Part shown: positions 1-64,000 of the stretch, in pieces | Position numbering within the stretch: position 1 is the stretch's first letter | How the letters are laid out: every line of letters begins with the position of its first letter | Source of the DNA: a virus | DNA: 64,000 nucleotides | Virus record (IMG/VR): IMGVR_UViG_3300025128_007994 | Strand: one strand, 5' to 3' | The notes under the pieces: model-generated | The model's database searches: none | What the model was told of the DNA's origin: nothing | What the model saw: the letters and a program-made list of their open reading frames with translations, nothing else | Translations under genes and position numbers: made by a program

Positions 1-1
1 T

Positions 2-1261
2 CGTGGAGTAAAGAGTTACTTTGTCAGCGACAATGACCAAGAGGTTGCGCGCATGAGAGCCGAACTAGAACAGTCGATTGCTTATCTTAAAAATCTTCAA
101 GCATCTGGCGATGAAAAGATGGGCGCACTTATTGATGTTCAGTTGGCGAAACTGGGAGATATTGAAAATCTCGCTTCTTCTATGGAAGGGGTGGTATTTG
201 AATATCCACCGGGTTCTGATAAGATTTATAAATTGACTGGTGCTTTTGCCATGGCCAATCAAATCATCGGTCGCGCGAGGCGCTCTGGGATGACTGAAGA
301 CGAAGAAGAGATAGAGTTAGATATTGTAGACGATGAATCGGATGATCCTGTAGTGGATGCCGGCTATCCCAAGACTGTAGCCATTGTTCCGGGCGCATTT
401 AAGCCACCTCACAAGGGGCATCTAGATATGGTACGAAAGTACGCTAGTAAGGCAGATGAAGTAATCGTGTTAGTTTCTGTACCATTAAATAACAGCCGGA
501 CTCTCCCAAATGGAAAACCAATATCTACTGATGATTCTTTACAAATTTGGAATTTATTAGCACAAGATCTTGGAAATGTCAAAATCGGATTATACGATGA
601 CTCTGCTGTTCGTTCACCGATTAGTGCAGCATATGCAATTGCGGGATCGCCAAGTGAAAGAGAGGCGGCTTCTACAAAAGTCGAACCCAGCATATCGCCC
701 ATTCGCCCGGGGAGCAAGATTATTCTTGGTGCCAGCACTAAGGACGGTGATGCAGGGCGTTGGAAAGGGGCCGAAAAATATGTTGGTGGTGGTGAAGCCG
801 GAGATCTTGAATTATTAAGTCCAGAAGAAACCGCGGTTGAACCATCGCAACACTCTGGGGGATATATGAAGTTATTAGCAGTGGAGGCTGAAAAAGGCTC
901 TGACTTATATAACAATATGCCAAGCGTGAAGAAGGGGAAACCTCCCGGCCAATTCCACGCTAGTGATTTTAGATTCGTATTGGTAGAGGCCACTAAGAGC
1001 GATGTAGCTCGTAAAATGTTAGAAGACTTTGTTGGCGGAGAAAATGTCGACGCTGTATTAGGTATACTTGGTATTGGTGCTGTAGAAGAAACATCCGCTA
1101 TGGGTGGTGGCGCTGTGGGAGGGTTCTCGGGCCCTTTGGGATTTACGTCGGGTAAAAAGCGCGAGAAAGCGCAGCAAGACACAATTATCAGACAAGAAAA
1201 TATTGATTTAAATATCGTTGATGAGGTTTTAAGACTAATTAGTGAAAGAGGCATTGTATAA
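2..1261 (+). CDS. 5'-truncated protein with a HIGH-motif (cytidyltransferase-like) nucleotidyltransferase domain
   Basis: The frame is open from position 2, upstream of the ATG at 53. Motif IVPGAFKPPHKGHLDMVRKY followed by ADEVIVLVS is the HxGH nucleotidyltransferase fold. It is preceded by an acidic linker and has a separate N-terminal domain. Confidence 0.75.
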   Translation, partial: RGVKSYFVSDNDQEVARMRAELEQSIAYLKNLQASGDEKMGALIDVQLAKLGDIENLASSMEGVVFEYPPGSDKIYKLTGAFAMANQIIGRARRSGMTEDEEEIELDIVDDESDDPVVDAGYPKTVAIVPGAFKPPHKGHLDMVRKYASKADEVIVLVSVPLNNSRTLPNGKPISTDDSLQIWNLLAQDLGNVKIGLYDDSAVRSPISAAYAIAGSPSEREAASTKVEPSISPIRPGSKIILGASTKDGDAGRWKGAEKYVGGGEAGDLELLSPEETAVEPSQHSGGYMKLLAVEAEKGSDLYNNMPSVKKGKPPGQFHASDFRFVLVEATKSDVARKMLEDFVGGENVDAVLGILGIGAVEETSAMGGGAVGGFSGPLGFTSGKKREKAQQDTIIRQENIDLNIVDEVLRLISERGIV

Positions 1262-2016
1262 TGAACCAAGAAGAGAAAGTTCTCAGAGAGAACATAAGAC
1301 GTTTGATAAGACACGTCAAGCAAAAAAAGCTAAATGAAGAAAATGATTTAAGAGTTGTCATCCAACAGATGATGGACCTAGAATTAAGTGAAGGCCAAAC
1401 TCCAGATGTAGATCCTGCTCCTAATAAATCGACCGGCATCAACGTTTTAGAAGAACTCCTTAAGAAGATTATACCAATTATTGAGACAGATTACAAGTCT
1501 TTGACAACAAATTCTGATCAAAGACAGTCTTATCGCGCGCATGTATTGAATGCTGTTGATAATTCTCTGACACCTGCAAGAATAAATAATCAAGCTGGTG
1601 AGGCCGCTGAGGCTTCAATAGAAGAGATAGAGATCAATGTTGGCGGTAATGAGCCAGACGATAAGTTTATTGATATTAGGACTGATGCAGAAAAAGCATC
1701 CGAAGAGCCTGAAGAAGAAGATCCTCTTGATGGATTCGGTACCGGTGTTGAAGGCGATGAAACTGGTCGCAATATGGCTTATCAAAGTTACAAGAAAATT
1801 GAAACTTCTATTCTTGATTCTTATGAATTGCTGTCGGACCCTGAAGATCAAGAACTGTTTTATGATTACCTTATCGCAAATTTAAAACTTTACTTTGAGA
1901 AGTTTGAAGAAGAACTGGCGAACCAAGTCGAAGAGCCCACAAATCAGGCTTACGACATGGCCAAGCAAAGTCAGGGTGGTGATCCTGGCGAAGAAGATAT
2001 CGAACTGGAGTTATAA
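1261..2016 (+). CDS. Acidic hypothetical phage protein (possible head-associated protein)
   Basis: 251-aa ORF coupled to the upstream stop; very E/D-rich; N-terminal LRENIRRLIR helix. Confidence 0.6.
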   Translation: MNQEEKVLRENIRRLIRHVKQKKLNEENDLRVVIQQMMDLELSEGQTPDVDPAPNKSTGINVLEELLKKIIPIIETDYKSLTTNSDQRQSYRAHVLNAVDNSLTPARINNQAGEAAEASIEEIEINVGGNEPDDKFIDIRTDAEKASEEPEEEDPLDGFGTGVEGDETGRNMAYQSYKKIETSILDSYELLSDPEDQELFYDYLIANLKLYFEKFEEELANQVEEPTNQAYDMAKQSQGGDPGEEDIELEL

Positions 2017-2243
2017 TGAGTTTATTAGACGACCTAATAGAAAATATTAGAAAAGCTGATGGCAATACCGATGCCAAAATTGATGAAGAGTTTCAGTCGA
2101 AGGCTTTTGAGACGATGAAGCCGCTGGACCGGTCAACGAAAGCTTTCGAAGCAAAAGCTTCGGCACTACAAAATGCTACTGGCATGGCTGAAGCAATCGA
2201 AACGTATGTTAAAGATTACCTTGCGTCGAAGGGCATTGAATAA
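2016..2243 (+). CDS. Hypothetical protein
   Basis: 75-aa ORF, TAATG-coupled to the previous gene. Confidence 0.55.
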   Translation: MSLLDDLIENIRKADGNTDAKIDEEFQSKAFETMKPLDRSTKAFEAKASALQNATGMAEAIETYVKDYLASKGIE

Positions 2244-2262
2244 AAAACTTTGACTTTTTTAC

Positions 2263-2291
2263 TTGACAAGATCTGAGTTATTGCTTATACT
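2263..2291 (+). promoter_or_regulatory. sigma70-type promoter
   Basis: TTGACA-N17-TATACT in the intergenic gap before 2328. Confidence 0.75.
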
Positions 2292-2327
2292 GACAATGTG
2301 TTCTGCTTGATAGTATGATAGAATTGC

Positions 2328-2696
2328 TTGATTGAATTAATGAAAGAACAAACAAAGAATATTACAACTAGATCTAAAAGTATTATAAAATTACTTAAAG
2401 AACAAAATAAATTAAATGATCAAGCGCTAGTATCAATCAACAGTCTAACACTTGAAGATCTAATAGCAGTTAAGTTTGAATTAGCATCCAGGCACCTTAA
2501 TAATAGGTTATATGGATTTGATATCTGGAGAGGTTTACCTAATATAATCAAGGAGGCTTCTCTCAAATTTGCTATTTCAGCTACCAACTCAAAGATAGAT
2601 GCGGCCAGATTTTTGGGATTAACGTATTTAGAATTTCTAAATATAAGTAAGAAGTTTCAAATTAATGATTTCTTCGATAATTCAAAAACAAGGTAA
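2328..2696 (+). CDS. Putative DNA-binding protein with Fis-type HTH (start may be ATG 2340)
   Basis: C-terminal LKFAISATNSKIDAARFLGLTYLEF resembles the Fis HTH_8 pattern (N-x-x-x-AA-x-x-LG). Confidence 0.5.
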   Translation: MIELMKEQTKNITTRSKSIIKLLKEQNKLNDQALVSINSLTLEDLIAVKFELASRHLNNRLYGFDIWRGLPNIIKEASLKFAISATNSKIDAARFLGLTYLEFLNISKKFQINDFFDNSKTR

Positions 2697-2703
2697 CACT
2701 AAA

Positions 2704-3282
2704 ATGATATATTTATTACTTCTCTTGGCATGCGGTGCTGATTTAAAGGTGGGGGACCATGATATTGATCCCGAACTTATAGAAGAAGAGGTACCTCCGC
2801 TGGGTATTTCTGTAGATGATGACTGTAGCCAAGAAGCAATTGGTGAAAAAGCATGTAACATCGTACTACTTGATCAAAATAGTGAAGTTTGGCAGCTATA
2901 TAAACAAGAAGATAAGGTGGTAGTATTAGATTTTAGTACCAGTTGGTGTCCACCTTGCCAAGCCGCCGGCTACAAGACACAATCCTTGCAGGATGAGTAC
3001 AATGGTGAGGTTGTTGTGACCACCATATTGATTGATGGATATGAAGCCGGTATACCAGCAACCAGCACTGATGTTGAAGAGTGGGCTGACACTCACAATA
3101 TTACTTCTGCTCCAGTGCTTCAAGGCTCGCGAGAAATGATGTTTGACAGTCAGGGAATTAATGGTTATGCTATAGGAGCATTCCCTACCTATATTTATCT
3201 AGATCGTGATGGTTTAATATACCTAGGACATTCAGGGTATAGCGAAGAATACGTCAAACAAACTATCGAGGAAATATTATAA
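2704..3282 (+). CDS. TlpA/redoxin-family thioredoxin-like lipoprotein
   Basis: VVVLDFSTSWCPPCQ (WCxxC) and FPTYIYLDRDG cis-Pro motif; N-terminal MIYLLLLLAC lipobox at ATG 2704. Confidence 0.85.
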   Translation: MIYLLLLLACGADLKVGDHDIDPELIEEEVPPLGISVDDDCSQEAIGEKACNIVLLDQNSEVWQLYKQEDKVVVLDFSTSWCPPCQAAGYKTQSLQDEYNGEVVVTTILIDGYEAGIPATSTDVEEWADTHNITSAPVLQGSREMMFDSQGINGYAIGAFPTYIYLDRDGLIYLGHSGYSEEYVKQTIEEIL

Positions 3283-3518
3283 TGTGGAGAGTATACAAGT
3301 GGAATGGTCATTATATCATGGGTGACTTAATCAGTAAGCACTCATCTGAGTCTGCGGCCATGCGTGCTGCAACCAAGAATATTAATTTTGCAAGTACAGA
3401 AAAACACAAAAGCAAAACAGAAATTACCATATGGCTTGATAATGAAAACCACACTCCAGTTGGGGTTATAATAAAGAAACAAAGAAAAAAAGGGGATGCC
3501 ACGGCTTCGACAGAGTAA
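3282..3518 (+). CDS. Hypothetical protein
   Basis: 78-aa ORF, TAATG-coupled; its last 27 nt overlap the tmRNA 5' end. Confidence 0.5.
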   Translation: MWRVYKWNGHYIMGDLISKHSSESAAMRAATKNINFASTEKHKSKTEITIWLDNENHTPVGVIIKKQRKKGDATASTE

Positions 3519-3827
3519 GAAAGAAAAATAGTGCAAGCAGGTAAGATACAACCTCAATCGTTCAAAAACAATAATTGCTAATAACAATAACCACTTCGAA
3601 TCTGTCCGCTTAGCGGCTTAATCGGGAGGCCGATTAGAGCCTTCTTTCCAATCTAATCAAACAACAGATAAGTTGCGAAAATCAAAACCATCTATCGCCA
3701 CAAGACGGTAAGCGATAGATTATAGCCGTCTACCCATTCAGTTAGGGGATATAAAAACTGATAAGCTTGTGAATGACTACAATTGGACTTATTCTGGACG
3801 CGGGTTCGACTCCCGCCGTCTCCACCA
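3492..3827 (+). ncRNA. ssrA: tmRNA (transfer-messenger RNA), tag peptide ANNNNHFESVRLAA encoded at 3577-3621
   Basis: 5' GGGGATG pairs with CGTCTCC-A-CCA and includes the G3:U70 Ala identity pair. T-arm GCGGG-TTCGACT-CCCGC. 5' TTCGAC motif. Resume context ATAATT-GCT. The tag ends in LAA-stop. Confidence 0.95.
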
Positions 3828-3841
3828 TATAAAGGAAAAAT

Positions 3842-4045
3842 ATGTTTATATTTGACTGGTTTAGAAAAAAAGAGAGTATTAAAGATACCATAGAACCTAC
3901 ATTTGATTTCAAAGACAATTTAGAGATTGCTTTGTGGGATATCAAAGAAAAATACGATCTTGAAACTGAAGAAGTAGAAAAGACCGTTTTTGAAAAAAGA
4001 AATAACATTAATTACATGAACGATCATATAAAAAACAAAAAGTAA
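3842..4045 (+). CDS. Hypothetical protein
   Basis: 67-aa ORF with AAGGA SD directly after the tmRNA. Confidence 0.5.
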   Translation: MFIFDWFRKKESIKDTIEPTFDFKDNLEIALWDIKEKYDLETEEVEKTVFEKRNNINYMNDHIKNKK

Positions 4046-4058
4046 AATAAATACTTAT

Positions 4059-4547
4059 ATGAAGATATCGATAGCATTTTATAAAGGTAAAGGCGGCCGT
4101 CTTCATAACATCATAAGATGGTGGACTAAAAGCATATACAGTCATGCAGAGTTAATACTACCAGACCAAACTTGGATCAGCATCAGCCCACTCTATAACT
4201 CTAAAATAGAAAGTAAAAGAAAGTTATTAGTAGATAACCTACAGTGGGATTTTGTGCCCTTAGATATTGATAGTGAACAGTTGCAGACAATATTAGACTT
4301 TTTTAAAGAGACAGAGGGGTGTGGTTATGACTGGGTAGGCATGCTGCTTTCTCAATTTCTACCCTTCCATATAAAGAGAAAAGGAAAATGGTACTGTAGT
4401 GAGTGGATAGCATATGCCCTCAGGATTGCGTGCGTTGTTGACTGGAAGATTATTAAAATCTATGACAGAGCAGATTTATCGCCGGGCGTTCTACATAACA
4501 TTGTCGAGAAAGTAAACAGTGATAAAGCTAAGAAAATACAAAGTTGA
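4059..4547 (+). CDS. Permuted papain-like (NlpC/P60, YiiX/YebB-like) amidase/peptidase
   Basis: His precedes Cys: YSHAEL ... GCGYDW ... KWYCSEW, the circularly permuted NlpC/P60 signature. Confidence 0.7.
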   Translation: MKISIAFYKGKGGRLHNIIRWWTKSIYSHAELILPDQTWISISPLYNSKIESKRKLLVDNLQWDFVPLDIDSEQLQTILDFFKETEGCGYDWVGMLLSQFLPFHIKRKGKWYCSEWIAYALRIACVVDWKIIKIYDRADLSPGVLHNIVEKVNSDKAKKIQS

Positions 4548-4728
4548 TGAGTGGGTCATTTATGATCCATTTCCTATGGATAAAACCCAAAGCGGCTATG
4601 GCCAGCGCGCTGTTATTTTGAGTATTTGTGAACAAGGTGACTTTTATGATTACAGAATATACGTTGAAAAGACGGGCAAATTCAAGTCAGTTAAAGAAGA
4701 GTCCTTATTCTCTTTAAAAGAAGATTAA
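4519..4728 (+). CDS. Small hypothetical protein (SH3/KOW-like beta barrel?)
   Basis: 69-aa ORF with GTG start and a KYKVDEWV...AVILSI...YRIYV beta-strand pattern. Confidence 0.45.
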   Translation: MIKLRKYKVDEWVIYDPFPMDKTQSGYGQRAVILSICEQGDFYDYRIYVEKTGKFKSVKEESLFSLKED

Positions 4729-4780
4729 AATTTGTGTTATACTCAGAAAGAAAGAATGTTAGTATAACTCCGGAGTAACA

Positions 4781-5572
4781 ATGCACAATTTAGTTTTATT
4801 TGACGTAGATGGAACGCTTACTGAATCTAGGCGCCCAATAAAAACAAAAATGCTTAAAGCGCTGAGGGCGCTAGCACGGCATGCCGAGATTGGATTCCTA
4901 ACTGGTAGCGGCCTGGAATACATCAAGGAACAACTTTGGCCGGCCCTCAATGATCCGATAATTAAAAAGAATTGCCACTTGCTCCCCTGTAATGGTACAG
5001 AATACTTAATAACAGAAGGCGATGAAGAGATAATTTTTAATCAACTCTCGAAAGAAAATATGGAAGAATACCTAACTCCTGAGAAGATGCATATTCTGAT
5101 GAGGCTATTATGTGAGCTACAGGATGATATAGCCCATCAATATGAGATTCCTTTAACCGGAAACTTTATAAACAATCGGTTTTCAATGGTCAACTGGTGT
5201 CCTATCGGTAGAAACGCTAACCAAGAACAGCGCGCCTTTTTTGAAAATTTGGATAATGAAGACAGCCTTCGAAGCACTTATATTAAAAAATTAAAATATG
5301 ATATCGAGCGATGTGACATTGATGTAACGGTGAAGCTGGGCGGAGATACTTCTTTTGATATCTATCCAACTGGGTGGGATAAAACGTTTGCGCTGAAACA
5401 CTTCGATAACCCAGATTGGAACTTTTGGTTTGTAGGAGATCGTTGCTATCCAAATGGTAACGATTACGAGATATTTACACATTTAGCGCATACTGGCCGC
5501 GCCTTTGAAACAAGCGGCCCAGCCGAAACATTAGAGATAATAGATTTTTACATTTTAAGAGATTTACTTTAA
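4781..5572 (+). CDS. Eukaryote-type phosphomannomutase (HAD-IIB, PMM family)
   Basis: LVLFDVDGTLT (HAD motif I), FINNRFSMVNWCPIGRNA, SFDIYPTGWDKT and FVGDRCYPNGNDYEI match PMM1/PMM2/Sec53 motifs. Confidence 0.9.
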   Translation: MHNLVLFDVDGTLTESRRPIKTKMLKALRALARHAEIGFLTGSGLEYIKEQLWPALNDPIIKKNCHLLPCNGTEYLITEGDEEIIFNQLSKENMEEYLTPEKMHILMRLLCELQDDIAHQYEIPLTGNFINNRFSMVNWCPIGRNANQEQRAFFENLDNEDSLRSTYIKKLKYDIERCDIDVTVKLGGDTSFDIYPTGWDKTFALKHFDNPDWNFWFVGDRCYPNGNDYEIFTHLAHTGRAFETSGPAETLEIIDFYILRDLL

Positions 5573-5584
5573 GGAGAAAACAAA

Positions 5585-6064
5585 ATGAATGAAGAAAAGA
5601 AAAAAACAGTTATGGTATCCGGCGGATTTGATCCGGTACATGTTGGACACATCCGAATGATTAGAGACGCAGCACAACACGGAGATGTGATTGTTGTGGC
5701 AAACTCTGATAACTGGTTACATAGAAAGAAGGGCTTTGTTTTTATGGAGTTTGAAAAGCGTTCTGAAATTCTTAGCGCAATAAAGGGTGTTATTATTGTT
5801 GACTCAGTAGACGATACCGATGGCACTGTCTGTGAAGCAATTCGCCGCCATGCTCCGGACTACTTTGCTAATGGCGGCGATCGTGGGAAAACCAATACGC
5901 CGGAACAGTCAGTTTGCGAAGAAATGGGAGTGGAACTCCTGTGGGGAGTAGGTGGAGATTACAAGGCCGACGCTTCTTCTAACCTTGTTAACCGGTTCCG
6001 AAAAGAACAAGAAAAACAACAACCTGCTCAACAAAGGAACACTATTAAGCACTCCAGCCGATAG
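5585..6064 (+). CDS. Cytidyltransferase-like nucleotidyltransferase (TagD/RfaE-II/RibL family)
   Basis: VSGGFDPVHVGHIRMI, VIVVANSD, FMEFEKRSEIL and PDYFANGGDR. Confidence 0.85.
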   Translation: MNEEKKKTVMVSGGFDPVHVGHIRMIRDAAQHGDVIVVANSDNWLHRKKGFVFMEFEKRSEILSAIKGVIIVDSVDDTDGTVCEAIRRHAPDYFANGGDRGKTNTPEQSVCEEMGVELLWGVGGDYKADASSNLVNRFRKEQEKQQPAQQRNTIKHSSR

Positions 6065-6071
6065 CCAATGC

Positions 6072-6100
6072 TTGACAAGTGCGATAGAACTAGTTAAATT
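6072..6100 (+). promoter_or_regulatory. Probable sigma70-type promoter for the HNH gene
   Basis: TTGACA-N17-TAAATT in the intergenic gap. Confidence 0.5.
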
Positions 6101-6121
6101 CAGTAATAGGATTTTTTATTC

Positions 6122-6658
6122 TTGGACCCTGCAATATCAAATACTAAAACTTTGAAGTTGGATTCTTCTTATAGGCCTCTTGAGATTGTAGAGGCTACGG
6201 AGGCTCTGGTATTGTGCTTAATAGGTAAGGCCTATGCAATAGAGAATCACACTCAAGAGATAAGGTCGATATCGGAAACGTTTAGGCTACCAGCCGTTAT
6301 AGTGCTGACAAGATATGTTAAATTTAAGTTTAAAACAATGACTTGTAAACGCAATAACATAATTTGGAGAGACAACAACAAATGTCAATACTGTGCTAAA
6401 GATTTCGAGAACGACTCTTTAACCATTGACCATGTGATACCGAAAAGTAAGGGTGGTAAGGATAGCTGGCTCAACTTAGTTGCAGCGTGTAAAAAATGTA
6501 ATCAGAAAAAAGGTGCGAACACTCCAACACAGGCCGGGATGAAGCTAATCAGAGAACCGTTTAAACCTCAAACTAACGTTCTTCGGACCATCGGCAAAGA
6601 AGAAATAAGCAATCTTTGGACAGATTACTTGTGGGATAAAAAGAATGATACGCAATGA
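6122..6658 (+). CDS. HNH endonuclease (McrA/COG1403-like)
   Basis: CQYC...LTIDHVIPKSKGGKDSWLNLVAACKKCNQKKG; TTG start; N-terminal TLKLDSSYRPL domain typical of the bacterial family. Confidence 0.9.
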   Translation: MDPAISNTKTLKLDSSYRPLEIVEATEALVLCLIGKAYAIENHTQEIRSISETFRLPAVIVLTRYVKFKFKTMTCKRNNIIWRDNNKCQYCAKDFENDSLTIDHVIPKSKGGKDSWLNLVAACKKCNQKKGANTPTQAGMKLIREPFKPQTNVLRTIGKEEISNLWTDYLWDKKNDTQ

Positions 6659-6899
6659 AGAGCCAATAATCTGCTATTTTTCAGAAAAAGGTCATAACAA
6701 CTTTTATTATGCCAGCGCCAACAGAGGAATAATAAAACAAAATTGTTTTTATGAATTATTGCCATGGGTTGCTACTGATAAAACTCTTGTTGCGGTAAAA
6801 ATAAAAAATAAATGCGTATTACCATTGACAATCGATGAAAATAATGTTAAAGATATAATATCAAGCAACAATAATATTGTTGTTTGGATTGAAAAGTAA
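6645..6899 (+). CDS. Hypothetical protein
   Basis: 84-aa ORF overlapping the HNH stop. Confidence 0.45.
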   Translation: MIRNEEPIICYFSEKGHNNFYYASANRGIIKQNCFYELLPWVATDKTLVAVKIKNKCVLPLTIDENNVKDIISSNNNIVVWIEK

Positions 6900-6903
6900 C
6901 AAT

Positions 6904-6980
6904 TGCCCCTTAGCTCAGTTGGTTAGAGCATCTGACTGTTAATCAGAGGGTCCGCAGTTCAAGTCTGCGAGGGGCAGCCA
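6904..6980 (+). tRNA. tRNA-Asn(GTT), copy 1
   Basis: Acceptor TGCCCCT/AGGGGCA, discriminator G, encoded CCA; anticodon arm TCTGA-CTGTTAA-TCAGA; T-loop TTCAAGT. Confidence 0.95.
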
Positions 6981-7005
6981 TCTTGACTAACTAAAAGGAG
7001 AAAAA

Positions 7006-7479
7006 ATGTCAATTATTCAAAAACTACAATCACTCAACCTATCACCAGATACGGTAGTAAATCTAAGCTATAGCGAGGGCACAGACGTTTTCGTTCATAA
7101 TGAAACGGAAGTGGAAGACGCCTTGTCAGAGACAGATGTGGTTAGCACTTTTGCTGACCTAATCGCAACCCGCGGCCTGCGTGTCTCACAACAGTATGGG
7201 GGCAGCATTATTGAGCAACTTCGCGCTGACGATCTTCTTGATAACTACGAACGCGACGGTGATTTTGCAACTTTCCTGGCGGATGTACTTGAAGAAAACT
7301 TCTATGAGTATGATTTCATTGAATCTTCAACTGAAAAGTACGACCATAAAAGAGGCTTTTGCACCTTAAGTGCTAACGTAAAAGTTCCACTTTCAGACAT
7401 TATTGAACACAGCCCCTATTTGGGAAGCTGGGAAGTTTCAGTAAAGACCGACAACGGGACTTTGACCATAGAGGCTTAG
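7006..7479 (+). CDS. Acidic hypothetical protein within the tRNA cluster
   Basis: 157-aa ORF with a strong AAGGAG SD. Confidence 0.7.
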   Translation: MSIIQKLQSLNLSPDTVVNLSYSEGTDVFVHNETEVEDALSETDVVSTFADLIATRGLRVSQQYGGSIIEQLRADDLLDNYERDGDFATFLADVLEENFYEYDFIESSTEKYDHKRGFCTLSANVKVPLSDIIEHSPYLGSWEVSVKTDNGTLTIEA

Positions 7480-7528
7480 AGATAAGCAAAAGGTTGGCGG
7501 CTTGCCTATATGTTGAAAGCCGCACTAA

Positions 7529-7604
7529 TGGGGTGTAGTTCAATTGGCAGAACGCCGGACTGTTAATCCGGAGGTTATTGGTTCAAATCCAGTCGCCCCA
7601 GCCA
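7529..7604 (+). tRNA. tRNA-Asn(GTT), copy 2
   Basis: Acceptor TGGGGTG/CGCCCCA, discriminator G, CCA; anticodon arm CCGGA-CTGTTAA-TCCGG; T-loop TTCAAAT. Confidence 0.93.
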
Positions 7605-7607
7605 TTT

Positions 7608-7682
<75 letters not shown>

Positions 7683-7745
7683 TTTTATATTCTGCCCATA
7701 TATACTATTGTGGGCCTTAATAGAAAACTTGAAATAGCGGCAGAA

Positions 7746-7877
7746 ATGACAGTACTAGCCATAGCAATGTTTCTAGCTGCATTTTTCTGTTTTCGAGTGC
7801 TTTTGCTACCAAAAGCCACCACGGGTGCAATAGATAAAATTTATGAAGCCGAAGAAATCATATCAGAAAAACGATAA
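7746..7877 (+). CDS. Possible small membrane protein
   Basis: MTVLAIAMFLAAFFCFRVLLLPK... hydrophobic N-terminus. The longer 7638 start of the listed ORF lies inside tRNA-Gly and is unlikely. Confidence 0.35.
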   Translation: MTVLAIAMFLAAFFCFRVLLLPKATTGAIDKIYEAEEIISEKR

Positions 7878-8097
7878 AGTACTTGTTAAATCTTTCACAG
7901 GCAAAAATGTTTGTGTAACTTTAAGAAAAAGATATATTGCCTTGCAATCTGAACTTAAGCTCGGAGTTGACGGCTGGAATGCTCAAATAACTCTTAAAAA
8001 AGAAGTTGATAAATTGCGTAAGCACGGGGTACCATATGAAAAGGGCTCCAAGCCAATGGTCTTTGTAGCCGATTGGCAAATCATCAAAAAGTATTGA
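7843..8097 (+). CDS. Hypothetical protein (SH3/KOW-like)
   Basis: 84-aa basic ORF, YQKNDKVLVK pattern. Confidence 0.5.
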   Translation: MKPKKSYQKNDKVLVKSFTGKNVCVTLRKRYIALQSELKLGVDGWNAQITLKKEVDKLRKHGVPYEKGSKPMVFVADWQIIKKY

Positions 8098-8122
8098 CAG
8101 CTTGGTCTTGACCGGTTATAAT
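8094..8122 (+). promoter_or_regulatory. Perfect-consensus sigma70 promoter upstream of uvsE
   Basis: TTGACA-N17-TATAAT, followed by AGGAGG SD and ATG 8150. Confidence 0.85.
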
Positions 8123-8149
8123 GTATATGTACTTGTAGGAGGGTATAAC

Positions 8150-9082
8150 ATGAACCATTTAGGCTACGCCTGTATCAACCAGGGCTTTTCCACGCTGCCA
8201 AAGTCGCAGCGCATCACAACTAACCGTACTATGATCAAGCGCACATATCACGATCGCGGTATTGAGTACGCTTCCGAGCTTGCTCTGCAAAATCTCCGCG
8301 ATTTGCACACTATTCTTGAGTGGAATCTTGCCAACGATATTTACTTTTATCGGCTTTCTTCCGATATTGTTCCTTGGGCTTCCGAGTATGACCTTGTAGA
8401 CATGCCTAATTTCGGCGCTATACACGCCGCGGCACTGAGGGCGGGCAACTTTGCCCGCAAGCACGGAATGCGTCTCACATCGCATCCTGGGCCGTTTAAC
8501 AAGCTAGCATCACCCAAGGAGCGTGTATATCAACTCACCAAGACTGATTTGTCGGTTCACGGTGACTTATTTGACCTTATCGGTTTGCCTCGCACTCCGT
8601 ACGCCAAGCTCAATATTCATGTCGGTGCTGCCTATGGGGACAAGCCGTTCGCTCTCGACAACTTCTGTCGCAACTTCGAACGTTTGCCTGACAATGTGCG
8701 CTCACGCCTTACTGTCGAGAACGATGACAAAGCTTCGTTGTACTCTACCAAGGAGTTGTATGACGGTGTTTACAAGCGCATCGGTATTCCGATTGTATTT
8801 GACTATCACCACCACATGCTTCATCCCGGCGGTCAGTCCGAGCAAGAAGCACTTGAACTTGCCTTATCTACGTGGGGTGATATCAAGCCAGTTGTTCATT
8901 ATGCAGAATCTCGCTCGCTTGAGCACGGCAATCCCAAGATCAAACCACAAGCACATTCTGACCTTGTATACAATACTCTTAATGACTATGGCCACAAATT
9001 CGATATTATGATTGAAGCCAAGCACAAAGAGTTGGCGCTCTTAAAATATCGTCAGAATCTACAGACTTTGGCGGCAAAGTAA
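8150..9082 (+). CDS. uvsE: UV DNA damage endonuclease (UvsE/UVDE)
   Basis: HLGYACIN, YRLSSDIVPW, RLTSHPGPF, LNIHVG, RLTVENDD, VFDYHHH, QAHSD and DIMIEAKHKELA; start at ATG 8150 after AGGAGG. Confidence 0.95.
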   Translation: MNHLGYACINQGFSTLPKSQRITTNRTMIKRTYHDRGIEYASELALQNLRDLHTILEWNLANDIYFYRLSSDIVPWASEYDLVDMPNFGAIHAAALRAGNFARKHGMRLTSHPGPFNKLASPKERVYQLTKTDLSVHGDLFDLIGLPRTPYAKLNIHVGAAYGDKPFALDNFCRNFERLPDNVRSRLTVENDDKASLYSTKELYDGVYKRIGIPIVFDYHHHMLHPGGQSEQEALELALSTWGDIKPVVHYAESRSLEHGNPKIKPQAHSDLVYNTLNDYGHKFDIMIEAKHKELALLKYRQNLQTLAAK

Positions 9083-9119
9083 ACGTATTGACTATTTACT
9101 CTGACACCATAGGGGTAAA

Positions 9120-10454
9120 ATGGCTAAAAAAAATTATGTTCTCGACACCAGTGTATTACTAACTGATGCTAACGCGATATTTAAGTTTGACAATCATGAT
9201 ATATTTCTTCCACTGAAAGTCTTGGAAGAAGTCGACGGACACAAGAAGCGACAAGACTCAGTTGGCTCTAACGCTAGACAGTTCATACGTTTCATGGACG
9301 AGTTTAGAGCTAAGGGTTCTCTTCAGAAAGGCGTTAGAATAGATAAAGGTTTAGGTATACTTAAGGTCGTCTCTTATAGCGATCTTAAGGATATAATATT
9401 TCCACCTGATCTCGATATTCGGCTGCCTGACCACACTATCATAGCCACAGCGAAATCAATTCAGTCTGTATATGAGAGAAAGAAAACTATTGTTGTCAGT
9501 CGCGACATCAATATGCGAGTTATTTGCGACTCCATAGGTCTTGATGCTGAGGATTACATTTCCGAAAAAGCAGTTAAGTCTTCGGAAGAGCTATACACAG
9601 GGTTTGTAATCCACGCAGTAGATGATCAAGTAATCGATCGGTACTACTCCGGAGAAGATATATACATCTCAGAAGATGAAACAGAATATGTGTGGTGCCC
9701 AAATCAATATGTCATGATGGTATCTAATGCTAATGAGAAGAAATCCGCATTAGCGCGCTTTAAAGACCACTTCACGCCATTGCAAAAGGTAATCCATAAG
9801 AGTATCCCCGATTGGAACATAGACGCAAGGAACAAGGAACAGGCCTTCGCAATCGATATGCTGTTGGATCCTAACATTAAGATTGTTTCTTTGATTGGTC
9901 GTGCTGGGTCAGGAAAGACACTCATGGCTATCGCAGCAGGACTACAACAGACCATCGGCCTCCGAGCCGAAAACAATCACTATTCACGCCTCATTGTATC
10001 CAGGCCGGTGCAGCCTCTTGGCAAGGATATCGGGTTTTTGCCGGGTACTATGGAAGAAAAAATGCTCCCATGGCTGATGCCGATTCAAGACAATCTTAAG
10101 TTTTTGATGGGCGACAGAACTTCACTTGAGATGTACATGGAAAAAGGCAAGATTGAGTTGGAAGCCTTAACTTATATTCGCGGCCGCTCCATTGCAAACG
10201 CCTTTATCGTTATTGATGAAGCTCAAAACTTAACAAAGCATGAAATAAAAACGATTATTACACGCATCGGAGAAGGAACAAAAATTGTATTGACTGGTGA
10301 TATTGAACAAATTGATAACGTATATGTAAACGAGACATCAAATGGTCTTGCACATGCTGTGGAGAAGTTTAAAGAGTTCCCAATCGCTGGACACGTTACG
10401 TTTAGAAAGGGCGAACGCTCTGAATTGGCAACGTTGGCATCAAAGGTTCTGTAG
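9120..10454 (+). CDS. phoH: PIN-PhoH fusion (PhoH2/YlaK-like) ATPase/RNase
   Basis: N-terminal PIN domain (YVLDTSVLL, VLEEVD, SRDINMR); Walker A GRAGSGKT; GFLPG, RGRSI, IDEAQN and TGDIEQID. Confidence 0.93.
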   Translation: MAKKNYVLDTSVLLTDANAIFKFDNHDIFLPLKVLEEVDGHKKRQDSVGSNARQFIRFMDEFRAKGSLQKGVRIDKGLGILKVVSYSDLKDIIFPPDLDIRLPDHTIIATAKSIQSVYERKKTIVVSRDINMRVICDSIGLDAEDYISEKAVKSSEELYTGFVIHAVDDQVIDRYYSGEDIYISEDETEYVWCPNQYVMMVSNANEKKSALARFKDHFTPLQKVIHKSIPDWNIDARNKEQAFAIDMLLDPNIKIVSLIGRAGSGKTLMAIAAGLQQTIGLRAENNHYSRLIVSRPVQPLGKDIGFLPGTMEEKMLPWLMPIQDNLKFLMGDRTSLEMYMEKGKIELEALTYIRGRSIANAFIVIDEAQNLTKHEIKTIITRIGEGTKIVLTGDIEQIDNVYVNETSNGLAHAVEKFKEFPIAGHVTFRKGERSELATLASKVL

Positions 10455-10464
10455 ACAAAAGAGA

Positions 10465-10493
10465 TTTACAAAGTGATAGTCTCGTGTTATATT
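10465..10493 (+). promoter_or_regulatory. Probable sigma70 promoter with extended -10
   Basis: TTTACA-N17-TATATT with TG immediately upstream of the -10 (TGnTATATT). Confidence 0.55.
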
Positions 10494-10530
10494 CTATTTA
10501 ATAGGGTAAGCCGGAGAAGAAGGACGAGCT

Positions 10531-11307
10531 ATGAATTTTGAAAATCTTGGAAAAACTTATGAAAAACAAAAATATTGTATAATAAATAATTTCACAAACT
10601 TTGACGAAAAACAAATTTTAGAATACTATGATACCTGCAGATATGGCACCATTAGTGATCTCACCGGCGGCCCGTATGCGCATGTGCCCGGGCTCCGTAC
10701 GCTTCGCCCTCCCGGTGATATGGGGCCGTTCTATGAAGTAAGATTGGGTGGAGCAGAACATAATACAGACGATAATGCGATATCAAAGCTTTTTAGAGAA
10801 CTATGTTTAATTCGAACAAAAGTTTTATACTATGCTTCAAATCCCCTTATAATGAAGACATTTTCATTTCTTTCTGGCCGGTCAGAAACGACATGCTCAT
10901 TAGAAGTCGCAAATTCCATTACCGAAGCTGAATGGAAAGACCTAACAATGGAAATAATGAAAACATATCAAGGTTGGTCGAGATTTATGCACTATGATTT
11001 AGAGCACCATTGCTTGTTCAAACATGTTGATTCTGCTGATGATATAATAGCTATATTATTGCTATCACGCCCCGGATATGATTATACAGGCGGCTTATTT
11101 ATGGAACATCCAGTGACAAAAGAAATAACATGTGTGGACTCACTTATGTCAAAAAACGATTTATTGATAATTGATGGTAACTATTATAAACATTGGGTTG
11201 AACAAAAGCCTATAACTACGAAATCGCGTTTTTCATATTTTATAAATATGAACCCGTGCTCAATACAAGGAGCTAAAATTTTCTCGGAGGTCTTAGAAGA
11301 AAAATGA
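10531..11307 (+). CDS. 2OG-Fe(II) dioxygenase superfamily protein
   Basis: HxD (KHVD), hydrophobic strand IIAILLLS, DYTGG, distal His (KHWV) and Arg (SRFS), the double-stranded beta-helix facial triad pattern. Confidence 0.7.
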   Translation: MNFENLGKTYEKQKYCIINNFTNFDEKQILEYYDTCRYGTISDLTGGPYAHVPGLRTLRPPGDMGPFYEVRLGGAEHNTDDNAISKLFRELCLIRTKVLYYASNPLIMKTFSFLSGRSETTCSLEVANSITEAEWKDLTMEIMKTYQGWSRFMHYDLEHHCLFKHVDSADDIIAILLLSRPGYDYTGGLFMEHPVTKEITCVDSLMSKNDLLIIDGNYYKHWVEQKPITTKSRFSYFINMNPCSIQGAKIFSEVLEEK

Positions 11308-11384
11308 CAGCAACAGAGACACAAGATTTTATTGACGAAGATATTACAGATCACGCCGCCGGCAGTGATCCATACATGAAATAA
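11304..11384 (+). CDS. Possible 26-aa acidic microprotein (MTATETQDFIDEDITDHAAGSDPYMK)
   Basis: ATGA overlap with the oxygenase stop; fills most of an otherwise empty gap; not in the ORF track because of its length. Confidence 0.3.
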   Translation: MTATETQDFIDEDITDHAAGSDPYMK

Positions 11385-11425
11385 GATGATTATGACAACA
11401 GAATTTTAAAAAAATAGGAGTTAAA

Positions 11426-11722
11426 ATGTCTGAAAAAAAACCAAGTGCGGTAGCACAAACTGAAGAGCAAATACACACAAATCCTATGCTATCTATGATA
11501 GTAGAAAAGGATTCCGAACTGAAAGATTACCTTGTCGAATTCGCCGGCAAGAAGTTTGACAAAGAAGAGGTCACAGTTAACATGATTGCAGAAGTCATGG
11601 CAATGGACTTCCCAGAATTTATGTATCCGCTTGCAGAAGAAAACTTTCTTCTTGGATATAAACAGGGGTTAGATGATGCTGAAACATTATATAATAGAAA
11701 AACAGAACAATCTGAAGAATAA
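11426..11722 (+). CDS. Hypothetical protein
   Basis: 98-aa ORF with AGGAG SD. Confidence 0.65.
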   Translation: MSEKKPSAVAQTEEQIHTNPMLSMIVEKDSELKDYLVEFAGKKFDKEEVTVNMIAEVMAMDFPEFMYPLAEENFLLGYKQGLDDAETLYNRKTEQSEE

Positions 11723-12365
11723 AACTGTGGATTTTTACACCCCAACGGGCCTCCATGTCTTTTTTCAGCATCCGGTTGAAAATATTGATGTTGAAAAGGT
11801 TATTAGTCAAGTAGAGGATACGATACCTCACCATCTTTTGAGTGAGGTAGAAATGATTATATTTGGCTGGTTTGACGAGTTTGAAGAACGCTCGATAAAC
11901 GCCTTCTACAATGACAACGCTCTTTACATCTCACATCTTCAAGAAGATGAGAAAGATTTGTTTGACGATATTGTGCACGAGATCTCCCACTCTCTAGAAA
12001 GCCCCTATGGATATCAGATATACGCAGATGATAAAATAAAAGATGAGTTTTTGCGCAAGCGTATACACCTTCATGATATCTTGTGGAAATCTGGTTACCG
12101 CGCACCAAAGGCATTCTTTATGGACACAGAATATAACGAAGAATTCGATATGTTTCTATACGAAAAAATAGGATATGATAAATTGTCTGTGTTTGTACAG
12201 GGTCTATTTCTAAATCCATATGCTGCCACCTCGTTAAGGGAGTATTTTGCCACAGGATTTACTGAGTTCTTTGTAGAGTCAGAGCACGCCTTCATGGAAA
12301 AGGTCAGCCCGGCCCTATATCAGAAACTAATAAAGATGCAGAACCCTATTGAATTTGACATGTAA
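11673..12365 (+). CDS. Putative zincin-like metallopeptidase (HExxH)
   Basis: DIVHEISHSLE followed by YAATSLREYFATGF, resembling the anthrax-LF/MtfA-like gluzincin pattern; start uncertain. Confidence 0.55.
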   Translation: MMLKHYIIEKQNNLKNKTVDFYTPTGLHVFFQHPVENIDVEKVISQVEDTIPHHLLSEVEMIIFGWFDEFEERSINAFYNDNALYISHLQEDEKDLFDDIVHEISHSLESPYGYQIYADDKIKDEFLRKRIHLHDILWKSGYRAPKAFFMDTEYNEEFDMFLYEKIGYDKLSVFVQGLFLNPYAATSLREYFATGFTEFFVESEHAFMEKVSPALYQKLIKMQNPIEFDM

Positions 12366-12383
12366 CCTGCAACAGGTTATAAT
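12355..12383 (+). promoter_or_regulatory. Perfect-consensus sigma70 promoter upstream of the nuclease and glycan operon
   Basis: TTGACA-N17-TATAAT, then AGGAG SD and ATG 12405. Confidence 0.85.
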
Positions 12384-12404
12384 ATAAAAGCAATAGGAGC
12401 ACAT

Positions 12405-13175
12405 ATGCCACATATATCATATTCTGAATTAAAAGATTGGAAATTCTGTCCATTTTATCACAAGTTAACGCGAGTTGACAAGATTGACGGATTCAAAGGC
12501 AACGAATACACAGCGTTCGGTACTGCAATGCACTCTGTTTGCGAAAAAACACTCTTGCAAGAAGAGATTAACGAAGAATTCTTTGTTCAAGAATTAAAGA
12601 AGAATATATCTGATCTTGACGAGGACATAGAAATAAACAAAAAACTAGTTGTTGACATGTTCGGCCAAGGTAAACGAATTATTCCAGAGATAGAGGCCGC
12701 GCTCAATCAATACTTCGAAGAGTATGAAGTATTAGCAGTAGAATTACCTCTCTTTGAACCAATCGTGGGAGAAGAAGAATACCAGTTCAAGGGTTATATC
12801 GACGCAGTGGTCACTACCCCTGATGGTAAAGTACATATTTTTGATTGGAAAACATGTTCTTGGGGTTGGGATATGAAAAAAAGAAGTGACCCAATCATTG
12901 CATATCAACTCACACTATATAAAAACTATTTTTGCCAAAAGATGGACGTAGACCCAAAAAATGTTGAAACACACTTCGCACTTCTTAAGAGAACCGCCAA
13001 AAAAGAGAATGTAGAATTCTTCAGAGTTACCAGCGGCCCGAGAAAAACTGAAAATGCCCTTAAACTTTTGAACACAGCGTTGTACAATATAAAAAATAAG
13101 CGCCATATTAAAAACCGCCTCTCTTGCACCGGCGGATATGGTTGCAAGTTTTATAAGACAGAACACTGTCCCTAA
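12405..13175 (+). CDS. PD-(D/E)XK nuclease (RecB/AddB/Cas4-like, probable Fe-S cluster)
   Basis: HISYS start, CPFY, FKGYIDAVV, IFDWKT, QLTLY and C-terminal SCTGGYGC...HCP (four-Cys Fe-S staple). Confidence 0.85.
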   Translation: MPHISYSELKDWKFCPFYHKLTRVDKIDGFKGNEYTAFGTAMHSVCEKTLLQEEINEEFFVQELKKNISDLDEDIEINKKLVVDMFGQGKRIIPEIEAALNQYFEEYEVLAVELPLFEPIVGEEEYQFKGYIDAVVTTPDGKVHIFDWKTCSWGWDMKKRSDPIIAYQLTLYKNYFCQKMDVDPKNVETHFALLKRTAKKENVEFFRVTSGPRKTENALKLLNTALYNIKNKRHIKNRLSCTGGYGCKFYKTEHCP

Positions 13176-13189
13176 GGAAATATAAAAAT

Positions 13190-14476
13190 ATGCAAAAGAA
13201 AAAGATTTTGGTTATTGCTGACCACCCACTTTCACCTTCTGGTGTTGGTACTCAAACAAAATACATGATTGAGGCCCTCCTCAAGACACAAAGATACAAG
13301 TTTGTCTGCCTAGGTGGCGCCATGAAGCACGCTGACTACAATGCCGTCAACGTAGAACCATATGGTACAGACTGGACAATCTACCCTGTCGATGGGTATG
13401 GTAATCATGAGATTATTAGATCGGTACTACAAAAAGAAAAGCCAGACTTGCTTTGGTTTATGACCGATCCTCGTTTTTACGAATGGTTGTGGGAGATTGA
13501 AAATGAGGTCCGCGCAAACTTGCCGATGGTATATTACCATGTGTGGGATAACTTTCCCGCGCCACACTTTAATGGAAAATGGTATCGGTCTAATGACCAC
13601 GTTGCATGCATTTCAAAAGTAACACATGAGATTGTCAAAGAGGTGGCACCGCAGGTCAAGTCTTCTTATATGCCACACGCCGTTAATCCAAGTATTTTTA
13701 AACCTTCGGTAACTTCTGAAGAAAAGATTGAAGTTACAAAAATAAGAGAAAATATTCTTGCCGCTTCAAAAGAAAAATTTGATAACCCTAAGAAGAAGAT
13801 ATTCTTTTGGAACAGCCGCAACGCTAGAAGAAAGCAAAGCGGCACACTTATTTGGTGGTTTAAGGAACTCTTAGATGAGGTGGGTCATGATAAGGCCGTA
13901 CTTCTGATGCATACAGACCCTAGAGACCCACACGGTCAGGACTTACCACACATAATTGAGCATCTGGGTGTTGCAGACGGACAAGTTTTGATTTCTTCTA
14001 ACAAGGTAGCCCCCGAGGGCTTAGCCGCAATGTATGGCGCATCTGATTTTACTATTGGTATTAGCGATGCAGAGGGCTTTGGCTTGTCGACTTTGGAATC
14101 ACTTAGTTGTGGTACTCCAATCATAGTCAATATGACAGGCGGCCTACAGGAGCAGGTAACAGACGGTAAAAATTGGTTTGGCTGGGGGATACAGCCGTGC
14201 AGCAAGGCAATTATTGGTTCGCTCCAAGTGCCTTACATCTATGAGGATCGTATATCACAAGAAGACTTTAACAAGGTTATGAAAAAGGCCCTTGCACTAT
14301 CTGGGCCTAAATACAAAAAAATGGCAGAGATGGGCCTACAACATGTTAAGGACAACTATAACTTTGAGGATTACGAAAAGAACTGGACCAGCCTTATTGA
14401 TGAAGTTATCGAAGAAAATGGCTCCTGGGAAACAAGAAAAAATTATGAACGTTGGAATCTAATGGAGGTTTTATAA
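13190..14476 (+). CDS. Glycosyltransferase, GT-B fold (GT4-like)
   Basis: SPSGVGTQ, RNARRKQSG and DAEGFGLSTLESLSCGTPII (EX7E motif). Confidence 0.9.
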   Translation: MQKKKILVIADHPLSPSGVGTQTKYMIEALLKTQRYKFVCLGGAMKHADYNAVNVEPYGTDWTIYPVDGYGNHEIIRSVLQKEKPDLLWFMTDPRFYEWLWEIENEVRANLPMVYYHVWDNFPAPHFNGKWYRSNDHVACISKVTHEIVKEVAPQVKSSYMPHAVNPSIFKPSVTSEEKIEVTKIRENILAASKEKFDNPKKKIFFWNSRNARRKQSGTLIWWFKELLDEVGHDKAVLLMHTDPRDPHGQDLPHIIEHLGVADGQVLISSNKVAPEGLAAMYGASDFTIGISDAEGFGLSTLESLSCGTPIIVNMTGGLQEQVTDGKNWFGWGIQPCSKAIIGSLQVPYIYEDRISQEDFNKVMKKALALSGPKYKKMAEMGLQHVKDNYNFEDYEKNWTSLIDEVIEENGSWETRKNYERWNLMEVL

Positions 14477-15723
14477 TGAAAAAAGTATTATTAAGGGGCC
14501 CCGTATTAACGCGCTCCGGCTATGGCGAACAAGCTCGATTTGCACTTAGAGCATTACGCAGCAGGGAAGACGTGTTTGACATCTATATCAACCCCATACA
14601 ATGGGGAGGAACTAGCTGGTTAAGCGACATTACAGAAGAGCGTACATGGATTGATCAAATTATTGAAAAAACCATTCACTATACCCAACACAGCGGCAAA
14701 TTTGATTACTCAGTACAGGTTACAATACCAAACGAGTTTGAAAAGCTCGCTGATGTCAATGTTGGCTATACCGCTGGAATAGAAACAACAAGAGTCTCTC
14801 ATGAATGGATTCATGAAGCAAATCAGATGGATCGAGTAATCGTTGTTTCAACGCACTCTCGCGATGTATTCGAAGATACTACCTACGACGCTCATTATGA
14901 ACAAACCGGTGAACAGTTTACCCTTAGAACAACCTCCCCAATCGCAGCAGTAAATTATCCTGTAAAAGAATATGAGGATATGAAACCATTAGCGCTTGAT
15001 TTGACAACGGAGAAAAACTTTGTATGTGTCGCGCAGATGGGCCCCCGAAAGAACCTTGACAATACAGTGGCCTGGTTCGTGGAAGAGTTTTTCAATGATG
15101 AAGACGTGGGCCTGATAGTCAAAACAAATTATGCTAAAAATAGTTTAGTTGACAAAGAGGTCTGCCATGGCCGTTTGTTGAATATTCTATCGACATATCC
15201 GGATAGAAAATGCAAGGTGTATCTTTTACACGGCGATATGACGGATAAAGAAATGCATGAGATCTACCTCCATCCTAAGGTGGTAGCTGCAGTTTCGTTT
15301 ACTCATGGTGAAGGCTTTGGCCTCCCTCTTTTTGAAGCAGCATATATGGGTATTCCTGTCGTAGCCACCGGTTGGTCCGGCCAGCTAGATTTTCTTTGCG
15401 ATAAATCTAGAAAAGAATATTTTTATAATGTATCTTTTGATATTCAACCCATTCCTGACAATGTAGTGTGGGATGGTGTTTTGATTAAAGATTCAATGTG
15501 GGCATATCCCCGAAAAGAATCAGCGCAAAAGCAGATGCGCGCATGTCTTAACGACATCAAGGACAATCAAGGCATCGATGCTCAAGAATATGCCAAACAA
15601 TTGAGAGAAAGATTTAGTGAAGAAAGTTTGTATAAAGATTTTATAAATGCAATGGGTATAACTGAAGACGATTTTGATGTTGAAAACTGGCTAGACAATT
15701 TAGGACTTGAAGAAATAGAGTAG
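14476..15723 (+). CDS. Glycosyltransferase, GT-B fold (GT4-like)
   Basis: TRSGYGEQAR, RKNLD and HGEGFGLPLFEAAYMGIPVVATGWSG; start at ATG 14476 (TAATG). Confidence 0.9.
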   Translation: MKKVLLRGPVLTRSGYGEQARFALRALRSREDVFDIYINPIQWGGTSWLSDITEERTWIDQIIEKTIHYTQHSGKFDYSVQVTIPNEFEKLADVNVGYTAGIETTRVSHEWIHEANQMDRVIVVSTHSRDVFEDTTYDAHYEQTGEQFTLRTTSPIAAVNYPVKEYEDMKPLALDLTTEKNFVCVAQMGPRKNLDNTVAWFVEEFFNDEDVGLIVKTNYAKNSLVDKEVCHGRLLNILSTYPDRKCKVYLLHGDMTDKEMHEIYLHPKVVAAVSFTHGEGFGLPLFEAAYMGIPVVATGWSGQLDFLCDKSRKEYFYNVSFDIQPIPDNVVWDGVLIKDSMWAYPRKESAQKQMRACLNDIKDNQGIDAQEYAKQLRERFSEESLYKDFINAMGITEDDFDVENWLDNLGLEEIE

Positions 15724-15731
15724 TGAGTTAG

Positions 15732-16568
15732 ATGAAAATAGTATTCATAGCCGACGCTTTTGCGGAACAAGTGCTTGGCGGCGGCGAACTAAATAACGAA
15801 GAATTACTCAAGATGTTGGCACAAGATGGCCACGACGTATTAAAAATTAATAGTCATAAAGTTACAATAGAGTTTATTGACAGACATATAGAATCGAAGT
15901 TTATCATTGCAAACTTTGCGAATCTAAAACCTGCCCTCAGGGATAAGATCTGTGACACAGTGTATATTATATACGAACACGATCATAAATATTTGAATAC
16001 AAGAAACCCGGGTGAGTATCCGGGATTTAAAGCACCGAAAGAAGAAATAGTCAATATAGAACTGTATAAAAATGCCCGAGCAGTTCTGTGTCAATCACAG
16101 TTTCATTTGGAAATAATAAAAATGAACACTGAGCTTGATAATCTGGTTAATTTAAGCGGTAATCTTTGGTCACTGCGCTCACTTGACTTAATGAAAGCAA
16201 TGGCTGAAAAGCCGAAGTCTGAGTGTTGCTCAATTATGCAATCAAACATTATACATAAAAACACCCGTGAGGCTATTATGTATTGTAAACATAAAAAAAT
16301 GCCGTATAAATTGGTTTCTAGTAAAAATTATGAGTCTTTTTTGGATCAGTTGAGTGAAAACAAAACTTTATTATTCTTACCAAAAACCCCGGAAACACTC
16401 TCACGAGTTGTAGTTGAAGCAAGAATGATGGGAATGAGCGTCATCGTTAATAAAATGATTGGAGCGACTCGGGAGCCTTGGTATGAACTAAAAGGCAAAG
16501 ATCTGATTGAATATATGCGCGTAAAAAGAAAAATGATAAAAGACGTAGTTTTGGAGGAGTTATCATGA
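15732..16568 (+). CDS. Glycosyltransferase-like protein (GT-B)
   Basis: GGGELNN N-terminus and PETLSRVVVEARMMGM (E-x7-E-like). Confidence 0.65.
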   Translation: MKIVFIADAFAEQVLGGGELNNEELLKMLAQDGHDVLKINSHKVTIEFIDRHIESKFIIANFANLKPALRDKICDTVYIIYEHDHKYLNTRNPGEYPGFKAPKEEIVNIELYKNARAVLCQSQFHLEIIKMNTELDNLVNLSGNLWSLRSLDLMKAMAEKPKSECCSIMQSNIIHKNTREAIMYCKHKKMPYKLVSSKNYESFLDQLSENKTLLFLPKTPETLSRVVVEARMMGMSVIVNKMIGATREPWYELKGKDLIEYMRVKRKMIKDVVLEELS

Positions 16569-17482
16569 AAATTTATATATGTGATTATGAAACACACGCC
16601 GGCAAATGGATCTATCAAGGATATCAAAAGGCCTGGAGTTCTCTTGGTTATAAGGTAGTTAAGTGCGGTCCGGGAACAGGGGCGCCGAACCCAGAACCCA
16701 ATGAAAAGTATATGGTGATGGTGACAGATTATGATATATCAGATAGAAATATTAATATTTTAGAAAATAGCCACAAGTCATTCTTATTTGTACAACCAAG
16801 CAGGTTCCCTGAGCCTTGGGCCGGCCACCCAAACTTTACGTCGCAACAAGCCCCACAAACAAGTAAAAAAATAAATCAAATGGATAATGTATATCCTTGG
16901 ACGTTCGCCAATACTTCCGGGAGCGATTTTTATCCTCTATGGGATGGGAAAATAAACACGATACCATTGGCCTTTGATTCAATAAGTTACAATCCCACTG
17001 AAGTGGATAAGTATAAACAGTTTGACATTAGTTTTGTGGGAGGTTGGGCTGACAACGGGTTTAATGAAAAAAGAAAGATAATGATGAAAACCTTTGCTGC
17101 GTTTAAGGACTCTGGCTTGAAGTGCGGGTTCTTCATAAATAAAAACCTTTCTCACCAGCAGGAATGTGATCTGTTAGCGAACAGTAAAATGACGATTAAT
17201 GTACACGACGCATATCAAAGAACACTCGGTACCGATACCAACGAAAGAACTTTTAAGTCGCTTGGCCTTAACGGCCTAATGATTTCAGATACAATTAAAC
17301 AGCTAAACGATATGTTCCCTAGTGTCCGGACAACCCTTGAGCCTTCTGAAATGGTCACTATTGCTAAAGAAGTTCTTTCACTTTCAGAAAGCGAAATTGG
17401 CAATATAAAAGAAGTTAATCGAGAAAACATTTTGAAAAATCATTGCTATGTTAACCGGGTTCGGACATTTCTAGACCTATGA
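16565..17482 (+). CDS. Glycosyltransferase (CgeB/Glyco_trans_1_2-like)
   Basis: DISFVGG, MTINVH, NERTFKSLGLNGLMISD and HCYVNRV. Confidence 0.7.
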   Translation: MKIYICDYETHAGKWIYQGYQKAWSSLGYKVVKCGPGTGAPNPEPNEKYMVMVTDYDISDRNINILENSHKSFLFVQPSRFPEPWAGHPNFTSQQAPQTSKKINQMDNVYPWTFANTSGSDFYPLWDGKINTIPLAFDSISYNPTEVDKYKQFDISFVGGWADNGFNEKRKIMMKTFAAFKDSGLKCGFFINKNLSHQQECDLLANSKMTINVHDAYQRTLGTDTNERTFKSLGLNGLMISDTIKQLNDMFPSVRTTLEPSEMVTIAKEVLSLSESEIGNIKEVNRENILKNHCYVNRVRTFLDL

Positions 17483-18384
17483 AGATAGTCCTTGTAACTA
17501 ACAAGACATACAGAGGCCACCTCGACGGCGGCTGGTGGTATTTTTATTTGCCATTGCTTGAAATGGGTCATGAAGTCTATTTTTTTGACACAGTAGATCC
17601 GGTTGAAAAAGATTTTAAGAAGGTAGTGGAAACGCTGAAGCCAGATTTAATATTTTGTATGTTAACCGGCGATTTTAATATTGCCCCTAGGGAGCCATGG
17701 TCCCAAATAAAACAAGAGACGGACAGCGGCCGCACAAGAACATTCAATTGGTTTTGTGATGATACTTGGAGATACTACGACTTCTCTAAAAAAGTATGCC
17801 AGTATTTCAATATATGTTCAACACCTGAGCCGGATTATATAAAGAAATATGAAAGAGCCGGCTATAGCAATATTGTTTTGGGTACCTGGCATTCCAACAT
17901 AAGTTTGTACCCAAAGTTAAGCTACCAAGATAAAGACATAGAAGTATCTTTTATTGGCGCCTTGAATGGCCTGCGGAAGAATTTCTTTGAACAGCACAAA
18001 GATCTACCAATTGACATTTTTTCTAATATTTCGCAAGAAGAGATGTATTTAACACACGCAAGAAGCAAAATAGCAATTAACTTAAGCATTAATGAAAATG
18101 ATCCGCAAAAGAAGACACAAATGAAACAAAGGATGTTTGAGATCCCCGCGGCCAAGACACTCCTGCTGACTGAACACCACCCAGGGATAGAGCATTTTTT
18201 TGAGATTGACAAAGAAATAATAACATTTAAGAGCAATAGGGAGTTTGAAGATAAGATTAAGTTTTTGAATTCTAAGCCTAAGATAGCAGAAGCAATCGCC
18301 CTCTCCGGCTTTAAAAGATATATCACAGAACATGAATCAAAGATCAGGCTCACCAAAGTGTTACAGCAGGTTATGGCCCTATAA
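17479..18384 (+). CDS. Glycosyltransferase (CgeB/Glyco_trans_1_2-like)
   Basis: NWFCDD, VSFIG, SKIAINLS, KQRMFEIPAAKTLLLTE and FFEIDKEII. Confidence 0.8.
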   Translation: MKIVLVTNKTYRGHLDGGWWYFYLPLLEMGHEVYFFDTVDPVEKDFKKVVETLKPDLIFCMLTGDFNIAPREPWSQIKQETDSGRTRTFNWFCDDTWRYYDFSKKVCQYFNICSTPEPDYIKKYERAGYSNIVLGTWHSNISLYPKLSYQDKDIEVSFIGALNGLRKNFFEQHKDLPIDIFSNISQEEMYLTHARSKIAINLSINENDPQKKTQMKQRMFEIPAAKTLLLTEHHPGIEHFFEIDKEIITFKSNREFEDKIKFLNSKPKIAEAIALSGFKRYITEHESKIRLTKVLQQVMAL

Positions 18385-18394
18385 GCCAGCTTAC

Positions 18395-18422
18395 TTGACA
18401 AAAAGCCAATACGTGATATAAT
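18395..18422 (+). promoter_or_regulatory. Internal sigma70 promoter in the glycan island
   Basis: TTGACA-N16-TATAAT with extended TG (TGATATAAT), in the only sizeable gap of the island. Confidence 0.75.
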
Positions 18423-18446
18423 GATAGCTCACACCGTATCAACAAA

Positions 18447-19178
18447 ATGAAAATAGATATAATAATTCCGTGCTACAATGCAGAAAAGTGGATAGAGAAA
18501 AGCATTAAGAGTGCCTTATCACAAACATATAAGAACATTCAAGTCATTGTAATTGATAATGAAAGCAGCGACAACAGTTACAAAGTAATCCAAGAAGTCC
18601 ATGGCCACCATCCGGAAATAATCATAGGGACTGTACCCAATATTTATCCTTACGGCTGGACTGAGCCGGTGGAAAAAGCTCTAAGTCTTTGTAATGGTGA
18701 TTATTTCACCATCTTGGGCGCGGATGATTACATCGATCCCGAATACATTGAGAAAATTGTCAAGATAATATCGAAAGCCCCAGACAAAATAAAGATTTTA
18801 CAAAGCCCCCTCATAGGAATCGATTCTGACAAAGGCATAACTTTAGAGGAAATAAAACACTCATATAACAGCTTGGGCCAATTTAAACAAATGTTGTTTG
18901 AAAAGTGCCCAGTGACGACGCCCACAGTTGTATACAAGAGAGAACTTCATGATAGTGGTATATTACGATGGGACTCAGAAACTTGCTCTGGCGCAGCAGA
19001 TTATGATTTATATTTCAATATAGCAGACAACGGCATTTTCATATATCCTTATCCCAAGTGGATCGGATATTATTACCGATGGCACTCAGATCAGGCAACT
19101 TGGGGCATGCATAAACAAACAACAAAATATGATTTGCTAATAAAACAAAAATGGATGGAAAAGTGGAAGAATGGATAA
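18447..19178 (+). CDS. Glycosyltransferase family 2
   Basis: IIIPCYNAEKWI, VIVIDNESSD, LGADDYI and AADYDLY. Confidence 0.9.
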   Translation: MKIDIIIPCYNAEKWIEKSIKSALSQTYKNIQVIVIDNESSDNSYKVIQEVHGHHPEIIIGTVPNIYPYGWTEPVEKALSLCNGDYFTILGADDYIDPEYIEKIVKIISKAPDKIKILQSPLIGIDSDKGITLEEIKHSYNSLGQFKQMLFEKCPVTTPTVVYKRELHDSGILRWDSETCSGAADYDLYFNIADNGIFIYPYPKWIGYYYRWHSDQATWGMHKQTTKYDLLIKQKWMEKWKNG

Positions 19179-20955
19179 CAAAATAAGATTGGTCGACTAT
19201 ATCGCAGACAGAGTACACCAATTGGGAGTAAAACACGTTTACACTCTTACCGGTGGCGGCGCAATGTTCCTTAACGACTCTGTAAAGAAGCATGAAAAAC
19301 TGCTCTCTGTTTGCAATCACCACGAACAAGCGAGCGCCATGGCTGCTGTAGCACATGCTAAATATACTAATGGGTTTTCGGTGGTGATACCAACCACAGG
19401 TTGTGGCAGTACAAACTGTATTACCGGTCTATTAGATGCATGGCAGGATAACTTGCCCTGTATATTTATTTCAGGTCAGGTCAACAAAGACCAAACTTGC
19501 TTTAGTTCAACTGCGAATATTCGTCAGTTCGGAGTTCAAGAGGCAAACATTGTAGAAATAGTTAAATCAATCACAAAGTATGCAGTTATGGTTGAGGCTC
19601 CGGAGGACATCGCATATCACCTCGACAAGGCCTTTCACCTGGCTTCTACGGGACGCCGCGGCCCTGTCTGGATAGATGTCCCGCTGGACGTTCAAGGGGC
19701 CTTTATAAACCCCTCTGAGCTTAAAAGGTATATTCCCGACGACAAGACGCTTTCTCCCGATTTAAACAATCTTAGGGAAATGCTAGAAAAAGCCACTCGG
19801 CCCGTAATATTAGCAGGAAATGGCGTGAGGTTAGCCGGCGCCTCAAAAGAAATAAAAACGTTCGCTGAAAAGCACAACATCCCAGTAGTCACTACCTTTC
19901 TGTCAGCCGATTTGTTGCCATCGGAACATGAATTGAACATAGGCAGAGTTGGCATTAAGGGCAATCGAGCAGCAAACTTTGTAGTGCAAAATTCTGATTT
20001 CTTATTGTCGATTGGTTGTAGACTAAGCGTGCCCTCTACCGGCTACAAATATGAATACTTTGCGAGAGAGGCCAATATCGCAGTTGTGGATATAGATCCG
20101 GAAGAGCACAAAAAAGACACTATTAAAATTGACTTGTTTGTGGAAATGGATGCCAAAGACTTTATGCTGAAGTTTGAAACAGAATATCGCTCAACTCAAG
20201 CATGGATAGATACATGTTCGAAATGGAAATCTACATGGCCTGTCTTTTTGCCGGAACACGAAGACGATGAGGATGGTATTAGTATGTACCGATTCATGAA
20301 AACACTGTCTATAACACTTCCTGCAAATTCTAGCGTAGTCGGAGATGCTGGCTCTGCATATTATGTGCCGTGCCAGGCGCTTCAAATCAAAGACGGTCAA
20401 CGCCTGATTACACCTGGAGCCCAAGCAGAAATGGGCTTTACATTGCCGGCCTGTATTGGGCTGTCTTTTGCTATGGAGAATCCTTGCATAGCGGGGATTA
20501 CTGGCGACGGCTCTTTTCAGACAAACATACAGGAATTGCAAACTATTGTACAATATAATCTTCCGGTTAAGATATTTGTGTGGAACAATGATGGCTACCT
20601 TTCAATCAGAACCACACAGAGAAAGTATTTTGAAGATCGATTCGTGGGTACTGACAAAGATAGCGGGGTCTCATTTCCCGATACTCAAAAAATTGCGGCC
20701 GCATATGGGATAAAATACTTTTCTATGTCAAACAATATGGAGCTTGATGCCCAAATGCAGGAGATAATAGATTTTGATGGTCCCGTTATTTGTGAAGTGA
20801 TGTGTAAAAAGTGGGACAAAGTACTGCCCACAATCGGTGCAAAAAAATTAGATAGCGGACAATTAGTATCCCAACCACTAGAAAACATGTTTCCTTTCTT
20901 GACAGAAGAGGAATTACGTGTTAATATGTTAGTACATTCAATAGAGGAGAAATAA
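19171..20955 (+). CDS. Thiamine-diphosphate-dependent enzyme, acetolactate-synthase-like (YerE-type subfamily found in O-antigen loci)
   Basis: GGGAMFLND, HHEQA, ISGQV, RQFGVQE, GPVWIDVPLDVQ and ThDP motif GDGSFQTN...WNNDGY. Confidence 0.85.
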   Translation: MDNKIRLVDYIADRVHQLGVKHVYTLTGGGAMFLNDSVKKHEKLLSVCNHHEQASAMAAVAHAKYTNGFSVVIPTTGCGSTNCITGLLDAWQDNLPCIFISGQVNKDQTCFSSTANIRQFGVQEANIVEIVKSITKYAVMVEAPEDIAYHLDKAFHLASTGRRGPVWIDVPLDVQGAFINPSELKRYIPDDKTLSPDLNNLREMLEKATRPVILAGNGVRLAGASKEIKTFAEKHNIPVVTTFLSADLLPSEHELNIGRVGIKGNRAANFVVQNSDFLLSIGCRLSVPSTGYKYEYFAREANIAVVDIDPEEHKKDTIKIDLFVEMDAKDFMLKFETEYRSTQAWIDTCSKWKSTWPVFLPEHEDDEDGISMYRFMKTLSITLPANSSVVGDAGSAYYVPCQALQIKDGQRLITPGAQAEMGFTLPACIGLSFAMENPCIAGITGDGSFQTNIQELQTIVQYNLPVKIFVWNNDGYLSIRTTQRKYFEDRFVGTDKDSGVSFPDTQKIAAAYGIKYFSMSNNMELDAQMQEIIDFDGPVICEVMCKKWDKVLPTIGAKKLDSGQLVSQPLENMFPFLTEEELRVNMLVHSIEEK

Positions 20956-20956
20956 C

Positions 20957-21889
20957 ATGAGTGCAAATGATAAAAACAAAGTTACAATTTTAAGATTACG
21001 TCGACAAAAGAGAGAAAAAACACCAACAGTGATAACCACTGCTTATGACTACCCACAAGCAAGAATCGCTGATGGTGCGGGTGTAGACTGCATTTTGGTG
21101 GGTGATTCATTAGGGATGACCACTCTAGGATACAAGACTACAATCCCCGTAACAATGGATGATATGATTAGACACTCTGAGGCAGTTTCCAAAGGCGCCA
21201 AGAATGCGTTCTTGATCGGAGATATGCCTTATATGTCTTACCAAGTATCCAACGAAGAAGCGGTGCGAAATGCAGGCCGCTTTGTTATTGCCGGCATGGA
21301 TTGTGTAAAGGTTGAGGGCGCTATGATTGAGCGCATTAAGGCCATCGCGGATTCCGGCATCATGGTGATGAGCCACCTGGGCCTCACTCCTCACACTAGA
21401 GCGAAGCTCGGGGGTTATCGAGTTCAAGGTAAAACAGCCAAACAAACGGAGATTATCCTACAACAGGCCCTTGATTTGCAAGAGGCTGGTTGCTCTTTTC
21501 TACTGCTAGAGGGCATGCCACGCGAGTCTGCTGAAATTATTGCCAAAGAACTTAAGATCCCTGTTTATGGGATTGGCGCTGGTGATAAGGTAGATGGTCA
21601 ATTGGTAATCTTTCATGACTTGATGGGCCTCTTTTGGGAGTTCAAATCTAAGTTTGTTAAGAGGTATTGTGAAGCTGGCCAAATTATGCAGAATGCCCTG
21701 AAGGAATATGCAGCCGAAGTTCGGTCTGGGAACTTCCCGGCAGAAGAAAACTTTTACGCCATCAAAGAAGAAGAGCTAGAGAGACTTCTCGGCGGAGGCA
21801 ACTGGAAGCACGATCAAGTATTGTATGAGACAGACCAAGGGTTTCCCACTAACCATAGTGCAACACCAAACACGGTAACTAAGAAGTAA
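20957..21889 (+). CDS. panB: Ketopantoate hydroxymethyltransferase (PanB)-like enzyme
   Basis: TAYDY, LVGDSLG, GDMPY, VKVEG, HLGLTP, GGYRVQG and GIGAG...DGQ..HD; has a C-terminal extension of about 40 aa. Confidence 0.88.
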   Translation: MSANDKNKVTILRLRRQKREKTPTVITTAYDYPQARIADGAGVDCILVGDSLGMTTLGYKTTIPVTMDDMIRHSEAVSKGAKNAFLIGDMPYMSYQVSNEEAVRNAGRFVIAGMDCVKVEGAMIERIKAIADSGIMVMSHLGLTPHTRAKLGGYRVQGKTAKQTEIILQQALDLQEAGCSFLLLEGMPRESAEIIAKELKIPVYGIGAGDKVDGQLVIFHDLMGLFWEFKSKFVKRYCEAGQIMQNALKEYAAEVRSGNFPAEENFYAIKEEELERLLGGGNWKHDQVLYETDQGFPTNHSATPNTVTKK

Positions 21890-21909
21890 TAGCCCGGAGC
21901 ACCATCTAG

Positions 21910-22761
21910 ATGAATATCTTATTAACAGGTGGTAATGGGTTTCTTGCGAAAGAGCTAAAGCACTATTTTCTAAATAACACAGCCTTGGATTGCAAACTCC
22001 TTGTAACCGACAGAACTACCCTTAACGTCACCGATTACGAGAGCGTTAGGGGTTTTTTTGAGAACAATGTAGTAGACGTTGTCATACATACCGCGGTAAA
22101 AGGTGGCAAACGATTAGATACGCAGACGGTTGATGACATTATCGATAATATCTTGATGTTCAAAAACTTGAGTTATTTTTCTGATCAGTTTAAAATAATG
22201 TTCAATTTTGGATCCGGCGCAGAGTTTAATCGCATGAACTCTATTGATTGTGCGACTGAAGAATCGGTGAGTGCATCATTACCTACCGATTATTATGGAT
22301 TATCTAAGAATATTATCGCCCGAAAAATAGCAAAAATGAATAGTAATATTTATAACTTACGCTTATTTGGGTGTTTTGGGCAACACGAAGAACCGCAAAG
22401 ATTGTTTCGCTCTTGTTATAACAATTTCAAACTAAATCAAAGCGCGCTAATAACATGTGACAGGTACATGGACTATTTTTACGCTCAAGACGTAGGCCGA
22501 GTAATCGAGCATATTATCGAAAAACATGATATGAGTCTGCCAAGAGACATAAATCTATGTTACTCAGAGAAACACACCTTGAGCGAACACGCACAGGTGA
22601 TTAAAGATTTGACAAACGCAAAGTCGCAGGTTATAATAGAACAGAAAGAATTGGGCAAATCCTATACGGGTAAGGCACACGTGCTCGATTCGCTAAACAT
22701 TGACCTGATGGGTCTGAATAAAGGAGTAAAAGAATGTCTGAAAAGTTGGAACAAATTATAG
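21910..22761 (+). CDS. NAD-dependent sugar epimerase/reductase (extended SDR)
   Basis: TGGNGFLA Rossmann motif, YGLSK (YxxxK) and LRLFGCFG. Confidence 0.85.
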   Translation: MNILLTGGNGFLAKELKHYFLNNTALDCKLLVTDRTTLNVTDYESVRGFFENNVVDVVIHTAVKGGKRLDTQTVDDIIDNILMFKNLSYFSDQFKIMFNFGSGAEFNRMNSIDCATEESVSASLPTDYYGLSKNIIARKIAKMNSNIYNLRLFGCFGQHEEPQRLFRSCYNNFKLNQSALITCDRYMDYFYAQDVGRVIEHIIEKHDMSLPRDINLCYSEKHTLSEHAQVIKDLTNAKSQVIIEQKELGKSYTGKAHVLDSLNIDLMGLNKGVKECLKSWNKL

Positions 22762-24071
22762 AGTTGGTGTCTGATTACATTTCTGAGAAGCACGAAAATG
22801 AAACGTGGACCCCTGGCGAAGACTGGGTAGCATACTCGGGCCCGGTTTTTGATGAAAAAGAATACATCGCCGCTGTACGCCAAATACTAGATGGTTGGAT
22901 GATTTTTGGCAAGAACGCAAGAGAGTTTGAGTTAAAGTTTCCGTCTAAGCTTGGAAAACTCTACGGATCCTTAACTAACTCAGGTTCATCGGCAAACTTG
23001 CTGATGGTAGCCGCTACTAAATCGCGACGATTCCCAAAACAATTAAAGGACGGAGACAAGATTATTACCCCAGTTGTTTGTTTTCCGACAACCATTAATC
23101 CTATTATACAAAACAACCTTGTACCAGTGTTTGTAGACGTTGAGCTTCCAAGTGTAAACTTGGACCTGGATAGAGTAGAAGAAGTCCTTGAGAGCGACCC
23201 TGACATTAAGGGGATAATGTTTGCACACGTGTTGGGTAACCCGCCTGACATGGACAGATTGATGGCTCTCGTAGAAAAATACGATTTGGTATTTCTAGAA
23301 GATGCATGCGATGCTTTGGGATCTTACTACGACGGTAAGAAGTTGGGCTCCTATGGAGACATGTCAACATGCTCTTTCTTCCCAGCCCACCATATGACGA
23401 TGGGAGAGGGAGGTTTCATTGCAACTAACAGTCAGAAGACACGTACGGCATTGGCTAGTATCCGAGACTGGGGGCGCGCTTGTTACTGCAACTCAATGAA
23501 ACCAGGCAACGTCACAAGCGAAACAGCGTGTGGTAACAGATTTAAAAACTGGTTGCCCGGCCTCAAAGATGCTGTGTACGATCACCGCTATGTTTTCGAT
23601 GAAATAGGTTACAACCTTAAACCACTAGATTTGCAGGCTGCAATGGGCCTACAGCAGCTTGAAAAACTTCCAATGTTAGATGCTGCTCGGAGAGAAAACT
23701 GGGCCAAGCTACGGGCCATATTTGAGCCTTATGCACAATACTTTCATATGCCGGAGGCTACCGAAAAGTCAGACCCGTGTTGGTTTGCCTTTCTGTTGAC
23801 AATCAAGGAAGGTGCCCCTTTCTCTCGTTCGGATATAGTAAACCATCTTGAGGGTCTTAAAATTCAAACACGTTCTTACTTCTCAGGCAACATCTTGGCT
23901 CACCCGGGCTACGTTCACCTTGCTGAAGAATATGGTGATATGTATGAAACCTTCCCTAACGCCCAATTGATTACGACAAACTCGTTCTTTTTAGGAACCT
24001 ATGTAGGCCTCACCGGCGAGAAACTTGAATATATTAAGGAAGCAGTTGATGGCTTCTTTGAGAATTTGTAA
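22734..24071 (+). CDS. rfbH: NDP-4-keto-6-deoxyhexose 3-dehydrase (RfbH/DdhC, E1; PMP and 2Fe-2S)
   Basis: NSGSSANLL, EDACDALG and SFFPAHHMTMGEGG (His replaces the PLP Lys); Cys cluster RDWGRACYC...CGNRF; YDHRY and GYNLKP. Confidence 0.9.
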   Translation: MSEKLEQIIELVSDYISEKHENETWTPGEDWVAYSGPVFDEKEYIAAVRQILDGWMIFGKNAREFELKFPSKLGKLYGSLTNSGSSANLLMVAATKSRRFPKQLKDGDKIITPVVCFPTTINPIIQNNLVPVFVDVELPSVNLDLDRVEEVLESDPDIKGIMFAHVLGNPPDMDRLMALVEKYDLVFLEDACDALGSYYDGKKLGSYGDMSTCSFFPAHHMTMGEGGFIATNSQKTRTALASIRDWGRACYCNSMKPGNVTSETACGNRFKNWLPGLKDAVYDHRYVFDEIGYNLKPLDLQAAMGLQQLEKLPMLDAARRENWAKLRAIFEPYAQYFHMPEATEKSDPCWFAFLLTIKEGAPFSRSDIVNHLEGLKIQTRSYFSGNILAHPGYVHLAEEYGDMYETFPNAQLITTNSFFLGTYVGLTGEKLEYIKEAVDGFFENL

Positions 24072-25021
24072 TGAAACTCGTTTATGTCACCGGCTGCCTG
24101 GGGTTTATTGGCTCGTATGTAACACGTAAATGCCTTGACAGGGGCTGGAAAGTGTATGGAGTAGACAAGTGCACGTATGTAGCCAACACTTCACTGCTAA
24201 AAAGCTTCGAAGCTAACCCCAACTTTACTTTCATCAAAGAGGATATAAAAGATCTTCAGCATCTGTATGACTGTGATTACGTTATTAATACGGCCGCAGA
24301 ATCTCATGTAGGAAATAGCATCATTGATTCGCAAGAGTTTATTGATAGTAACATTGTGGGTGTTCGCAACTTGTTGGACTTGATTCGCAACAAGCCCGTC
24401 AATTGCAATAGACGGCCGGTATTTTTTCACTTCAGCACTGACGAAGTATATGGGGATATTGAAAGCGGTGAACATACAGAACAAGATATTTTACACCCAA
24501 GCAATCCATATTCAGCGGCAAAAGCTTGTTCTGATATGCTTATCTTAGCGTGGGCCCGAACATATGGCGTCGAGTACATTCTGCTACGTCCAACCAATAA
24601 CTATGGAATAGGGCAGTACCCAGAGAAACTGATACCACTTTCTGTAAAGAATCTAATGCGAAATAGAAAGATTAGACTTCATAACGCCGGAACGCCAGTG
24701 AGAAACTGGTTGCATGCTGATGATACAGCAGAAGCTGTTATGACCATCATAGACTCAGGTAACACGAACGAAATCTATAATGTTGCCGGCGGCTTTGAGC
24801 AAAAGAACATAGATACAATATTAAAAGTTATTGACAACTTCTTTGAAGAAGATTATAATTGGGAAGAACATGTTGATTTTTCTTATTCTCGCGAAGGTCA
24901 AGATGTACGATATGCCTTGAACGATGACAAACTACGGGCCCTAGGTTGGACCGCCAAAAGAGACTTTAACAAAGAAATTTACGATATTGTTCAATATTAT
25001 AAAAAGAATTTCATATGGTAG
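24071..25021 (+). CDS. rfbB: dTDP-glucose 4,6-dehydratase-like
   Basis: TGCLGFIGS, AAESHV, STDEVYG, PYSAAKA, NNYG..QYPEKLIP and RNWLHADD. Confidence 0.9.
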   Translation: MKLVYVTGCLGFIGSYVTRKCLDRGWKVYGVDKCTYVANTSLLKSFEANPNFTFIKEDIKDLQHLYDCDYVINTAAESHVGNSIIDSQEFIDSNIVGVRNLLDLIRNKPVNCNRRPVFFHFSTDEVYGDIESGEHTEQDILHPSNPYSAAKACSDMLILAWARTYGVEYILLRPTNNYGIGQYPEKLIPLSVKNLMRNRKIRLHNAGTPVRNWLHADDTAEAVMTIIDSGNTNEIYNVAGGFEQKNIDTILKVIDNFFEEDYNWEEHVDFSYSREGQDVRYALNDDKLRALGWTAKRDFNKEIYDIVQYYKKNFIW

Positions 25022-25024
25022 AAT

Positions 25025-26020
25025 ATGATACACACAGGAGTAGAAAGAATGCCCAAATGGTATGAACCCACTAGCGATAATATTATTGGTATTCCCCTCG
25101 CCGAAAACGCTCCGGAATGGCAATGCTCATCTGGGACCCCCGAATTGCAACTAGCTGATCTTGGCCGACGAGCGGATTACCTTGTAAGCGAGTTTAAGGA
25201 TTACGTGAAAGACCCAGAGTTGGAAAAATTGATTTCAGGAAAGCGCTTGGCATTCATTGGGCCCGCTCCAAGTTTAGATGGCCTGGGTCTTGGTGAATTG
25301 TTCGACTCATATGATTTGGTAGTTCGCATCAATACTGCCTATCACATGCCAGAGCAGCTTTGGGAAGACTACGGGAAGAGGACAGATATACTAGTAAACT
25401 GCTTAAACTTTAACAAAATCAGAGCTTTGCAAGAAAACATGGACTTCACAAAATCTGTGAAGTATCTTATACAGCCACAGCTTTCAATGTGGGACATCAA
25501 AAAAGCCGAAAAGATTATCCACGAATGGGGCGCCCCATTTCATAACGTGTGTGATGGTTATTTGTTTAAGGTTAACAAGGAAATAGGCACAACCACTAAC
25601 ACTGGTTTGCTGGGGGTGATAACTCTCTTGAACTATAATATAAAAGAGTTGTATATTGGAGGATTCACCTTTTTTGATATGGGTTCAAAGAGTGGAGAAT
25701 ACTACAACAAAGCACACCTCTCTCAAACAATCAAATATGACCCAGTTCAAGTAGTTGATAATAAACTCACCAGCGCCTCGTTAAGGTTAGATGACCTGCA
25801 CTTGCAGGAGCCTCAAATATTGTATTTTGGTAAAATATTGCGAAAATATTATGGAACCAAGATCCAGGTGGATGAGTATCTAAGACAAAATTTCAATTTA
25901 TGGATAGACGGCGCCGTCGACGGCATCTCTGATAAAGGCGTTAAAAAACTTTTTCAACTTGATAGACAATTAAAACTAAACAACAATTTAACCATTTGTA
26001 AATGGGAAGGAAAAATATAA
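25025..26020 (+). CDS. GT29-like sialyltransferase
   Basis: Sialylmotif-L-like LAFIGPAPSL..GLGELFDSYDLVVRIN...DYGKRTD; sialylmotif-S-like TNTGLLG...LYIGGFTFF. Confidence 0.7.
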   Translation: MIHTGVERMPKWYEPTSDNIIGIPLAENAPEWQCSSGTPELQLADLGRRADYLVSEFKDYVKDPELEKLISGKRLAFIGPAPSLDGLGLGELFDSYDLVVRINTAYHMPEQLWEDYGKRTDILVNCLNFNKIRALQENMDFTKSVKYLIQPQLSMWDIKKAEKIIHEWGAPFHNVCDGYLFKVNKEIGTTTNTGLLGVITLLNYNIKELYIGGFTFFDMGSKSGEYYNKAHLSQTIKYDPVQVVDNKLTSASLRLDDLHLQEPQILYFGKILRKYYGTKIQVDEYLRQNFNLWIDGAVDGISDKGVKKLFQLDRQLKLNNNLTICKWEGKI

Positions 26021-27156
26021 TGAAAGTAGTAGCAATGATACCTGCCCGTTTTGGCAGCAAAAGAATCCCAAAAAAGAATATACGCTTGTTAAATGGAATC
26101 CCATTGATAAGTTATATTATTAGAGCCGCCAAAGAGGCAAAATGCTTCGATGAAATATACGTTAACTCAGAGTCAGATATTTTGGGAGAGATTGCAGAAA
26201 AAGAAGGCGTAAGTTTTTATAAACGCCCCGCGGAACTTTCAACCGACAGCGCAACAAACGATGAGTTCACACAAGACTTTATGAACAATGTAGAGTGTGA
26301 TGTATTGGTACAACTTTTACCTACATCACCGTTCATAAAAGCACGCGACATACTAAAATTTACCGCCACTATGCTCGGCACGGAGGCCGACACACTTGTA
26401 TCAGTTACCGATCAACAGATAGAGTGCATATATAATCGACAGCCAGTCAACTTTGACCAAAAGAAGATCTCCCCACCGTCGCAGGATGTGACGCCGGTAC
26501 AACCTTATGCATGCGGCATGATGGGTTGGAAAACCTCCAACTATCTTGCGAATATGGATAAGTACAATTGTGGTTATCACGGTGGTGACGGCGATATACA
26601 CTTCTATACTGTTTCGGGCTTTGCGACAGTTGACGTTGACAACGAAGAAGATTTTCAATTAGCGGAAGTAATTGCCCGAGCAATATCAAAAGAAGCATAT
26701 GCACCTCAATTTTATGGCGAAACGCATTCGGAAGTTGATGTTCCTTCAATCTTGCTTAAGGACGGAGTTAAAAATAATAATTTACATGACACCAACAAAG
26801 AAATAGTCAATATCAACGAGATACGTTCTTCGTTCAAGTCAACAAAGTCGTGGAGTCACCGAGTTGTAAATACGGAAAACAACAGCGCGACCTTGATCCA
26901 CCAACAGCCGGGCCAAGGAAATCGAAGGCACTATCACCCAGATTGGAACGAGTGGTGGTATATCGTCGATGGAGAGTGGGAGTGGGAAATCGACGGAGTT
27001 AAGAAAATTGTCAAAAAAGATGATATTGTTTTTATACCCAAGGGTATAATACACAGAATAGAGGCCACCGGTGACAAGCCTGCAATTCGCCTAGCTATCA
27101 GCCGGGAAGATGTGGCACATGTATATCCAGATGGAGAGCATACAAATGAAAGATAA
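26020..27156 (+). CDS. CMP-ulosonic acid synthetase (NeuA/KdsB-like cytidylyltransferase) fused to a C-terminal cupin
   Basis: IPARFGSKRIPKKN, VNSES, YKRP, PTSPF and VDVDNEEDF; cupin HYHPDWNEWWYIVDG...FIPKGIIHRI. Confidence 0.88.
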   Translation: MKVVAMIPARFGSKRIPKKNIRLLNGIPLISYIIRAAKEAKCFDEIYVNSESDILGEIAEKEGVSFYKRPAELSTDSATNDEFTQDFMNNVECDVLVQLLPTSPFIKARDILKFTATMLGTEADTLVSVTDQQIECIYNRQPVNFDQKKISPPSQDVTPVQPYACGMMGWKTSNYLANMDKYNCGYHGGDGDIHFYTVSGFATVDVDNEEDFQLAEVIARAISKEAYAPQFYGETHSEVDVPSILLKDGVKNNNLHDTNKEIVNINEIRSSFKSTKSWSHRVVNTENNSATLIHQQPGQGNRRHYHPDWNEWWYIVDGEWEWEIDGVKKIVKKDDIVFIPKGIIHRIEATGDKPAIRLAISREDVAHVYPDGEHTNER

Positions 27157-28045
27157 TGTACTTTTGAATGAAACAATGTTTGTCATAGGTTCGGGCCCGA
27201 GCTTGAACGCTATCGATATCAAAAAATTAGAGGGTCTTCATACTATTTCCTTGAATCGGCAGTATATTGCCTATGAAGACTGGGGCTTTTGGCCAAAATA
27301 CCACGCTTGTATCGATATACGATTGATAAATACTATTTACGAATCAGATCTTCTTCCAATGATGTTAAGCCCGGAATGCGAAATTGAGAGATTTTTCATC
27401 TATGGCTGCAGCAATCTTGAAGTCCCGGAGGACGTCGCTGCACACTATAACATTCAAGCAGGGGCGCTTCCGGAAAAGCTCATATGGATACCGGCGGTTG
27501 GTAGTACATTCCGGACCCCCGCTCAGCGCACCAAGACTATTCCGAAGCTAGAAACATGCTATGTAGACCCAGAGCTAGCGCGGGAAAGACTGAGCACACA
27601 TCTTCGGGATCCAAATGATCCGTATTCATGCTTAGAGCACTTTGGTATCTCCGGAGCCTGGTCAGTAACATTAGCTCGCAGCTTGGGGTATAAAAGAGTT
27701 GTCGTCTTGGGCATCGATGCCAACTACGTTCCCCGTGTCGAATCAATTAGTGCTGGAAGAGACCTCAACCACTTTCACAAAAATTATTTTGATGTAGATA
27801 CTTTTGTATATCAAGTTAACTTCGGGCCGGCCACCGGCTACTTAGAACCATGGAAAATAATGGCCACCGGCACTGGCCTCAATGACCAGCCCGTTTCTTG
27901 CGGATCGCCAGATGCGGCCCATGTTTGCGCCGATGAGACCATTGAGGTAATTTCATCTTCGCCAGGCTCACCTATTAATGAGTGGTTTGAATATATTGAT
28001 TTTAATAAATTGTTGGAAAGCTATGAGGCAGAAGATGAATATTGA
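27146..28045 (+). CDS. DUF115/MAF_flag10-like protein (possible ulosonate transferase)
   Basis: FVIGSGPSLN, ISLNR, SGAWSVTLARSLGYKRVVVLGID and NHFHKNYF; start at ATG 27146. Confidence 0.6.
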   Translation: MKDNVLLNETMFVIGSGPSLNAIDIKKLEGLHTISLNRQYIAYEDWGFWPKYHACIDIRLINTIYESDLLPMMLSPECEIERFFIYGCSNLEVPEDVAAHYNIQAGALPEKLIWIPAVGSTFRTPAQRTKTIPKLETCYVDPELARERLSTHLRDPNDPYSCLEHFGISGAWSVTLARSLGYKRVVVLGIDANYVPRVESISAGRDLNHFHKNYFDVDTFVYQVNFGPATGYLEPWKIMATGTGLNDQPVSCGSPDAAHVCADETIEVISSSPGSPINEWFEYIDFNKLLESYEAEDEY

Positions 28046-28757
28046 TTTTGCAAACCAAAATGTGCTGGTAACTGGTGGTACCCGCGGAATAGGTAATCAA
28101 ATTGCAAACGATTTCGCCAATTTAGGTGCACACGTTTTGATTACTGGCACGAAAAAACCAAAACAAAAGATACACCAAAACATACAATTTGTTTCTGCGA
28201 ATTTTCTGGATAACACTTCAACCGAAAACTTTATTAAAGAGATCTCTGAACAAACATTTGATGTCTGCGTTAACAATGCTGGCATTAACAAGATTGATCC
28301 ACTCTGCGAGGTCAAAGAGCAAGACTGGAATGACGTAATGAAAGTCAACCTCACAGCACCATTTTTGATACAGCAGGCTGTATGCAAGAACATGCTCAAC
28401 CAGAGCTACGGAAAGATAGTCAATATCTCCTCTATATGGGGCACAGTCAGCATTCCGCACCGCGCCAGTTACTCTGCCAGCAAGTTCGGTCTACGAGGCC
28501 TCACGGCAGCCTCAGCGGCCGAACTGGCTCAACATAACATTTTGATCAACACTGTCTCGCCGGGGTTCACATTAACTGACCTGACCAAACAAATCTTGGG
28601 TGAACAGGGTATTGAAGACTTGACAAAACAGATTCCAATGCGACGAATGGCTGAGGTGGATGAAATATCGAGAGTTGTACTGTTCATGTGCAGCAAACTC
28701 AATACATATATTTCTGGCCAGAATATCATTGTAGACGGCGGATTTGTAAATGTGTGA
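28035..28757 (+). CDS. Classical SDR oxidoreductase (FabG-like)
   Basis: VLVTGGTRGIG, VNNAG, YSASK and NIIVDGG; start at ATG 28035. Confidence 0.92.
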   Translation: MNIDFANQNVLVTGGTRGIGNQIANDFANLGAHVLITGTKKPKQKIHQNIQFVSANFLDNTSTENFIKEISEQTFDVCVNNAGINKIDPLCEVKEQDWNDVMKVNLTAPFLIQQAVCKNMLNQSYGKIVNISSIWGTVSIPHRASYSASKFGLRGLTAASAAELAQHNILINTVSPGFTLTDLTKQILGEQGIEDLTKQIPMRRMAEVDEISRVVLFMCSKLNTYISGQNIIVDGGFVNV

Positions 28758-29811
28758 CATCGAAACTATTGAAATTAAATCTTATAGAAGAAAATATAAA
28801 GTTATGTTTCAACAACTGTCGGAGAGCCTAGTTGAGAATGTTAAGGAAAAGTCTTTTTTGATAATCGATTCAAACGTAGACAAATACTTTCCCCTGTTTC
28901 GTTCAAGATTTGATGAACACAACATATTTGTTGTCGAAGCAAATGAACAAAATAAGACCTTGCAAACCTGCACGGCCCTTGTCGAAAGACTTGTATCCCA
29001 GGGTTTTAAAAGAAATCATAAACTTATTGCTGTGGGCGGCGGTGTTGTCCAAGACATAACAGCGTTTACAGCATCAGTTCTATATCGTGGTGTTGAATGG
29101 AGATTCTTTCCCACGACTCTGTTGGCTCAAGCAGATAGCTGCATAGGCAGCAAGACATCCATCAACTTGGGCGAAACAAAGAACTTATTAGGCACGTTTT
29201 ATCCACCAGCGGAGATCTATTGTTGCCCTGAGTTTTTAGAAACGTTGCATGAGGACGACATCAAATCTGGCATCGGCGAGATATTCCATTATTATTTAAC
29301 AGCAGATAGCAACATGTCGAAAGAACTAGCAGAATCGTATGAATCGGTCATTAAACATCCGGCCCTCCGCTGCGCCAAGCACATTAGAGAAAGCCTCTCC
29401 ATTAAAAAGAGAATGATTGAAAAGGATGAGTTTGATGAAGGCGAGAGAAAGATATTCAATTACGGTCACACTTTTGGTCACGCTATAGAAGCGATTAGTA
29501 GATACGAAGTAAGTCATGGCAATGCTGTTACATTAGGAATGGATATTGCTAACTATATTTCGTTGAAAAAAGGACTTATAGAGCAGGCCACATACGAACA
29601 CCTGTTCGGGATGATTAAAAAAAATATACCAGACTATCGTTTAACCGAAGATAGGCTTCAAGACTATTTTACTTTTTTGTCAAAAGACAAGAAGAACATT
29701 GACAATTCTTTAGTTTGTATATTACCATATGGGATCGGAGACATGAGAACAACTGCAATAGATGATATTGACAGTGTAAAAGATATAATAAGAGAGTATT
29801 TTAACAAATGA
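28750..29811 (+). CDS. AroB-related sugar-phosphate cyclase (DHQ synthase superfamily)
   Basis: GGGVVQDITAF, PTTLLAQADSCIGSKTSIN, KNLLGTF, NYGHTFGHAIE, HGNAV and DKK. The QDIT/SCIGSKT variant differs from canonical GDxxGF/SSVGGKT. Confidence 0.85.
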   Translation: MCDIETIEIKSYRRKYKVMFQQLSESLVENVKEKSFLIIDSNVDKYFPLFRSRFDEHNIFVVEANEQNKTLQTCTALVERLVSQGFKRNHKLIAVGGGVVQDITAFTASVLYRGVEWRFFPTTLLAQADSCIGSKTSINLGETKNLLGTFYPPAEIYCCPEFLETLHEDDIKSGIGEIFHYYLTADSNMSKELAESYESVIKHPALRCAKHIRESLSIKKRMIEKDEFDEGERKIFNYGHTFGHAIEAISRYEVSHGNAVTLGMDIANYISLKKGLIEQATYEHLFGMIKKNIPDYRLTEDRLQDYFTFLSKDKKNIDNSLVCILPYGIGDMRTTAIDDIDSVKDIIREYFNK

Positions 29812-30974
29812 GAAGTATAGCCCGTAGTAGTAAATTTGATATTAAGGTTGATTTTTCAAAAAGTCACGAATCTTATCTATTTGATAAAAACACCGATAGG
29901 GAGCTTTTAGATTTTTTTGGCATGTATGCGTCATTGCCTCTTGGTTACAATCACCCGATTTTCAAGTCAGATGAATTTATAGAAGAATACTTACGTGTAG
30001 CCAGTTTTAAAATAAATAACTGTGAGTTCACCTCCGACGAAACGCTGGAGTTTGACAGGGACTTTAAGCGATACGCTGGGGTCGACATTTTTGAACATTT
30101 CCACTATTCTTGCACCGGTGCGCTAGCCGTTGAAGCGGCAATTAAAACATGCATAGATTATAAGCGCCACACAAGCCCATTGATCTTATCGTTCGATAAC
30201 AGTTTCCATGGAATCAATAGTTACGGAGGCTTTGTGACCTCTCGATTTCCTGGCGCCGATACGCGCTTGGATGGATATCCATCTGTCTTTTCTAAAAAGA
30301 TTCCCTGCAATCTAGAGAATGTTGAAGAAGAAATGCGCACTGGTAAAATAACTTGTGTATTAGTCGAACCAATTCAATGTAGCGCTGGAGATATCTATCA
30401 TGATAACCAATTCTTTAATGGTTTGCGTACTCTTTGCAATGTATATGACGTCCCACTAGTGTTTGATGAGATACAGATTGGTTTTGGTGGCACAGGCAAA
30501 GTGTGGTACTTCCAGCATCTTGATATAGTGCCTGACATCGTTATCTTTGGAAAGAAGACACAGTTGTCGGGAATCATGGCACAAGAAAAATACGGAGAAA
30601 TATTTAATCCAAAGAACAGTATCAGATTAGAGGTGACATGGGACGGCGATGTGGCCGATATGGTAAGGTGTAAATACATCATGAAGGCATATGAAAAAAA
30701 CAATATACTGGACAATGTCAACAAGCAGAGTAAGGCCATAATGGGCGGGTTGTCCGACATAGAGGAGATACTAAATTTGAGAAATTGTGGATTAATTATA
30801 GGATTTGATTTGCCAAACTCTCAAAAGCGTGATATAGTAGTAGACAAGTTGTATAAAAACGGCTTAATTTGCAACAAAACCGGTCAAAAATCTGTTAGAT
30901 TTAGACCAAATTTGAATGTAAATGAAAAAGAAATAGACCATGCGTTACAAATTATAAAGGAAACAATAAAGTAA
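29808..30974 (+). CDS. Class III PLP aminotransferase (lysine 6-aminotransferase-like)
   Basis: TGALAVEAAIK, SFHG, VEPIQ, VFDEIQIGFG, FGKKTQ (PLP Lys) and TWDG. Confidence 0.88.
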   Translation: MRSIARSSKFDIKVDFSKSHESYLFDKNTDRELLDFFGMYASLPLGYNHPIFKSDEFIEEYLRVASFKINNCEFTSDETLEFDRDFKRYAGVDIFEHFHYSCTGALAVEAAIKTCIDYKRHTSPLILSFDNSFHGINSYGGFVTSRFPGADTRLDGYPSVFSKKIPCNLENVEEEMRTGKITCVLVEPIQCSAGDIYHDNQFFNGLRTLCNVYDVPLVFDEIQIGFGGTGKVWYFQHLDIVPDIVIFGKKTQLSGIMAQEKYGEIFNPKNSIRLEVTWDGDVADMVRCKYIMKAYEKNNILDNVNKQSKAIMGGLSDIEEILNLRNCGLIIGFDLPNSQKRDIVVDKLYKNGLICNKTGQKSVRFRPNLNVNEKEIDHALQIIKETIK

Positions 30975-31583
30975 ATGTTAATTAATTTTGAGAATATTGA
31001 AGAAAAATGCCACACGGCAGCCTCATCGGCTGAGTATGCGATACTCGCCGAGAAAGTGAGCAAAGTAAAAAAGATCTTTTTGATTGGAAATGGTGGCTTG
31101 CACTACGTAGCGAGCCATATGGCGACCGATTTATCGCGACTGATACCGGATAAGGCTGTATATTCATTTGATAGTGTCGGGTTTATCACATCCAACGCCA
31201 ACGATCATGGGTATGACAAGATCTTTATTAGATGGCTAGAAACTATTGCCAATGGTGTTGAAAGACCGGAGGAGTGCTTAATTATAGGACTCTCTTGTTC
31301 GGGCAATTCGGGCAATGTTATCGATGCCCTACATTGGGCTGACGATACTGGCTATGAGACATTTATGGTTAGCGGTCAAACGTCTGATGTTTTGCGCAAA
31401 GGCGTGGATGAATTATCCCTTGATTGTGAATTTTTCCACACTGTCGAAGTAATGTGTCTAATGATATTCTATGATCTTATTCACCGTACAGGCAATCACT
31501 GTCCGTCTATTCGACAAGAAAAAGACAGACTGACAGACTCCCCTCTTCGCAAATCGAAGGAGGAAAATTGGGAACCCCTATAG
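30975..31583 (+). CDS. SIS-domain sugar-phosphate isomerase (divergent GmhA-like)
   Basis: IFLIGNGG, ASHMATD, ANDHGYDKIF and LSCSGNSGNVIDA. Confidence 0.8.
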   Translation: MLINFENIEEKCHTAASSAEYAILAEKVSKVKKIFLIGNGGLHYVASHMATDLSRLIPDKAVYSFDSVGFITSNANDHGYDKIFIRWLETIANGVERPEECLIIGLSCSGNSGNVIDALHWADDTGYETFMVSGQTSDVLRKGVDELSLDCEFFHTVEVMCLMIFYDLIHRTGNHCPSIRQEKDRLTDSPLRKSKEENWEPL

Positions 31584-32683
31584 ACAAGATTTGCTGTGTT
31601 ATATACCATACAGGAGAGATGTATAAGAAAATAGCATCCAATGCAGTCAACAGCTTTAAGAAATATCACCCAGATATACAACTATTTGAGGTGACAGATG
31701 ACAACATTAGTGATTACCATTTTTCTAAAAACATAAACTTTTCTATTGATGGCATCGAAACCGAAATAGATATCGGCGCAAGAAAATTTTTCATCGCCGC
31801 TGAACTAATGAAGCTTCGCGGTTACAAGAAAGTTATCTGTTTAGGTGCTGACACCATAACGACCGCAAGACTCACGGAGTTTATAGAAACACCCGCGGGA
31901 ATAGCTGTTACCAGTGACTATCCTGACGCAAATGCTTTTCCTTGGGAACACAACGGAAACATGGTTTTGGGGCAGCCGGCTTGTATTAATAAAGATCCAA
32001 ATGCTGCAGGGACCCCAATAGCAGATTTTCATAAAATATACGAAGAGTCTTACAAGAACAATACCTTAGTCGCAGATGTCGCCTATGTTAATGCAGACGT
32101 TGTCTGTTTCAACTCACAAGAAATATTAGAGGAAGTATGTAAAATATGGTATAAATATCGGGCCATAACATTGATCCCAAAATATAGATTCCGACTGGCA
32201 CATGAAGTTGGTGCGTACGACCTTGATATGCCCCAATCAGAGATAAATCTTATTAGAAGTAAGCTGTCAGAAATCAAATCACCGAATGCTTGGGATCCGA
32301 CATCCCAGACTGCGATGGTGACTCGGTACCATTATCTTTCGGAACAAGCCGCGTTAAACATCTTCGTTGCACCACACACGCAGCAGCCCGGGGTCATTCA
32401 ATTTGTTGACCTGCCTGTTCTTAAAAAAGGAGTTTGTTATAATGTTCGTAGCAAGGGCACCGTAAGTCACTCTAACAAGAATTTAAAAGATTTTTATGTT
32501 AAAGATGGTCATCTATTTAATCACACCCACAATCAAATAAAGGTTTGGCATTACTGTGCGTCTCTATCTTCGAGTCCCAAGGGATTTGAGGGCACCCTAA
32601 AAGAGATAAATGATTCTTTTAGCGATGAGGTAAAACAATATTTTGCTAATGAATGCAACTGTGAGAATTACTTTAATGTATAA
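31568..32683 (+). CDS. Glycosyltransferase-like protein (GT8-like, GT-A)
   Basis: VICLGADTI (DxD-like), YVNADVV, SEQAALN and KVWHY; TTG start after GGAGG. Confidence 0.55.
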   Translation: MGTPIDKICCVIYHTGEMYKKIASNAVNSFKKYHPDIQLFEVTDDNISDYHFSKNINFSIDGIETEIDIGARKFFIAAELMKLRGYKKVICLGADTITTARLTEFIETPAGIAVTSDYPDANAFPWEHNGNMVLGQPACINKDPNAAGTPIADFHKIYEESYKNNTLVADVAYVNADVVCFNSQEILEEVCKIWYKYRAITLIPKYRFRLAHEVGAYDLDMPQSEINLIRSKLSEIKSPNAWDPTSQTAMVTRYHYLSEQAALNIFVAPHTQQPGVIQFVDLPVLKKGVCYNVRSKGTVSHSNKNLKDFYVKDGHLFNHTHNQIKVWHYCASLSSSPKGFEGTLKEINDSFSDEVKQYFANECNCENYFNV

Positions 32684-33584
32684 CAACGTGCTAGTAACTG
32701 GCGGATCGGGATTCTTGGGAAAAAGGTTATCTATAGTCAGACCACAATGGACATACCTGTCATCGAAAGACTGCGATCTCACCAGTACAACCCAAGTTAA
32801 AGAACTATATGGGGATCTTAAACCAGACGCAGTTCTTCATCTCGCTGCCCGCGTCGGTGGAATAAAAGATAATATTAAAAACCAGGCTGAGTTTTTCTAT
32901 AATAATACGATGATGAACACAAACATAATCAATGAAGCTTATGAAGCAGGCATTGAGCGTGTTCTCTCATCCTTGAGCACTTGCGCCTTCCCAGAAGATA
33001 TAGCAGCCTTCCCATTTACTGAGAGAGACTTTTTTAATGGACCGCCGACCGAGACAAACTTTTCATATGGAATGACAAAAAGAATGCTCCAGGTTGGTAG
33101 TCGGGCGTATAGAAATCAGTGTGGAATGAACTATTCTACATTCTGTCCGTCTAATCTTTATGGGCCAGACGATCATTTTGGAAAGGAATCGTCACACTTT
33201 GTAGCAGCCTTGATTCACAAGGTATACACAGCCACAGAGGGCTCTGAAATAGATTTGTGGGGCACCGGCCTACCGATGAGGCAACAACTGTATGTGGACG
33301 ATTTATGTGCCATTCTGCCTGTACTCCTAGAGGTACACAATACAGAAGTCCCACTGATTGTAGCACCGAAAGAAAACTTATCCATATTAGAGATGGCTAG
33401 AACTTTGGTTGAACAAGCCGGCAAAAATGTGAGATTATCTTTTAATGGAAACATGGACGGCCAATTTCGAAAAGATGGGAACAACGAAGAACTGATGAAA
33501 CTAATCGGCTCTTTCAATTTTACAACTTTTAAGGAAGGTGTGACCAAAACTTATAAATGGTATTCGGAGAATCAAAATGAGTAA
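32676..33584 (+). CDS. fcl: GDP-L-fucose synthase-like (GDP-4-keto-6-deoxymannose epimerase/reductase)
   Basis: [44 protein letters not shown] and RQQLYVDD. Confidence 0.88.
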
Positions 33585-34569
33585 CAAACAAAAAACAGCT
33601 TTAGTAACAGGTGTAACGGGTCAAGATGGTTCTTATCTCGTAGATCTGTTATTGGAAAAAGGATATAACGTGGTGGGAGTAAAGAGAAGAACTTCCCTCA
33701 TTAGCACCGACCGCATCGATCACATTTTTAATGATGTAGATAAGATACAGAACTTCACGCTAGCATACGGAAACATGATCGATGCCGGCAATATGTATCG
33801 ATTACTAAATCAGTACAAGCCAGATGAGATTTATAATCTTGCAGCCCAGTCACACGTCAGGGTTTCCTTTGACACACCGGAAGAAACATCAGATATCGTT
33901 GCCATGGGTACCTTGCGTTTGCTTGAGGCCGTGCGCTCTGTCTGTCCGGAATCTAGATTTTATCAAGCCTCATCGTCTGAGATGTTTGGAGACAATCCCG
34001 AAAATCCACAAAGCGAGACAACACGATTGATGCCGGCAAGCCCCTACGCTTGCGCAAAAGTGTTCGCACACAACTTGTGTCGCAATTATCGCGAGAGTTA
34101 TGGCATGCACATTTCCAGCGGCATTTTGTTCAATCATGAATCTCCCAGAAGAGGAGAGACCTTTGTTACACGTAAGATAACAAAGGCTGCAGCAAACATT
34201 AGGCTTGGCCGCCAAGACAAGCTTTACCTAGGAAATTTAGATGCTAAGCGCGATTGGGGGTTTGCTGGAGACTACGTGGACGCCATGTGGCGTATGACAC
34301 AACAAGATACCCCTGATGACTATGTTGTGGCAACAGGCGAGACACACACTGTAAAAGAGTTTTTACATGAGGTGTTTGATTACGCCGGCCTCAATGTGGA
34401 TGAACACGTGGAAATAGACACAAGACTATACCGACCACATGAAGTGCCATTGTTATTGGGTGATCCATCTAAGGCGAAAGAAAAGCTGGACTGGGAACCA
34501 ACAATCAGATTTAAAGGCCTCGCAAGAATGATGTACGACGCCGATCTCAAGAGCCTCGCTAAATCATAA
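33577..34569 (+). CDS. gmd: GDP-mannose 4,6-dehydratase
   Basis: [51 protein letters not shown] and RDWG. Confidence 0.97.
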
Positions 34570-34570
34570 T

Positions 34571-34798
34571 ATGCGTATTGGCTCACTTATACAATGGCAA
34601 GAGCCCTACAACGATGATCCGAGCCTTATTAAAGACGCCGGCCTGGGTATAGTTATGAAGATAAAAGAACACGTATACAGCCCAGGAAGCTCAACAGGCT
34701 TCTGTGAGGAGCTAAAATATACTGTTTTTGACGTATACAGAAACAAATTTAATGATATAATAACATTAAGCGAAGATTATATATCGCTAAAGGAATAA
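34571..34798 (+). CDS. Hypothetical protein
   Basis: 75-aa ORF directly after gmd. Confidence 0.5.
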   Translation: MRIGSLIQWQEPYNDDPSLIKDAGLGIVMKIKEHVYSPGSSTGFCEELKYTVFDVYRNKFNDIITLSEDYISLKE

Positions 34799-34800
34799 AA

Positions 34801-35007
34801 ATGCAATTATCAAACCAAGCACTCGGTGCTATCATGATGGCTCTTCAAGAATCGCTACTTAATGAATTGGACATTGTCCCGATTTTAAGTGGCTTTAAGC
34901 TTTTTGAAACCGATGAGGGACTCATTGTTGAAAACCCGCCTACGGTGCGTGTCTCTGACAATGCAGAAATCTCCAACCAAGATTTAGAAGAAATGGCGAA
35001 GCGATAG
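34801..35007 (+). CDS. Hypothetical protein
   Basis: 68-aa ORF with AAGGA SD. Confidence 0.6.
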   Translation: MQLSNQALGAIMMALQESLLNELDIVPILSGFKLFETDEGLIVENPPTVRVSDNAEISNQDLEEMAKR

Positions 35008-35273
35008 TGCCGATATTCAAGTATAACTGCGGGAACTGTAATGAGACAGTCACAGTTATGCATGCTTCGGGCGCCTATATCACCGATTGTGACAAGTGTG
35101 AAACAGAAAATAGTCTGACTAGATTACTGAACAAGCCTTTCATCAACAAGAAAGTGAAAAATAATGACACCGAAAATACCGGTGAACTTACAAAAAAGTA
35201 TATTGAAGATAATAGAGATATTTTGGAACAACAAAAGAAAGAAATAAAGAATAGAACGTATGACAAGTCTTGA
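35007..35273 (+). CDS. FmdB-like zinc-ribbon protein
   Basis: MPIFKYNCGNC...CDKC; GTG start overlapping the previous stop. Confidence 0.7.
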   Translation: MPIFKYNCGNCNETVTVMHASGAYITDCDKCETENSLTRLLNKPFINKKVKNNDTENTGELTKKYIEDNRDILEQQKKEIKNRTYDKS

Positions 35274-35592
35274 AGTAACATTATCTATTATACTTTTTAT
35301 ATCGTTGGTGTTTAGCACCGGCGTAGTATTATATGCGAGAGCGGCCATTGTCAAGCTTCTAAGCATCTCTGAGGAGATGCATGATCTTAAAGAAATGGTT
35401 GATGCTCTTGCTGCACACCTTGAAGGTGTATATGAGCTTGAAATGTTCTATGGTGACGAAACTCTCGGTGCCCTAATGGAACATGCAAGGTCCTTCAATA
35501 AACAGTTGGAGACCTTCGAATATATTTATGGACTAATAGAAGAAGATGCAGAAGATACAGAAACCCCCGCCGACGAAGAAGAAACGTCGTAA
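35260..35592 (+). CDS. Membrane-anchored hypothetical protein
   Basis: N-terminal TM helix (IILFISLVFSTGVVLY), coiled-coil region and acidic tail. Confidence 0.6.
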   Translation: MTSLEVTLSIILFISLVFSTGVVLYARAAIVKLLSISEEMHDLKEMVDALAAHLEGVYELEMFYGDETLGALMEHARSFNKQLETFEYIYGLIEEDAEDTETPADEEETS

Positions 35593-36259
35593 GAAGAATC
35601 ACTACTTTACAAAAGATCATGAGAATGCCATTATTAGGTATTCTAATACTGAATGTATAAGAGAGCGAACAGATTTATATGTCAATTGGATTGGCCCAGC
35701 TTTTAACGAAATGGTTGATAAGATTGTCTTTACTTATAAATTTACAAATTTGCCAAACATCGACTCGCTAAGAGACGAGTGTAAAATTTGGCTGATGACA
35801 ATATTGGACAAGTACGATCCCTCTAAGGGGTCGAAAGCTTTTTCTTACTTTTCAGTTATAACTAAAAACTGGTTTATTCACAAAGTAAAGAAGCAACAGC
35901 GCAAGAATAAAACAGAGGTAAACTTTGACAATCTTGCCAAGAATTATGAAGAGCAATATCTGTCAACAAATGAATCTTATGTAACCGAACGGGAAGAAAA
36001 CGAGTTTTGGAATCATTTTTATAAAGAACTAAAATCGTGGGACGCTTCTCAGATGAAAGAAAATGATTTGAAAGTGTATCAGGCGATAGTCGTTCTTTTC
36101 GATTCAAAAGAAGATATACAAATTTTTAATAAAAAAGCTATTTATCTGTACCTGCGTGAAATCACTGGCTTAAACACTAAGCAAATAGTGAATTCACTAA
36201 AGAAGTTTAAGAAAAAGTATTACTTCTTTACACAGAACTGGAACAATGGTGCATTATGA
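35546..36259 (+). CDS. Phage RNA polymerase sigma factor-like protein (T4 gp55-like, region 2)
   Basis: NHYFT N-terminus and LDKYDPSKGSKAFSYFSVITKNWFI, resembling the sigma region 2.3/2.4 motif FDPxKxxxxFxYF. Confidence 0.65.
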   Translation: MQKIQKPPPTKKKRRKKNHYFTKDHENAIIRYSNTECIRERTDLYVNWIGPAFNEMVDKIVFTYKFTNLPNIDSLRDECKIWLMTILDKYDPSKGSKAFSYFSVITKNWFIHKVKKQQRKNKTEVNFDNLAKNYEEQYLSTNESYVTEREENEFWNHFYKELKSWDASQMKENDLKVYQAIVVLFDSKEDIQIFNKKAIYLYLREITGLNTKQIVNSLKKFKKKYYFFTQNWNNGAL

Positions 36260-36555
36260 AAAACAACGACATAGATTCATTAGTAAATGAAGCGTTAGGT
36301 AACATAAGAGACGATCGCAAAGCTGCCCGCGAATTTTTAAATGAGATCGCGAATAAAATTGTGACTGAGCCAGATCAGAATAAATACCTAAGCCCAGTAG
36401 CAGCAAAGCATATAGAGACGATGCAGCGGTCAAACGAGCAGCTTGTTAAAATTATTTCTATTCAAAAGAAAGATCAAGTGGCATCGTTTGAACTGTCCGA
36501 TGAAGACAAAGACAGCATATTCAATTTGATTCAGGGTGAACCTGCAGATGTCTAA
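36256..36555 (+). CDS. Hypothetical helical protein
   Basis: 99-aa ORF, ATGA-coupled to the sigma-like gene. Confidence 0.6.
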   Translation: MKNNDIDSLVNEALGNIRDDRKAAREFLNEIANKIVTEPDQNKYLSPVAAKHIETMQRSNEQLVKIISIQKKDQVASFELSDEDKDSIFNLIQGEPADV

Positions 36556-37678
36556 CGAACTTTTACCGTTTGAGGCACTTACGATCCGCGGAGGCATTAT
36601 CGAAACGGTCGCCGCGGCAACCAGAAAGGGCGCCATAAAAAGTGACGTTTACGAGGGCAAGGATCAGTTTATCGCAGTTATCTTAAGCGAACTCACACCA
36701 ACCGGATTCACTGACAAAGAAGTGGCTGGAACGTCCGGCACAACTGCCCCGGATAGTATTGCCGGCGACAAAGGTGCCATTTACGGATTTAAGGTGAGAA
36801 TCATATCGGCAGACTCGCCTCACGCTTTTTTGCCCGAACCGTGCCAGGACAGTAAAAATGAGCAGATAAACTCGATGATCAAAAATATGCATACAACAGC
36901 GCTCAGTCGCGAGTCAAACTATGCGCCGGGCCAAGAAGTTTACGTGCAGTTGGAGAAAGTAGATTTTTCGTACAACTTAGATAGTTGTTGGATTATCGGC
37001 CCATCCAACTCTGGTACCTTGTCAAAACAAGGGACTAACCTAGACTGTCTGACCTCTAAGGATGCCTTTGGCAATAAGAGAATTACTGAATACAATATAG
37101 AACTCTCAAAAGAAGGCAAAGTGGGCGGCCCATCCACAGCCGCAGATATAAACGCAGCTTATCCAGCCGCCGCAGCAGTCCCTGGCTTGGCAGAAAAAAT
37201 CGTGCAAGTAGCAAACAGCGTAGGTATTCCAGATCCTGGCTGGTTAGCTAACTTGATTAACTTTGAGAGCGGATTCGACGAGACCAAACAAAACGAGCGC
37301 GGCAGTGATTGTTGGGGACTTATTCAATTTTGCCGTACCTCCGGCGCCAAAGAAGTTGGAGCTATTTGGAAGGCCGGCGAGAGACCGCCTGACGATTTTT
37401 TGAATAACGGCCCAGTCGCACAGATGGATTATGTGGAGAAATATCTTCTCGGAGCTAAAGGAGAATATAAGACGATACAAGATGTATATGCAAGAGTGTT
37501 TTTCCCAATTTCTATGAAACATGGAGATGACTTTAGCATTTACGAATGGTACGTGGAAAACAAGGGTCAAGCCGCGGCCGATAGATACCTACGTCAAAAT
37601 CCCGGGATTGTCTACAAGGGCGATTACATAGGTAAAGCAAACGGCAAGGCAAAACTTCCCACAAGGTTGTCTTCATAA
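36548..37678 (+). CDS. Putative baseplate hub protein with a C-terminal lysozyme/SLT-like muramidase
   Basis: WLANLINFESGFD (catalytic Glu), WGLIQF and QMDYVEKY; the N-terminal beta domain has PGQEVYV; located at the start of the baseplate cluster. Confidence 0.65.
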   Translation: MSNELLPFEALTIRGGIIETVAAATRKGAIKSDVYEGKDQFIAVILSELTPTGFTDKEVAGTSGTTAPDSIAGDKGAIYGFKVRIISADSPHAFLPEPCQDSKNEQINSMIKNMHTTALSRESNYAPGQEVYVQLEKVDFSYNLDSCWIIGPSNSGTLSKQGTNLDCLTSKDAFGNKRITEYNIELSKEGKVGGPSTAADINAAYPAAAAVPGLAEKIVQVANSVGIPDPGWLANLINFESGFDETKQNERGSDCWGLIQFCRTSGAKEVGAIWKAGERPPDDFLNNGPVAQMDYVEKYLLGAKGEYKTIQDVYARVFFPISMKHGDDFSIYEWYVENKGQAAADRYLRQNPGIVYKGDYIGKANGKAKLPTRLSS

Positions 37679-37723
37679 ATAACCTAAAGCACGACTGAGC
37701 ACACGGAATAAACAGGAAAGTAG

Positions 37724-38719
37724 ATGAAAAAAATATATGATAATAAGCGCAACCGCAAAGACGGTGGTCTTGGTGATGCAACAACACAAGAAAAGGCTGA
37801 CGCTGGATTAGGATATACTTATTCTAGCAATGGGCTATTTCATACAGCAATACCTCTGCGGACGTTATCCTACAAATCAGCCCCCAACGAACAGGTTATC
37901 AACCAAGCCGGTTCATACATTGTTTTAGGAACAGACCGTCCTGATAGTGCAGCATCTGGTTATGGCGCCATTGGTTCCAACATTGCAAACTCTATTGACT
38001 TGGTTGTCGGAAGAATGTCAAGCGCGAATGGTGGCGACGGCCCTCCCGGCCAAGGAGAGGGTACCGCACAGACTGACAACTCATTTTTTGCTGACGCCGC
38101 AAGAATACATATAAGCCAACTGACCGATATTGATAAAAACTTTGGGCTCGCTAGCGGATTTGCAGATCCCAATCGCGGCCGATCGGGCATCGGCTTAAAA
38201 GCAGATGCAATTAGAGTCATTGGCCGAGAGGGTGTCAAAATAATAACAGGAGAGGCTGATAGCGTCGAGGGCTACGCATTATCCGGAGAGACAAACTCTT
38301 TAGGCGGCAAGATTGTCAAGCAGGCCCCACAGATTGATTTAGTGGCTGGCAATATCAACAGCAGCTATATTACATTTGGCGGGATCCTCCACCCACTTGA
38401 AAACATCAATAACTTACAGCCAGCCGTCCGCGGAGAACTCGCTCGTGATGCTTTTATTGAACTCAGTGACATTCTTGGCGATCTATGGTCATCATTGTAT
38501 GTCACGTCATTAGTACAAGTAATATTCAATGCTATTTTAGGCATCTCTTTTATGGAGCCATGGCGCGCCGGCGCCTCGTCTGCAATAGTCTCAGCGCAGT
38601 TGAACTGGGTTATGAATACGATGTATCATGTTAGAATCAACAAAGACAACTGGGAGTTTAATTACTGCAATCCCGGCGGTTATAAGTATATCTGTAGCAG
38701 AAACGTTAACATAACGTAA
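37724..38719 (+). CDS. Putative baseplate spike protein (gp5 C-terminal-like)
   Basis: GSYIVLG, SIDLVVGR, DAARIHISQ and IGLKADAIRVIGREGVKII beta-repeat pattern; gene context. Confidence 0.5.
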   Translation: MKKIYDNKRNRKDGGLGDATTQEKADAGLGYTYSSNGLFHTAIPLRTLSYKSAPNEQVINQAGSYIVLGTDRPDSAASGYGAIGSNIANSIDLVVGRMSSANGGDGPPGQGEGTAQTDNSFFADAARIHISQLTDIDKNFGLASGFADPNRGRSGIGLKADAIRVIGREGVKIITGEADSVEGYALSGETNSLGGKIVKQAPQIDLVAGNINSSYITFGGILHPLENINNLQPAVRGELARDAFIELSDILGDLWSSLYVTSLVQVIFNAILGISFMEPWRAGASSAIVSAQLNWVMNTMYHVRINKDNWEFNYCNPGGYKYICSRNVNIT

Positions 38720-38732
38720 AGGAAATAGTGGT

Positions 38733-41700
38733 ATGGCTAAAAGTCGTGTAGATAAAACAATGGTTCCGATACCGGAAAGAATGCCCAAAGATGGCACCTC
38801 TCCGTATCTAAAATTTCAAGATAAGAACGGAGATGGCTTACCGGATGTCTGTGACGTTTCGGTATCTCCTGGAAAAGTATGCTTGGACTGTGTCCCCAAC
38901 CCGTACGCGATCAACAGTAACTGGCGTGACCGCAGCCAGACGGATCCTATACTAAACGAGAAGAATTGTAAATACCAAATCACCTTTGTGACACCAGAAA
39001 CCACAACTGGATACACAGAAGGTATGACTGACGAGGAAGCTGACGAGGCTCTGAAAGAAAAGTTCGAGAAGTACGGCCGCGATGCGATTCAAATGATGCT
39101 AGAAGAGTTTCAAAAAGATGATTCTTTTGCAACTGTAGAGAACGTGCTCAAGGTAACAGAGTTTACTGACTTTCATTTAGAACCACGGCAAGGTTCACGA
39201 TTGAAGCTTCTCTATTCAGTGGACTTCTCAACAGTGTTTGGGCTCCCCGAGATACAACTTGATGACGGCGAGCCAGAAGAAGTAGAAAAAGACGATATAA
39301 AGGTCAAGTTTACTACGGCCGAAATGACGCCCATGAATATCAGAGTCAGAAAGGGACTCAATTTATACAACAGATATTTGAAAGTGTTTACGGGAACGCA
39401 AGGCGGCCATCTAAAGTTTAAAAAAGACGACAGGTATTTTGACCTTTCGGATTACGGAGATGATGGTCTTTTTGGGACATCAGCGCTTGGAACACTGTAC
39501 AGCGACTTAGACTCATGGCTTAGCAGCCGCGGCTTCACGATGTCAGTAAGTTTTTGGGACCTGTTCAGTTCAGACGAGCTTATGACTAAGCTGGTAATGG
39601 TCTTTGATGGCAATTACAACATTAAAAAAATGCAAGTATATACTGAGGGCTGCGGTGATCGGCCGGCTGCTACATATAAAAAGAATCGATTAAGATCTTT
39701 ACGCCGGCGAGGTAGCTGGAAAGACAAGACCGCAGTGGCATATTTCGCAAGAATGCAAGAAATGGACAGAGGCTTCAAGGCCCGACGCCCCAAGCCATGG
39801 ATTGAGTTTCTCGAAGAGTTTACTTACCCTGAAATATATGCGTGGCAGCCTGAAGGCGATATAGGAGAACCTACAACATCAGCTTGTATCCAGAACAATC
39901 TTGAGAATGAGTTTAAAGACTTGGGTCAGGATATCTTTGACGAAGTTTTCTCTATTGGAGATGCTGTTGCAAAGGCCTTCCATGATAATCTGTGTCGCCT
40001 GGATCCAGACGAAGTAAAGAGAGATCTTGGAGAAATGGGCCTAAACCAGGGCGCCCCAGGCCTCTCGAATCCTCATAATATGCAAAGTAATGCGCGCATG
40101 CAGGCCTATTACAGGATTGACGAAAAAGATCCAATTTTTGTAAACATGTGCAAGAGAGCCATAATGTATAAGGGCTTCGGCGGAATGGGTATGGGCTCTC
40201 TAGATCAATTATACAAACATGGCCTCGGTCCTCTTAAATATTGTGGTCTGTATGATCTTATGTTCGAAGCGATTGAGTGCTTATTTAAAGGATTGACTTT
40301 GGCTGAAGCACTCGGCCGAATAATATTAACTGCTCTCAAGGCAATGGGAGTTCGAGATTTTGGAGTACTGTTTGTTGGCTTACCTCCTGAAAAACGCGCT
40401 GAACTCGATGCACTTGTCAAAAAGAATTTAAAATCTGGAAAAACGTTTGAAGCACTCGATGATAAATCGCCACGCGCTGAAGATGCACCATTTTTTGGTG
40501 AAGTGAACTTTGTAAAACCGTGGGAAGACGAAGCATTTGTTGAGCACCAAGAAAAAACGAGTAGGCCCGACGCATTCGGTGCCCAGGTGCCTTCCAAGAA
40601 TAAAGATATTAGCAATTACGACCCCACTGTACAGCGCCGCACTCTGGGCCAGCAACTAGCCGGCCCGTCTGCACAACAGAAGTCACAGCTAGATTCCCAG
40701 AAAGTGTTTGATGCATACATCCTCGCGCTAATCGAAGTGTATGAGGATAACTACCTAGCACTCCTCGACCATATGAGCGGCTTCCCGGGAGCGCAGTTGA
40801 TTGCCGCTGTCATCGCACTGCTTGATTGTCCGCAGCCACCTTTATTTAATCCAGGTATTATGGACTTTGTCAAGAGTTTAGGCATGCCCTTCTGCAGAAA
40901 TCAAGTTGATATTACTTCGATTAGAATGGAGAATCCATTTAGAATGTGGCCAAAGCTAGCTGATATTCTTGGGCTTCTTTTCTTCTTGCTAAAACAGGCT
41001 TTCTGGGCTCTTCTGGCAAAAATTCTTCTAGCAATTCTTGGCAAGATTTGTGAGATTATTGGTAACGCAATTTGCAAGGCTCTGGAAACCGTAGGGGAAG
41101 TTGTAGCTGCGCTGCCCAGCGCTATCGCCGGCCGCACAAACTTGTTTGATGTCATTAGGGACACGATCTGTGGCCCCACTGTTAGCAACGAACAAGTGGA
41201 GAACACAGTTGTTGAGATCGTGAACCAACTGGGTGTTGGTGGTGCTGCGCTAGCAGACCGCGATAGGGCGATTAGCTTCTTTGCAGATTCAATGAACGCT
41301 ATGACCAGACAGGAGGCGTTTGAAGCTATGCTCGATGGCCCATCCGCCATGGCGCTGGATATCATAGATGGCATTGTGGAGCACGATTACCCAGAGTATC
41401 GCGAAGCTCTGCCAAACAAGTCATCGATATCTAAGTTTTACAAAAACGTAGGCCTATTGATGCCGGCAGAGTCAAGAAACGAGCTAAGGGATATATTGGA
41501 AGCCTTCCCAGAAGAACTAAATGCGCCAGTTAATCCTTCAATGTGTTCGACGCCAGAAGAGTTAGAATTATTCAATGAGAAGCGTTGTTCGTTATTGGAA
41601 GGACGCATGTCTCCGGCACAGTGTGAGGCACTCAACATGAGCGCCAAAGCGCAATTGTTAGAAGACCTAGACGATATTGGAAAGGTCATACATGAGGGGA

Positions 41701-44700
41701 TACCAAACATAGTAGAAGCCAACATGCCACCGTTCTTTTCTGATCCCGGCTGTGACAATGGCCTGATGCCGATTGAGCCAGAGCCTGCAAAAATAGTTGC
41801 AACGACTGCCCTTAAGGGAGAGATGGATAAAATCAAGCTTGCATATACTGAAGATATGCTTGGTGAAGGTGCATTCTTTTATCAACAAAAGAACTGGGGC
41901 CTCCTTAACATGGTACTCTCGGATACTTACGGAAATCCTTGGACTGTTCACCAAGACAAGGTCGCGTCCGGCGCACGCTGGGTCGACTACTACGGAGAAT
42001 TCTCTGAAAACGAGTTGACACCAGCGCCATCGGTCCCCGCTAATCCGTTTATGTTACCAGTATGGATGGTGCAACTCATAGTATGGATTACAATACTACC
42101 GCTAGAAGTAGTAATCAACTTTATGATTGGACTGTTTGCCGGTGAAGCCCGCGGCGCATATCCGCAATATGTTGCTGGCTGGCTCCGCGGACAGTTTTTG
42201 CCCGAAACCACACCATATCAAACCCAAGGAACTTCCACAAGTGTGTCCAAACCAAACGGCACCTACATCGCAGATTTGCGGGGCCCCATGGGAGAAATTG
42301 GGTTTAACAGCACAAACGACAAAAGAAAGACAAAGCGGTGGAGCAAATCTTTCAGTGATTTAGGATTTGTTGGATTTCTGTGGGATACAGATGTTGAATT
42401 GGTGGACATGCCAAACCATGGCTATAATGCTGCCCACAGAGTGGACTTCGAAAATGACAGAGTAGTAATTACTCGTAAAGCCAGAAAAGATACAGCAGAT
42501 GTCACTCTTAAATTTAAAGATAACGCTAAGGGCTACCGCGCTCGCGGCAGGTCTGACGAGGACTGGGCCTACGGCTTCAACCTCCGCGCATACTACTCAG
42601 ATTTAATCAAGAAAGACGGCGCGTATGTAAACCGTCCGGACGATAATACCAGAGTGTCAGTCATTTCCATGGTTAATATGGCTGCAGAAACAGCCGCTTC
42701 GGCACTTGAGTTGGTTCCAGAAGAGGATCGCCCGGGGATGTTTGAAGATGAGCCCGCCATAATTAAAGATAGAAGATATGAGTTTCTTTCTGTAGACAAC
42801 GGCCTTGACAACATAGACCTTATAAACTTTCCCGAGTTAGCAAAAACATTTGAGGGATACAAAAGTTATTCACCACCCGTTGCCGCTTTGCATGATTTAA
42901 CCAATGGCGCCTTGTCAATTGATGCAGCAAGGGGTTTATATAACCGGGTTAATAAAGGCTTCTACAACACGTTTGCTGGAGAAATAGGAAACAATGACAA
43001 AGGTTGGCTCTTTGGCGCTGTTGCTGATCCGCTCACACGCTCAGACTTTGATTTAGGGGTCATATTGGACGCAGACTTGGCACGCGATAACGATGACTAC
43101 GGCGTAGGCGACTTTGTATCAGTGTATAAACTAAAAGTAAGAGATGACGACGGCGATCTTAACTTCGTCAGCAGCGAGGACGGAATTCTAGGAATCAGCA
43201 GAAATGAATATGATAATCTTGATAATCCTGAGAACACCAGAGTGTTCTATCTGGATCCTGGCAAGTATGGGGGAAGCTACATGTTCCCGCCTGTTTATAC
43301 AAAGCCACTGCCTAACTCAGGCTGGACTGGCATGGTTGACCTGCTGTTCCCAGAAAGAAGCCCGTGTGACCCCAAGACTGACGGTATTGCTAACTTCTCG
43401 CAAATCAGTCAAATGATTGACACATACTATCCAAGAATCCCCGAAGACAAGAGGTTGCTGGGCGATGAAGACTGTATCTTAGAGGTACCCTTTAATCGAA
43501 TTTTAACCCGTCCATCAAAGGCTGCAATCCGCGGACTGGTCATGGCCGGCATCAAGACTTTTGCCAGTACTGGATTTGTAAAATCGATAGCAACGTTTAC
43601 AAAGTTTGCTCCTGACTTTGAGCACAACTACAGTAAGATATATGCAGGGTACATTGTGGAAGCTATGAAAGAGGCCATGATGTCAACAGGAGGCAATTTC
43701 CTCAATCCGTTTAACGATACAGAGTTCTGGTATGCCTATCTTGAACAGGCAGTGCAGATGTACTCAGATCGTCTAGACGATGAACTAGACGAAACCTTTA
43801 CGGCCAGCAACTGTCCTCAATCGGTCCAAGAAGCATTAGAAAAAATTAATAATATGCAATCAGGCTATAAGTACCCATTTGACTTCGATGACTACAACAG
43901 CGAAGATTATGGCACCTTTGAATCCATGAAGAGCTTCAGAGAGAGTAAGAATCTAGAAGCAGTAAAGAAAGTTGAAAGCGAAGCCAAGATTGTAATGCAA
44001 GAGTTGGTGTTAGAACAGCTTAAACTTCTTTCAGAGGTATTTACCAAGAATTGCTCCAGAGCAGGTTTCGATCCAGCAATCACAAATATGAATTATTATT
44101 TCTTCAACAATTTTTGTAATGGTGGCGAAGGCCTACAGCTTCACGGCGAGTTCGTAGAGAAGCCTGCCGCGGGCTCCCTGCCATCTGAGGGAACCAATCT
44201 ATATACGACCGGTGACATGTTGGCTCTTCCGAGCGGCATACCATATGTTGGAGAATATCATGTGCATAAAGATGTTGATGGTACCAGTATCTACATGGCC
44301 GGCGCTGAACATTCTGAATTAGAAGAGCATGACAGGCTCATTCCCTTTGCCAATGTCATGGAAGTGTTTACAAAACAGAAAATAGATGGAATGGTGTCTG
44401 AAAGTCTATTGGGAGACATTGGCTCAAGCATCGGCGAAAAAACTTTCTATCTGAAAAAATATGTAAGCGTTGCCGGCGCCTCCATGACGTCTGCAGCAGC
44501 AGAGGCGCAGATTCGCGGTAAAGGAAGCGGAAACTTATCGGATTATTACCCGGGCACACTAGAGCTTGTGCAGCCGCCTATACGCGGTAATGGTCGTGAC
44601 CATGTGGGGACTGCCCCAGCGATTGGAATAACTGGTAATATTGGTGTCCAATATGTTTTAGAATTTGGTATTGCCGCCGGCGATTCTGTTGGTTCTCCAA

Positions 44701-45377
44701 TCCCAATTGCAGAAGCAAGAATCGATGCCCTAGATCTGCCAGTGTCACAGTTTAAGGGGATTTCACCAAATAGCAAACTCTTACTCTGCTTGCTTAACAA
44801 TCTTCAAGATGATACTAACTTCAGGCTCACGCTTGATTATATCTTCCCAATGAAGAAGGCGCTCTCAATGCTGGCGATTTATAACGACCTAGGGCTCTTG
44901 CCCTCTGTGGGCGAATTAACAGTCGAAAAGGGAGATATGACTTCATCTTCCGAAAAAGAAAAACCTGGCGGCAGAATAACTGGCGCGGCCCTTGAGACTG
45001 TGACTTCGGCTGACGGTACTGAACACCAGAAGCTATCACTTAACTCAGCCTGGACAGCCGGCTGGGCATCTGAAGATGATAGAAACGGGTTCCTTAGTAG
45101 CTTCGGCTATCTAGATTGGGATGAATGGGATAAGCAGCCGCTTAGAAACACCACAAGAACAATCAAAGATATCTTCAAGATCTATTATCGCGATCGTAAG
45201 TTTAATGTCCTAGAATCCTCGGGCCCCTCAATAGTGGATCAATTTACTGCCGGCATTGTAGAAAGATTTAGATTCAACCCAGCAATGAAGATTCTGCCTT
45301 GGTTCCAAAAATCTCAAGTCCGCGGAAATATATTTAACGCAGATGGCGCCGAGTGTTCCAAGAAAAATTCAAGTTGA
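38733..45377 (+). CDS. 2214-aa putative virion structural protein (baseplate/tail)
   Basis: Long ORF between the spike-like and gp25-like genes; DKNGDGLPD Ca-binding-like loop and two long hydrophobic segments. Confidence 0.6.
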   Translation: MAKSRVDKTMVPIPERMPKDGTSPYLKFQDKNGDGLPDVCDVSVSPGKVCLDCVPNPYAINSNWRDRSQTDPILNEKNCKYQITFVTPETTTGYTEGMTDEEADEALKEKFEKYGRDAIQMMLEEFQKDDSFATVENVLKVTEFTDFHLEPRQGSRLKLLYSVDFSTVFGLPEIQLDDGEPEEVEKDDIKVKFTTAEMTPMNIRVRKGLNLYNRYLKVFTGTQGGHLKFKKDDRYFDLSDYGDDGLFGTSALGTLYSDLDSWLSSRGFTMSVSFWDLFSSDELMTKLVMVFDGNYNIKKMQVYTEGCGDRPAATYKKNRLRSLRRRGSWKDKTAVAYFARMQEMDRGFKARRPKPWIEFLEEFTYPEIYAWQPEGDIGEPTTSACIQNNLENEFKDLGQDIFDEVFSIGDAVAKAFHDNLCRLDPDEVKRDLGEMGLNQGAPGLSNPHNMQSNARMQAYYRIDEKDPIFVNMCKRAIMYKGFGGMGMGSLDQLYKHGLGPLKYCGLYDLMFEAIECLFKGLTLAEALGRIILTALKAMGVRDFGVLFVGLPPEKRAELDALVKKNLKSGKTFEALDDKSPRAEDAPFFGEVNFVKPWEDEAFVEHQEKTSRPDAFGAQVPSKNKDISNYDPTVQRRTLGQQLAGPSAQQKSQLDSQKVFDAYILALIEVYEDNYLALLDHMSGFPGAQLIAAVIALLDCPQPPLFNPGIMDFVKSLGMPFCRNQVDITSIRMENPFRMWPKLADILGLLFFLLKQAFWALLAKILLAILGKICEIIGNAICKALETVGEVVAALPSAIAGRTNLFDVIRDTICGPTVSNEQVENTVVEIVNQLGVGGAALADRDRAISFFADSMNAMTRQEAFEAMLDGPSAMALDIIDGIVEHDYPEYREALPNKSSISKFYKNVGLLMPAESRNELRDILEAFPEELNAPVNPSMCSTPEELELFNEKRCSLLEGRMSPAQCEALNMSAKAQLLEDLDDIGKVIHEGIPNIVEANMPPFFSDPGCDNGLMPIEPEPAKIVATTALKGEMDKIKLAYTEDMLGEGAFFYQQKNWGLLNMVLSDTYGNPWTVHQDKVASGARWVDYYGEFSENELTPAPSVPANPFMLPVWMVQLIVWITILPLEVVINFMIGLFAGEARGAYPQYVAGWLRGQFLPETTPYQTQGTSTSVSKPNGTYIADLRGPMGEIGFNSTNDKRKTKRWSKSFSDLGFVGFLWDTDVELVDMPNHGYNAAHRVDFENDRVVITRKARKDTADVTLKFKDNAKGYRARGRSDEDWAYGFNLRAYYSDLIKKDGAYVNRPDDNTRVSVISMVNMAAETAASALELVPEEDRPGMFEDEPAIIKDRRYEFLSVDNGLDNIDLINFPELAKTFEGYKSYSPPVAALHDLTNGALSIDAARGLYNRVNKGFYNTFAGEIGNNDKGWLFGAVADPLTRSDFDLGVILDADLARDNDDYGVGDFVSVYKLKVRDDDGDLNFVSSEDGILGISRNEYDNLDNPENTRVFYLDPGKYGGSYMFPPVYTKPLPNSGWTGMVDLLFPERSPCDPKTDGIANFSQISQMIDTYYPRIPEDKRLLGDEDCILEVPFNRILTRPSKAAIRGLVMAGIKTFASTGFVKSIATFTKFAPDFEHNYSKIYAGYIVEAMKEAMMSTGGNFLNPFNDTEFWYAYLEQAVQMYSDRLDDELDETFTASNCPQSVQEALEKINNMQSGYKYPFDFDDYNSEDYGTFESMKSFRESKNLEAVKKVESEAKIVMQELVLEQLKLLSEVFTKNCSRAGFDPAITNMNYYFFNNFCNGGEGLQLHGEFVEKPAAGSLPSEGTNLYTTGDMLALPSGIPYVGEYHVHKDVDGTSIYMAGAEHSELEEHDRLIPFANVMEVFTKQKIDGMVSESLLGDIGSSIGEKTFYLKKYVSVAGASMTSAAAEAQIRGKGSGNLSDYYPGTLELVQPPIRGNGRDHVGTAPAIGITGNIGVQYVLEFGIAAGDSVGSPIPIAEARIDALDLPVSQFKGISPNSKLLLCLLNNLQDDTNFRLTLDYIFPMKKALSMLAIYNDLGLLPSVGELTVEKGDMTSSSEKEKPGGRITGAALETVTSADGTEHQKLSLNSAWTAGWASEDDRNGFLSSFGYLDWDEWDKQPLRNTTRTIKDIFKIYYRDRKFNVLESSGPSIVDQFTAGIVERFRFNPAMKILPWFQKSQVRGNIFNADGAECSKKNSS

Positions 45378-45418
45378 TTAAATAAGTTTAAGTGCTAAAT
45401 ACTTAATAAAGGAAAAAC

Positions 45419-45787
45419 ATGTCATCCCTCTCAGTTAAATTGCCGATTGCCAGAGATTCTGGTGATGGCTTTGAAATGATCAAAAGTTTTAGAACCCTAG
45501 TGAAACAAAACTTTAAAATGTTATTGTTAACGAATAAGGGTGAGCGTGTCATGGAACCAGATTTTGGCGTTGGGATGAACAAGTATCTGTTTGAGAATTT
45601 TAACCAAAGTACATTTTCTAAAATAGAAAGAGATATCTTTGAACAAACTAGTATTTATTTACCCTCAGTTAGCATACAAGAAATTAGTTTTGATGAGGTC
45701 GCGCAAAGCAACAATGCCTTAAATGTTAGAATCAGATACACAATACCAAATTTAAATATTAAAGATTTGTTAGAATTTACTATTTAA
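45419..45787 (+). CDS. Baseplate wedge subunit, gp25-like (GPW_gp25)
   Basis: QNFKMLLLTNKGERVMEPDFGVGMNKYLFE signature. Confidence 0.9.
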   Translation: MSSLSVKLPIARDSGDGFEMIKSFRTLVKQNFKMLLLTNKGERVMEPDFGVGMNKYLFENFNQSTFSKIERDIFEQTSIYLPSVSIQEISFDEVAQSNNALNVRIRYTIPNLNIKDLLEFTI

Positions 45788-45801
45788 ATTGAGGATTTTT
45801 T

Positions 45802-47598
45802 ATGCCTAAAGACGAAAAAAAACTGCTCCCAATAGATTATACTCATCGCGAGTTTGAAACAATCCAACAAGATCTGTTAGAAATCGCAGAAAGATTCTAT
45901 CCAGATTCGTTCCAGGATTTTAGCGAAGCTTCTTTCGGTGCTCTCATGATAGACGCAGTTTCTTATGTCGGTGATCAACTGTCATTTTATCTAGATTACA
46001 ACGTTAATGAATCGTTTCTAGACACCGCCTATCAGTATAGCAATGTTGTGCGACACGGCCGTGTGCTAGGTTACAAAACACAAGGGCGCCCATCAACGTA
46101 CGGTTCTGTAGCCATGTTCCTTCTTGTTCCAGCTTCAACTACAGGTATCGGCCCAGACACTGACTATATACCAGTTCTTAAACGAGGAACAACTTTCGGT
46201 TCAGGTGTCGGCCTAAGCTATGTCCTGACAGAGAATGTAGATTTTGCTAGCCCAGCAAACACGTTTGTAGCCGCCCGTGTGGACCCCACAACCGGCGCGC
46301 CTACCCATTACGCCATCAAGGCCTATGGGAACGTTGTATCGGGCCAGTTCGGCCAGGAACGGGTACCGGTGGGTGCCTTTGAAAGATTCAGAACAGTGTC
46401 CCTTGATGCACAGAACGTTTCAGAAATCATTTCTGTATTTGATACAGAAGGTAATGAGTATTTTGAAGTCGATTATCTAGTACAAGACACAGTGTTTAAA
46501 GAAGTCACCAACTCTAATTTTAAAAACGACAATGTTCCATCAATCATAAAACCGACCCTGGTCTCAAGAAAGTTTGTAACGCAGTTTAGTCGAAACGAAA
46601 TCACGCTACAGTTTGGCAGTGGAAAAATGAGCAATTCTGATGTGGTAGCAAATCCGCAGAATGTTGCAGTTGACGTTTTTGGAAAAACTTATACAACAAC
46701 CGTAACCTTTGATCCGAGTCGCTTGTCAGAAAATGAAAGCTTCGGCATTGTCCCAACCAACACCACCTTGATAATTACTTATCGAACCACAAACGGAACA
46801 AACTCTAATGTTGCAGTCGGATCTTTGAACTCAGTCAACTCCGCCGTACTGGAATTTGAAAACAGACAAAACTTATCAGGTGACAAAGTTGCTGCCGTTC
46901 GCGCCTCAATAGAGGTTTCTAATGAGGAACCAATCGTAGGAAATGTTAGTTATCCATCGACAACAGAGATAAAGCAAAGAGTGTACGACACCTTTCCTAC
47001 TCAAAACCGTGCAGTCACACAGACTGATTATGAAAATATAGCTTACCGCATGCATCCAAAGTTTGGTTCTATCAAGAGAGTGTCAGTCCAGAAGGATCCA
47101 GATTCACAAAAAAGAAACTTAAATATGTACGTTATTTCGGAAGATACGGCCGGCAAACTAACCGCAAGTAACTCAACAATAAAAAACAACTTAAAAACTT
47201 GGATTAATCAGTATAGAATGATTAATGATACTGTTGACATACTAGATCCTTTTATCCTTAATTTTGGATTAGAGTTTATAGCGAAGCCGCAGAATATGGC
47301 AGATAAATATATTGTTTTAGATCGTTGTATCGACGCGCTAAAGAAACATTTTGAACAGCCATTCTTTATTGGAGAGCCTTTGTACATCAGTGATATTTAT
47401 AAAGTCCTCAAGGACGTTACTGGCGTGTTAGATGTTACCAAGGTAAAGATATTCATCAAGAGTGGCGCAGGGTATTCCAATGCGGCAATCCACGTTAATG
47501 AGAATCTTTCAGGTGACGGCTCGTACCTTGTCGTGCCAAACAACGCTATCTTAGAGCTTAAGTACCCAGATGTTGATATGACAGGAATAATTAGATAA
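45802..47598 (+). CDS. Baseplate wedge protein, gp6/baseplate-J-like
   Basis: IDYTHREFETI, YVGDQLSFYLDY..NESFLDTA, LQFGSG, ITYRTTNG and RAVTQTDYE. Confidence 0.88.
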   Translation: MPKDEKKLLPIDYTHREFETIQQDLLEIAERFYPDSFQDFSEASFGALMIDAVSYVGDQLSFYLDYNVNESFLDTAYQYSNVVRHGRVLGYKTQGRPSTYGSVAMFLLVPASTTGIGPDTDYIPVLKRGTTFGSGVGLSYVLTENVDFASPANTFVAARVDPTTGAPTHYAIKAYGNVVSGQFGQERVPVGAFERFRTVSLDAQNVSEIISVFDTEGNEYFEVDYLVQDTVFKEVTNSNFKNDNVPSIIKPTLVSRKFVTQFSRNEITLQFGSGKMSNSDVVANPQNVAVDVFGKTYTTTVTFDPSRLSENESFGIVPTNTTLIITYRTTNGTNSNVAVGSLNSVNSAVLEFENRQNLSGDKVAAVRASIEVSNEEPIVGNVSYPSTTEIKQRVYDTFPTQNRAVTQTDYENIAYRMHPKFGSIKRVSVQKDPDSQKRNLNMYVISEDTAGKLTASNSTIKNNLKTWINQYRMINDTVDILDPFILNFGLEFIAKPQNMADKYIVLDRCIDALKKHFEQPFFIGEPLYISDIYKVLKDVTGVLDVTKVKIFIKSGAGYSNAAIHVNENLSGDGSYLVVPNNAILELKYPDVDMTGIIR

Positions 47599-49205
47599 TG
47601 GCAATTCTTAAATACACAGCCAGCGCTGACAATACTATTGTTAACGCTTTTCAACCAAATTTATCAACCCGAGGAACCGGCTCCAACGCCGGCGCCGCCG
47701 ACGTGCTCGAAACGTTCTCAATATACGGTCGCGCCCTCACTCCGACTGCATCGAATACAAGCGGATCTCAAGAACTGTCACGAATACTATTACAGTTCCC
47801 GATAACTGATATTACAGCCGATCGGACTGCTGGCCGAGTACCTGCTAGCGGATCAGTAAACTTTTATTTAAAAGTCTACAATGCTGAGACTTCAAAAACA
47901 GTCCCGCGGGATTTTGCTTTGGAAGTTTTACCGATTGCGCAAACTTGGCAAGAGGGGACCGGCCTTGACCTTGAAAATTACAAGGATCTTACTAAAGGCA
48001 ACATTGGCTCTAACTGGTTATACGCGACGAAAACGACACTCTGGACTCGCGCCGATAGCGAAACAACGGTTGGTGGCGCCTATCTTACTGGTGCTAGCGA
48101 CCCTCACTTCAAACAGACTTTTGAATCCGGCCTTGAAGATTTAGAAATAGATATTTCGCCCTTAGTGGAGCATTGGATTGCCGGCACTAAAGCGAACTAC
48201 GGTGTTGGTATTATGCTTTCTTCGTCATACGAGGCTTACTACTCATCTTCCAATAACACCTCCCTGGTACAGACACCATATACAGGAAGTATAATCAATA
48301 ATACCGGTGGAGCTACAGACTCATATTACACAAAAAGATTCTTTGGCCGCGGCACACAATTTTTCTTTAAGAAGCCGACAATAGAAGCCCGGTGGGACTC
48401 CTCCAAGAGGGATGACAGAGGCGACTTCTACTTCAGCAGTTCCTTAGCTCCGGGCGTTGACAACTTAAACACTTTGTACCTCTATAATTATATCAGAGGG
48501 CGCCTGCGAAACATTCCTGCAATTGGTTCGACTGGTTCAATAATGGTTAGCTTGTATTCTGGTTCCTCGACCAACTATGCGGCGTCTGGTTCTAAACTTA
48601 TTTTATATGATGGACATACGGCTGTGACCGGTGGGTACGTATCAACCGGAATATATTCCGCATCTATCGCTGTTACCGGTGCCATCTCTGATATTTCTAC
48701 CTTGTATGATGTTTGGTGGAGCGGTTCTGGCATGGATCCCTCAACCCACAATATAGAATTCTTTACGGGTTCGATTTTAACAAAGGCGTTCGGAGCTACT
48801 ACAGACACTAGAGAACCAGTATATTATATCAATATAACAAATCTTCAAAACAAATATGGGCCAAGGGAAACCGCGCGCTTCAACCTGTACGTTAGAAACA
48901 GAGATTGGAATCCCAATATTTACACCAAAGCGCAGAAAACACCAGAACACTTCCCAGTAGTCAGCGCTTCTTATCGCGTGTTTAGAATTCTTGATGCACT
49001 AGAAGCAGTAGCACACAACACAGGCAGCGATTTCGCAACAGGCCTGTCTTACGATGTATCAGGCAACTACTTTGATTTCAATATGAAACTTCTTGAGCCC
49101 GGCTATGAATATGGATTCAAGTTCTCATTTTACGATGATGAACTGAACTCCTGGCTTGAACAGGATGAGATATTTAAGTTCCGGGTGGTGAATAATGAGT
49201 ATTAA
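47598..49205 (+). CDS. Virion structural protein (DNRLRE-like beta domain, baseplate-associated)
   Basis: ADNTI...SRILLQF and NYGVGIML...KRFF pattern; S/T/G-rich; gene context. Confidence 0.55.
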   Translation: MAILKYTASADNTIVNAFQPNLSTRGTGSNAGAADVLETFSIYGRALTPTASNTSGSQELSRILLQFPITDITADRTAGRVPASGSVNFYLKVYNAETSKTVPRDFALEVLPIAQTWQEGTGLDLENYKDLTKGNIGSNWLYATKTTLWTRADSETTVGGAYLTGASDPHFKQTFESGLEDLEIDISPLVEHWIAGTKANYGVGIMLSSSYEAYYSSSNNTSLVQTPYTGSIINNTGGATDSYYTKRFFGRGTQFFFKKPTIEARWDSSKRDDRGDFYFSSSLAPGVDNLNTLYLYNYIRGRLRNIPAIGSTGSIMVSLYSGSSTNYAASGSKLILYDGHTAVTGGYVSTGIYSASIAVTGAISDISTLYDVWWSGSGMDPSTHNIEFFTGSILTKAFGATTDTREPVYYINITNLQNKYGPRETARFNLYVRNRDWNPNIYTKAQKTPEHFPVVSASYRVFRILDALEAVAHNTGSDFATGLSYDVSGNYFDFNMKLLEPGYEYGFKFSFYDDELNSWLEQDEIFKFRVVNNEY

Positions 49206-52200
49206 AGATTTATTTGGTCGCAATTACTTATCCGACAATAACCAGAAAGATTTAACCGCCGATGTTGAATCCTCAACTAACTTAAAAGCAATCAAGGTCA
49301 AACAAGATTCTTTCTTGCCGCAAGTGGATTATGAAAATCCGCAGACATTTGCTAGATATGGATCCGCTAATCTATATTACAAGAGTGCTATTGACAGAAT
49401 TGTAGATTTCTATCCATTTGATGGGTCGGATGCAGACATAAATGAGTTCTACAACCAGTCCTTGGACATTGAAAAATTTATATTCAATAAAAAATATCCA
49501 CGAACGACCGGATACGCAATCATTTCAGCAGATGGTTGGGGAACCAGTACAAAGATAAATGGCTACGGCATACCCTCTTCGTTAGAATACATCACTTTCA
49601 ACGGCGGACCCAACGTACTAAATCAAACTCAAGACTTAAAAAATCTGGTCCCCGACCCAACAAATAGTAAATTTCAATATAATAATATCTATGATGACAA
49701 TTTGTACACCAACAATGGATACCCATCTGATTATGGGGACGGAACCAGAGAGTCTAACCTTAAAGCAGATTTCGACACAGGTGTTACAATTGAGTTCTGG
49801 GCATTAACAGGCTCCAAGCCATCTACGATCGGCGCCTTGACAGACCGACAAGTTATTTTTGACACGTGGAACAACAATCCTAGCTCCAGTGTGGATTTAT
49901 CATACGGCCGAATCAGGATTGAGCTTAAAGAAGGCTCCGCAAGCGAGAGTCCGTTCTTAATAACTGTCCAATCAGGTACATTAAGTGGGGCTGTCGAGCA
50001 AATCAACACGTCCTCGATTGGTTCAGGAATTGACGGCAGCACACTGGGTGACTGGAAGCACTACGCTTTTGTTCTTCAGAACTCTGGTTCTAGCTTTAAT
50101 GCAAAACTTTATATTAACGGAGAACTTAATGACACCAATACTTATCAGAATTTAGCGGCAACCGCTACAATCGTAATTTCTGATTCTGGTGGCATTGTTA
50201 ACGGAGAAACATTTACATTAGTTGATTCAGCAGGAACCAGCACAGTCTATACAATTAATGGAGGTGTTACTGCCGCCTCTGGTGGTGGCTCTGGTGGTTC
50301 TGCAACGGTTGGGTTCCTTGGTGTCGGCGGAGGGTCCGCAGGAAAAATCGCAGCCGCGTCAGCTATGGTGACTGCTATTGACAACACTACAGATGCCAAC
50401 TATACAGCAGTATCTGATGGAGTTGACACTGTAACAATAACTCAAGGAACGTCAGGTACCGCAGGAAATAGAACAAATGCGGATGCAATTACTTCAACCA
50501 CAGTTTCTAACTTTACAAGTGGTGGTGGCGGAGCCATTGGAGAGTTATCTCCAAAGGGAGCGCAAGGCAGAATTGGCGCACTACTTACTGCCCCAAGCAA
50601 ATTAGCTGTCGGTGGTGTTTTGCCATCTGCGTATGCTGGTGCTGGTAAACTGGACGGCTCTATTGATGAGTTCAGGTTTTGGAAAACTGCACGCAGCGCT
50701 GAAGAAATTGGCCGCTATTGGTTCGACCAAGTCCGCGGCGGAACAAATCTTGACATCGCTAATACAACACTTGGCATGTACTATAAGTTCAACGAAGGCA
50801 TCACACAAACGTCAAGTATTGACAGTGTTGTTCTAGACTATGGCGGCCGACTTTGTAATGGAACATGGACAGGATATTCAGCAAATTCAAGAAATACAGG
50901 CTCTGCCATCGTCTCTGCTAGTGCAAGCGAAGCGGAATACCTTGATCCAATCATATACGCAGTCCATCCAGAGGTTGTGTCACTTAAAGCAGATTTGCGC
51001 GCAACTGGCTTATATCATGACGGCCAAAACACTGGCCAATTTTTAAACCTCATTCCTTCATGGGTTGTCGAAGAAGTAGAAGATGACGGAAATAGTGATC
51101 TTGAACAATTGGCACACATCATGGGCGCCTATTTTGATAAAATGTACTTGCAAATTCAAGCACTTCCATCGTTTAGGCATACCCAGTATACGAGCGCCTC
51201 ACAAGAGCCGCTTCCCTTTGCTCAACATTTACCACAATCACTTGGTCTAATAACACCAGAGATCTTTGTGGATTCAAAAATATTAGAAAAGTTTAAGAAT
51301 AGAACTGAAACCGAGATTTTTGAAAGCGATCTGAATGAAACAAAGAACCTAATATACCAAAATTTATATAACAACTTAACTACAATATTTAAGTCTAAAG
51401 GTACTCTTCGCTCGATTAGGAATGTATTACGTTGCTTCAACATAGATGATAACTTGGTTTATTTTAATGCGTACGCAAACAACCAAACATACGAACTTAA
51501 CAACAACTTAAAGCAAACGCAAAAGAAGCGGAAGATGTTGAATTTCAATACGTCCTCAAATACAACCGCGGTTATGTACCAGGCGGCAGATCCAACATAT
51601 GCTGATTCACTGGGGTATATCTATAATGAGGTAACTCCTGGAGAGCCCTACAAAGATCAGCAACATAAGCACGGCCTTACCTTTGAAACAAGTATCAGGT
51701 TTCCAAAGTTCTTTAGAACCGCAAACACGATGGATAGAAACTTTTTAAGCTCTTCGCTAGCTGGAATGCAGACTGTATTGACTGGAACCTTTGCCGGCAC
51801 CGGATTAAATCGCGCCGATGACACTTCAGATTTGACTGCCTCTCAAGATGTGGCTAACTTCCAGGTGTTCGCAATCCGCGATGAAAGTGACTCCAAAAAT
51901 GTAAGATTCCAACTGTCGTCTTCTTACGAACCTTATCCGTTTTCTTTCGAGCTTACCTCAAGTACCTTCCTTAATGTGTACAATAACCAGGACTGGAACC
52001 TGTCGGTTGCACTGAAACCGTCAAACTATCCAAATTCAGATCTTGTATCAGGTTCGGCTGATTATACTTATGACGTTATTTTCCGCGGATATAATGGCAA
52101 TTTAGGTTCAATCGATAATAGTTTTGAAGTTAGCTCCTCGGTGACAAAAGCAGTAGGACAAGATATAATAGGTACCTGGAAGAGAGTCTATGCCGGCGCC

Positions 52201-55200
52201 CAGAAGACCAACATAACTGGTGCCTTGGTACACCCGACAGACGTTCAAATTAACAGTGTTAGATACTGGACTCAATATCTTGATGGTGTATCCTTAAAGC
52301 AACACGCACTAGATGGCGAAAACTTTGGTATTTCTGGTTCGAACCGATCGGTCTCAGCCTTAGACACAGTGAACGTTGCACCGTACAATTTCAATACACT
52401 TGCGCTAAACTGGTACTTCGGTACGGTTACTGGTTCAGACTCCTCCGGAGAGTTTTATTCTACAGACTTAAGTTCAGGTTCTGCTTTTATTAGGGACAAC
52501 TTTGGCTGGGCCGGCTCCATTGCCGGATATGTATACCCAGGAAAGGCCCATGGCTTCCCTGCTGATAACGAAAACGTTGTTAAAAATGAACTGGTTAATG
52601 AATTTAAGTTTGTTGATCCAGAGATCGTAATCGCATCTGAAATGGTCAATATCTTATCAGAAGATGATGAGCTATTCGGACTATTCGACGAGGTTCCGAA
52701 CTATACATATGTTATTGAAAAGAGTCTATATGCCGCAGTTACAGAAGAAATTCTAGATTACTTCGCTGGAGTCGTCGATTTCAACAGTATTATTGGAGAT
52801 CCGGTTCATCGATACCGGTCTGAGTACAAGCCGCTGGAACTTCTTCGTAAAGTTTTCTTCGAGAGATTCAATAACGTCAAGTCAGTGGAGAAGTTTACCG
52901 AGTATTTCAGATGGTTTGACGATGCAATCGCAAACATAATCCAACAAGTCGTTCCCGCATCTGCTGATTTTGTAGAAGACATGTATAACACGGTGGAAAG
53001 TCACGTACTTGAAAGGAACAAATACCATAGTAAGTTTCCCACACTTGAGTTTAAGTATCCAGAAGCCGCGGGCACCACTCAAGGTGTAGGCGCATTCTTA
53101 CTAACGTACATGACTGACCTATATGGTGGCGTTGAAGCATCTCCGCGACCAACTAACGTACATAAAAACTACTGGAAAAAGCGCGCACAACCGGGCGCCA
53201 AGGGTGTAGGTTCGTATGAGATCTCCTCGGGAGATGCAACCGTCGACGCTCAGAGAAAACAATTTCGCAACATAATGCACAGCAAGCCACAAATAAGTGG
53301 TTCTCAGGTTATTTTGTCGAAGGCTGACGGAACACAGTACGAAAGAAACCATCTTCTATTCACACAGTTTGGAGGTCTTGCAGCTTTGAAAACGCCAACG
53401 ATTAATAGAACAATTAAGGGCGGCGTCAACTTTACTGATAACAAAAATATTCATTACACATATACATCCTTATATCCTGCCGGCCCGGTAAACACATCAG
53501 GTAGTGTGTTTGTCCCAGAGAATGTTTTATTTGGAGATTTAGATCAAGGTGTTGCAAACATCGACTCCAAGGCACAGTGGGACGAAGAAGGCAACGTTTC
53601 TGTAAAAAGAAAAAGACACTTTGGCGTAGTGCAAGGCCGCGATTATGATGGTGGATTAGGCTACACGCACACCAAAAATAGCTATGCCTTTCCATTCAAT
53701 GTTATGAGCGCCTCGATCTCTGGTGGTGTAGACAACTTAATAGCAACCCAGGTATCCTCAAGTTTAACAATTACTAACTTGCACAATGATGCTTACGGCG
53801 ACGAGATGGAAATCCCAATGCAGAGCCCCTTCACAAATCAAACAGTTGGAGGCCATCAATCTCGTCACATAAATCTTAATGCCGGCACAGACACTTATAA
53901 AAACCGTGGAGAAGCATGGCGAATTCTGCTGGGTAAATGCTCGTATAGATCAGGCGCTATAGGAATGGTTGGCCCCGATTATCCATGGCCAGAAGCAAAT
54001 GAAGTAGGTGAGACCCCCTATCCAATGACTGCTTCCAACAAGGCAGTGTACTATCGTGACTTTATTGCTAAGCGTCCGGTAAATATAAGAAATATTAAGA
54101 GCATGGATACAACTCGTGACACCACAGTTTTAGGAAACTATGAACAAGAATATCACGTACTTCATACTTTCGGTGCCTGGGAGAACCCAAGAAACTTTAT
54201 AGTACAACAACCAGTACTGCCAGGCCAGTTGTTTCAGAACAACTCAACCAGTTCAACGCAGACAAGAACAATTTTAGACATCCACAGAACAGAAGAATCA
54301 CACTTCCAGTTCTTAAGTGAATATAGTATAAGCTACTTAACGGCATCAACCACCAGAACCATCATCGATAACAGATTCTCCACAGTCGGTGGACCCCTCA
54401 CAGACGGAACAGGCTATAGAGACTTCCGAGGCAACGAATACTCAGTTTATAACTCTATTAACAACCGCTATCTTACAGTGATTAAACCTTCTCAGGGCCC
54501 CTCAGGCAGCCTTTCGGAGCCAACAGGTAGTGGTACCGCCGGAATACGTGTATTCGACATCCACGGCAAAGACTACGGCCTTTATTCACACTATGCAAGA
54601 CACACTGCAAGGTTCGGCCGAGACTCGCTACACGTAACGGGCACAAGCGCCGCCACTAACGGTCCGGGCGCCTCGTACGATCAGTTACCAGGCTTTCACA
54701 AAATACACAGAAACAATCTTTGTTTCCCTAAACTCTCATCTGTTACTTTTACGGCAAACGATGACCCCCTCAATACCACCAACGACCGCGCAGCATATTG
54801 GTCTGGAACTGCTGACGACACAGTGCTCATTGCCAGTTCATCGCAGACAGCACAGACTTTTGTTTCTGGGGCCCGATCCAATAACGGCTTGTCGTCGACA
54901 GGCTGGATAAGATTTACGCCGACCTCAGAGGCCACCGACAATGTGTGGCTTTGGTCAGTTGGGAGAGCGAATGGCGGTGCTCCTATGTTCTATATGGAAA
55001 AGGGAAAAACCGGAAGCCCGGGCGGTACCGGAGACTGTGAACTACAACAGAACGGCGGAACCGTTCCAGATAATTCTGGCGATGACTATTTGAAGTTTAC
55101 CCTAAGCACTCGTTCGACCGCGGATCCAGTATCAACTGGCACTCGGACTAATATTGAATATCGAACATTCTTGCCCGAAAACAGCAATGTAGATATTAAT

Positions 55201-58200
55201 GATGGAGCTTTTCATCATATAGCACTTGTCATAAGCGGCACAAACGGCTCGCTAGCTAATGATTTGTCGGCAAGCTTCTATGTTGATGGGGTAAAATGCT
55301 TTACTTGTAAAAATGGTACCTCCGGTGTGATTCAAAGTCACTTTGACCAATATGCAAACAACTATGGTAGCACTGGCTTCTTTAGCTATAACGGCGCCGC
55401 CGGCGAAGAGTACGACTTCTCGAATACCGCAAATAATCCACTGGCGCTTCCGTCTTCTTTAACTGGCGCCGGCGCCCCGTATCGAGGAGATGAGTTTTTT
55501 GTTATTGGTGGTGATGCTTCTAGCATTGCCGGAGTAACAAACCCTTTCACCGGGGCCATGGACCAGCTTTCTTTCTGGACGCGTCCCATAACCGATACCG
55601 ATGTACAAGAGTTATATGGTTCTGGTAACCCAATCAACTTGCTGGCCTCCACAACCTATAATTACGACCCTAGCGCATTGCATATGTGGCTACCTCTTGG
55701 AGAGGGCACCAACTCGCTAGACTCAGCGCAAGGTGATGCGCTCTCGTACACAACAGGCGATCCTGCTTTCAACAGCAGCAGCCACGCTATATGGGATGTA
55801 AGTGGTCAACAAAACAATTTCTATGCCATGAATCCGGCACACTCAAAAGCAGATGACGTCATGGTACATTTTGCTACTGGCGCCGCCTCACATGATGCCG
55901 CCGGCGGGTATAACCCAGCCGTCATCGGCGGATATTCTCTCACCTCTGGATTCACCGAAGTATCTACATATTCTTCTGAGCCTCTGTTCGATAACTTTAA
56001 CATCCAACACCAAATACCACGCGATTCTAGACAATACGCTTGGATTAAAAACTCTGTACACTCAACGGCATCGTGGTGGCACTGTGGCTTTACTCCACCC
56101 GACTATTTGATCCGCAGCGGAAGTTCGTATATAGATCCTATCAACTTTGTAAGTGCAAGTGAGGCCGGCTCCGCTGTTACTCCCAGTTTTACACCCGATC
56201 GGGTGCAGTTCGGAGTACGTCAGCCTGAGATAAATGGGAGCACTTTAGTACAATTTTTACCACAAGTATCAAGATTAAATTTAAACATTCACGATCCAAT
56301 ATCTGCATCAACAAATACTCTTGGATACCCAGCTACGGTTCCGCTTGGCAATATTGATGAAGAACAGGAACAATATTATAATATAGCGTACGGTGACGCA
56401 TCTTCCGGAAATACGCAAGCCAGAGTAATAATCTCAGACGTACCATTCGCATTTAACATGCTTATGTTCAAGCGCGGAAATCAATACGGATACCCATCTT
56501 GGAAACAGGTGCGCCAGCAAGACAATCCAATTTTAACGAACGAGCACAAGACCAACAAGCTTTCCACAATGTATCTTGGAAACGTACAGCGCAACTTCGA
56601 CTTGCCCCCTGTTTCAATGAAAGGTCGACCAGCATACGTTAACTTAGATTTTGTCAACTCTTTATCAACTTCAGCCGGCGGCAGAAAAGAACAATTCCAA
56701 AATGTAACTCTTAAAACATCTTACAACAATGAGATGATCGGGTTCAACGAGTGGCAACTCGATAACTTTACTAAGTTAAATTACGACAGCGAAGTTACAC
56801 CGTTTGAACAGTTGGTTGCGATGAAAGACCGGAACAACATCCAGTTGAACTGGCTCCTGTATTCCGAAAATGTTTTCCCATCAACCCGCAGAGAATTCCT
56901 TTCCTCGTCAGTTACACGCGTTGGGTATGACAATCAATTCTGGAGAGACACTCTGGCAAACCGCGTGACTGGCGGTATGGGAGTCCCCAACTCTGTTGGT
57001 GTGGTTAGTTACGCTGATTGGCTGCCCGATGGCTCTCATAACCTTTTCCTTTCGAAGACAAGATTCCTAACACAAAGCATCTTTCCGCTCGACGCACCGT
57101 TTGATTTTGAAACTAGAACTGGGCCACCAAGAATTATTGGCACCGAAGCCACTATCCTCTTCAGCACCAATATGTTTTACACCGGCTCAAGCCTGATAGG
57201 ATCAAACTCCGCTGGAGAACTTCAAAACACTTATACATTCTATCACTTTAGTAGGCCGGCCTTGGGCGGCACTTACGTCGGCGTCGAACAATACGATGCC
57301 CTTACAATTCCCTTGTGCATTAGAAACGGCGGCCTGTATTCTCGCAAGCACATGCTCAACTCCCCACTGTCCACCAATAGCCCAAGTTCGGTCCAGATGG
57401 CTCTTCGTGCTCCGTATCTTGGTCAGACAAACAATGGAGTTGTCCTCACTAAGGACATCATGGCTCAAGGAATCGATACAAACAACATTGCGCTTGGTTT
57501 ACATAATATAGAAACTGGTTCAGGCGAGGCAAAATGGGAAGCCCCCGAACAAGCCGGCTATTTCACATCATCCAATGGAGTCCTCAGCTTTGTCTCTGCA
57601 TCTTCTAAGCCTTGGTATAACGATTATGATGATTTCCGACAAGACATCAAGACAATCGCGAAAGGATACGCAGTGGTACCAGAATTTAGAATCTCTGATC
57701 AAATGGAAAACTATGCTAAAGTCGGTGTTCTTGGCGGAGAAAACTTCGACACATTCAAGATACCTGGCACTGCACTGAGTAGCTCACAGGATACCTTCTA
57801 TAAAGACTATTCAAACTCTGACTTCCTTAGGCACTTTGCCGATGTTAAACAAATGTCTGAACTGGATGCTAAAGAGATTAAGCTGACATGCCACGCGGCA
57901 ATCAAGTTTAATCCGTATAAGGGTTTCTATCCTGCGCAACGTTCACTCGATCTAGTCAGTCAGTTTTCAAAATCATTTGCTGACGGCCTTACTATAACAA
58001 CAGTGAACACTGATGCTAAAACAAAAGCCGATGTAGTCGGCTCCACCCAGGGTTCGTTCCTATCGCAATATGGCTATGCTCGCCCGGTGATGCAGCCGTT
58101 ATTTGCGCCTGGTATCCTGTATAATTCAATTAAATCAGGCATGGCTGTCGACTATCCAATTCTTACCAATGGTTACAAGTTTAGATCCTGTCATATCACT

Positions 58201-60537
58201 GGCGCCGGCGGCAGCGATAACTACCTTATCTCTGCTGGGGTTTCTAGTACAAACCAGGCATCTGGCTCAAACAACTATCTTAGCGGCGCCTTCTGGGACT
58301 TACGGGTACCTTTTGAGGCCATTATGAACCCGCTGAAGAGTATTAATAATGTTACGATCCCCGATTGTGAGCCACACCCATCGGTCAGCCTAGGCGCCGT
58401 AACCGAACACCCCGCAGCTAGAGTGCCGTTTACCGCTTCACTTAGCACACGCAATCCAGGCACCCTATACACTTTGATGGCCTCAAACTTCTTTGCTGAA
58501 GTTGGAAAGTTCTTCCTGAAGGACCAAAACTATACCAAGCTACAGTCTAATGGTGTCAATCTATCAACATTTAAATTCAAAGAAGGAGAGGTATACGGCG
58601 CCCGGTTAAGAATGCGTGCTTCAAACTCTGGAAAAAGAACATATCAATTTGAGTCTGGCTCGACAGGTGACAACGAATGGTTCTCCGCTATTGGAGCCCA
58701 GGCATTTTACAGAAACTCTGGCTCTTTGGGTGCAGGCTCCGCGCCTGGTTCTTCCGGGTCATTTGAAATTCCACAAGATCCAGCTATGAACCCAGGATTC
58801 CAACAAAACTTTACGATGTACAGTCGCACAACTGCGTTTGGTCCACCCGTAGCAGGCCGTGAATTTGGCCCTAATAGCAGAAACACCAACACCGGTAATA
58901 CCGATTTGATGGCACTCAGTGCCAGCACAACAGGTACAAAAGATTCCCTTAACGGTTATAACTGGTCATTCACACCTCCGTACTACGACGGTGAATCTTG
59001 GGTTGATTTTGTCTTTAGACCTTCGGCCTCGACCGACTACGATTTGCAAAAAATATTGCAAGAAACCAAAATACTGCAAAGAAGATATGATCCGGGACCA
59101 GAACTTCCAGGTCACCATAAGCACGATGTAGGACACAACAGAAGAACCTTGGTTCTAGATAATTCTAGGTCTGGAATTACATTCTCTTCACAAAACTACA
59201 CTCCTTATGCTGGCGATAACATTAATGATAATGCAATGCAAGTTGATTCTTGTGTGAATTTATACGGTATAGAAAACGTTATCAAACAAAGGACAGACAA
59301 ATTTGGAAACGTGCTGTCAAATGAAAATGAGGTGGTGGCCCAAAGATGGGTTATCCAGCCGAAATTCGAGACACCAATGCTTAACTTCTCCAATACCGGC
59401 CTGCACCCAATTGGCGGCCCTGGTAGTGGCAGTATCGCAGAGACTACGGGCAGTACCCTGACATTGCCACAAAACTTCGGATCTGCCTCAGTACCGCGCG
59501 GCATGTGGCACCAGTTTGGTACAATGCCGACTGATCCGGACATGGGAATATTCATGGAAATTGACGACATCCCTAGAAACTGGCTGCAAACTCATTATGA
59601 AGTTGTGACGGGTAGCTCCATTTACAACAATTATACCCCAGATGACGGCCCCAGCGTATTCAGAAAGATGAAATCTTTCGCGGATCTCATGGGCTTCACA
59701 AACGAAAATTCAAGTGTTCGATTGGGCGAGATTTCGAAGAAGCAAGTGATAAAAGAAGCAGTTGTAGCAGTTCCTTATATATTGGAAGGCCTCGCCGCCG
59801 GCGAAACACAGCCGGACGTTGCCGGCACAAACGCTCAAGGCCGCAAGAAATTCATTAACATACCAAGAAAAAGAATCACCGCAGCCATGAAGACTACGGA
59901 TGGTACAGTCGAAGGTGACTCTTTAGACTCTGCTGGCGCTTCTATAAGAAAACTAGTCGACAGAATGGACGATTATGTGTTGCCACCACAGTTTGACTTC
60001 TTAAATAACGACCGCATCTCCCCAATTGTAATGTATATGTTTGAGTTTGAATATGAGTTGGATGCAGATGATCTATCTTATATCTGGCAAAACTTAGCAC
60101 CGCGCAATTACAAAACAATGCAACTGCAACAAGATTCAACAGCCCACGAGTTAATAAACACTGAGCTTCTAACAGAGAAGAATTTATTGTCTAATCCAAA
60201 CTTGAGATGGATGGTGTTCAAGGTCAAGCAAAGAAGCCAGGCGCGGTACACGGATATGACAGTATCTCAAATTTCCCAAACATCAAGACAGAAAAGCCTT
60301 GCCGATGCACGCGAGTTTGATAAGAAAGAATACCCGCTAAATTATAACTGGCCTTACGACTTTGTTTCGATTGTTGAGTCAATCAAGCTAGATGTAGAGA
60401 TGAAGTTTGACAAATCCACACCAGCCGATTTAAAAACTCGGACTTCAAAAACAACTGGTAAACAAAACCAAACCTTGAATAAGAAATTACGCCGCAAAAA
60501 GGCGCTTAATTTAAATCAAAAGCAAAAAAAGCGTTAA
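49195..60537 (+). CDS. 3780-aa multi-LamG (concanavalin-like) baseplate/tail-fibre protein
   Basis: LamG motifs TIEFW...WKHYAFV...KLYING...GSIDEFRFW and FHHIALV...FYVDG...GAMDQLSFW; S/T/G-rich. Confidence 0.75.
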   Translation: MSIKDLFGRNYLSDNNQKDLTADVESSTNLKAIKVKQDSFLPQVDYENPQTFARYGSANLYYKSAIDRIVDFYPFDGSDADINEFYNQSLDIEKFIFNKKYPRTTGYAIISADGWGTSTKINGYGIPSSLEYITFNGGPNVLNQTQDLKNLVPDPTNSKFQYNNIYDDNLYTNNGYPSDYGDGTRESNLKADFDTGVTIEFWALTGSKPSTIGALTDRQVIFDTWNNNPSSSVDLSYGRIRIELKEGSASESPFLITVQSGTLSGAVEQINTSSIGSGIDGSTLGDWKHYAFVLQNSGSSFNAKLYINGELNDTNTYQNLAATATIVISDSGGIVNGETFTLVDSAGTSTVYTINGGVTAASGGGSGGSATVGFLGVGGGSAGKIAAASAMVTAIDNTTDANYTAVSDGVDTVTITQGTSGTAGNRTNADAITSTTVSNFTSGGGGAIGELSPKGAQGRIGALLTAPSKLAVGGVLPSAYAGAGKLDGSIDEFRFWKTARSAEEIGRYWFDQVRGGTNLDIANTTLGMYYKFNEGITQTSSIDSVVLDYGGRLCNGTWTGYSANSRNTGSAIVSASASEAEYLDPIIYAVHPEVVSLKADLRATGLYHDGQNTGQFLNLIPSWVVEEVEDDGNSDLEQLAHIMGAYFDKMYLQIQALPSFRHTQYTSASQEPLPFAQHLPQSLGLITPEIFVDSKILEKFKNRTETEIFESDLNETKNLIYQNLYNNLTTIFKSKGTLRSIRNVLRCFNIDDNLVYFNAYANNQTYELNNNLKQTQKKRKMLNFNTSSNTTAVMYQAADPTYADSLGYIYNEVTPGEPYKDQQHKHGLTFETSIRFPKFFRTANTMDRNFLSSSLAGMQTVLTGTFAGTGLNRADDTSDLTASQDVANFQVFAIRDESDSKNVRFQLSSSYEPYPFSFELTSSTFLNVYNNQDWNLSVALKPSNYPNSDLVSGSADYTYDVIFRGYNGNLGSIDNSFEVSSSVTKAVGQDIIGTWKRVYAGAQKTNITGALVHPTDVQINSVRYWTQYLDGVSLKQHALDGENFGISGSNRSVSALDTVNVAPYNFNTLALNWYFGTVTGSDSSGEFYSTDLSSGSAFIRDNFGWAGSIAGYVYPGKAHGFPADNENVVKNELVNEFKFVDPEIVIASEMVNILSEDDELFGLFDEVPNYTYVIEKSLYAAVTEEILDYFAGVVDFNSIIGDPVHRYRSEYKPLELLRKVFFERFNNVKSVEKFTEYFRWFDDAIANIIQQVVPASADFVEDMYNTVESHVLERNKYHSKFPTLEFKYPEAAGTTQGVGAFLLTYMTDLYGGVEASPRPTNVHKNYWKKRAQPGAKGVGSYEISSGDATVDAQRKQFRNIMHSKPQISGSQVILSKADGTQYERNHLLFTQFGGLAALKTPTINRTIKGGVNFTDNKNIHYTYTSLYPAGPVNTSGSVFVPENVLFGDLDQGVANIDSKAQWDEEGNVSVKRKRHFGVVQGRDYDGGLGYTHTKNSYAFPFNVMSASISGGVDNLIATQVSSSLTITNLHNDAYGDEMEIPMQSPFTNQTVGGHQSRHINLNAGTDTYKNRGEAWRILLGKCSYRSGAIGMVGPDYPWPEANEVGETPYPMTASNKAVYYRDFIAKRPVNIRNIKSMDTTRDTTVLGNYEQEYHVLHTFGAWENPRNFIVQQPVLPGQLFQNNSTSSTQTRTILDIHRTEESHFQFLSEYSISYLTASTTRTIIDNRFSTVGGPLTDGTGYRDFRGNEYSVYNSINNRYLTVIKPSQGPSGSLSEPTGSGTAGIRVFDIHGKDYGLYSHYARHTARFGRDSLHVTGTSAATNGPGASYDQLPGFHKIHRNNLCFPKLSSVTFTANDDPLNTTNDRAAYWSGTADDTVLIASSSQTAQTFVSGARSNNGLSSTGWIRFTPTSEATDNVWLWSVGRANGGAPMFYMEKGKTGSPGGTGDCELQQNGGTVPDNSGDDYLKFTLSTRSTADPVSTGTRTNIEYRTFLPENSNVDINDGAFHHIALVISGTNGSLANDLSASFYVDGVKCFTCKNGTSGVIQSHFDQYANNYGSTGFFSYNGAAGEEYDFSNTANNPLALPSSLTGAGAPYRGDEFFVIGGDASSIAGVTNPFTGAMDQLSFWTRPITDTDVQELYGSGNPINLLASTTYNYDPSALHMWLPLGEGTNSLDSAQGDALSYTTGDPAFNSSSHAIWDVSGQQNNFYAMNPAHSKADDVMVHFATGAASHDAAGGYNPAVIGGYSLTSGFTEVSTYSSEPLFDNFNIQHQIPRDSRQYAWIKNSVHSTASWWHCGFTPPDYLIRSGSSYIDPINFVSASEAGSAVTPSFTPDRVQFGVRQPEINGSTLVQFLPQVSRLNLNIHDPISASTNTLGYPATVPLGNIDEEQEQYYNIAYGDASSGNTQARVIISDVPFAFNMLMFKRGNQYGYPSWKQVRQQDNPILTNEHKTNKLSTMYLGNVQRNFDLPPVSMKGRPAYVNLDFVNSLSTSAGGRKEQFQNVTLKTSYNNEMIGFNEWQLDNFTKLNYDSEVTPFEQLVAMKDRNNIQLNWLLYSENVFPSTRREFLSSSVTRVGYDNQFWRDTLANRVTGGMGVPNSVGVVSYADWLPDGSHNLFLSKTRFLTQSIFPLDAPFDFETRTGPPRIIGTEATILFSTNMFYTGSSLIGSNSAGELQNTYTFYHFSRPALGGTYVGVEQYDALTIPLCIRNGGLYSRKHMLNSPLSTNSPSSVQMALRAPYLGQTNNGVVLTKDIMAQGIDTNNIALGLHNIETGSGEAKWEAPEQAGYFTSSNGVLSFVSASSKPWYNDYDDFRQDIKTIAKGYAVVPEFRISDQMENYAKVGVLGGENFDTFKIPGTALSSSQDTFYKDYSNSDFLRHFADVKQMSELDAKEIKLTCHAAIKFNPYKGFYPAQRSLDLVSQFSKSFADGLTITTVNTDAKTKADVVGSTQGSFLSQYGYARPVMQPLFAPGILYNSIKSGMAVDYPILTNGYKFRSCHITGAGGSDNYLISAGVSSTNQASGSNNYLSGAFWDLRVPFEAIMNPLKSINNVTIPDCEPHPSVSLGAVTEHPAARVPFTASLSTRNPGTLYTLMASNFFAEVGKFFLKDQNYTKLQSNGVNLSTFKFKEGEVYGARLRMRASNSGKRTYQFESGSTGDNEWFSAIGAQAFYRNSGSLGAGSAPGSSGSFEIPQDPAMNPGFQQNFTMYSRTTAFGPPVAGREFGPNSRNTNTGNTDLMALSASTTGTKDSLNGYNWSFTPPYYDGESWVDFVFRPSASTDYDLQKILQETKILQRRYDPGPELPGHHKHDVGHNRRTLVLDNSRSGITFSSQNYTPYAGDNINDNAMQVDSCVNLYGIENVIKQRTDKFGNVLSNENEVVAQRWVIQPKFETPMLNFSNTGLHPIGGPGSGSIAETTGSTLTLPQNFGSASVPRGMWHQFGTMPTDPDMGIFMEIDDIPRNWLQTHYEVVTGSSIYNNYTPDDGPSVFRKMKSFADLMGFTNENSSVRLGEISKKQVIKEAVVAVPYILEGLAAGETQPDVAGTNAQGRKKFINIPRKRITAAMKTTDGTVEGDSLDSAGASIRKLVDRMDDYVLPPQFDFLNNDRISPIVMYMFEFEYELDADDLSYIWQNLAPRNYKTMQLQQDSTAHELINTELLTEKNLLSNPNLRWMVFKVKQRSQARYTDMTVSQISQTSRQKSLADAREFDKKEYPLNYNWPYDFVSIVESIKLDVEMKFDKSTPADLKTRTSKTTGKQNQTLNKKLRRKKALNLNQKQKKR

Positions 60538-60554
60538 AAGAGTAATTACAACAC

Positions 60555-61637
60555 ATGGCCAAGTTTTTAAATAAAAAAGAAAGAGTTTATGATTTGAAAC
60601 TCACGTCTTATGGCGAGTACCTGATGTCAGTCGGTCGCTATAAACCGCATTACTACGCATTCTTCGATGATAATATTACATATGACAACATGTACAATAA
60701 TATTAGTGAGTCGCAAAACTCTATAAATACAAGAATCAAAGATGAAACATCGTATTTTGAAGGCCTTGTGTTGTTCGAGGACATAAACAGCACACAACAG
60801 ACGTTAATAAGCCAGAACCTTGACGACGTAGTAAAGAGCCAAACAAATGACTTCGGCAATGCCATCGGCGCCGATATGATTTTTAAACAAGCCAAGAACT
60901 ATTATGCTAGCGACGTAACCCCGATCCAATATACTCCCCGAGCCGATATATTTAGGTTTGATCAGGCGATTGGCGATGCTCTGCTAGATAGCAAAGAAAC
61001 GGATAACGCGCCGGCCTGGAAAGTCGTTGTTTTGAATGGTCGTATTGATAGCTCTACCACAAAGCTAGAAGTCAGTCAAGCAGTAACCAGTTCGATACCT
61101 CAAGTAAACATTACGGTTGAGTACAAAAAACAAATCAGATCCAGCAAATACCCAACCAGATTGTCAGACCAAGTCCAGAACAACTCGATTAGAAAAACGC
61201 AGGATAGTACAACGCCCTTTGCTGATGATAACTTTATTATGCTAACTTCTCAAGATCCAATCATATACGTCGATGAAGTCAATACTGAATTATTGACTGA
61301 AAACTTTGACATTGAAATATTTGTAGTAACAGGTTCTAGCTTGGAAAGAAAATATTTTGAAAACAAAGCCCCGCAAATAATCGACGGATTAATGGTCAGA
61401 CCAAACCCGGAAGAGCTTAACCCCGCACAACAATTAAGCAAGACTGCCGTTGAGTATTACTTTGACCTTCGACCAGATGCACAGGCAGATCCAGAAATAG
61501 TTTGCAAACAACTACAAATTTACAACAAATCATCTTATTATATTGATCTAGATATTGACTGCGATACTGACGATAGAACAGATGTATATAATGATATTTA
61601 CGGAAGCGAGGTACAACCAGAAATATGTCTAGATTAG
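60555..61637 (+). CDS. Putative virion structural protein
   Basis: 360-aa ORF (FLNKKERVYDLKLTSYG...YYAFFDDNITYD) in the structural cluster. Confidence 0.55.
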   Translation: MAKFLNKKERVYDLKLTSYGEYLMSVGRYKPHYYAFFDDNITYDNMYNNISESQNSINTRIKDETSYFEGLVLFEDINSTQQTLISQNLDDVVKSQTNDFGNAIGADMIFKQAKNYYASDVTPIQYTPRADIFRFDQAIGDALLDSKETDNAPAWKVVVLNGRIDSSTTKLEVSQAVTSSIPQVNITVEYKKQIRSSKYPTRLSDQVQNNSIRKTQDSTTPFADDNFIMLTSQDPIIYVDEVNTELLTENFDIEIFVVTGSSLERKYFENKAPQIIDGLMVRPNPEELNPAQQLSKTAVEYYFDLRPDAQADPEIVCKQLQIYNKSSYYIDLDIDCDTDDRTDVYNDIYGSEVQPEICLD

Positions 61638-64000
61638 TAAAAGGTGCCGATTTAATTAATCAATTCGGCCGAAACTTGCCAACGCCTGTGATTGATACTC
61701 TTCGCTTAAAAAATATGCGCAGCGATGATCCGATATATGAGGAACTCAGTGACTTAAATAGTGCAGTGGGCGCCGGCACCAGCGGCAGGTACCAGGCGGA
61801 CCCAGAAGAATCGGAAACCATAACCCGTATTGATGTTGATATTTCCGTGCTGATGAACACATGGGACGGCTTCAAAGCAGAGGAGTTGTCAAAAGAGTTG
61901 TTCCAGACAGTCACCTCCAACGACGAAACAGATAATGAGAGCTTATATATTAATATATTTGTATCCCGCAATACCTCCACCACCAGTAAACTGAAAAGCT
62001 CACGCTTGAATTTAAAAAATATTTTTACTCCTGCTTCCGATCTCGGCCGAGATTTTCTTACAAACAAAGCCGCGTACGATGCAGAAAATTATCAGTTGCT
62101 CAGCCATTTAAGTGCTCTGACTGGCCTAGGTCAGACAAGTGAATATATTGTTTCTGTTCCGCTGAGTGACTTTTACGACACTGTCCAACTTACTGCAGTT
62201 TTTGATGAGGACAATAATCCAATAATCAAAATGTCTCAAATTTCTGTAACAACTTATATAAAAGAACTTCCAGAGGTAGAAAATTTAACCTATTTTGCAA
62301 CGATATCAAATGGTAACCCAATCATACTGGGTACCAGTATTGAAGGACCTGCAGCCCGCTTGAGTCCCGCGGCCTATGCATTAAACTTTAGTGATGTCTC
62401 TTACGAAGACGTTATGCGTGACGGGAGGATTGCAGCCTATGCTGAGCCTGCTTATATGGACGAGCAAGGTTTGTACTATCCCAACATTCCACTCCGCGGC
62501 CTAAACCTAAAGTATTATAAAACTGAGAACTACAGTCGAAATGATATATTTGCTGCGATTGACTCTTTGCTATCAGAATACAGCCAATACCTATCTACAG
62601 ACGTAGATTTAAAAGATGCAATCGAGGGTATCATGTATATAATGTCTGTGTACGGCGAAGAGCCAGATTTTATAAACCGTTTAAACAGGACCGGTCAAAT
62701 ATTTGCGGTCACTAAAGACGTAACGCGCACAAGTCGTTTATATGAGCGGTATCGCATTCTTGTAAAAAATATTGACGCTCAAGTCCGCTCCCAACCTGAA
62801 GTTGTGATGAGGGTGCTTCGAAACTATAAAATTGTAGATTCCCGGGAATTTGTTGCAGCAGATTTCGATGCAATGTCGCATGTTGGAGGACTGACATCCA
62901 CAGACTTTTTGTACAGCAGAATATTGCACACAAATGTGGCGAATTACGTACCAATAGCAAACCAGTCTTCCGAATACCCGGGCACCGCAGAGCTACCGGT
63001 AACTCCTTCGGAAAGACTTTCTGAATTTAATGAAATGATGAGTGTCTTAAAGAATAACTTACAAGATCTGCTAACAGCAGATCTCTCCTCAACCGAAGGC
63101 CCCCGAGACGGAATGATATCTTATTATCAAGAAGCTGTCGACGCCATCACCGAATGGGTCTTCTTTACTTGGGCAGATCGCTTTGTGGGGGGAGGAAACC
63201 CAGGAGACCAGAGCGCAGGCGCCGGCTTCAACAAGGGGGAATCTGAAAGGTGGGAGGGCATAAGGTTTGTTTATGGCAGCACTGATGGCCCAGACAGGAC
63301 CAGAGTTGGTGATTTTAATTGGTTCACGAACTACCATGCACATTATTTTGGATATACACCCGAGGGCATGAACGCATACGACAAAAGACGCGACGGCTCT
63401 GAGACCGCGGCCGCAATTTTGAGCCAGGCAACCTCCGGCGGCGACGGTATTGGCAGTTACAAAGGCAACACCGCCTACTTAAGTGATTTAAGTGCAGCGA
63501 CCAACAGTCACGAGGAATTCCTCGCAGCTTGGGTATTGTCTAGTCTTGAAGATCAACTAAGAGTGTACGTACCCAGAAGAAGATTTCCAGATGGTGGCTC
63601 TTCGACAAACCCTGAAACAGCGCCCGACTCAGAATACGATGTAGGTACCCGGCCGTCTGACTCTTCTTTCGCCGACGAGTGGACAATCGGGCCCGATGAA
63701 GACGTGGAGATTTCTTATGGAGCCGGTCAAAATGTGAAAGAAGATGCTTTAGACTACGTCGGCTCTATTAAAGCGATTGAGAATCTGGCTACGCTCTTCG
63801 GCTCCGACGCAGAAGGTACCCGACCGGAGATGGAGTCCTTTTTTGTTGGCTCCAGGACCGCCTGGGACGGTGGCCTGTCCTTTATTGATGGATTTGCAAT
63901 AGCGAGACGCAAAATGTCTGTGATTCGAAATCAGGTAAAAATATTGATTCGAGATCTTTTCGGCCTAGACTCAGAGTTAAGACCGGTCGCCAACGCCGGC
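61625..64000 (+). CDS. 3'-truncated large protein (at least 792 aa), probably structural
   Basis: My manual translation from ATG 61625 (MSRLVKGADLINQFGRNLPTPVI...) found no stop before the window end. It is absent from the ORF track, presumably because it has no stop. Confidence 0.8.
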   Translation, partial: MSRLVKGADLINQFGRNLPTPVIDTLRLKNMRSDDPIYEELSDLNSAVGAGTSGRYQADPEESETITRIDVDISVLMNTWDGFKAEELSKELFQTVTSNDETDNESLYINIFVSRNTSTTSKLKSSRLNLKNIFTPASDLGRDFLTNKAAYDAENYQLLSHLSALTGLGQTSEYIVSVPLSDFYDTVQLTAVFDEDNNPIIKMSQISVTTYIKELPEVENLTYFATISNGNPIILGTSIEGPAARLSPAAYALNFSDVSYEDVMRDGRIAAYAEPAYMDEQGLYYPNIPLRGLNLKYYKTENYSRNDIFAAIDSLLSEYSQYLSTDVDLKDAIEGIMYIMSVYGEEPDFINRLNRTGQIFAVTKDVTRTSRLYERYRILVKNIDAQVRSQPEVVMRVLRNYKIVDSREFVAADFDAMSHVGGLTSTDFLYSRILHTNVANYVPIANQSSEYPGTAELPVTPSERLSEFNEMMSVLKNNLQDLLTADLSSTEGPRDGMISYYQEAVDAITEWVFFTWADRFVGGGNPGDQSAGAGFNKGESERWEGIRFVYGSTDGPDRTRVGDFNWFTNYHAHYFGYTPEGMNAYDKRRDGSETAAAILSQATSGGDGIGSYKGNTAYLSDLSAATNSHEEFLAAWVLSSLEDQLRVYVPRRRFPDGGSSTNPETAPDSEYDVGTRPSDSSFADEWTIGPDEDVEISYGAGQNVKEDALDYVGSIKAIENLATLFGSDAEGTRPEMESFFVGSRTAWDGGLSFIDGFAIARRKMSVIRNQVKILIRDLFGLDSELRPVANAG

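Follow-up and report, generated by a model that had tools for sequence, protein, structure and literature searches.

Does a virus that carries a run of bacterial-looking sugar genes own them, which glycan would they build, and what would bear it? The locus that raises these questions occupies positions 13190-34569 of a 64,000-nucleotide stretch of DNA (hereafter, the window) from an uncultured marine phage of ~195 kb. An earlier note, made from the sequence alone, had read it as the glycan biosynthesis island of a jumbo phage. The size class is borderline, as complete relatives have genomes of 187-203 kb; that the genes belong to the phage and together make a complex glycan, drawing on several sugar routes of its own, is supported.

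Layout and promoters of the island

The island comprises exactly 21 ORFs (g1-g21), all on the + strand, whose neighbors overlap or stand 0-20 bp apart, with the sole exception of a 62-bp gap (18385-18446) that contains a perfect sigma70-type promoter. Both this consecutive layout and the flanks, a nuclease gene on one side and a sigma/baseplate block on the other, are as the earlier note had described them.

12355..12383, +, perfect sigma70-type promoter (TTGACA-N17-TATAAT) preceding both nuclease gene and island
12405..13175, +, PD-(D/E)XK exonuclease that anchors the left side of the slot, conserved (79 related loci)
18395..18422, +, perfect sigma70-type promoter in the 62-bp gap between g5 and g6
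22609..22637, +, perfect sigma70-type promoter within g9, upstream of g10
24831..24859, +, perfect sigma70-type promoter within g11, upstream of g12
35260..35592, +, small conserved ORF, hydrophobic at its N-terminus, that closes the slot on the right
35546..36259, +, late sigma factor (gp55-like; phrog_234), conserved right anchor

The same nuclease gene stands ahead of a GT4 pair in phages immuto and Mel-JY01, a copy of the small ORF (48-55% identical) occupies the equivalent place in relatives G002-G005, and the late sigma factor, which is followed by the baseplate hub, gp25 and wedge genes, shows 67-78% identity across four complete relatives. The window contains five perfect sigma70-type sites against 0.06 expected, all on the + strand; four belong to the locus (one just before the nuclease gene and three inside the island), and none lies in the window's late structural half. 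Sites of this type suggest that the genes are expressed early or midway through infection, ahead of the late virion proteins. Short near-identical metatranscriptome contigs that fall within six island genes are a weak hint that the island is expressed.

The island belongs to the phage

The bacterial-looking gene content, along with the binning of some relatives into bacterial MAGs (L182 in GCA_900491965.1), might point to an assembly chimera with, or a prophage flank of, a bacterial O-antigen locus, the outcome that the earlier note had named as fatal to its reading. This was tested and rejected by codon use, shared junctions and complete phage relatives, and we regard its probability as negligible. 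The island and the rest of the window agree in codon usage (RSCU correlation r=0.91) and GC3 (0.414 vs 0.417), and the GC profile is flat. Independent near-identical or related contigs carry the island (L124, L185, L169-171 and L182), with identical junctions in many contigs and studies. Of the 31-letter words sampled from the island, 16 runs contain half or more; 13 of these runs, from ~10 studies, carry no flag as a potential source of the window. In two independent marine DNA runs, contigs with 0-3 differing letters span 16500-36499, at depths of 3-11 and 7-19 that are unbroken inside the island, and one contig bridges its right end. Further, the complete relatives with the same slot are phage genomes, one with direct terminal repeats, and phage genes flank the island on both sides across the 64 kb.

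Glycosyltransferases

The earlier count of up to nine transferases was fair: eight are reasonably supported and one, g12, weakly so. The proposed HMM annotation, run with Pfam, placed five (g1, g2, g4, g5 and g6) above the gathering cut-off.

13190..14476, +, g1, conserved GT4 glycosyltransferase with which the slot opens (PF00534, 45.7 bits)
14452..15723, +, g2, GT4-like but divergent protein, conserved alongside g1 (PF00534, 32 bits)
15732..16568, +, g3, compact GT-B glycosyltransferase (AF2 pLDDT 96.3 and Foldseek)
16565..17482, +, g4, Glyco_trans_1_2 (CgeB-like) transferase (PF13524, 38.6 bits)
17479..18384, +, g5, Glyco_trans_1_2 transferase (PF13524, 77.9 bits)
18447..19178, +, g6, GT2 glycosyltransferase (PF00535, 91.9 bits)
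25025..26020, +, g12, weak candidate GT29-like (sialyltransferase-like) transferase (PF00777, E 2.9e-4, below cut-off)
27110..28045, +, g14, MAF/DUF115- and Cst-II-like (GT42-like) CMP-sugar transferase
31568..32683, +, g19, GT-A fold, GT8-clan glycosyltransferase (AF2 pLDDT 84.5 and Foldseek)

Homologues of g1 occur in the loci of 74 relatives, and its copies in immuto, Mel-JY01 and RM378 are 27-32% identical; g2, which has no match among PDB sequences, is found in 71 relatives and adjoins the g1 homologue in immuto and Mel-JY01. Neither g3 nor g19 has a Pfam match. The g3 model best matches Gtf3/GtfC, BshA and GT4 enzymes (Foldseek E 3e-8), and the gene is present in 43 relatives, where fusion to a GT2 domain is frequent. 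The matches of g19 are XXYLT1, WbbM, LgtC, UGGT and glycogenin (E 5e-6, with TM scores of only 0.3-0.5), and D95, N175, D177 and H328 are invariant among its 131 homologues. In g4, identity to contig L124 falls to just 76%, though that contig is elsewhere 94-100% identical. PF01973 is matched by 15 of 24 g14 homologues, and the g14 family profile matches the Cst-II sialyltransferase (E 1e-6); sister phages L169 and L185 lack this gene. The candidate g12 shares an IGxxPSL motif with g14, and its weak GT29 match is seen again in sister phages; against the PDB, the unrelated desmoglein-2 comes first, followed by ST6Gal1/ST3Gal1 at a non-significant E of 0.6-0.9.

Three predicted nucleotide-sugar routes

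The claim of at least three nucleotide-sugar routes holds for three, each at the level of enzyme families. The first is predicted to be yersiniose-like, combining a 4,6-dehydratase, an E1 3-dehydrase, a YerE-like ThDP enzyme and a reductase.

19171..20955, +, g7, YerE-like ThDP-dependent carboligase (JanthE 8RPH, E 2e-128)
20957..21889, +, g8, PanB, 3-methyl-2-oxobutanoate hydroxymethyltransferase (above equivalog cut-offs: TIGR00222 288.7 vs 207.6; NF001452 320.6 vs 272)
21910..22761, +, g9, short SDR/RmlD-like reductase (PF01370, PF04321)
22734..24071, +, g10, E1-type NDP-4-keto-6-deoxyhexose 3-dehydrase (RfbH/DdhC; NF011936 473.6 vs cut-off 423)
24071..25021, +, g11, NDP-hexose 4,6-dehydratase nearest the dTDP-glucose type (TIGR01181, 295.5 bits, below the cut-off of 365; CDP-glucose type 73.6 bits)

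The nearest solved structure to g7 is JanthE 8RPH, at 433 bits as against 236 for the best acetolactate synthase (ALS) (PMC12188165). A true ALS was rejected, as g7 scores under every ALS equivalog cut-off. An E1 dehydrase lies no more than 8 kb away in 19 of the 27 bacterial loci that have a g7 homologue of 38% identity or more, and bacterial YerE-E1 pairs sit in polysaccharide clusters. The g10 protein matches the Yersinia E1 enzyme 3BCX over its full length (E 1e-102), retaining the active-site PAHH histidine and the CYC cysteines. The probably YerF-like g9 moves together with g10 and g11 in relatives without g7 and g8. The PanB gene is likely to be phage-specific: none was found in 80 bacterial loci with a g7 homologue, and PanB next to a TPP enzyme recurs in another, different island of the clade. 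From its adjacency to g7 and JanthE's known tolerance of long keto acids, PanB may provide the keto-acid donor. The island encodes neither an E3 reductase nor a hexose-1-phosphate nucleotidyltransferase, and route 1 would thus rely on host functions.

In the second route, a NeuA-like CMP-transferase and Cst-II/GT29-like transferases are apparently joined to an AroB-like enzyme, with no NeuB; the third is probably Gmd/Fcl-like.

26002..27156, +, g13, NeuA/PseF-like cytidylyltransferase with a fused cupin domain (PF02348 83.6 and PF07883 63.8 bits)
27978..28757, +, g15, FabG-like SDR oxidoreductase (PF13561, 175.9 bits)
28750..29811, +, g16, AroB-related sugar-phosphate phospholyase (TIGR04425, 423.1 bits vs cut-off 400)
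29808..30974, +, g17, class III aminotransferase, lysine epsilon-aminotransferase-like (PF00202, 202.7 bits)
30975..31583, +, g18, SIS-domain (GmhA-like) sugar-phosphate isomerase (TIGR00441, 59.9 bits, below the cut-off of 209)
32643..33584, +, g20, Fcl-like GDP-4-keto-6-deoxymannose epimerase/reductase (NF047922, 179.9 bits, below the cut-off of 500)
33577..34569, +, g21, GDP-mannose 4,6-dehydratase, Gmd (PF16363, 442.3 bits)

The PDB matches of g13 are NeuA enzymes (E 8e-22), and g17 matches the lysine aminotransferase LAT 2CIN (E 2.5e-55). The structures nearest to g16 are true DHQ synthases (172 bits), ahead of DOIS (119) and EEVS (99). In bacteria, this AroB-like family is found in polysaccharide loci beside glycosyltransferases and cytidylyltransferases, accompanied by a SIS_2 gene; the pairing with a g15-type SDR is seen in both phages and bacteria.

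A fixed slot with a variable cassette

The synteny comparison proposed earlier, run on related phages, found the same slot in complete relatives with mostly different contents. Its order (nuclease, slot, small ORF, late sigma factor, baseplate) is fixed in an uncultured marine myovirus clade of ~190-200 kb. In every relative examined, the slot opens with the conserved GT4-GT4 pair, usually followed by the small GT-B enzyme. This pair also occurs in cultured Flavobacterium and Microcystis phages, and the nuclease-GT4-GT4 order is retained in phages of Bacteroidota and of Cyanobacteria. The cassette behind it measures 13-21 kb, varies in content by phage and is reshuffled even among near-strains. 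The four complete relatives retain the nuclease, g1, g2, the small ORF and the sigma factor around mostly unrelated cassettes, which again comprise sugar epimerases/dehydratases, glycosyltransferases, cytidylyltransferases, DegT and radical SAM enzymes, and sulfo- and methyltransferases. Whole modules are exchanged: g7 and g8 are replaced by a split transketolase in sister phages, and among relatives g14-g16 may be lost or g12-g19 replaced by one single gene.

The acceptor and alternative readings

The reading that we prefer, to which we would give an even chance, is a modular phage-encoded glycan locus with cytoplasmic assembly on a phage-borne acceptor, most likely a virion protein. Three activated sugars would be made by soluble enzymes that start from NDP-glucose, GDP-mannose and a sugar phosphate or ulosonate of the host. 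The three would be a C4-branched 3,6-dideoxyhexose made by the g11 dehydratase, g10 E1 dehydrase, g7 carboligase and g9 reductase, with ketopantoate from PanB as donor of the branch; a CMP-activated amino sugar acid, which g13 and g15-g18 would produce in the absence of NeuB and g12 and g14 would transfer; and, from g21 and g20, GDP-fucose or a 6-deoxyhexose akin to it. The nine transferases would join them in the cytoplasm, and the conserved GT4 pair would build a constant inner part. Retention of the nuclease-GT4-GT4 order in phages of two bacterial phyla suggests that the acceptor travels with the phage.

As the earlier note had stated, the island has no flippase, polymerase or ABC exporter; it encodes no polytopic membrane protein, nor do the islands of four relatives. 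The wzx/wzy/wzm/wzt search beyond it, run on the genomes of the four complete relatives, found no Wzx, Wzy_C, Bac_transf or ABC2_membrane family member. This lack of Wzx, Wzy, ABC permease and priming transferase speaks against export by the phage alone and favours an acceptor in the cytoplasm that the phage itself encodes, probably a virion protein. Even with no exporter, the phage could borrow the lipid carrier and flippase of its host: soluble GT4/GT2 enzymes also serve undecaprenyl-linked intermediates, so that the missing TM segments would fit a host carrier, flippase and ligase. Among the ORFs of the window, none looks like a Ser/Thr-repeat acceptor. Thus, of the earlier case for cytoplasmic acceptors, the absence of export functions stands and DNA is disfavoured, while whether a virion protein or the host surface bears the glycan is a matter of inference.

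The host surface is accordingly the chief rival, possible though distinctly less probable: the glycan would be built on host undecaprenyl-phosphate or LPS/capsule intermediates and displayed by a host flippase or ABC exporter and ligase, and could serve superinfection exclusion, reduce loss of progeny on cell debris or allow escape from grazers. This is the standard reading of cyanomyovirus and pelagimyophage islands (PMC1079782, PMC7029224, PMC12801897). The GT4/GT2/GT8 types and deoxysugar routes are those of O-antigen loci, and YerE-E1 pairs reside in bacterial polysaccharide clusters. The sigma70-type promoters are compatible with early expression, and such timing ahead of the late virion proteins suggests a point against a virion-protein acceptor. 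Against display on the host stand the absence of a priming phosphoglycosyltransferase, flippase, polymerase, ligase or ABC permease from the island and the four complete relatives, and the conservation of the opening GT4 pair across hosts of different phyla and envelopes, which a phage-borne acceptor fits better. MAF/Cst-II-like enzymes and the Gtf3-like fold, the types of g14 and g3, also include known transferases of cytoplasmic protein glycosylation.

The phage's own DNA, offered earlier as an acceptor, is extremely unlikely to bear these sugars on modified bases against restriction, as in T-even phages. Early-type promoters would suit such a role, the T4 DNA glucosyltransferases have the GT-B fold (T4 AGT appears low, at rank 25, in the g3 fold list), and diverse phage DNA glycans are reported (Pyle et al. 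2024, as cited in PMC12619734). However, the four complete relatives lack ThyA- and ThyX-family genes, with positive controls, and with them any known means of making hydroxymethyl-pyrimidines. No known DNA glycan calls for anything near nine transferases and three such elaborate sugar routes, and DNA modification is not known to involve CMP-sugar or sialyltransferase-like enzymes. An aminocyclitol- or antibiotic-like glycoside, made by the AroB-like enzyme, aminotransferases and branched-deoxysugar enzymes, is very improbable. Antibiotic pathways do include DHQS-like cyclases with aminotransferases and YerE/E1-type deoxysugar routes, and 'antibiotic synthesis genes' are described in a cyanomyovirus (PMC12801897). 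Yet polyketide, NRPS and aglycone machinery is absent, nine transferases point to an oligo- or polysaccharide, and the bacterial setting of the AroB-like family is likewise that of polysaccharide loci.

Relationship to known systems

In the CMP-nonulosonic/octulosonic systems (NeuA/PseF, Cst-II, Maf), a NeuA-like cytidylyltransferase similarly accompanies sialyltransferase-like and MAF-like transferases. The Kdo8N pathway (KdnA/KdnB) makes a terminal amine with an oxidoreductase and an aminotransferase, and those of the island could do likewise. In contrast to these systems, the island lacks a NeuB/PseI/LegI or KdsA condensing enzyme, has a TIGR04425 enzyme, SIS isomerase, SDR and class III (not DegT-type) aminotransferase, and fuses its cytidylyltransferase to a cupin. 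With the yersiniose A pathway of Yersinia pseudotuberculosis (DdhA-D, YerE, YerF) it shares an adjacent dehydratase, E1, YerE-like enzyme and reductase, and the YerE-like/E1 linkage is recurrent in bacteria; it differs in lacking the DdhA nucleotidyltransferase and E3 reductase, in a dehydratase nearer the dTDP type, and in the bona fide PanB beside its ThDP enzyme, where sister phages have the split transketolase. Giant viruses (chloroviruses, mimiviruses), which infect eukaryotes, have their own transferases and sugar-nucleotide pathways acting in the cytoplasm on virion proteins, with no lipid carrier or exporter. According to the citations of Freeman et al. 2023 in PMC12619734 and PMC12801897, mycobacteriophage virion glycosylation operons likewise use virus-encoded cytoplasmic transferases without lipid carrier or exporter; those operons have only a few glycosyltransferase genes, and virion glycosylation in the present clade is a prediction.

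The rarity that the earlier note had implied for such phage loci was overstated, as large glycan islands are already described in marine myoviruses: P-SSM2 has 24 'LPS' genes (PMC1079782), S-SCSM2R 22 genes with 13 glycosyltransferases (PMC12801897), and pelagimyophages hypervariable glycosyltransferase-rich islands (PMC7029224). These islands, including that of S-SCSM1, resemble the present one in belonging to lytic marine myoviruses, in having ~20 sugar-nucleotide and glycosyltransferase genes, and in being non-syntenic among relatives and adjoining structural or host-recognition genes (PMC1079782, PMC12801897, PMC7029224). The present lineage is different, its baseplate wedge being only ~30% identical to that of any cultured phage, and its island is one compact operon in a fixed slot with a conserved GT4-GT4 opening. 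Its YerE-like/E1/PanB and AroB-like/CMP combinations were not found in the other loci or literature searched.

Like bacterial O-antigen/capsule clusters, the island unites nucleotide-sugar genes and transferases within one operon, with conserved flanks, horizontally exchanged variable content and strain-level presence or absence of modules; unlike them, it and its complete relatives have no initiating phosphoglycosyltransferase, Wzx, Wzy, Wzm/Wzt or ligase. On our preferred reading of a phage-borne acceptor, the variable enzymes would add a strain-specific outer part to the glycan, the viral counterpart of an O-antigen. These related phages exchange whole enzyme modules at one genome slot, as bacteria do at O-antigen loci.

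Gene content of the island

The earlier note had described 13190-34569 as a run of 21 plus-strand genes, and the ORF listing bears this out: exactly 21 lie within these limits, overlapping or 0-20 bp apart except for a single 62-bp gap, and the GC content is flat over the island and its flanks.

Family assignments of the island genes g1-g21 (13190-34569, + strand) by Pfam and NCBIfam profiles
g1, g2: GT4
g4, g5: Glyco_trans_1_2
g6: GT2
g7: ThDP enzyme with three domains
g8: PanB (beats both equivalog cut-offs)
g9: short SDR
g10: RfbH/E1 dehydrase (above cut-off, NF011936)
g11: NDP-hexose 4,6-dehydratase
g12: GT29, weak
g13: PseF/NeuA-like cytidylyltransferase with cupin
g14: MptE/MAF, weak
g15: FabG-like SDR
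g16: TIGR04425, AroB-related phospholyase (above cut-off)
g17: class III aminotransferase
g18: SIS domain
g20: Fcl-like
g21: Gmd
g3, g19: no Pfam or NCBIfam match

The predicted fold of g3 (pLDDT 96) is a compact GT-B, with Gtf3/GtfC, BshA, and other GT4 enzymes as its top structural neighbors, while that of g19 (pLDDT 84.5) is a GT-A of the GT8 clan with modest TM-scores; g19 has 131 homologs, with conserved Asp and His positions. Single-sequence PDB searches returned no match for g2 and no significant match for g12 and g14, Campylobacter Cst-II being reached only by the family profile of g14 (E 1e-6); PF01973 is found in 15 of 24 g14 homologs. An N-terminal IGxxPSL-type motif is common to g12 and g14, the GT29 similarity of g12 being otherwise sub-threshold. 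Taking together the Pfam matches, the folds of g3 and g19, the g14 profile, and the weak g12, the earlier count of up to nine transferases is thus a fair one, with eight reasonably supported. The GT4 genes g1 and g2 are scarcely alignable with each other, which rules them out as recent paralogs.

Phage origin

The flanks of the island are those of a phage. Upstream lie PhoH and a PD-(D/E)XK exonuclease, and downstream the late sigma factor, baseplate hub, gp25, wedge, and then proteins of 2214 and 3780 aa. Searches with the baseplate wedge and the nuclease matched hundreds of IMG/VR contigs, four of which were judged complete at 194-203 kb (one with direct terminal repeats); the relatives range from 187,393 to 203,368 bp in length, on either side of the 200-kb jumbo threshold. 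The nearest cultured phages, Microcystis phage Mel-JY01 and Flavobacterium phage vB_FspM_immuto, show only ~30% identity, and a megablast search of 50,697 phage records with the island gave no match; as far as sequence comparison goes, the lineage is without a close cultured relative. The PhoH-like ATPase (9120-10454) has a PIN domain fused to its N-terminus.

Codon usage is equal in and out of the island (RSCU r=0.91; GC3 0.414 vs 0.417), and a contig from another metagenome (L124) carries the nuclease through g9 at 76-100% protein identity. At least half of the sampled words from a 10-kb piece of the island occur in 16 public runs; 13 of these, from ~10 studies, carry no flag as a potential source of the window. 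Every bin of 16500-36499 is covered in two independent marine DNA runs, with unbroken depth inside the island and contigs that differ by 0-3 letters; one contig spans the right border. Parts left uncovered by an RNA run do not show silence. The possibility of a chimera or prophage flank, raised earlier as what might overturn the idea of a glycan made by the phage, therefore fails in the face of phage flanks, equal codon use, a bridged right border, and independent contigs and runs with no break in depth. The sister-phage contig L182 (UEXN01000511.1), whose island is arranged in the same way and which encodes a protein of >2400 aa, sits inside a bacterial/MAG assembly (GCA_900491965.1), probably as a binning artifact or from an infected cell.

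A fixed slot with a variable cassette

Across related loci, the opening of the island is constant: g1 directly follows the nuclease in 74 and g2 is retained in 71, with g3 next in 43, where fusion with a GT2 domain is frequent. The other island genes occur in few related phages or in none. All four complete relatives present the order nuclease, g1, g2, (g3), cassette (13-21 kb), small ORF (as in the window), and late sigma factor, and their cassettes have nearly nothing in common with that of the window. The synteny comparison with related phages, which the earlier note had proposed as a check, thus gives a shared slot with shared flanks and a cassette whose content is not syntenic. Pfam matches in the cassettes of three of these relatives (G003-G005) include sugar epimerases/dehydratases, several GT families, cytidylyltransferases, DegT, radical SAM, sulfo- and methyltransferases, and RmlC. 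In immuto and Mel-JY01, nuclease-GT4-GT4 likewise stands at the front of a glycan island, here of smaller size (13 genes in immuto).

Closer kin differ by whole modules. Three loci (L095, L097, L098) keep g1-g6 and g9-g11 without g7 and g8 and in a different gene order; the sister phages L169-171 and L182 have a split transketolase in place of g7 and g8 and are devoid of g14 and g19, with L169-171 additionally carrying a B12-radical SAM gene. The locus L185 is devoid of g14-g16, and in another contig a single gene stands in place of g12-g19. In the near-identical contig L124, ~1.1 kb missing from the window (16804-17898 of that contig) lies between g6 and g7, and its g4 is only 76% identical, whereas neighboring genes are 94-100% identical; together these look like local recombination within the island.

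Predicted sugar pathways

Route 1 (g7-g11) resembles the yersiniose pathway in two of its enzymes. The PMP-dependent 3-dehydrase E1 is represented by g10, which aligns end to end with the Yersinia enzyme (3BCX, E 1e-102) and keeps the PAHH active-site His and the CYC cysteines, the fourth Cys following a 5-residue insertion; the YerE-type ThDP carboligase is represented by g7, which is far nearer to the YerE-like JanthE than to any ALS (433 vs 236 bits). In contrast to that pathway, the E3 reductase (DdhD) and the nucleotidyltransferase (DdhA) have no family representative among the 21 island genes by Pfam/NCBIfam, and host enzymes would hence have to serve route 1. An E1 homolog lies within 8 kb in 26 of 80 bacterial loci with a g7 homolog, and in 19 of the 27 in which that homolog is at least 38% identical; PanB occurs in none of the 80. 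In the phage clade, PanB adjoins a TPP enzyme in two otherwise different islands.

JanthE, which joins keto-acid donors to ketones, tolerates long and hydroxylated keto acids (PMC12188165); hence, we infer that PanB makes ketopantoate and supplies it to g7 as the donor of the branch. The product would be a 4-C-branched 3,6-dideoxyhexose, and the transketolase swap in the sister phages would be compatible with a ‘branch-donor plus branch-transfer’ unit. The idea of an ALS and PanB jointly making pantoate was rejected, as g7 is of the YerE type and not an ALS and there is no IlvC, IlvD, or PanE. The PanB gene (20957-21889) is found in >120 clusters at 85-100% identity, far above the conservation of its neighbors across marine contigs; in L185, it is 97% identical, as against 82% for g7 and 78% for g9. 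This suggests strong constraint or a recent spread of the PanB gene alone.

Route 2 (g12-g18) shares with the CMP-nonulosonic pathways a CMP-sugar synthetase (g13, matching the NeuA family with E 8e-22) and a sialyltransferase-like/Maf transferase (g14; g12 weak). It differs from them in that the condensing synthase NeuB/PseI/LegI is missing from the island, with no PF03102-type match in the 21 proteins; KdsA is likewise absent from the island. The nearest structures of g16 are true dehydroquinate synthases, and that of g17 is a lysine epsilon-aminotransferase. Bacterial polysaccharide clusters keep a cytidylyltransferase, SIS, SDR, and AroB-like gene together, and in the literature we found no characterized AroB-like/cytidylyltransferase sugar pathway. 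In three bacterial loci (L193 4493-9800, L201, and L256; Clostridium thailandense and two other bacteria), a YerE-like gene is immediately preceded by an SDR and an AroB-like gene with 38-44% identity to g15 and g16; L193 and L201 have an E1 dehydrase nearby, and L193 also an HMGL-like gene. Given this proximity, routes 1 and 2 may be connected, and may form one pathway in bacteria. Route 3 pairs Gmd (g21) with the Fcl-like reductase (g20).

Expression

Five perfect TTGACA-N16/17-TATAAT promoters, against 0.06 expected by chance, lie in the first 25 kb:
8094-8122, + strand, perfect sigma70-type promoter
12355-12383, + strand, perfect sigma70-type promoter
18395-18422, + strand, perfect sigma70-type promoter
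22609-22637, + strand, perfect sigma70-type promoter
24831-24859, + strand, perfect sigma70-type promoter

With all five here and none in the structural half, the island is probably expressed early or in the middle phase. The ending GGTTATAAT is common to three of the five. The T4-type late promoter TATAAATA is not enriched in the window (5 sites vs 4.35 expected) and is uninformative, and the terminator scan was at chance level. ARAGORN places a tmRNA with the tag ANNNNHFESVRLAA (3492-3827), together with two tRNA-Asn(GTT) and one tRNA-Gly(GCC) (6904-6980, 7529-7604, and 7608-7682), upstream of the island.

Acceptor of the glycan

The island differs from bacterial O-antigen and capsule clusters in having no initiating phosphoglycosyltransferase, flippase, polymerase, or ABC exporter. 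In line with what had been read from the sequence alone, neither Pfam nor hydrophobicity reveals any of the last three in the island, and none of the 21 island proteins, nor those of the islands of the four complete relatives, has more than one hydrophobic segment. With positive controls that worked, Wzx (PF01943), Wzy_C (PF04932), ABC2_membrane (PF01061), and the initiating transferase of the WbaP/Bac_transf type (PF02397, the type covered by the search) are absent from the four relatives, which stood in for the complete genome of the phage. Together, these absences argue against autonomous export by the phage. The only polytopic ORF of G003 (883 aa; L179 14362-17013, corresponding to G003 171362-174013, - strand) has about nine hydrophobic segments at residues 512-732 and is possibly a tape-measure or injection protein; having no Pfam match and being distant from the island, it was not read as an exporter.

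The earlier preference for cytoplasmic acceptors, namely virion protein or DNA, accordingly holds with respect to the missing export families and gives way with respect to DNA: T-even DNA glycosylation needs a ThyA-family hydroxymethylase, and since both ThyA (PF00303) and ThyX (PF02511) are absent from the four complete relatives, DNA glycosylation is unlikely. The opening GT pair is conserved between phages of Bacteroidota and of Cyanobacteria, and its retention across host phyla argues for an acceptor brought by the phage; glycosylation of a protein in the cytoplasm would also suit the Gtf3-like fold of g3 and the MAF/Cst-II-like character of g14. On this evidence, we give about an even chance to a virion protein or some other cytoplasmic acceptor that the phage brings. 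Against this, the promoters point to early or middle expression, and the same genes could instead build a glycan displayed at the host surface by means of a borrowed host carrier and flippase; with the export and priming families absent, we consider this less likely. Each remaining explanation is very improbable.

No Ser/Thr-rich repeat acceptor of the SRRP kind was found among the window ORFs. The baseplate wedge genes stand between two giant ORFs, at 38733-45377 (2214 aa) and 49195-60537 (3780 aa); the larger product is S/G/T/N-rich and carries, close to the N-terminus, a lectin domain of the ConA-like type (Laminin_G_3). Both are candidates for fibers or for recognition of the host, and might accept or bind the glycan.

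Returning to a phage-borne acceptor, we put forward a more specific scheme, speculatively and as one that is unlikely to hold as a whole: the virions of this abundant marine clade would be coated with a strain-variable ‘viral O-antigen’. In the cytoplasm, the conserved GT4-GT4(-GT-B) trio would prime a protein of the phage, to which the swappable cassettes would attach outer sugars, including two new ones. One would be a 3,6-dideoxyhexose with a C4 branch from ketopantoate, made via PanB and the YerE-like enzyme; the other would be a CMP-activated amino acid sugar made via the AroB-related enzyme with no condensation of the NeuB/KdsA type, perhaps a mimic of sialic acid that is carbocyclic or has 7 carbons.

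Relation to known systems and implications

Virion glycosylation has been described for mycobacteriophages, and ‘LPS genes’ in marine myoviruses have been noted since 2005; to our knowledge, the purpose of the latter has never been tested. Cyanomyoviruses and pelagimyophages have been reported to carry large sets of glycan genes and hypervariable islands rich in GTs (PMC1079782, PMC12801897, PMC7029224). Given these precedents, the island is a variant of an already known type, resembling the marine myovirus islands both in bringing many sugar-nucleotide enzymes and GTs into a large lytic myovirus and in having conserved flanks around content that is non-syntenic between related phages. It is distinct by its lineage, by a fixed slot that a conserved pair opens, and by module turnover at the strain level, and, as judged from gene content, also by the combinations of PanB with a YerE-like enzyme and of an AroB-like enzyme with a CMP-transferase. 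The ‘Moraphage’ jumbo lineage has core GTs too (PMC12619734); we found no tie that would make it kin of the clade of the window. Our literature search returned nothing on Mel-JY01 or on the glycosyltransferase of RM378.

The slot thus couples a conserved transferase pair with O-antigen-like turnover of the cassette, an arrangement shared with cultured Flavobacterium and Microcystis phages, so the question of a virion versus a host-envelope glycan is now approachable in culture. The island also offers two candidate new sugar chemistries, with PanB feeding a YerE-like carboligase and an AroB-related route to a CMP-sugar; polysaccharide loci of bacteria contain counterparts of the latter. Should it be the virion that carries the glycan, surface glycans would be a trait in which marine phages diversify, with possible effects on adsorption, recognition by defense systems and grazers, and the stickiness of particles.

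Follow-up and report, generated by a model that had tools for sequence, protein, structure and literature searches.

The cassette and its surroundings

The window analysed here is a 64,000-nucleotide stretch of viral DNA (IMG/VR virus record IMGVR_UViG_3300025128_007994). Between positions 19171 and 25021 the ORF list contains five tightly packed genes, all on the + strand, which an earlier note made from the letters alone had placed at the same positions (Table 1). As that note had also observed, the PanB gene begins a single nucleotide past the ThDP gene, with the TAA stop codon at 20953-20955, the ATG at 20957 and a GAGGAG shortly 5' of the ATG. On the other side, the 3' end of a GT2 gene overlaps the start of the ThDP gene by 8 nt, and the position of GT2 directly 5' of the ThDP gene is kept across the type-1 phage loci.

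Table 1. Genes of the cassette and the adjoining glycosyltransferase region, with positions in the window
Feature	Position	Strand	Match or domain
Five glycosyltransferase-like genes: two GT4, one without Pfam match, two Glyco_trans_1_2	13190..18384	+	Pfam
GT2 glycosyltransferase, probable transferase of the island	18447..19178	+	PF00535, 5.6e-26
YerE/JanthE-like ThDP-dependent carboligase, 594 aa	19171..20955	+	three ThDP domains
PanB-family 2-oxoacid hydroxymethyltransferase (predicted), ThDP-linked clade, 310 aa	20957..21889	+	PF02548
Extended SDR, 283 aa, candidate YerF-like branch-carbonyl reductase	21910..22761	+	PF01370
E1-type PMP/[2Fe-2S] NDP-4-keto-6-deoxyhexose 3-dehydrase, RfbH/DdhC-like, 445 aa	22734..24071	+	NF011936
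RmlB-like NDP-glucose 4,6-dehydratase, 316 aa	24071..25021	+	TIGR01181 score

The five upstream glycosyltransferase-like genes are co-conserved with the cassette across many related phages; GT4a, GT4b and an unknown gene recur 5' of PanB in L002-L025 and other loci. Together these genes lie in a glycan island of about 21 kb that adjoins the baseplate genes of T4-like phages, which are recurrent in many ocean metagenomes. The arrangement is not a matter of chance, for dozens of viral contigs that are independent of one another carry this set of genes.

Accessory genes were sought by a Pfam scan of each ORF of at least 100 aa between positions 53 and 36259. Among these ORFs there is no PanC, PanE or IlvC/D, which bears out for the first 36 kb what had been claimed of the window, and no NDP-hexose nucleotidyltransferase. 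The same ORFs hold no FNR-type reductase or Fer2 protein, and four records of related phages, of which two reach a completeness of 90% or more, lack PF00175, in agreement with the earlier statement that no E3 is present. With E3 missing, host reductases must therefore serve. Moreover, panC was not found in related phage genomes of 90-100% estimated completeness, and panE is likewise missing from related phage genomes.

The YerE-like carboligase and the predicted acceptor-sugar enzymes

The best solved relative of the ThDP enzyme is JanthE from Janthinobacterium sp. HH01 (PDB 8rph; PMC12188165), with which it aligns along its full length (residues 2-586, 432.6 bits). It is far closer to JanthE than to PpYerE (5ahk, 236 bits), the next match, and the best AHAS follows at 224 bits. 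No acetolactate-synthase cut-off is reached either (for TIGR00118 the score is 363.7 where 538 is required). Its ThDP/Mg motif GDGSF...NN and its HHEQ, which holds the cofactor-activating glutamate, align with their JanthE equivalents, although the canonical GDG of the phage enzyme is CDG in JanthE. The phage ThDP enzymes beside PanB fall into three subtypes, and each of these gives the same ranking, with JanthE best, PpYerE second and AHAS behind. By bit scores, then, the ThDP enzyme is closer to the characterised YerE-like enzymes than to AHAS/ALS. JanthE takes long, branched and 4-hydroxy 2-oxoacid donors, as well as ketone acceptors (PMC12188165). In the phage the ThDP gene shares one operon with the E1 and 4,6-dehydratase genes, and an RfbH gene lies within 6 kb of the ThDP homologue in 55 of 80 cellular loci.

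RfbH scores 473.6 against NF011936 (cut-off 423), and its whole length can be aligned with E1 (3bcx/3bb8, 347 bits). It has AHH in place of the aminotransferase Lys and a Cys at each of the four cluster positions of E1, so that the His-for-Lys exchange and the Fe-S Cys motifs had been correctly described as intact. The spacer before the last Cys, however, is 13 residues in the phage protein and 7 in the E1 motif, C-X57-C-X-C-X7-C. The dehydratase is RmlB-like yet under the cut-off, with 295.5 bits for TIGR01181 (cut-off 365.1) as against 73.6 bits for the CDP-glucose type TIGR02622; roughly one PanB locus in two has a homologue with 58-73% identity in its retrieved flanks. The characterised E1 enzymes of the branched-sugar scheme considered below act on CDP-sugars, whereas the phage dehydratase is of the dTDP type, which counts against the pathway favoured here.

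The SDR has a YxxxK motif, and its Pfam matches are PF01370 and the N-terminal part of RmlD_sub_bind. It is 29% identical (E 1e-29) to a Campylobacter concisus SDR encoded between an aldolase and RfbH, and most phage loci, like L091, have a homologue after PanB. The resemblance to SDRs from certain other cassettes (L085 and L166) is only weak, and the protein is therefore a candidate reductase whose step is uncertain. The yersiniose-type route to a C-branched 3,6-dideoxyhexose that had been suggested for this locus is supported.

A PanB clade that accompanies the carboligase

The phage PanB matches PF02548 with 332 bits (profile positions 1-259) and exceeds both NCBIfam cut-offs (TIGR00222, 288.7 against 207.6; NF001452, 320.6 against 272). 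It gives 198 bits with E. coli PanB (1m3u), to which it is about 48% identical by tblastn, and has its fold, family and metal and acid-base residues in common with this housekeeping enzyme (EC 2.1.2.11). Residues D45/S46, D84, K112, E114, H136 and E181 (E. coli numbering) are reported to be strictly conserved in ketopantoate hydroxymethyltransferases (KPHMT) and to lie near the keto-acid pocket (PMC13488298). All seven are kept in the phage PanB, and they are 100% kept in the viral clade with the exception of S46, which is Thr in a minor subclade. The active-site loop, residues 139-150, reads SHLGLTPHTRAK, where E. coli has GHLGLTPQS. The alteration of this loop pointed out in the earlier note is real (Gln142 to His), but it belongs to the main viral subclade only and is no mark of all ThDP-linked PanBs. 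The signature residues of the clade are L179, L212, I214 and Y200, which correspond to the changes V179L, V/I212L, V214I and I200Y from the housekeeping PanB consensus. The substrate scope of E. coli KPHMT is set by positions 202/212/214 (PMC7610986, PMC7611260); hence residues at or near known scope-controlling positions are altered in the ThDP-linked proteins. These remain compact (265-330 aa), with the PanB family model as sole match and no extra domain.

The ThDP-linked PanBs form a clade apart from the housekeeping enzymes (UFBoot 98 / SH-aLRT 88) that contains all viral PanBs, L090, L091 and six metagenome representatives, and in all six of the latter the ThDP gene adjoins PanB. Within 80 viral loci the ThDP gene is at most 6 kb from PanB in 78, nearly always directly adjacent, the other two loci being truncated at the end of a contig. 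These loci were chosen via PanB; a ThDP-seeded set, which is free of that bias and covers the close ThDP subtype only, has PanB adjacent in 22/22 viral loci (at least 49% identity, downstream sequence present). The adjacency is also found in bacterial and CPR loci, in contrast to the four checked PanB representatives outside the clade and to E. coli, none of which has a ThDP neighbour. In 68 of the 80 viral loci there is also a DegT-family gene of the 3-dehydrase type, in which His replaces the Schiff-base Lys. About 29 viral loci and several metagenome loci have the pair in the opposite order, with PanB first, and at L169 and L172 the pair occurs with no E1 gene in the surrounding sequence examined. 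P0244, although it belongs to the clade, lacks a ThDP neighbour. The boundary of the clade is not sharp, as P0275 falls just outside it and yet is followed by an RfbH-like gene.

Neither panC nor panE was ever found beside a ThDP-linked PanB among the loci checked. A ThDP-linked PanB paralogue and, at a separate place, a panB-panC pair are both present in a Bryobacteraceae genome, and in a CPR MAG (completeness not given) the ThDP-linked PanB is the only one, with panC not found. The phylogeny proposed earlier as a check thus sets the sugar-cluster PanBs apart as a clade of their own, which co-occurs with the ThDP enzyme and the His-type 3-dehydrase. Combined with the lack of panC and panE beside them in the loci checked, this favours the idea that PanB has been repurposed and supports the conclusion that the phage PanB is not a pantothenate gene.

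In homologous cellular cassettes, aldolases fill the slot next to the ThDP gene. Across 80 cellular homologue loci HpcH occurs in 33, DmpG in 6 and PanB in 2. Campylobacter concisus has the HpcH type, and Thiomicrorhabdus arctica, the ThDP enzyme of which is the closest homologue from a cultured bacterium (54%), has a DmpF/DmpG type, as in ErwJ/ErwI. No pyruvate aldolase of the HpcH, DmpG or citrate-lyase type occurs in the ORFs scanned (53-36259) or in 78 PanB phage loci, where PanB occupies the aldolase position.

Proposed pathway and competing explanations

Acyl-branched sugars have been brought under a 'unifying scheme' that takes in the erwiniose, caryophyllose and gastriose clusters, namely ErwI/ErwJ-ErwE-ErwF, MMAR_2331/2332 and MygI/MyGE/MygF (Steitz et al. 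2022, PMC9306805). In erwiniose formation the aldolase has been shown experimentally to act before the ThDP step, and ErwE uses 4-hydroxy-2-oxobutanoate and rejects pyruvate (PMC9306805). The phage cassette appears to follow the erwiniose/caryophyllose logic, in which a cluster enzyme provides a 4-hydroxy-2-oxoacid, a YerE-like ThDP enzyme couples this acid to an NDP-4-keto-3,6-dideoxyhexose that a 4,6-dehydratase and E1 have produced, and an NAD(P)H reductase completes the branch. It differs from the erwiniose scheme in that the donor would be made by a PanB-family hydroxymethyltransferase rather than a pyruvate aldolase, in having an RmlB-like instead of a CDP-glucose type dehydratase, in lacking a nucleotidyltransferase and E3, and in being carried by a T4-like marine phage rather than a bacterium. 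As PanB replaces the pyruvate aldolase, the added carbon would be a C1 unit. The yersiniose A pathway of Yersinia pseudotuberculosis (DdhA-D, YerE, YerF) likewise has the 4,6-dehydratase, E1, ThDP carboligase and reductase in common with the phage, but its YerE takes pyruvate directly and needs no donor-making enzyme, and its E3 (DdhD) is missing from the phage cassette.

The cassette is therefore rather likely to be the core of an erwiniose/caryophyllose-like pathway to an acyl- or hydroxyalkyl-branched 3,6-dideoxyhexose, with PanB making the free donor acid. The individual steps are inferred from family membership, conserved catalytic residues, gene linkage and the separate PanB clade, which are observed directly. 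The RmlB-like dehydratase and the E1-type RfbH would convert host NDP-glucose to an NDP-4-keto-3,6-dideoxyhexose, with electrons from host ferredoxin or flavodoxin systems; host supply is invoked for both because the phage has neither nucleotidyltransferase nor E3. The PanB paralogue would place a hydroxymethyl C1 unit on C3 of a free host 2-oxoacid to give a 4-hydroxy-2-oxoacid, for which the candidate substrates are pyruvate, 2-oxobutyrate or 2-oxoisovalerate and the candidate electrophiles methylene-THF or free aldehyde. This acid would then be decarboxylated by the JanthE/YerE-like enzyme and its acyl anion added to the C4 ketone of the sugar, after which the SDR may reduce the branch carbonyl and the neighbouring glycosyltransferases may transfer the sugar onto an acceptor. 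The most likely order is that PanB first makes the donor acid and the ThDP enzyme acts on it afterwards, since pyruvate aldolases hold the same slot in the homologous bacterial cassettes.

The earlier note had proposed the opposite order, in which the ThDP enzyme first adds a pyruvate-derived acetyl branch, as YerE does, and PanB then hydroxymethylates its methyl group to give a C3 branch. The gene order of this cassette fits such a sequence of events, chelation of the metal by an alpha-hydroxy ketone is possible in principle, and the end product would be the same C3 branch if the free substrate of PanB were pyruvate. The proposal is nevertheless quite unlikely and is not upheld here: the seven KPHMT-invariant residues near the keto-acid pocket (PMC13488298) are retained, the compact PanB has no additional domain, the gene order is reversed in many loci, and the pair also occurs at L169 and L172 without E1. 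Moreover, the slot is held elsewhere by aldolases of free pyruvate, and for erwiniose it was shown experimentally that the aldolase acts first (PMC9306805). An explanation that dispenses with the sugar branch altogether, in which PanB and the ThDP enzyme yield a free small molecule, for example a 3-hydroxy-aldehyde, acid or acyloin that arises when the PanB product is decarboxylated, is unlikely too. In L172 the pair does have an AMP-binding enzyme and small proteins of unknown kind as neighbours, in L169 it stands in an LPS-core-like context, and PanB is conserved while the subtype of its ThDP partner varies. All of these partners, however, group with ketone-accepting YerE-like enzymes, the 3-dehydrase that makes the YerE-type 4-keto acceptor accompanies the pair in 68 of the 80 phage loci, and phages conserve no acyltransferase or ligase alongside it. 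The destination of such a molecule would be an O-/N-linked glycan substituent or another pathway.

An auxiliary metabolic role, with an acetolactate synthase and a true KPHMT raising the host's synthesis of valine, pantothenate and CoA in the course of infection, is the customary interpretation of viral 'pantoate transferase' AMGs. It is very improbable here, even though PanB exceeds the curated equivalog cut-offs, is about 48% identical to the E. coli enzyme and is taken as a pantothenate AMG in a marine virome study (PMC8940887). Against it stand the scores of the ThDP enzyme, which lie below all ALS cut-offs and nearest to JanthE and YerE, and the place of the pair inside a glycan operon, between the overlapping GT2 gene and the SDR, E1 and dehydratase genes. 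The absence of panC from the scanned ORFs and the near-complete related phage genomes, the altered scope-controlling positions, and a PanB clade that is distinct from the housekeeping enzymes, shares one genome with a panB-panC pair and occurs in a CPR MAG where panC was not found, all argue in the same direction.

Large marine phages of a widespread group carry a probable cassette for a rare carbon-branched deoxy sugar, for which PanB most likely makes the side-chain building block, so that the gene frequently listed as 'pantothenate' in ocean viruses probably belongs to a sugar pathway. No published description of a PanB feeding a sugar-branching ThDP enzyme was found in the literature. There is about an even chance that the ThDP-linked clade has a distinct function as a dedicated 4-hydroxy-2-oxoacid synthase for sugar branching, that abundant T4-like marine phages make an undescribed 3,6-dideoxyhexose and place it on virions or the infected cell, and that the 'pantoate transferase / vitamin B5' AMG of ocean viromes is misassigned. 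The branch of this sugar would be 4-C-(1,3-dihydroxypropyl) or 4-C-(1,3-dihydroxy-2,2-dimethylpropyl). If so, the PanB family would have a second physiological role, and a C1-extending donor route would join the aldolase-fed scheme and predict new sugar structures. A gene counted as a pantothenate/CoA AMG in marine virome surveys (PMC8940887) would likewise become a glycan-pathway gene. As the cassette lies in a glycan island of recurrent phages, the target and purpose of phage glycosylation become a concrete question. The PanB-ThDP pair also represents candidate biocatalysts for the conversion of simple keto acids into tertiary alcohols.

The cassette and its ThDP enzyme

Genes of the cassette in the window
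Feature	Coordinates	Strand	Basis
Three-domain ThDP enzyme	19171-20955	+	Pfam/NCBIfam
PanB homologue	20957-21889	+	Pfam/NCBIfam
Extended SDR	21910-22761	+	
DegT-family protein (RfbH)	22734-24071	+	Pfam/NCBIfam
SDR-type 4,6-dehydratase	24071-25021	+	Pfam/NCBIfam

Adjoining genes of the cassette overlap or lie no more than 20 nt apart and, as the earlier note had observed, a single base separates the stop codon of the ThDP gene from the ATG of PanB, with GAGGAG just 5'. The PanB homologue exceeds both curated PanB cut-offs and the DegT-family protein exceeds that for RfbH. Full-length alignment of the latter to a solved E1 3-dehydrase places a His at the Schiff-base Lys and keeps 4 of 4 cluster Cys, confirming the reading of its motifs as intact. 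The dehydratase scores 295 bits with the dTDP-glucose 4,6-dehydratase model (cut-off 365) versus 74 bits with the CDP-glucose type, and this RmlB-like sequence suggests dTDP-glucose as the sugar precursor.

The ThDP enzyme falls under all acetolactate synthase cut-offs (NCBIfam); its GDG motif is canonical and the activating Glu is in place. Among solved structures it matches 8rph best (432.6 bits, residues 2-586 aligned), followed by 5ahk (PpYerE) at 236 bits and then plant acetohydroxyacid synthase (AHAS) at about 224 bits. The 8rph structure is that of JanthE, a YerE-like carboligase with ketones among its acceptors and a wide range of 2-oxoacid donors (PMC12188165); a 2018 paper by Hampel on PpYerE is cited in PMC12247030. 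Two further ThDP subtypes, about 32% identical, adjoin PanB in related phages and score higher with JanthE than with PpYerE, and higher with PpYerE than with AHAS. Naming the enzyme from database names was abandoned, as all close relatives are unnamed metagenome proteins.

Also borne out was the reported absence of PanC, PanE, IlvC/D and an E3-type partner reductase, none of which was found among the ORFs of at least 100 aa in window positions 53-36259; nor was a hexose-1-phosphate nucleotidyltransferase. Four related phage records, of which two are at least 90% complete, likewise yielded no nucleotidyltransferase, E3-type reductase or PanC. The phage must therefore draw on its host for NDP-glucose and for electron carriers. 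General ferredoxin or flavodoxin reductases support E1 homologues such as SpnQ.

Linkage and phylogeny of PanB

A PanB-seeded scan of IMG/VR gave 80 loci (54-97% identity). PanB adjoins a ThDP gene in 78 of them, with the two genes in either order, and the remaining two are cut by contig ends. Of the 80, 68 also encode a DegT-family protein in which His replaces the Lys, the motif being PAHH, F[GA]H[QH] or ASH[VI], in each case of 3-dehydrase type. Among these loci (L002-L081) the E1-like PAHH form has the Cys ligands; the other two phage forms are only about 30% identical to E1 and are possibly 3-dehydrases of the ColD kind, which would work without a reductase. Selection bias from PanB seeding was removed by a ThDP-seeded scan, where PanB and then an SDR follow in 22/22 viral homologues of at least 49% identity with downstream sequence. 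More distant viral ThDP homologues are followed by an HpcH aldolase (locus L201), by FabG and/or an AroB-like gene (the phage loci L203 and L204, both with the AroB-like gene and L204 also with FabG), or by nothing recognised. In three loci (L183, L186, L210) the ThDP enzyme is 62-68% identical and PanB is much more divergent (46-48%), and thus the PanB partner has been exchanged within the phage lineage.

A HMMER search of 1.84 billion representatives yielded one cluster at 57% identity, the others listed being at 54% or less save two short fragments. In an IQ-TREE phylogeny of 108 PanB sequences, the ThDP-linked PanBs form a clade of 32 (UFBoot 98/SH-aLRT 88), which contains all viral PanBs, 13 metagenome representatives and the two bacterial PanBs found adjoining JanthE-like genes, from Bryobacteraceae (L090) and Falkowbacteria (L091). 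Genomic context was examined for 12 representatives: a ThDP gene is directly adjacent in 6/7 within the clade (P0243, P0260, P0288, P0261, P0247 and P0267; not P0244) and in 0/4 outside it (P0245, P0253, P0248, P0282), with none in E. coli; P0275, just outside the clade, has an RfbH-like gene next. The separate clade of sugar-cluster PanBs that the earlier note had proposed to look for is thus supported. The cassette of the window also occurs around P0243, in a polysaccharide locus of bacterial type, in the order flippase, GT2, 4,6-dehydratase, nucleotidyltransferase, DegT, ThDP, PanB, SDR and then glycosyltransferases. On the metagenome contig of P0261 (L172), the genes after the PanB-ThDP pair encode unknown proteins, an AMP-binding enzyme of 678 aa and a protein of 75 aa; sugar genes were not found in its 8 kb, and the pair may supply non-glycan pathways as well.

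Of the two PanBs in the Bryobacteraceae genome, the one adjoining panC falls among housekeeping PanBs in the tree, and the ThDP-linked one is encoded 2.2 Mb from it. In the CPR MAG the ThDP-linked PanB is the sole PanB, and panC was not found in this MAG, whose completeness is not given. Given this two-genome comparison and the lack of panC in the related phage genomes, the clade does not consist of pantothenate enzymes as usually understood, and the proposal that PanB has been repurposed is supported. In a marine virome study, the most abundant vitamin AMG was 'pantoate transferase', which was interpreted as supplying pantothenate (PMC8940887). No publication that connects PanB with branched sugars was found; one in-silico survey covering over 200 YerE-like clusters may mention PanB-type neighbours. 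Among GenBank phages, tblastn with PanB gave one apparent match, Microcystis phage MaAM05 (L001, MW495066.1 251372-273876), which was rejected as a phage gene since that end of the record, with panB, panC, sufBCDS, iscU, guaD and pxpA, looks like bacterial chromosome.

The order of steps in the proposed pathway

In erwiniose formation a cluster aldolase, ErwI (with ErwJ), first makes 4-hydroxy-2-oxopentanoate, which is next joined to a keto-sugar analogue by the YerE-like ErwE; this enzyme also accepts 4-hydroxy-2-oxobutanoate and rejects pyruvate, ErwF reduces the branch, and the scheme was extended to caryophyllose and gastriose (Steitz et al., PMC9306805). Aldolases recur in homologous cassettes. 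The closest cultured-bacterium homologue of the window ThDP enzyme (54%) is from Thiomicrorhabdus arctica, whose cassette comprises nucleotidyltransferase, dehydratase, RfbH, DmpF-like protein, DmpG-like aldolase, SDR, ThDP and SDR, and that of Campylobacter concisus comprises ThDP, HAD, HpcH aldolase, SDR and RfbH. Across 80 cellular JanthE-like loci, an HpcH aldolase lies within 6 kb of the ThDP gene in 33, a DmpG type in 6, an AroB-like gene in 10 and PanB in 2. PanB thus occupies the slot of the aldolases, and by analogy with them we conclude that it would act on a free 2-oxoacid.

For the cassette we infer activity, substrate, product and target alike: PanB would convert the free 2-oxoacid to a 4-hydroxy-2-oxoacid donor before the ThDP step, and the ThDP enzyme would then transfer the unit derived from it to the E1 product. 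After reduction, pyruvate as PanB substrate would give a 1,3-dihydroxypropyl branch, the C3 branch of the earlier note, and 2-oxoisovalerate a 1,3-dihydroxy-2,2-dimethylpropyl branch. That note had the reverse order, with PanB acting after the ThDP step on a sugar-bound acetyl branch. This order is unlikely, because the conserved PanB site is intact, the protein has no added domain able to bind a nucleotide sugar, the ThDP/PanB gene order is often reversed, and no E1 gene accompanies the pair in the surrounding sequence of L169 and L172. Action of PanB on a 2-keto-3-deoxy-ulosonic acid, prompted by the downstream CMP-transferase and GT29-like genes, was likewise rejected because these are not conserved with PanB in other loci. 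Formation of the donor by PanB ahead of the ThDP step is therefore preferred.

PanB positions (E. coli numbering) differing between housekeeping enzymes and the ThDP-linked clade
Position	Housekeeping	ThDP-linked clade
132	P	M, V or L
179	V	L, 100%
200	I	Y, 53-100%
212	V/I	L, 93-100%
214	V	I, 86-100%

The window PanB keeps D45/S46, D84, K112, E114, H136 and E181, which PMC13488298 reports as strictly conserved in KPHMTs. In engineered E. coli KPHMT, which is also a folate-independent aldolase on many 2-oxoacids, nucleophile and electrophile scope is governed by positions 202, 212 and 214 (PMC7610986, PMC7611260). The clade-wide pocket changes are to side chains of equal or greater bulk, which hint at a substrate smaller than ketoisovalerate and are too weak to decide it. 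The altered active-site loop noted earlier is present in the window (SHLGLTPHTRAK); its Q142H change in TPQS is restricted to the main viral subclade, with Gln in the minor viral subclade and the bacterial members.

Phage context and neighbouring sugar genes

The window is phage DNA. All its genes lie on one strand, and they include PhoH, a PD-(D/E)XK nuclease, a UvdE-like endonuclease, baseplate hub and wedge genes and two giant ORFs. The 5.85-kb stretch has no megablast match in deposited phage genomes; a T4-type Gp23 capsid protein is encoded by related IMG/VR contigs, which are up to 186 kb long (CheckV 100%). ARAGORN places a tmRNA with tag ANNNNHFESVRLAA, two tRNA-Asn(GTT) and one tRNA-Gly(GCC) at 3492-3827 and 6904-7682. 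The cassette is housed in a glycan island of about 21 kb (13190-34569), directly followed by the baseplate genes. Either side of the wedge genes, the giant ORFs (38733-45377, 2214 aa; 49195-60537, 3780 aa) may encode fibre or decoration proteins, on which the island could act.

A second sugar module (25025-31583) encodes a GT29-like transferase, a CMP-ulosonate-type cytidylyltransferase fused to a cupin, an unknown protein, FabG, an AroB-like cyclase, a class III aminotransferase and a SIS protein; it contains no NeuB/KdsA-type synthase and is not co-conserved with PanB in other phage loci. Its FabG-like SDR and AroB-related sugar-phosphate cyclase (27978-29811; TIGR04425, 423 bits, above cut-off) lie 7 kb downstream. 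Such a pair is directly beside JanthE-like ThDP genes in about 10/80 cellular loci (FabG/AroB-like loci: L104, L106, L109, L111, L125, L142, L144, L145 and L153-L155, together with L203 and L204). The partnership is real in some bacterial loci, and YerE-like enzymes may have in this pair a second type of partner module, one that perhaps supplies a cyclitol ketone as acceptor or a donor precursor. As ThDP partners in the PanB phage loci the two were rejected, AroB-like genes being undetected there and FabG-like matches only weak and distant. A eukaryote-type phosphomannomutase (PF03332), a small cytidylyltransferase-like protein, a GDP-mannose 4,6-dehydratase and an epimerase/reductase are encoded at 4781-6064 and 32643-34569, and together they indicate a separate GDP-deoxyhexose route in the same phage.

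Follow-up and report, generated by a model that had tools for sequence, protein, structure and literature searches.

A phage copy of a cassette around an AroB paralogue and its possible role in the making of a CMP-activated sialic-acid-like sugar

We describe seven genes at positions 25025-31583 of a 64,000-nt stretch of DNA from a large uncultured phage (the window). They represent the phage version of a widely distributed cassette around a TIGR04425 AroB paralogue that has so far been without biochemical characterisation; a literature search on the cassette found no paper. On balance we lean towards the cassette being a route from a host DAHP-like ulosonate phosphate to a CMP-activated amino sialic-acid-like sugar, which is then transferred. 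A sequence-only reading of this DNA had proposed the synthesis and transfer of a non-canonical, CMP-activated and amino-modified residue akin to sialic acid, and this general idea holds. Its seven gene identities are all borne out by profile and fold matches, and its claim that no condensing synthase is present is confirmed for the window (Pfam scan) and for five related phage contigs. What finds no support is its aminocyclitol logic (a sedoheptulose-7-phosphate cyclase with an aminotransferase and a dehydrogenase): the AroB-like protein has a DHQ-synthase fingerprint instead.

Results

Organisation of the locus

All seven ORFs are present on the plus strand (Table 1) and form a single tight operon downstream of a perfect sigma-70 consensus, which is probably, judging from the sequence, the promoter of the module. 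Three perfect sigma-70 sites occur in 19 kb, the other two lying at 18395-18422 and 22609-22637. The ORF of the SDR is open from 27978 (27978-28757); the conserved start is the internal ATG given in Table 1, which is likely to be the true one.

Table 1. Features of the seven-gene module in the window
Feature	Position	Strand	Basis or remark
Sigma-70 consensus TTGACA-N17-TATAAT	24831..24859	+	12/12 matches; 165 nt upstream of GT29-like gene
GT29-like (sialyltransferase-fold) glycosyltransferase	25025..26020	+	family PF00777 matches, AF2 fold
NeuA-type CMP-ulosonate synthetase (residues 7-225) fused to metal-binding cupin (residues about 287-370)	26002..27156	+	
MptE-like, GT42/Maf-type second sialyltransferase-fold enzyme	27110..28045	+	family profile, fold matches
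Classical SDR ketoreductase (FabG/KduD-like)	28035..28757	+	5' partner of AroB-like gene; conserved start ATG at 28035
AroB-related NAD/metal-dependent phospho-lyase, TIGR04425, H180 subclade	28750..29811	+	profile, tree, residues
Class III aminotransferase, lysine epsilon-aminotransferase-like	29808..30974	+	profile, solved relatives
GmhA-like single-SIS sugar-phosphate isomerase	30975..31583	+	phosphate loop conserved

The AroB-like enzyme

The AroB-like protein scores above the cut-off of NCBIfam TIGR04425 (423 bits; cut-off 400) and under that of the aroB equivalog, TIGR01357 (282 bits; cut-off 305), and in a tree the branch separating 156 rows of the TIGR04425 family from four true AroB proteins has an SH-aLRT value of 99. 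It shares the fold and the NAD and metal sites of AroB (EC 4.2.3.4) together with residues R113, D129, K135, N145, E177, K219, R233, N237, H240, H244, H256 and K314/K315, and the first steps of catalysis (transient oxidation and beta-elimination of phosphate) are probably common to both enzymes. Nearly every conserved DHQ-synthase residue is kept across the 156 rows, which counts against our main reading: only four differences are fixed family-wide (G to Q101, F to W117, S to C131 and A to G176), to which the subclade of the window adds a histidine (H180) at a lysine that is conserved throughout the superfamily (K197 of DHQ synthase). Unlike aroB, the AroB-like gene occurs in glycan loci without exception, and it has an SDR or an aminotransferase as its coupled partner. 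That H180 goes together with "no aldolase" stems from one event in one clade (2 changes on the tree) and is thus not independent evidence.

The fingerprint lies in K219, R233, N237 and H244 (K250, R264, N268 and H275 of DHQ synthase), which are invariant in the 156 family rows, whilst RefSeq-annotated sedoheptulose-7-phosphate (S7P) cyclases exhibit M/L, K/A/S, D and P at these positions and a DOI synthase K, A, E and H. As the four DHQS-type residues are kept, the substrate is probably DAHP-like and carboxylate-bearing rather than S7P.

CMP-synthetase and sialyltransferase-fold enzymes

The synthetase-cupin fusion matches CTP_transf_3 with 83.6 bits and Cupin_2 with 63.8 bits, and the cupin metal motif HxH..E..H is intact. 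The solved relatives closest to the synthetase domain are NeuA/CMAS enzymes, and the domain scores under both the PseF and KdsB equivalog cut-offs. In case of the GT29-like protein, the match to PF00777 is under the cut-off (20.7 bits; cut-off 23), but 19 of the 20 members of its phage-specific family match (best E 2.3e-13) and H259 is kept in every row of the family's alignment (A2). With its AF2 model (pLDDT 81.6) as query, the top 30 PDB matches consist entirely of mammalian GT29 sialyltransferases. The MptE-like match of the Maf-like protein is weak, but all 13 relatives match; its model has a pLDDT of only 68.7, and sialyltransferases fill the first 15 ranks of its PDB matches (14 chains of Campylobacter GT42 Cst-I/CstII and one from Pasteurella multocida), with the Magnetospirillum Maf at rank 17. 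The presence of two sialyltransferase-fold enzymes beside a CMP-synthetase argues for a product with its ring oxygen kept, and hence for a true ulosonic acid and against a pure carbocycle.

Aminotransferase and SIS protein

The closest solved relative of the class III aminotransferase is the lysine epsilon-aminotransferase of M. tuberculosis (191 bits), and its gene adjoins the CMP-cupin gene in sister cassettes, even in those without the SDR and the AroB-like gene. The SIS protein is distant from the GmhA equivalog (60 bits; cut-off 209) and has D at the position of GmhA E65; D169 to H and Q172 to E are presumably further changes towards its C-terminus (mapped by hand onto an E. coli sequence). 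Of the 30 viral H180-subclade loci, 27 have a SIS gene. With DAHP as substrate the SIS protein would be left without a role, which counts against our main reading.

Condensing enzymes

The window encodes no NeuB, KdsA/DAHP synthase, HpcH aldolase or NeuC: a Pfam scan of every ORF long enough for NeuB, KdsA or NeuC gave no such match, and a homologue search of the window found no 2-hydroxyacid dehydrogenase, GFO, HpcH or NeuB. The five related phage contigs, one of which is 98% complete, likewise contain no NeuB, NeuC, DAHP synthase/KdsA or HpcH, and no 2-hydroxyacid dehydrogenase or GFO. Given that these related contigs encode no condensing enzyme, the substrate would come from the host, and DAHP is the simplest candidate.

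Gene neighbourhoods

The six core genes lie together within 4-7.7 kb in 21 viral contigs, with protein identities down to 27-53%: in contigs this divergent, the arrangement is not due to chance. Directly 5' of the AroB-like gene, an SDR of the same cluster as that of the window is found in 116 of 158 loci, a DegT aminotransferase in five and an SDRe in four; from the SDR or aminotransferase in this slot we infer that the AroB-like product is a ketone.

Downstream, the SDR/AroB-like pair occurs in two contexts, either CMP/SIS (with a CTP_transf_3 enzyme) or with a YerE-like ThDP enzyme. Outside the subclade of the window, the pair is usually accompanied by a pyruvate/PEP condensing enzyme: HpcH (c23 and the divergent c7), NeuB, or an HMGL-like enzyme with an FGGY kinase. 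CTP_transf_3 enzymes act on 2-oxo-acid sugars, whilst YerE-like ThDP enzymes use 2-oxo acids as donors and ring ketones beside a methyl-bearing carbon as acceptors; the condensing partners and these two contexts together point to an ulosonate-type sugar as product. In sister phage cassettes, an HpcH aldolase, a SIS protein and a HAD fusion stand where the SDR and the AroB-like gene would be, which is a likeness to the Kdo pathway. The core of the bacterial CMP-type cassette consists of GFO, SIS, SDR, AroB-like, 2-hydroxyacid dehydrogenase and CTP_transf_3 genes, to which six loci add a gene of the 6-phosphogluconolactonase family. GFO and 2-hydroxyacid dehydrogenase, usual in bacterial cassettes, fit a keto acid derived from sedoheptulose better than they fit DAHP.

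Discussion

Proposed pathway

In the pathway that we propose, a host DAHP-like 2-ulosonate 7-phosphate would be the substrate of the AroB-like enzyme, which, with bound NAD+, would oxidise a ring hydroxyl and eliminate phosphate as DHQ synthase does, affording a deoxy-keto ulosonate. The ketone would then be reduced by the translationally coupled SDR and/or aminated by the lysine-aminotransferase-like enzyme, CMP would be attached by the NeuA-type domain, with the fused cupin probably serving in sugar isomerisation or epimerisation, and the residue would be moved by the GT29-like and GT42/Maf-like enzymes onto a glycan or protein acceptor belonging to the phage or to the host surface. In the chemistry that we prefer, the AroB-like enzyme would do for ulosonates what a 4,6-dehydratase does for NDP-hexoses: it would release a 5-keto-7-deoxy (or 6-keto-7-deoxy) heptulosonate with ring oxygen and 2-oxo-acid head retained, and the final sugar would be a seven-carbon deoxy amino "mini sialic acid".

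Comparison with known systems

NDP-hexose 4,6-dehydratases with a subsequent 4-ketoreductase or 4-aminotransferase (such as Gmd/Rmd or Gmd/perosamine synthetase), and YerE/YerF of yersiniose, offer a mechanistic analogy only. There too, bound NAD+ oxidises a ring hydroxyl and elimination leads to a keto-deoxy sugar, and their reductase, aminotransferase and ThDP C-branching partners are the three kinds found beside the AroB-like gene; however, their fold is that of an extended SDR rather than of DHQS and the leaving group is water instead of phosphate. With the Kdo pathway (KdsD, KdsA, KdsC and KdsB) the cassette would share a sugar-phosphate isomerase, a 2-keto-3-deoxy acid phosphate, dephosphorylation and CMP activation by a CTP_transf_3 enzyme. 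It differs in having no KdsA or KdsC, a synthetase that is NeuA-like rather than KdsB-like and an added aminotransferase, and in that phosphate removal by a lyase-type enzyme plus a reductase would result in a deoxy position. Systems for sialic, legionaminic and pseudaminic acids resemble it in the NeuA-type CMP-synthetase, the two sialyltransferase-fold transferases and a product that would be amino, probably deoxy and ulosonic-type, but the cassette has no NeuB-type synthase, NeuC or UDP/GDP-HexNAc dehydratase steps, and its backbone probably has seven carbons from a keto acid of central metabolism. In Shewanella Kdo8N biosynthesis (oxidase KdnB, aminotransferase KdnA) an ulosonic acid is likewise oxidised, transaminated and then CMP-activated, and the DegT aminotransferase that takes the SDR slot in five phage loci has KdnA among its solved relatives; KdnB, however, is of the Fe-alcohol-dehydrogenase type and works on free Kdo, whereas the cassette uses a phosphate-eliminating DHQS paralogue and the window aminotransferase is of class III. 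S7P cyclases and DOI synthase belong to the same superfamily and also show a cyclase-then-aminotransferase gene pattern, but differ in the four fingerprint residues, and aminocyclitol pathways end in pseudo-oligosaccharide assembly rather than in CMP activation and sialyltransferase-like enzymes.

Alternative explanations

The enol-pyranose of DHQ synthase cyclises spontaneously, and hence the default from a DAHP-like substrate is a DHQ-like carbocycle, which counts against a ring-oxygen sugar; moreover, we know of no DHQS-family enzyme shown to return hydride to the terminal carbon (C7), a difference from the 4,6-dehydratases. It is conceivable, if rather unlikely, that the full DHQ-synthase reaction takes place, that the ring ketone is aminated or reduced and that the tertiary alcohol beside the carboxylate is CMP-esterified, so that a carba-analogue of a CMP-ulosonate results. 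Unable to form an oxocarbenium ion, this analogue would be an unusual donor, or a natural donor-mimic inhibitor of host Kdo/sialyl-type transferases; synthetic CMP-quinic acid derivatives are sialyltransferase inhibitors. The conserved DHQS catalytic set agrees with this, as do the SDR-replacing aminotransferase of five loci, which is about equally close to scyllo-inositol/DOI aminotransferases and to perosamine synthetase (DOI synthase followed by a DegT aminotransferase being a known aminocyclitol pattern), and the frequent GFO/IDH/MocA enzymes of bacterial cassettes, a family that includes inositol dehydrogenases. Yet a pure carbocycle is no normal donor for the two sialyltransferase-fold enzymes, whose genes show synteny with that of the synthetase in many phages, a DHQ-like product lacks the 2-oxo acid, so that the ThDP context could use it as acceptor only, and no carbocyclic CMP-sugar is known to us. 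A further alternative concerns the source of the substrate and fits either outcome of the AroB-like reaction: the SIS protein would turn S7P into an aldoheptose 7-phosphate, oxidation at C1 and then C2 would give a 2-keto-heptonate 7-phosphate (DAHP with a 3-OH), and phosphate removal by the AroB-like enzyme and the SDR would precede CMP activation. The GFO, SIS and 2-hydroxyacid dehydrogenase genes of the bacterial core, the 6-phosphogluconolactonase-family gene in six loci, the intact phosphate loop of the GmhA-like SIS and its frequency in viral H180-type loci all speak for this route, which would also account for the rarity of aldolases there. We nevertheless consider it doubtful and distinctly unlikely, given that without GFO and 2-hydroxyacid dehydrogenase in the window and the five related contigs its two oxidations have no enzyme, and that the SIS protein falls far short of the GmhA cut-off, with E65 changed.

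That the SDR/AroB-like pair serves the NDP-3,6-dideoxyhexose/ThDP branched-sugar module at 19171-25021 instead of the CMP module appears highly improbable. This module lies 3.7 kb upstream of the pair, and in 78 of 160 loci the pair does occur with a YerE-like ThDP enzyme, an SDRe, an RfbH-like enzyme and a 4,6-dehydratase; however, lysine stands at position 180 in all 74 members from ThDP contexts, whereas the window protein belongs to the H180 clade, in which there is no ThDP context. Its closest relatives (L081-L099) share the CMP module and have no ThDP or PanB gene, and the pair itself lies inside the CMP module, downstream of that module's own sigma-70 consensus. That the gene is a conventional accessory aroB, raising the host's output of aromatic amino acids and placed in a glycan operon by coincidence, is scarcely credible. 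Identity to true AroB (28-35%, with all catalytic motifs) would allow it, but the profile scores and the separate clade oppose it, as does its constant placement beside the SDR, aminotransferase, CMP-synthetase and transferase genes in 21 phage contigs. The sequence-only reading had named a plain AroB as its alternative: in bacteria, where this was checked, a true AroB above the cut-off (340-392 bits) is encoded in addition in each of five cassette genomes, and cassette-bearing bacteria hence keep their own. Should the route from a host DAHP-like ulosonate phosphate be correct, a copy of the dehydroquinate synthase of the shikimate pathway would serve a new role in the making of sugars by phages.

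The module and its setting

The module consists of seven ORFs encoding, in this order, a GT29-like protein, a CMP-synthetase-cupin fusion (CMP-cupin), a Maf-like protein, an SDR, an AroB-like protein, a class III aminotransferase and an SIS protein, which overlap or abut by 19, 47, 11, 8, 4 and 0 nt, the 11-nt overlap being counted from the likely SDR start. The seven gene calls of the sequence-only reading were all borne out: Pfam and NCBIfam confirm five of them (CMP-synthetase plus cupin, SDR, DHQ-synthase family protein, class III aminotransferase and SIS protein), and the GT29-like and Maf-like calls, weak in the window proteins themselves, are supported by homologue families and model folds. 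Its claim that the window contains no NeuB also held in a homologue search of the 64,000-nt stretch, which likewise returned no homologue of HpcH, 2-hydroxyacid dehydrogenase or GFO, and none of the window ORFs of sufficient length gave a Pfam match to KdsA or NeuC.

Coordinates of features in the window and in compared loci
Feature	Position	Strand	Remark
Phosphomannomutase gene	4781-5572		eukaryotic-type; PF03332, E 1.3e-36
Sigma-70 consensus, putative promoter	18395-18422	+	just 5' of GT2/ThDP sub-module
ThDP enzyme and PanB-like genes	19171-21889		
Sigma-70 consensus, putative promoter	22609-22637	+	just 5' of RfbH sub-module
Sigma-70 consensus, putative promoter	24831-24859	+	TTGACA-N17-TATAAT; 165 nt upstream of the GT29-like gene, the first of the module
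Seven-gene module	25025-31583	+	
SDR gene	from 28035	+	likely start
AroB-like gene	28750-29811	+	
ORF u371	31568-32683		371 aa; 16-nt overlap with the SIS stop
Giant ORF	38733-45377		2214 aa; 3' of the glycan island
Giant ORF	49195-60537		3780 aa; 3' of the glycan island; Laminin_G_3 domain
FAA-hydrolase-family gene, loci L180/L181	7385-8002		directly 5' of the CMP-cupin gene
Locus L165, IMGVR_UViG_3300006751_004060	1-16000		
Locus L070 (G010), gammaproteobacterial genome	C1:552190-557314		true aroB and cassette copy

The module lies in a glycan island of 21 kb, adjoining a ThDP/PanB/RfbH/4,6-dehydratase set and Fcl/Gmd. Three perfect (12/12) matches to the sigma-70 consensus were located within 19 kb of the island, each of them preceding a sub-module. 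The ThDP and PanB-like genes look like a recent insertion, since they are missing from the closest relatives of the window (L081-L099), in which GT genes are followed directly by SDRe, RfbH and 4,6-dehydratase; PanB homologues were found in none of the 160 loci compared. The phosphomannomutase, a eukaryotic-type enzyme here encoded by a phage, presumably feeds the Gmd/Fcl GDP-sugar branch. Downstream of the SIS gene, u371 gave no Pfam match, and its language-model neighbours are phage-only clusters, of which some have GT8 or nucleotide-diphospho-sugar transferase domains; u371 probably encodes a further GT-A glycosyltransferase, and with phage GT-A-type transferases as neighbours it was rejected as the missing condensing enzyme. 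The window further encodes PhoH, UvdE, a PD-(D/E)XK nuclease and giant structural ORFs, and its baseplate wedge protein is 28–31% identical to the counterparts in Microcystis phage Mel-JY01 and the Flavobacterium 'immuto' phages; a DNA search gave no match to cultured phages. Judged by its gene content, the window looks like part of a large uncultured myovirus, in which the two giant ORFs are candidates for glycosylated virion fibres.

The AroB-like protein is distinct from AroB

Placement of the AroB-like protein was clear from profile searches: it scored 423.1 bits against TIGR04425 (AroB-related putative sugar phosphate phospholyase, cyclizing; cut-off 400), residues 9–352 matching profile positions 1–346 of 348, and 282.5 bits against TIGR01357 (3-dehydroquinate synthase AroB), below the equivalog cut-off of 305. 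In a tree from a quick LG+G4 search, with SH-aLRT as the only support measure, a branch with a value of 99 separates 156 members of the TIGR04425 family from four genuine AroB proteins. Five cassette-bearing bacterial genomes have a true AroB of their own (340–392 bits against TIGR01357), their cassette copies scoring 238–278 bits. Given the separate clade, the TIGR04425 match and the retention of true AroB by cassette-bearing bacteria, sequence comparison indicates that the AroB-like protein is a paralogue of AroB with another job. In the gammaproteobacterial locus L070, true aroB (385 bits) lies 4 kb from the cassette gene (278 bits) on the opposite strand.

The family is large: a word-limited search gave 7750 matches, a count that includes true AroB, and at least 598 genome stretches from prokaryotic species and about 100 viral contigs, giant-virus bins included, contain relatives. 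Family members in the ThDP context were present on three GVMAG contigs labelled as giant-virus MAGs (L135, L145 and L148), and the pair of SDR and AroB-like gene is thus not confined to phages and prokaryotes. A literature search turned up no paper on the family or its cassette.

Residues were compared by aligning the window protein with three family members, two true AroB proteins, three S7P cyclases annotated in RefSeq and one DOI synthase, the identity of the comparison cyclases resting on automatic annotation. The window protein shares K219, R233, N237 and H244 with AroB (equivalents of DHQS K250, R264, N268 and H275), and all four are 100% conserved across the 156 family rows; in their place, the S7P cyclases have M/L, K/A/S, D and P and the DOI synthase K, A, E and H. 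The aminocyclitol-pathway logic that had been read into the module is therefore not supported: the protein carries neither the S7P cyclase (EEVS/DDGS/EVS) nor the DOI synthase fingerprint. In the A. nidulans DHQS structure, the carboxylate of DAHP is held by K250 and R264. Few differences from AroB are fixed throughout the family (Q101, W117, C131 and G176). At position 180 (DHQS K197), 41 rows including the window have His, essentially as one clade with 2 changes on the tree, and all other superfamily members aligned have Lys. This H180 clade never occurs with ThDP and rarely with an aldolase, and Lys is kept in 74/74 ThDP-context rows; for H180 and aldolase absence, however, there are 1–2 independent pairs only, leaving no statistical power, and as a single evolutionary event H180 is to be read as a clade trait rather than as a statistical association.

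Putative activation and transfer enzymes

The CMP-synthetase domain scored 83.6 bits against PF02348 (CTP_transf_3; cut-off 22.6) and stays under the equivalog cut-offs, with 98.6 bits for PseF (cut-off 205.7) and at most 53 bits for the KdsB models (155–281); its nearest solved relatives are NeuA/CMAS. The metal motif of the cupin (HxH..E..H) is intact, and among 50,697 phage records no relative of the CMP-cupin protein was found, apart from one bacterial contig. The idea that the cupin stands in for a 2-hydroxyacid dehydrogenase was rejected, as both are present together in loci L165, L097 and L034. In case of the aminotransferase, the closest solved relative by far belongs to the L-lysine 6-transaminase family (191 bits versus about 98 for the next), its 276.9 bits against TIGR03251 falling short of the equivalog cut-off of 520.8. 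The SIS protein also remains below the cut-off for GmhA (59.9 bits against TIGR00441, cut-off 209.45); it keeps the phosphate loop and the equivalent of H61 and has D in place of GmhA E65. Two C-terminal changes, presumably D169 to H and Q172 to E, come from hand mapping on an E. coli sequence, in a catalytic region that the alignments cover weakly at their end or not at all.

Both putative transferases point to sialyltransferase folds. The GT29-like protein itself gave 20.7 bits against PF00777, under the cut-off of 23, and 19 of its 20 homologues match this family (best E 2.3e-13), two proteins from sister loci exceeding the cut-off with 26.3 and 30.5 bits; the best 30 Foldseek PDB matches of its AF2 model (pLDDT 81.6) are all mammalian GT29 sialyltransferases, at TM values of only 0.32–0.50. 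The Maf-like protein scored 18.1 bits for MptE-like (cut-off 34.6), and all 13 of its homologues match MptE-like at E up to 0.01 (best 5.9e-10), two of them also matching CST-I. For its model (pLDDT 68.7), sialyltransferases fill the first 15 ranks of the fold search: 14 are Campylobacter GT42 Cst-I/CstII chains and the other is a Pasteurella multocida enzyme, with Maf itself (5mu5) at rank 17. There is no flagellin gene near the Maf-like gene.

Two gene contexts of the SDR/AroB-like pair

Neighbourhoods of family members were sampled at 80 genome loci and 80 viral loci, with all ORFs (simple longest-ORF calls) clustered and each cluster named from one representative. Directly 5' of the AroB-like gene, 116 of 158 loci carry an SDR from one cluster; this slot is taken by a DegT aminotransferase in five viral loci, the nearest solved relatives of which are perosamine synthetase, scyllo-inositol and DOI aminotransferases and KdnA, and by SDRe in four. 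Two contexts were seen for the pair. In type A it is accompanied by a CTP_transf_3 enzyme and SIS; bacterial loci of this type usually add a D-2-hydroxyacid dehydrogenase and a GFO/IDH/MocA oxidoreductase, often an HpcH aldolase and methyltransferases, and sometimes a 6-phosphogluconolactonase-family gene. Type B comprises an acetolactate-synthase/YerE-like ThDP enzyme, SDRe, an RfbH-like enzyme and a 4,6-dehydratase. For condensation it has either a divergent HpcH aldolase (cluster c7), or NeuB, or an FGGY kinase plus an HMGL-like enzyme. On the tree the context labels are clustered yet interleaved, supported branches forcing at least 7 switches.

The full set that makes up the phage form seen in the window (GT29-like, CMP-cupin, SDR, AroB-like, class III aminotransferase and SIS) was present in 21 viral contigs, with identities that fall to 27–53%. 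Sister phage cassettes keep the GT29-like, CMP-cupin, aminotransferase and SIS genes and have the SDR and AroB-like genes swapped for other parts: in one type, an HpcH aldolase, a HAD-nucleotidyltransferase fusion and a second CTP_transf_3. In L180/L181 the replacement is an FAA-hydrolase-family protein; enzymes of the fumarylacetoacetate-hydrolase family act on 2-oxo or 2,4-dioxo acids. Locus L165 holds both modules, separated: upstream NeuB, an AroB-like gene of the second type (Lys at position 180) and an FGGY kinase, downstream GT29-like, CMP-cupin, Maf-like, SDR, aminotransferase, 2-hydroxyacid dehydrogenase, GFO and SIS, with the usual slot devoid of an AroB-like gene. Phage-type gene order (GTs, SDRe, RfbH, 4,6-dehydratase, GT29-like, CMP-cupin, Maf-like, SDR, AroB-like, aminotransferase) was also seen at 33–77% identity on a 13.9 kb contig of a 'Thaumarchaeota archaeon' MAG (L001, JACAFS010000027.1), which pairs with viral contig L086 in the tree and probably stems from a phage rather than from the archaeon of the MAG into which it was binned.

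Proposed pathway

The evidence throughout is comparative: it establishes the parts and their conserved linkage, and from these we infer the mechanism. The DHQS-type fingerprint and the condensing enzymes beside the pair elsewhere suggest a DAHP-type 2-ulosonate 7-phosphate as substrate; since the next gene encodes a reductase or an aminotransferase, the product of the AroB-like step would bear a ketone, and the two sialyltransferase folds point to a transferable CMP-activated donor as the final compound. The step itself could end in three ways: the full DHQS reaction would give a DHQ-like carbocycle (M1), elimination and tautomerisation a 6-keto-7-deoxy acid (M2), and return of the hydride to C7, as in NDP-hexose 4,6-dehydratases, a 5-keto-7-deoxy pyranose (M3). 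Starting from DAHP, the three products would be isomers of one another (C7H10O6). The 2-oxo acid would survive in M2 and M3 and the ring oxygen in M3. These two outcomes would account for the finding that either a CTP_transf_3 or a ThDP enzyme can follow and for reduction, amination and ThDP branching as the three continuations observed, and would leave a product usable by sialyltransferase-like enzymes. Amination at C5 would then yield a seven-carbon mini sialic acid.

We lean, by a modest degree, towards the overall pathway with a non-carbocyclic product. M1 is the default prediction if one goes by the conservation of the catalytic residues and by the known chemistry of DHQS. We consider a DHQ-like carbocycle rather unlikely. 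Were host DAHP converted to a carbocyclic amino quinate-like acid, its CMP ester, as a natural carba-analogue of CMP-sialic acid or CMP-Kdo, would act as a donor-mimic inhibitor of host Kdo/nonulosonate transferases during infection or require an unprecedented transfer mechanism; this reading appears quite improbable. As for the origin of the substrate, a route through a sedoheptulose-derived 2-keto-heptonate fits the bacterial cassettes, but two of its enzymes are missing from the phages; for this phage lineage host DAHP would be the simplest source. Kdo-8-P was rejected on chemical grounds: in its pyranose form the ring oxygen sits on the very carbon at which the transient carbonyl would have to arise, and a DHQS-type elimination therefore cannot reach the C8 phosphate. 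The DAHP version of the pathway gives no explanation for the roles of the SIS protein and the cupin.

Comparison with known systems and implications

The Kdo pathway is nearest in logic, the cassette having a lyase and a reductase in place of the Kdo phosphatase, and in its parts the cassette is closest to AroB, NeuA and GT29/GT42. Unlike in the canonical sialic/Pse/Leg and Kdo pathways, a NeuB/KdsA-type synthase and NeuC/KdsC are missing from the window; five related phage contigs, among them one with a completeness rating of 98%, also lack NeuB and DAHP synthase/KdsA, the condensing synthases, together with HpcH, 2-hydroxyacid dehydrogenase and GFO. The defining features tested for canonical Kdo, sialic, Pse/Leg and aminocyclitol systems are absent from the cassette. 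New in this work are the two-context analysis, the aminotransferase substitution in the SDR slot, the co-occurring condensing enzymes, the DHQS-versus-cyclase fingerprint, the H180 clade, the sister cassettes and the fold evidence for both transferases.

If the proposed pathway is true, no NeuB- or KdsA-type synthase is needed to make CMP-activated sialic-acid-like sugars, and a central keto-acid sugar phosphate is recycled by way of a repurposed shikimate enzyme; given the size of the AroB-like family, a whole class of surface sugars may then be missing from glycan databases, nonulosonic-acid surveys and phage host-range models. For enzymology, the family offers a natural experiment on what makes a DHQ-synthase scaffold cyclise its product. 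For phage biology, uncultured aquatic myoviruses would possess a complete kit to make, activate and transfer such a sugar, with two sialyltransferase-fold enzymes, which implies that it may serve virion decoration or host-surface remodelling.
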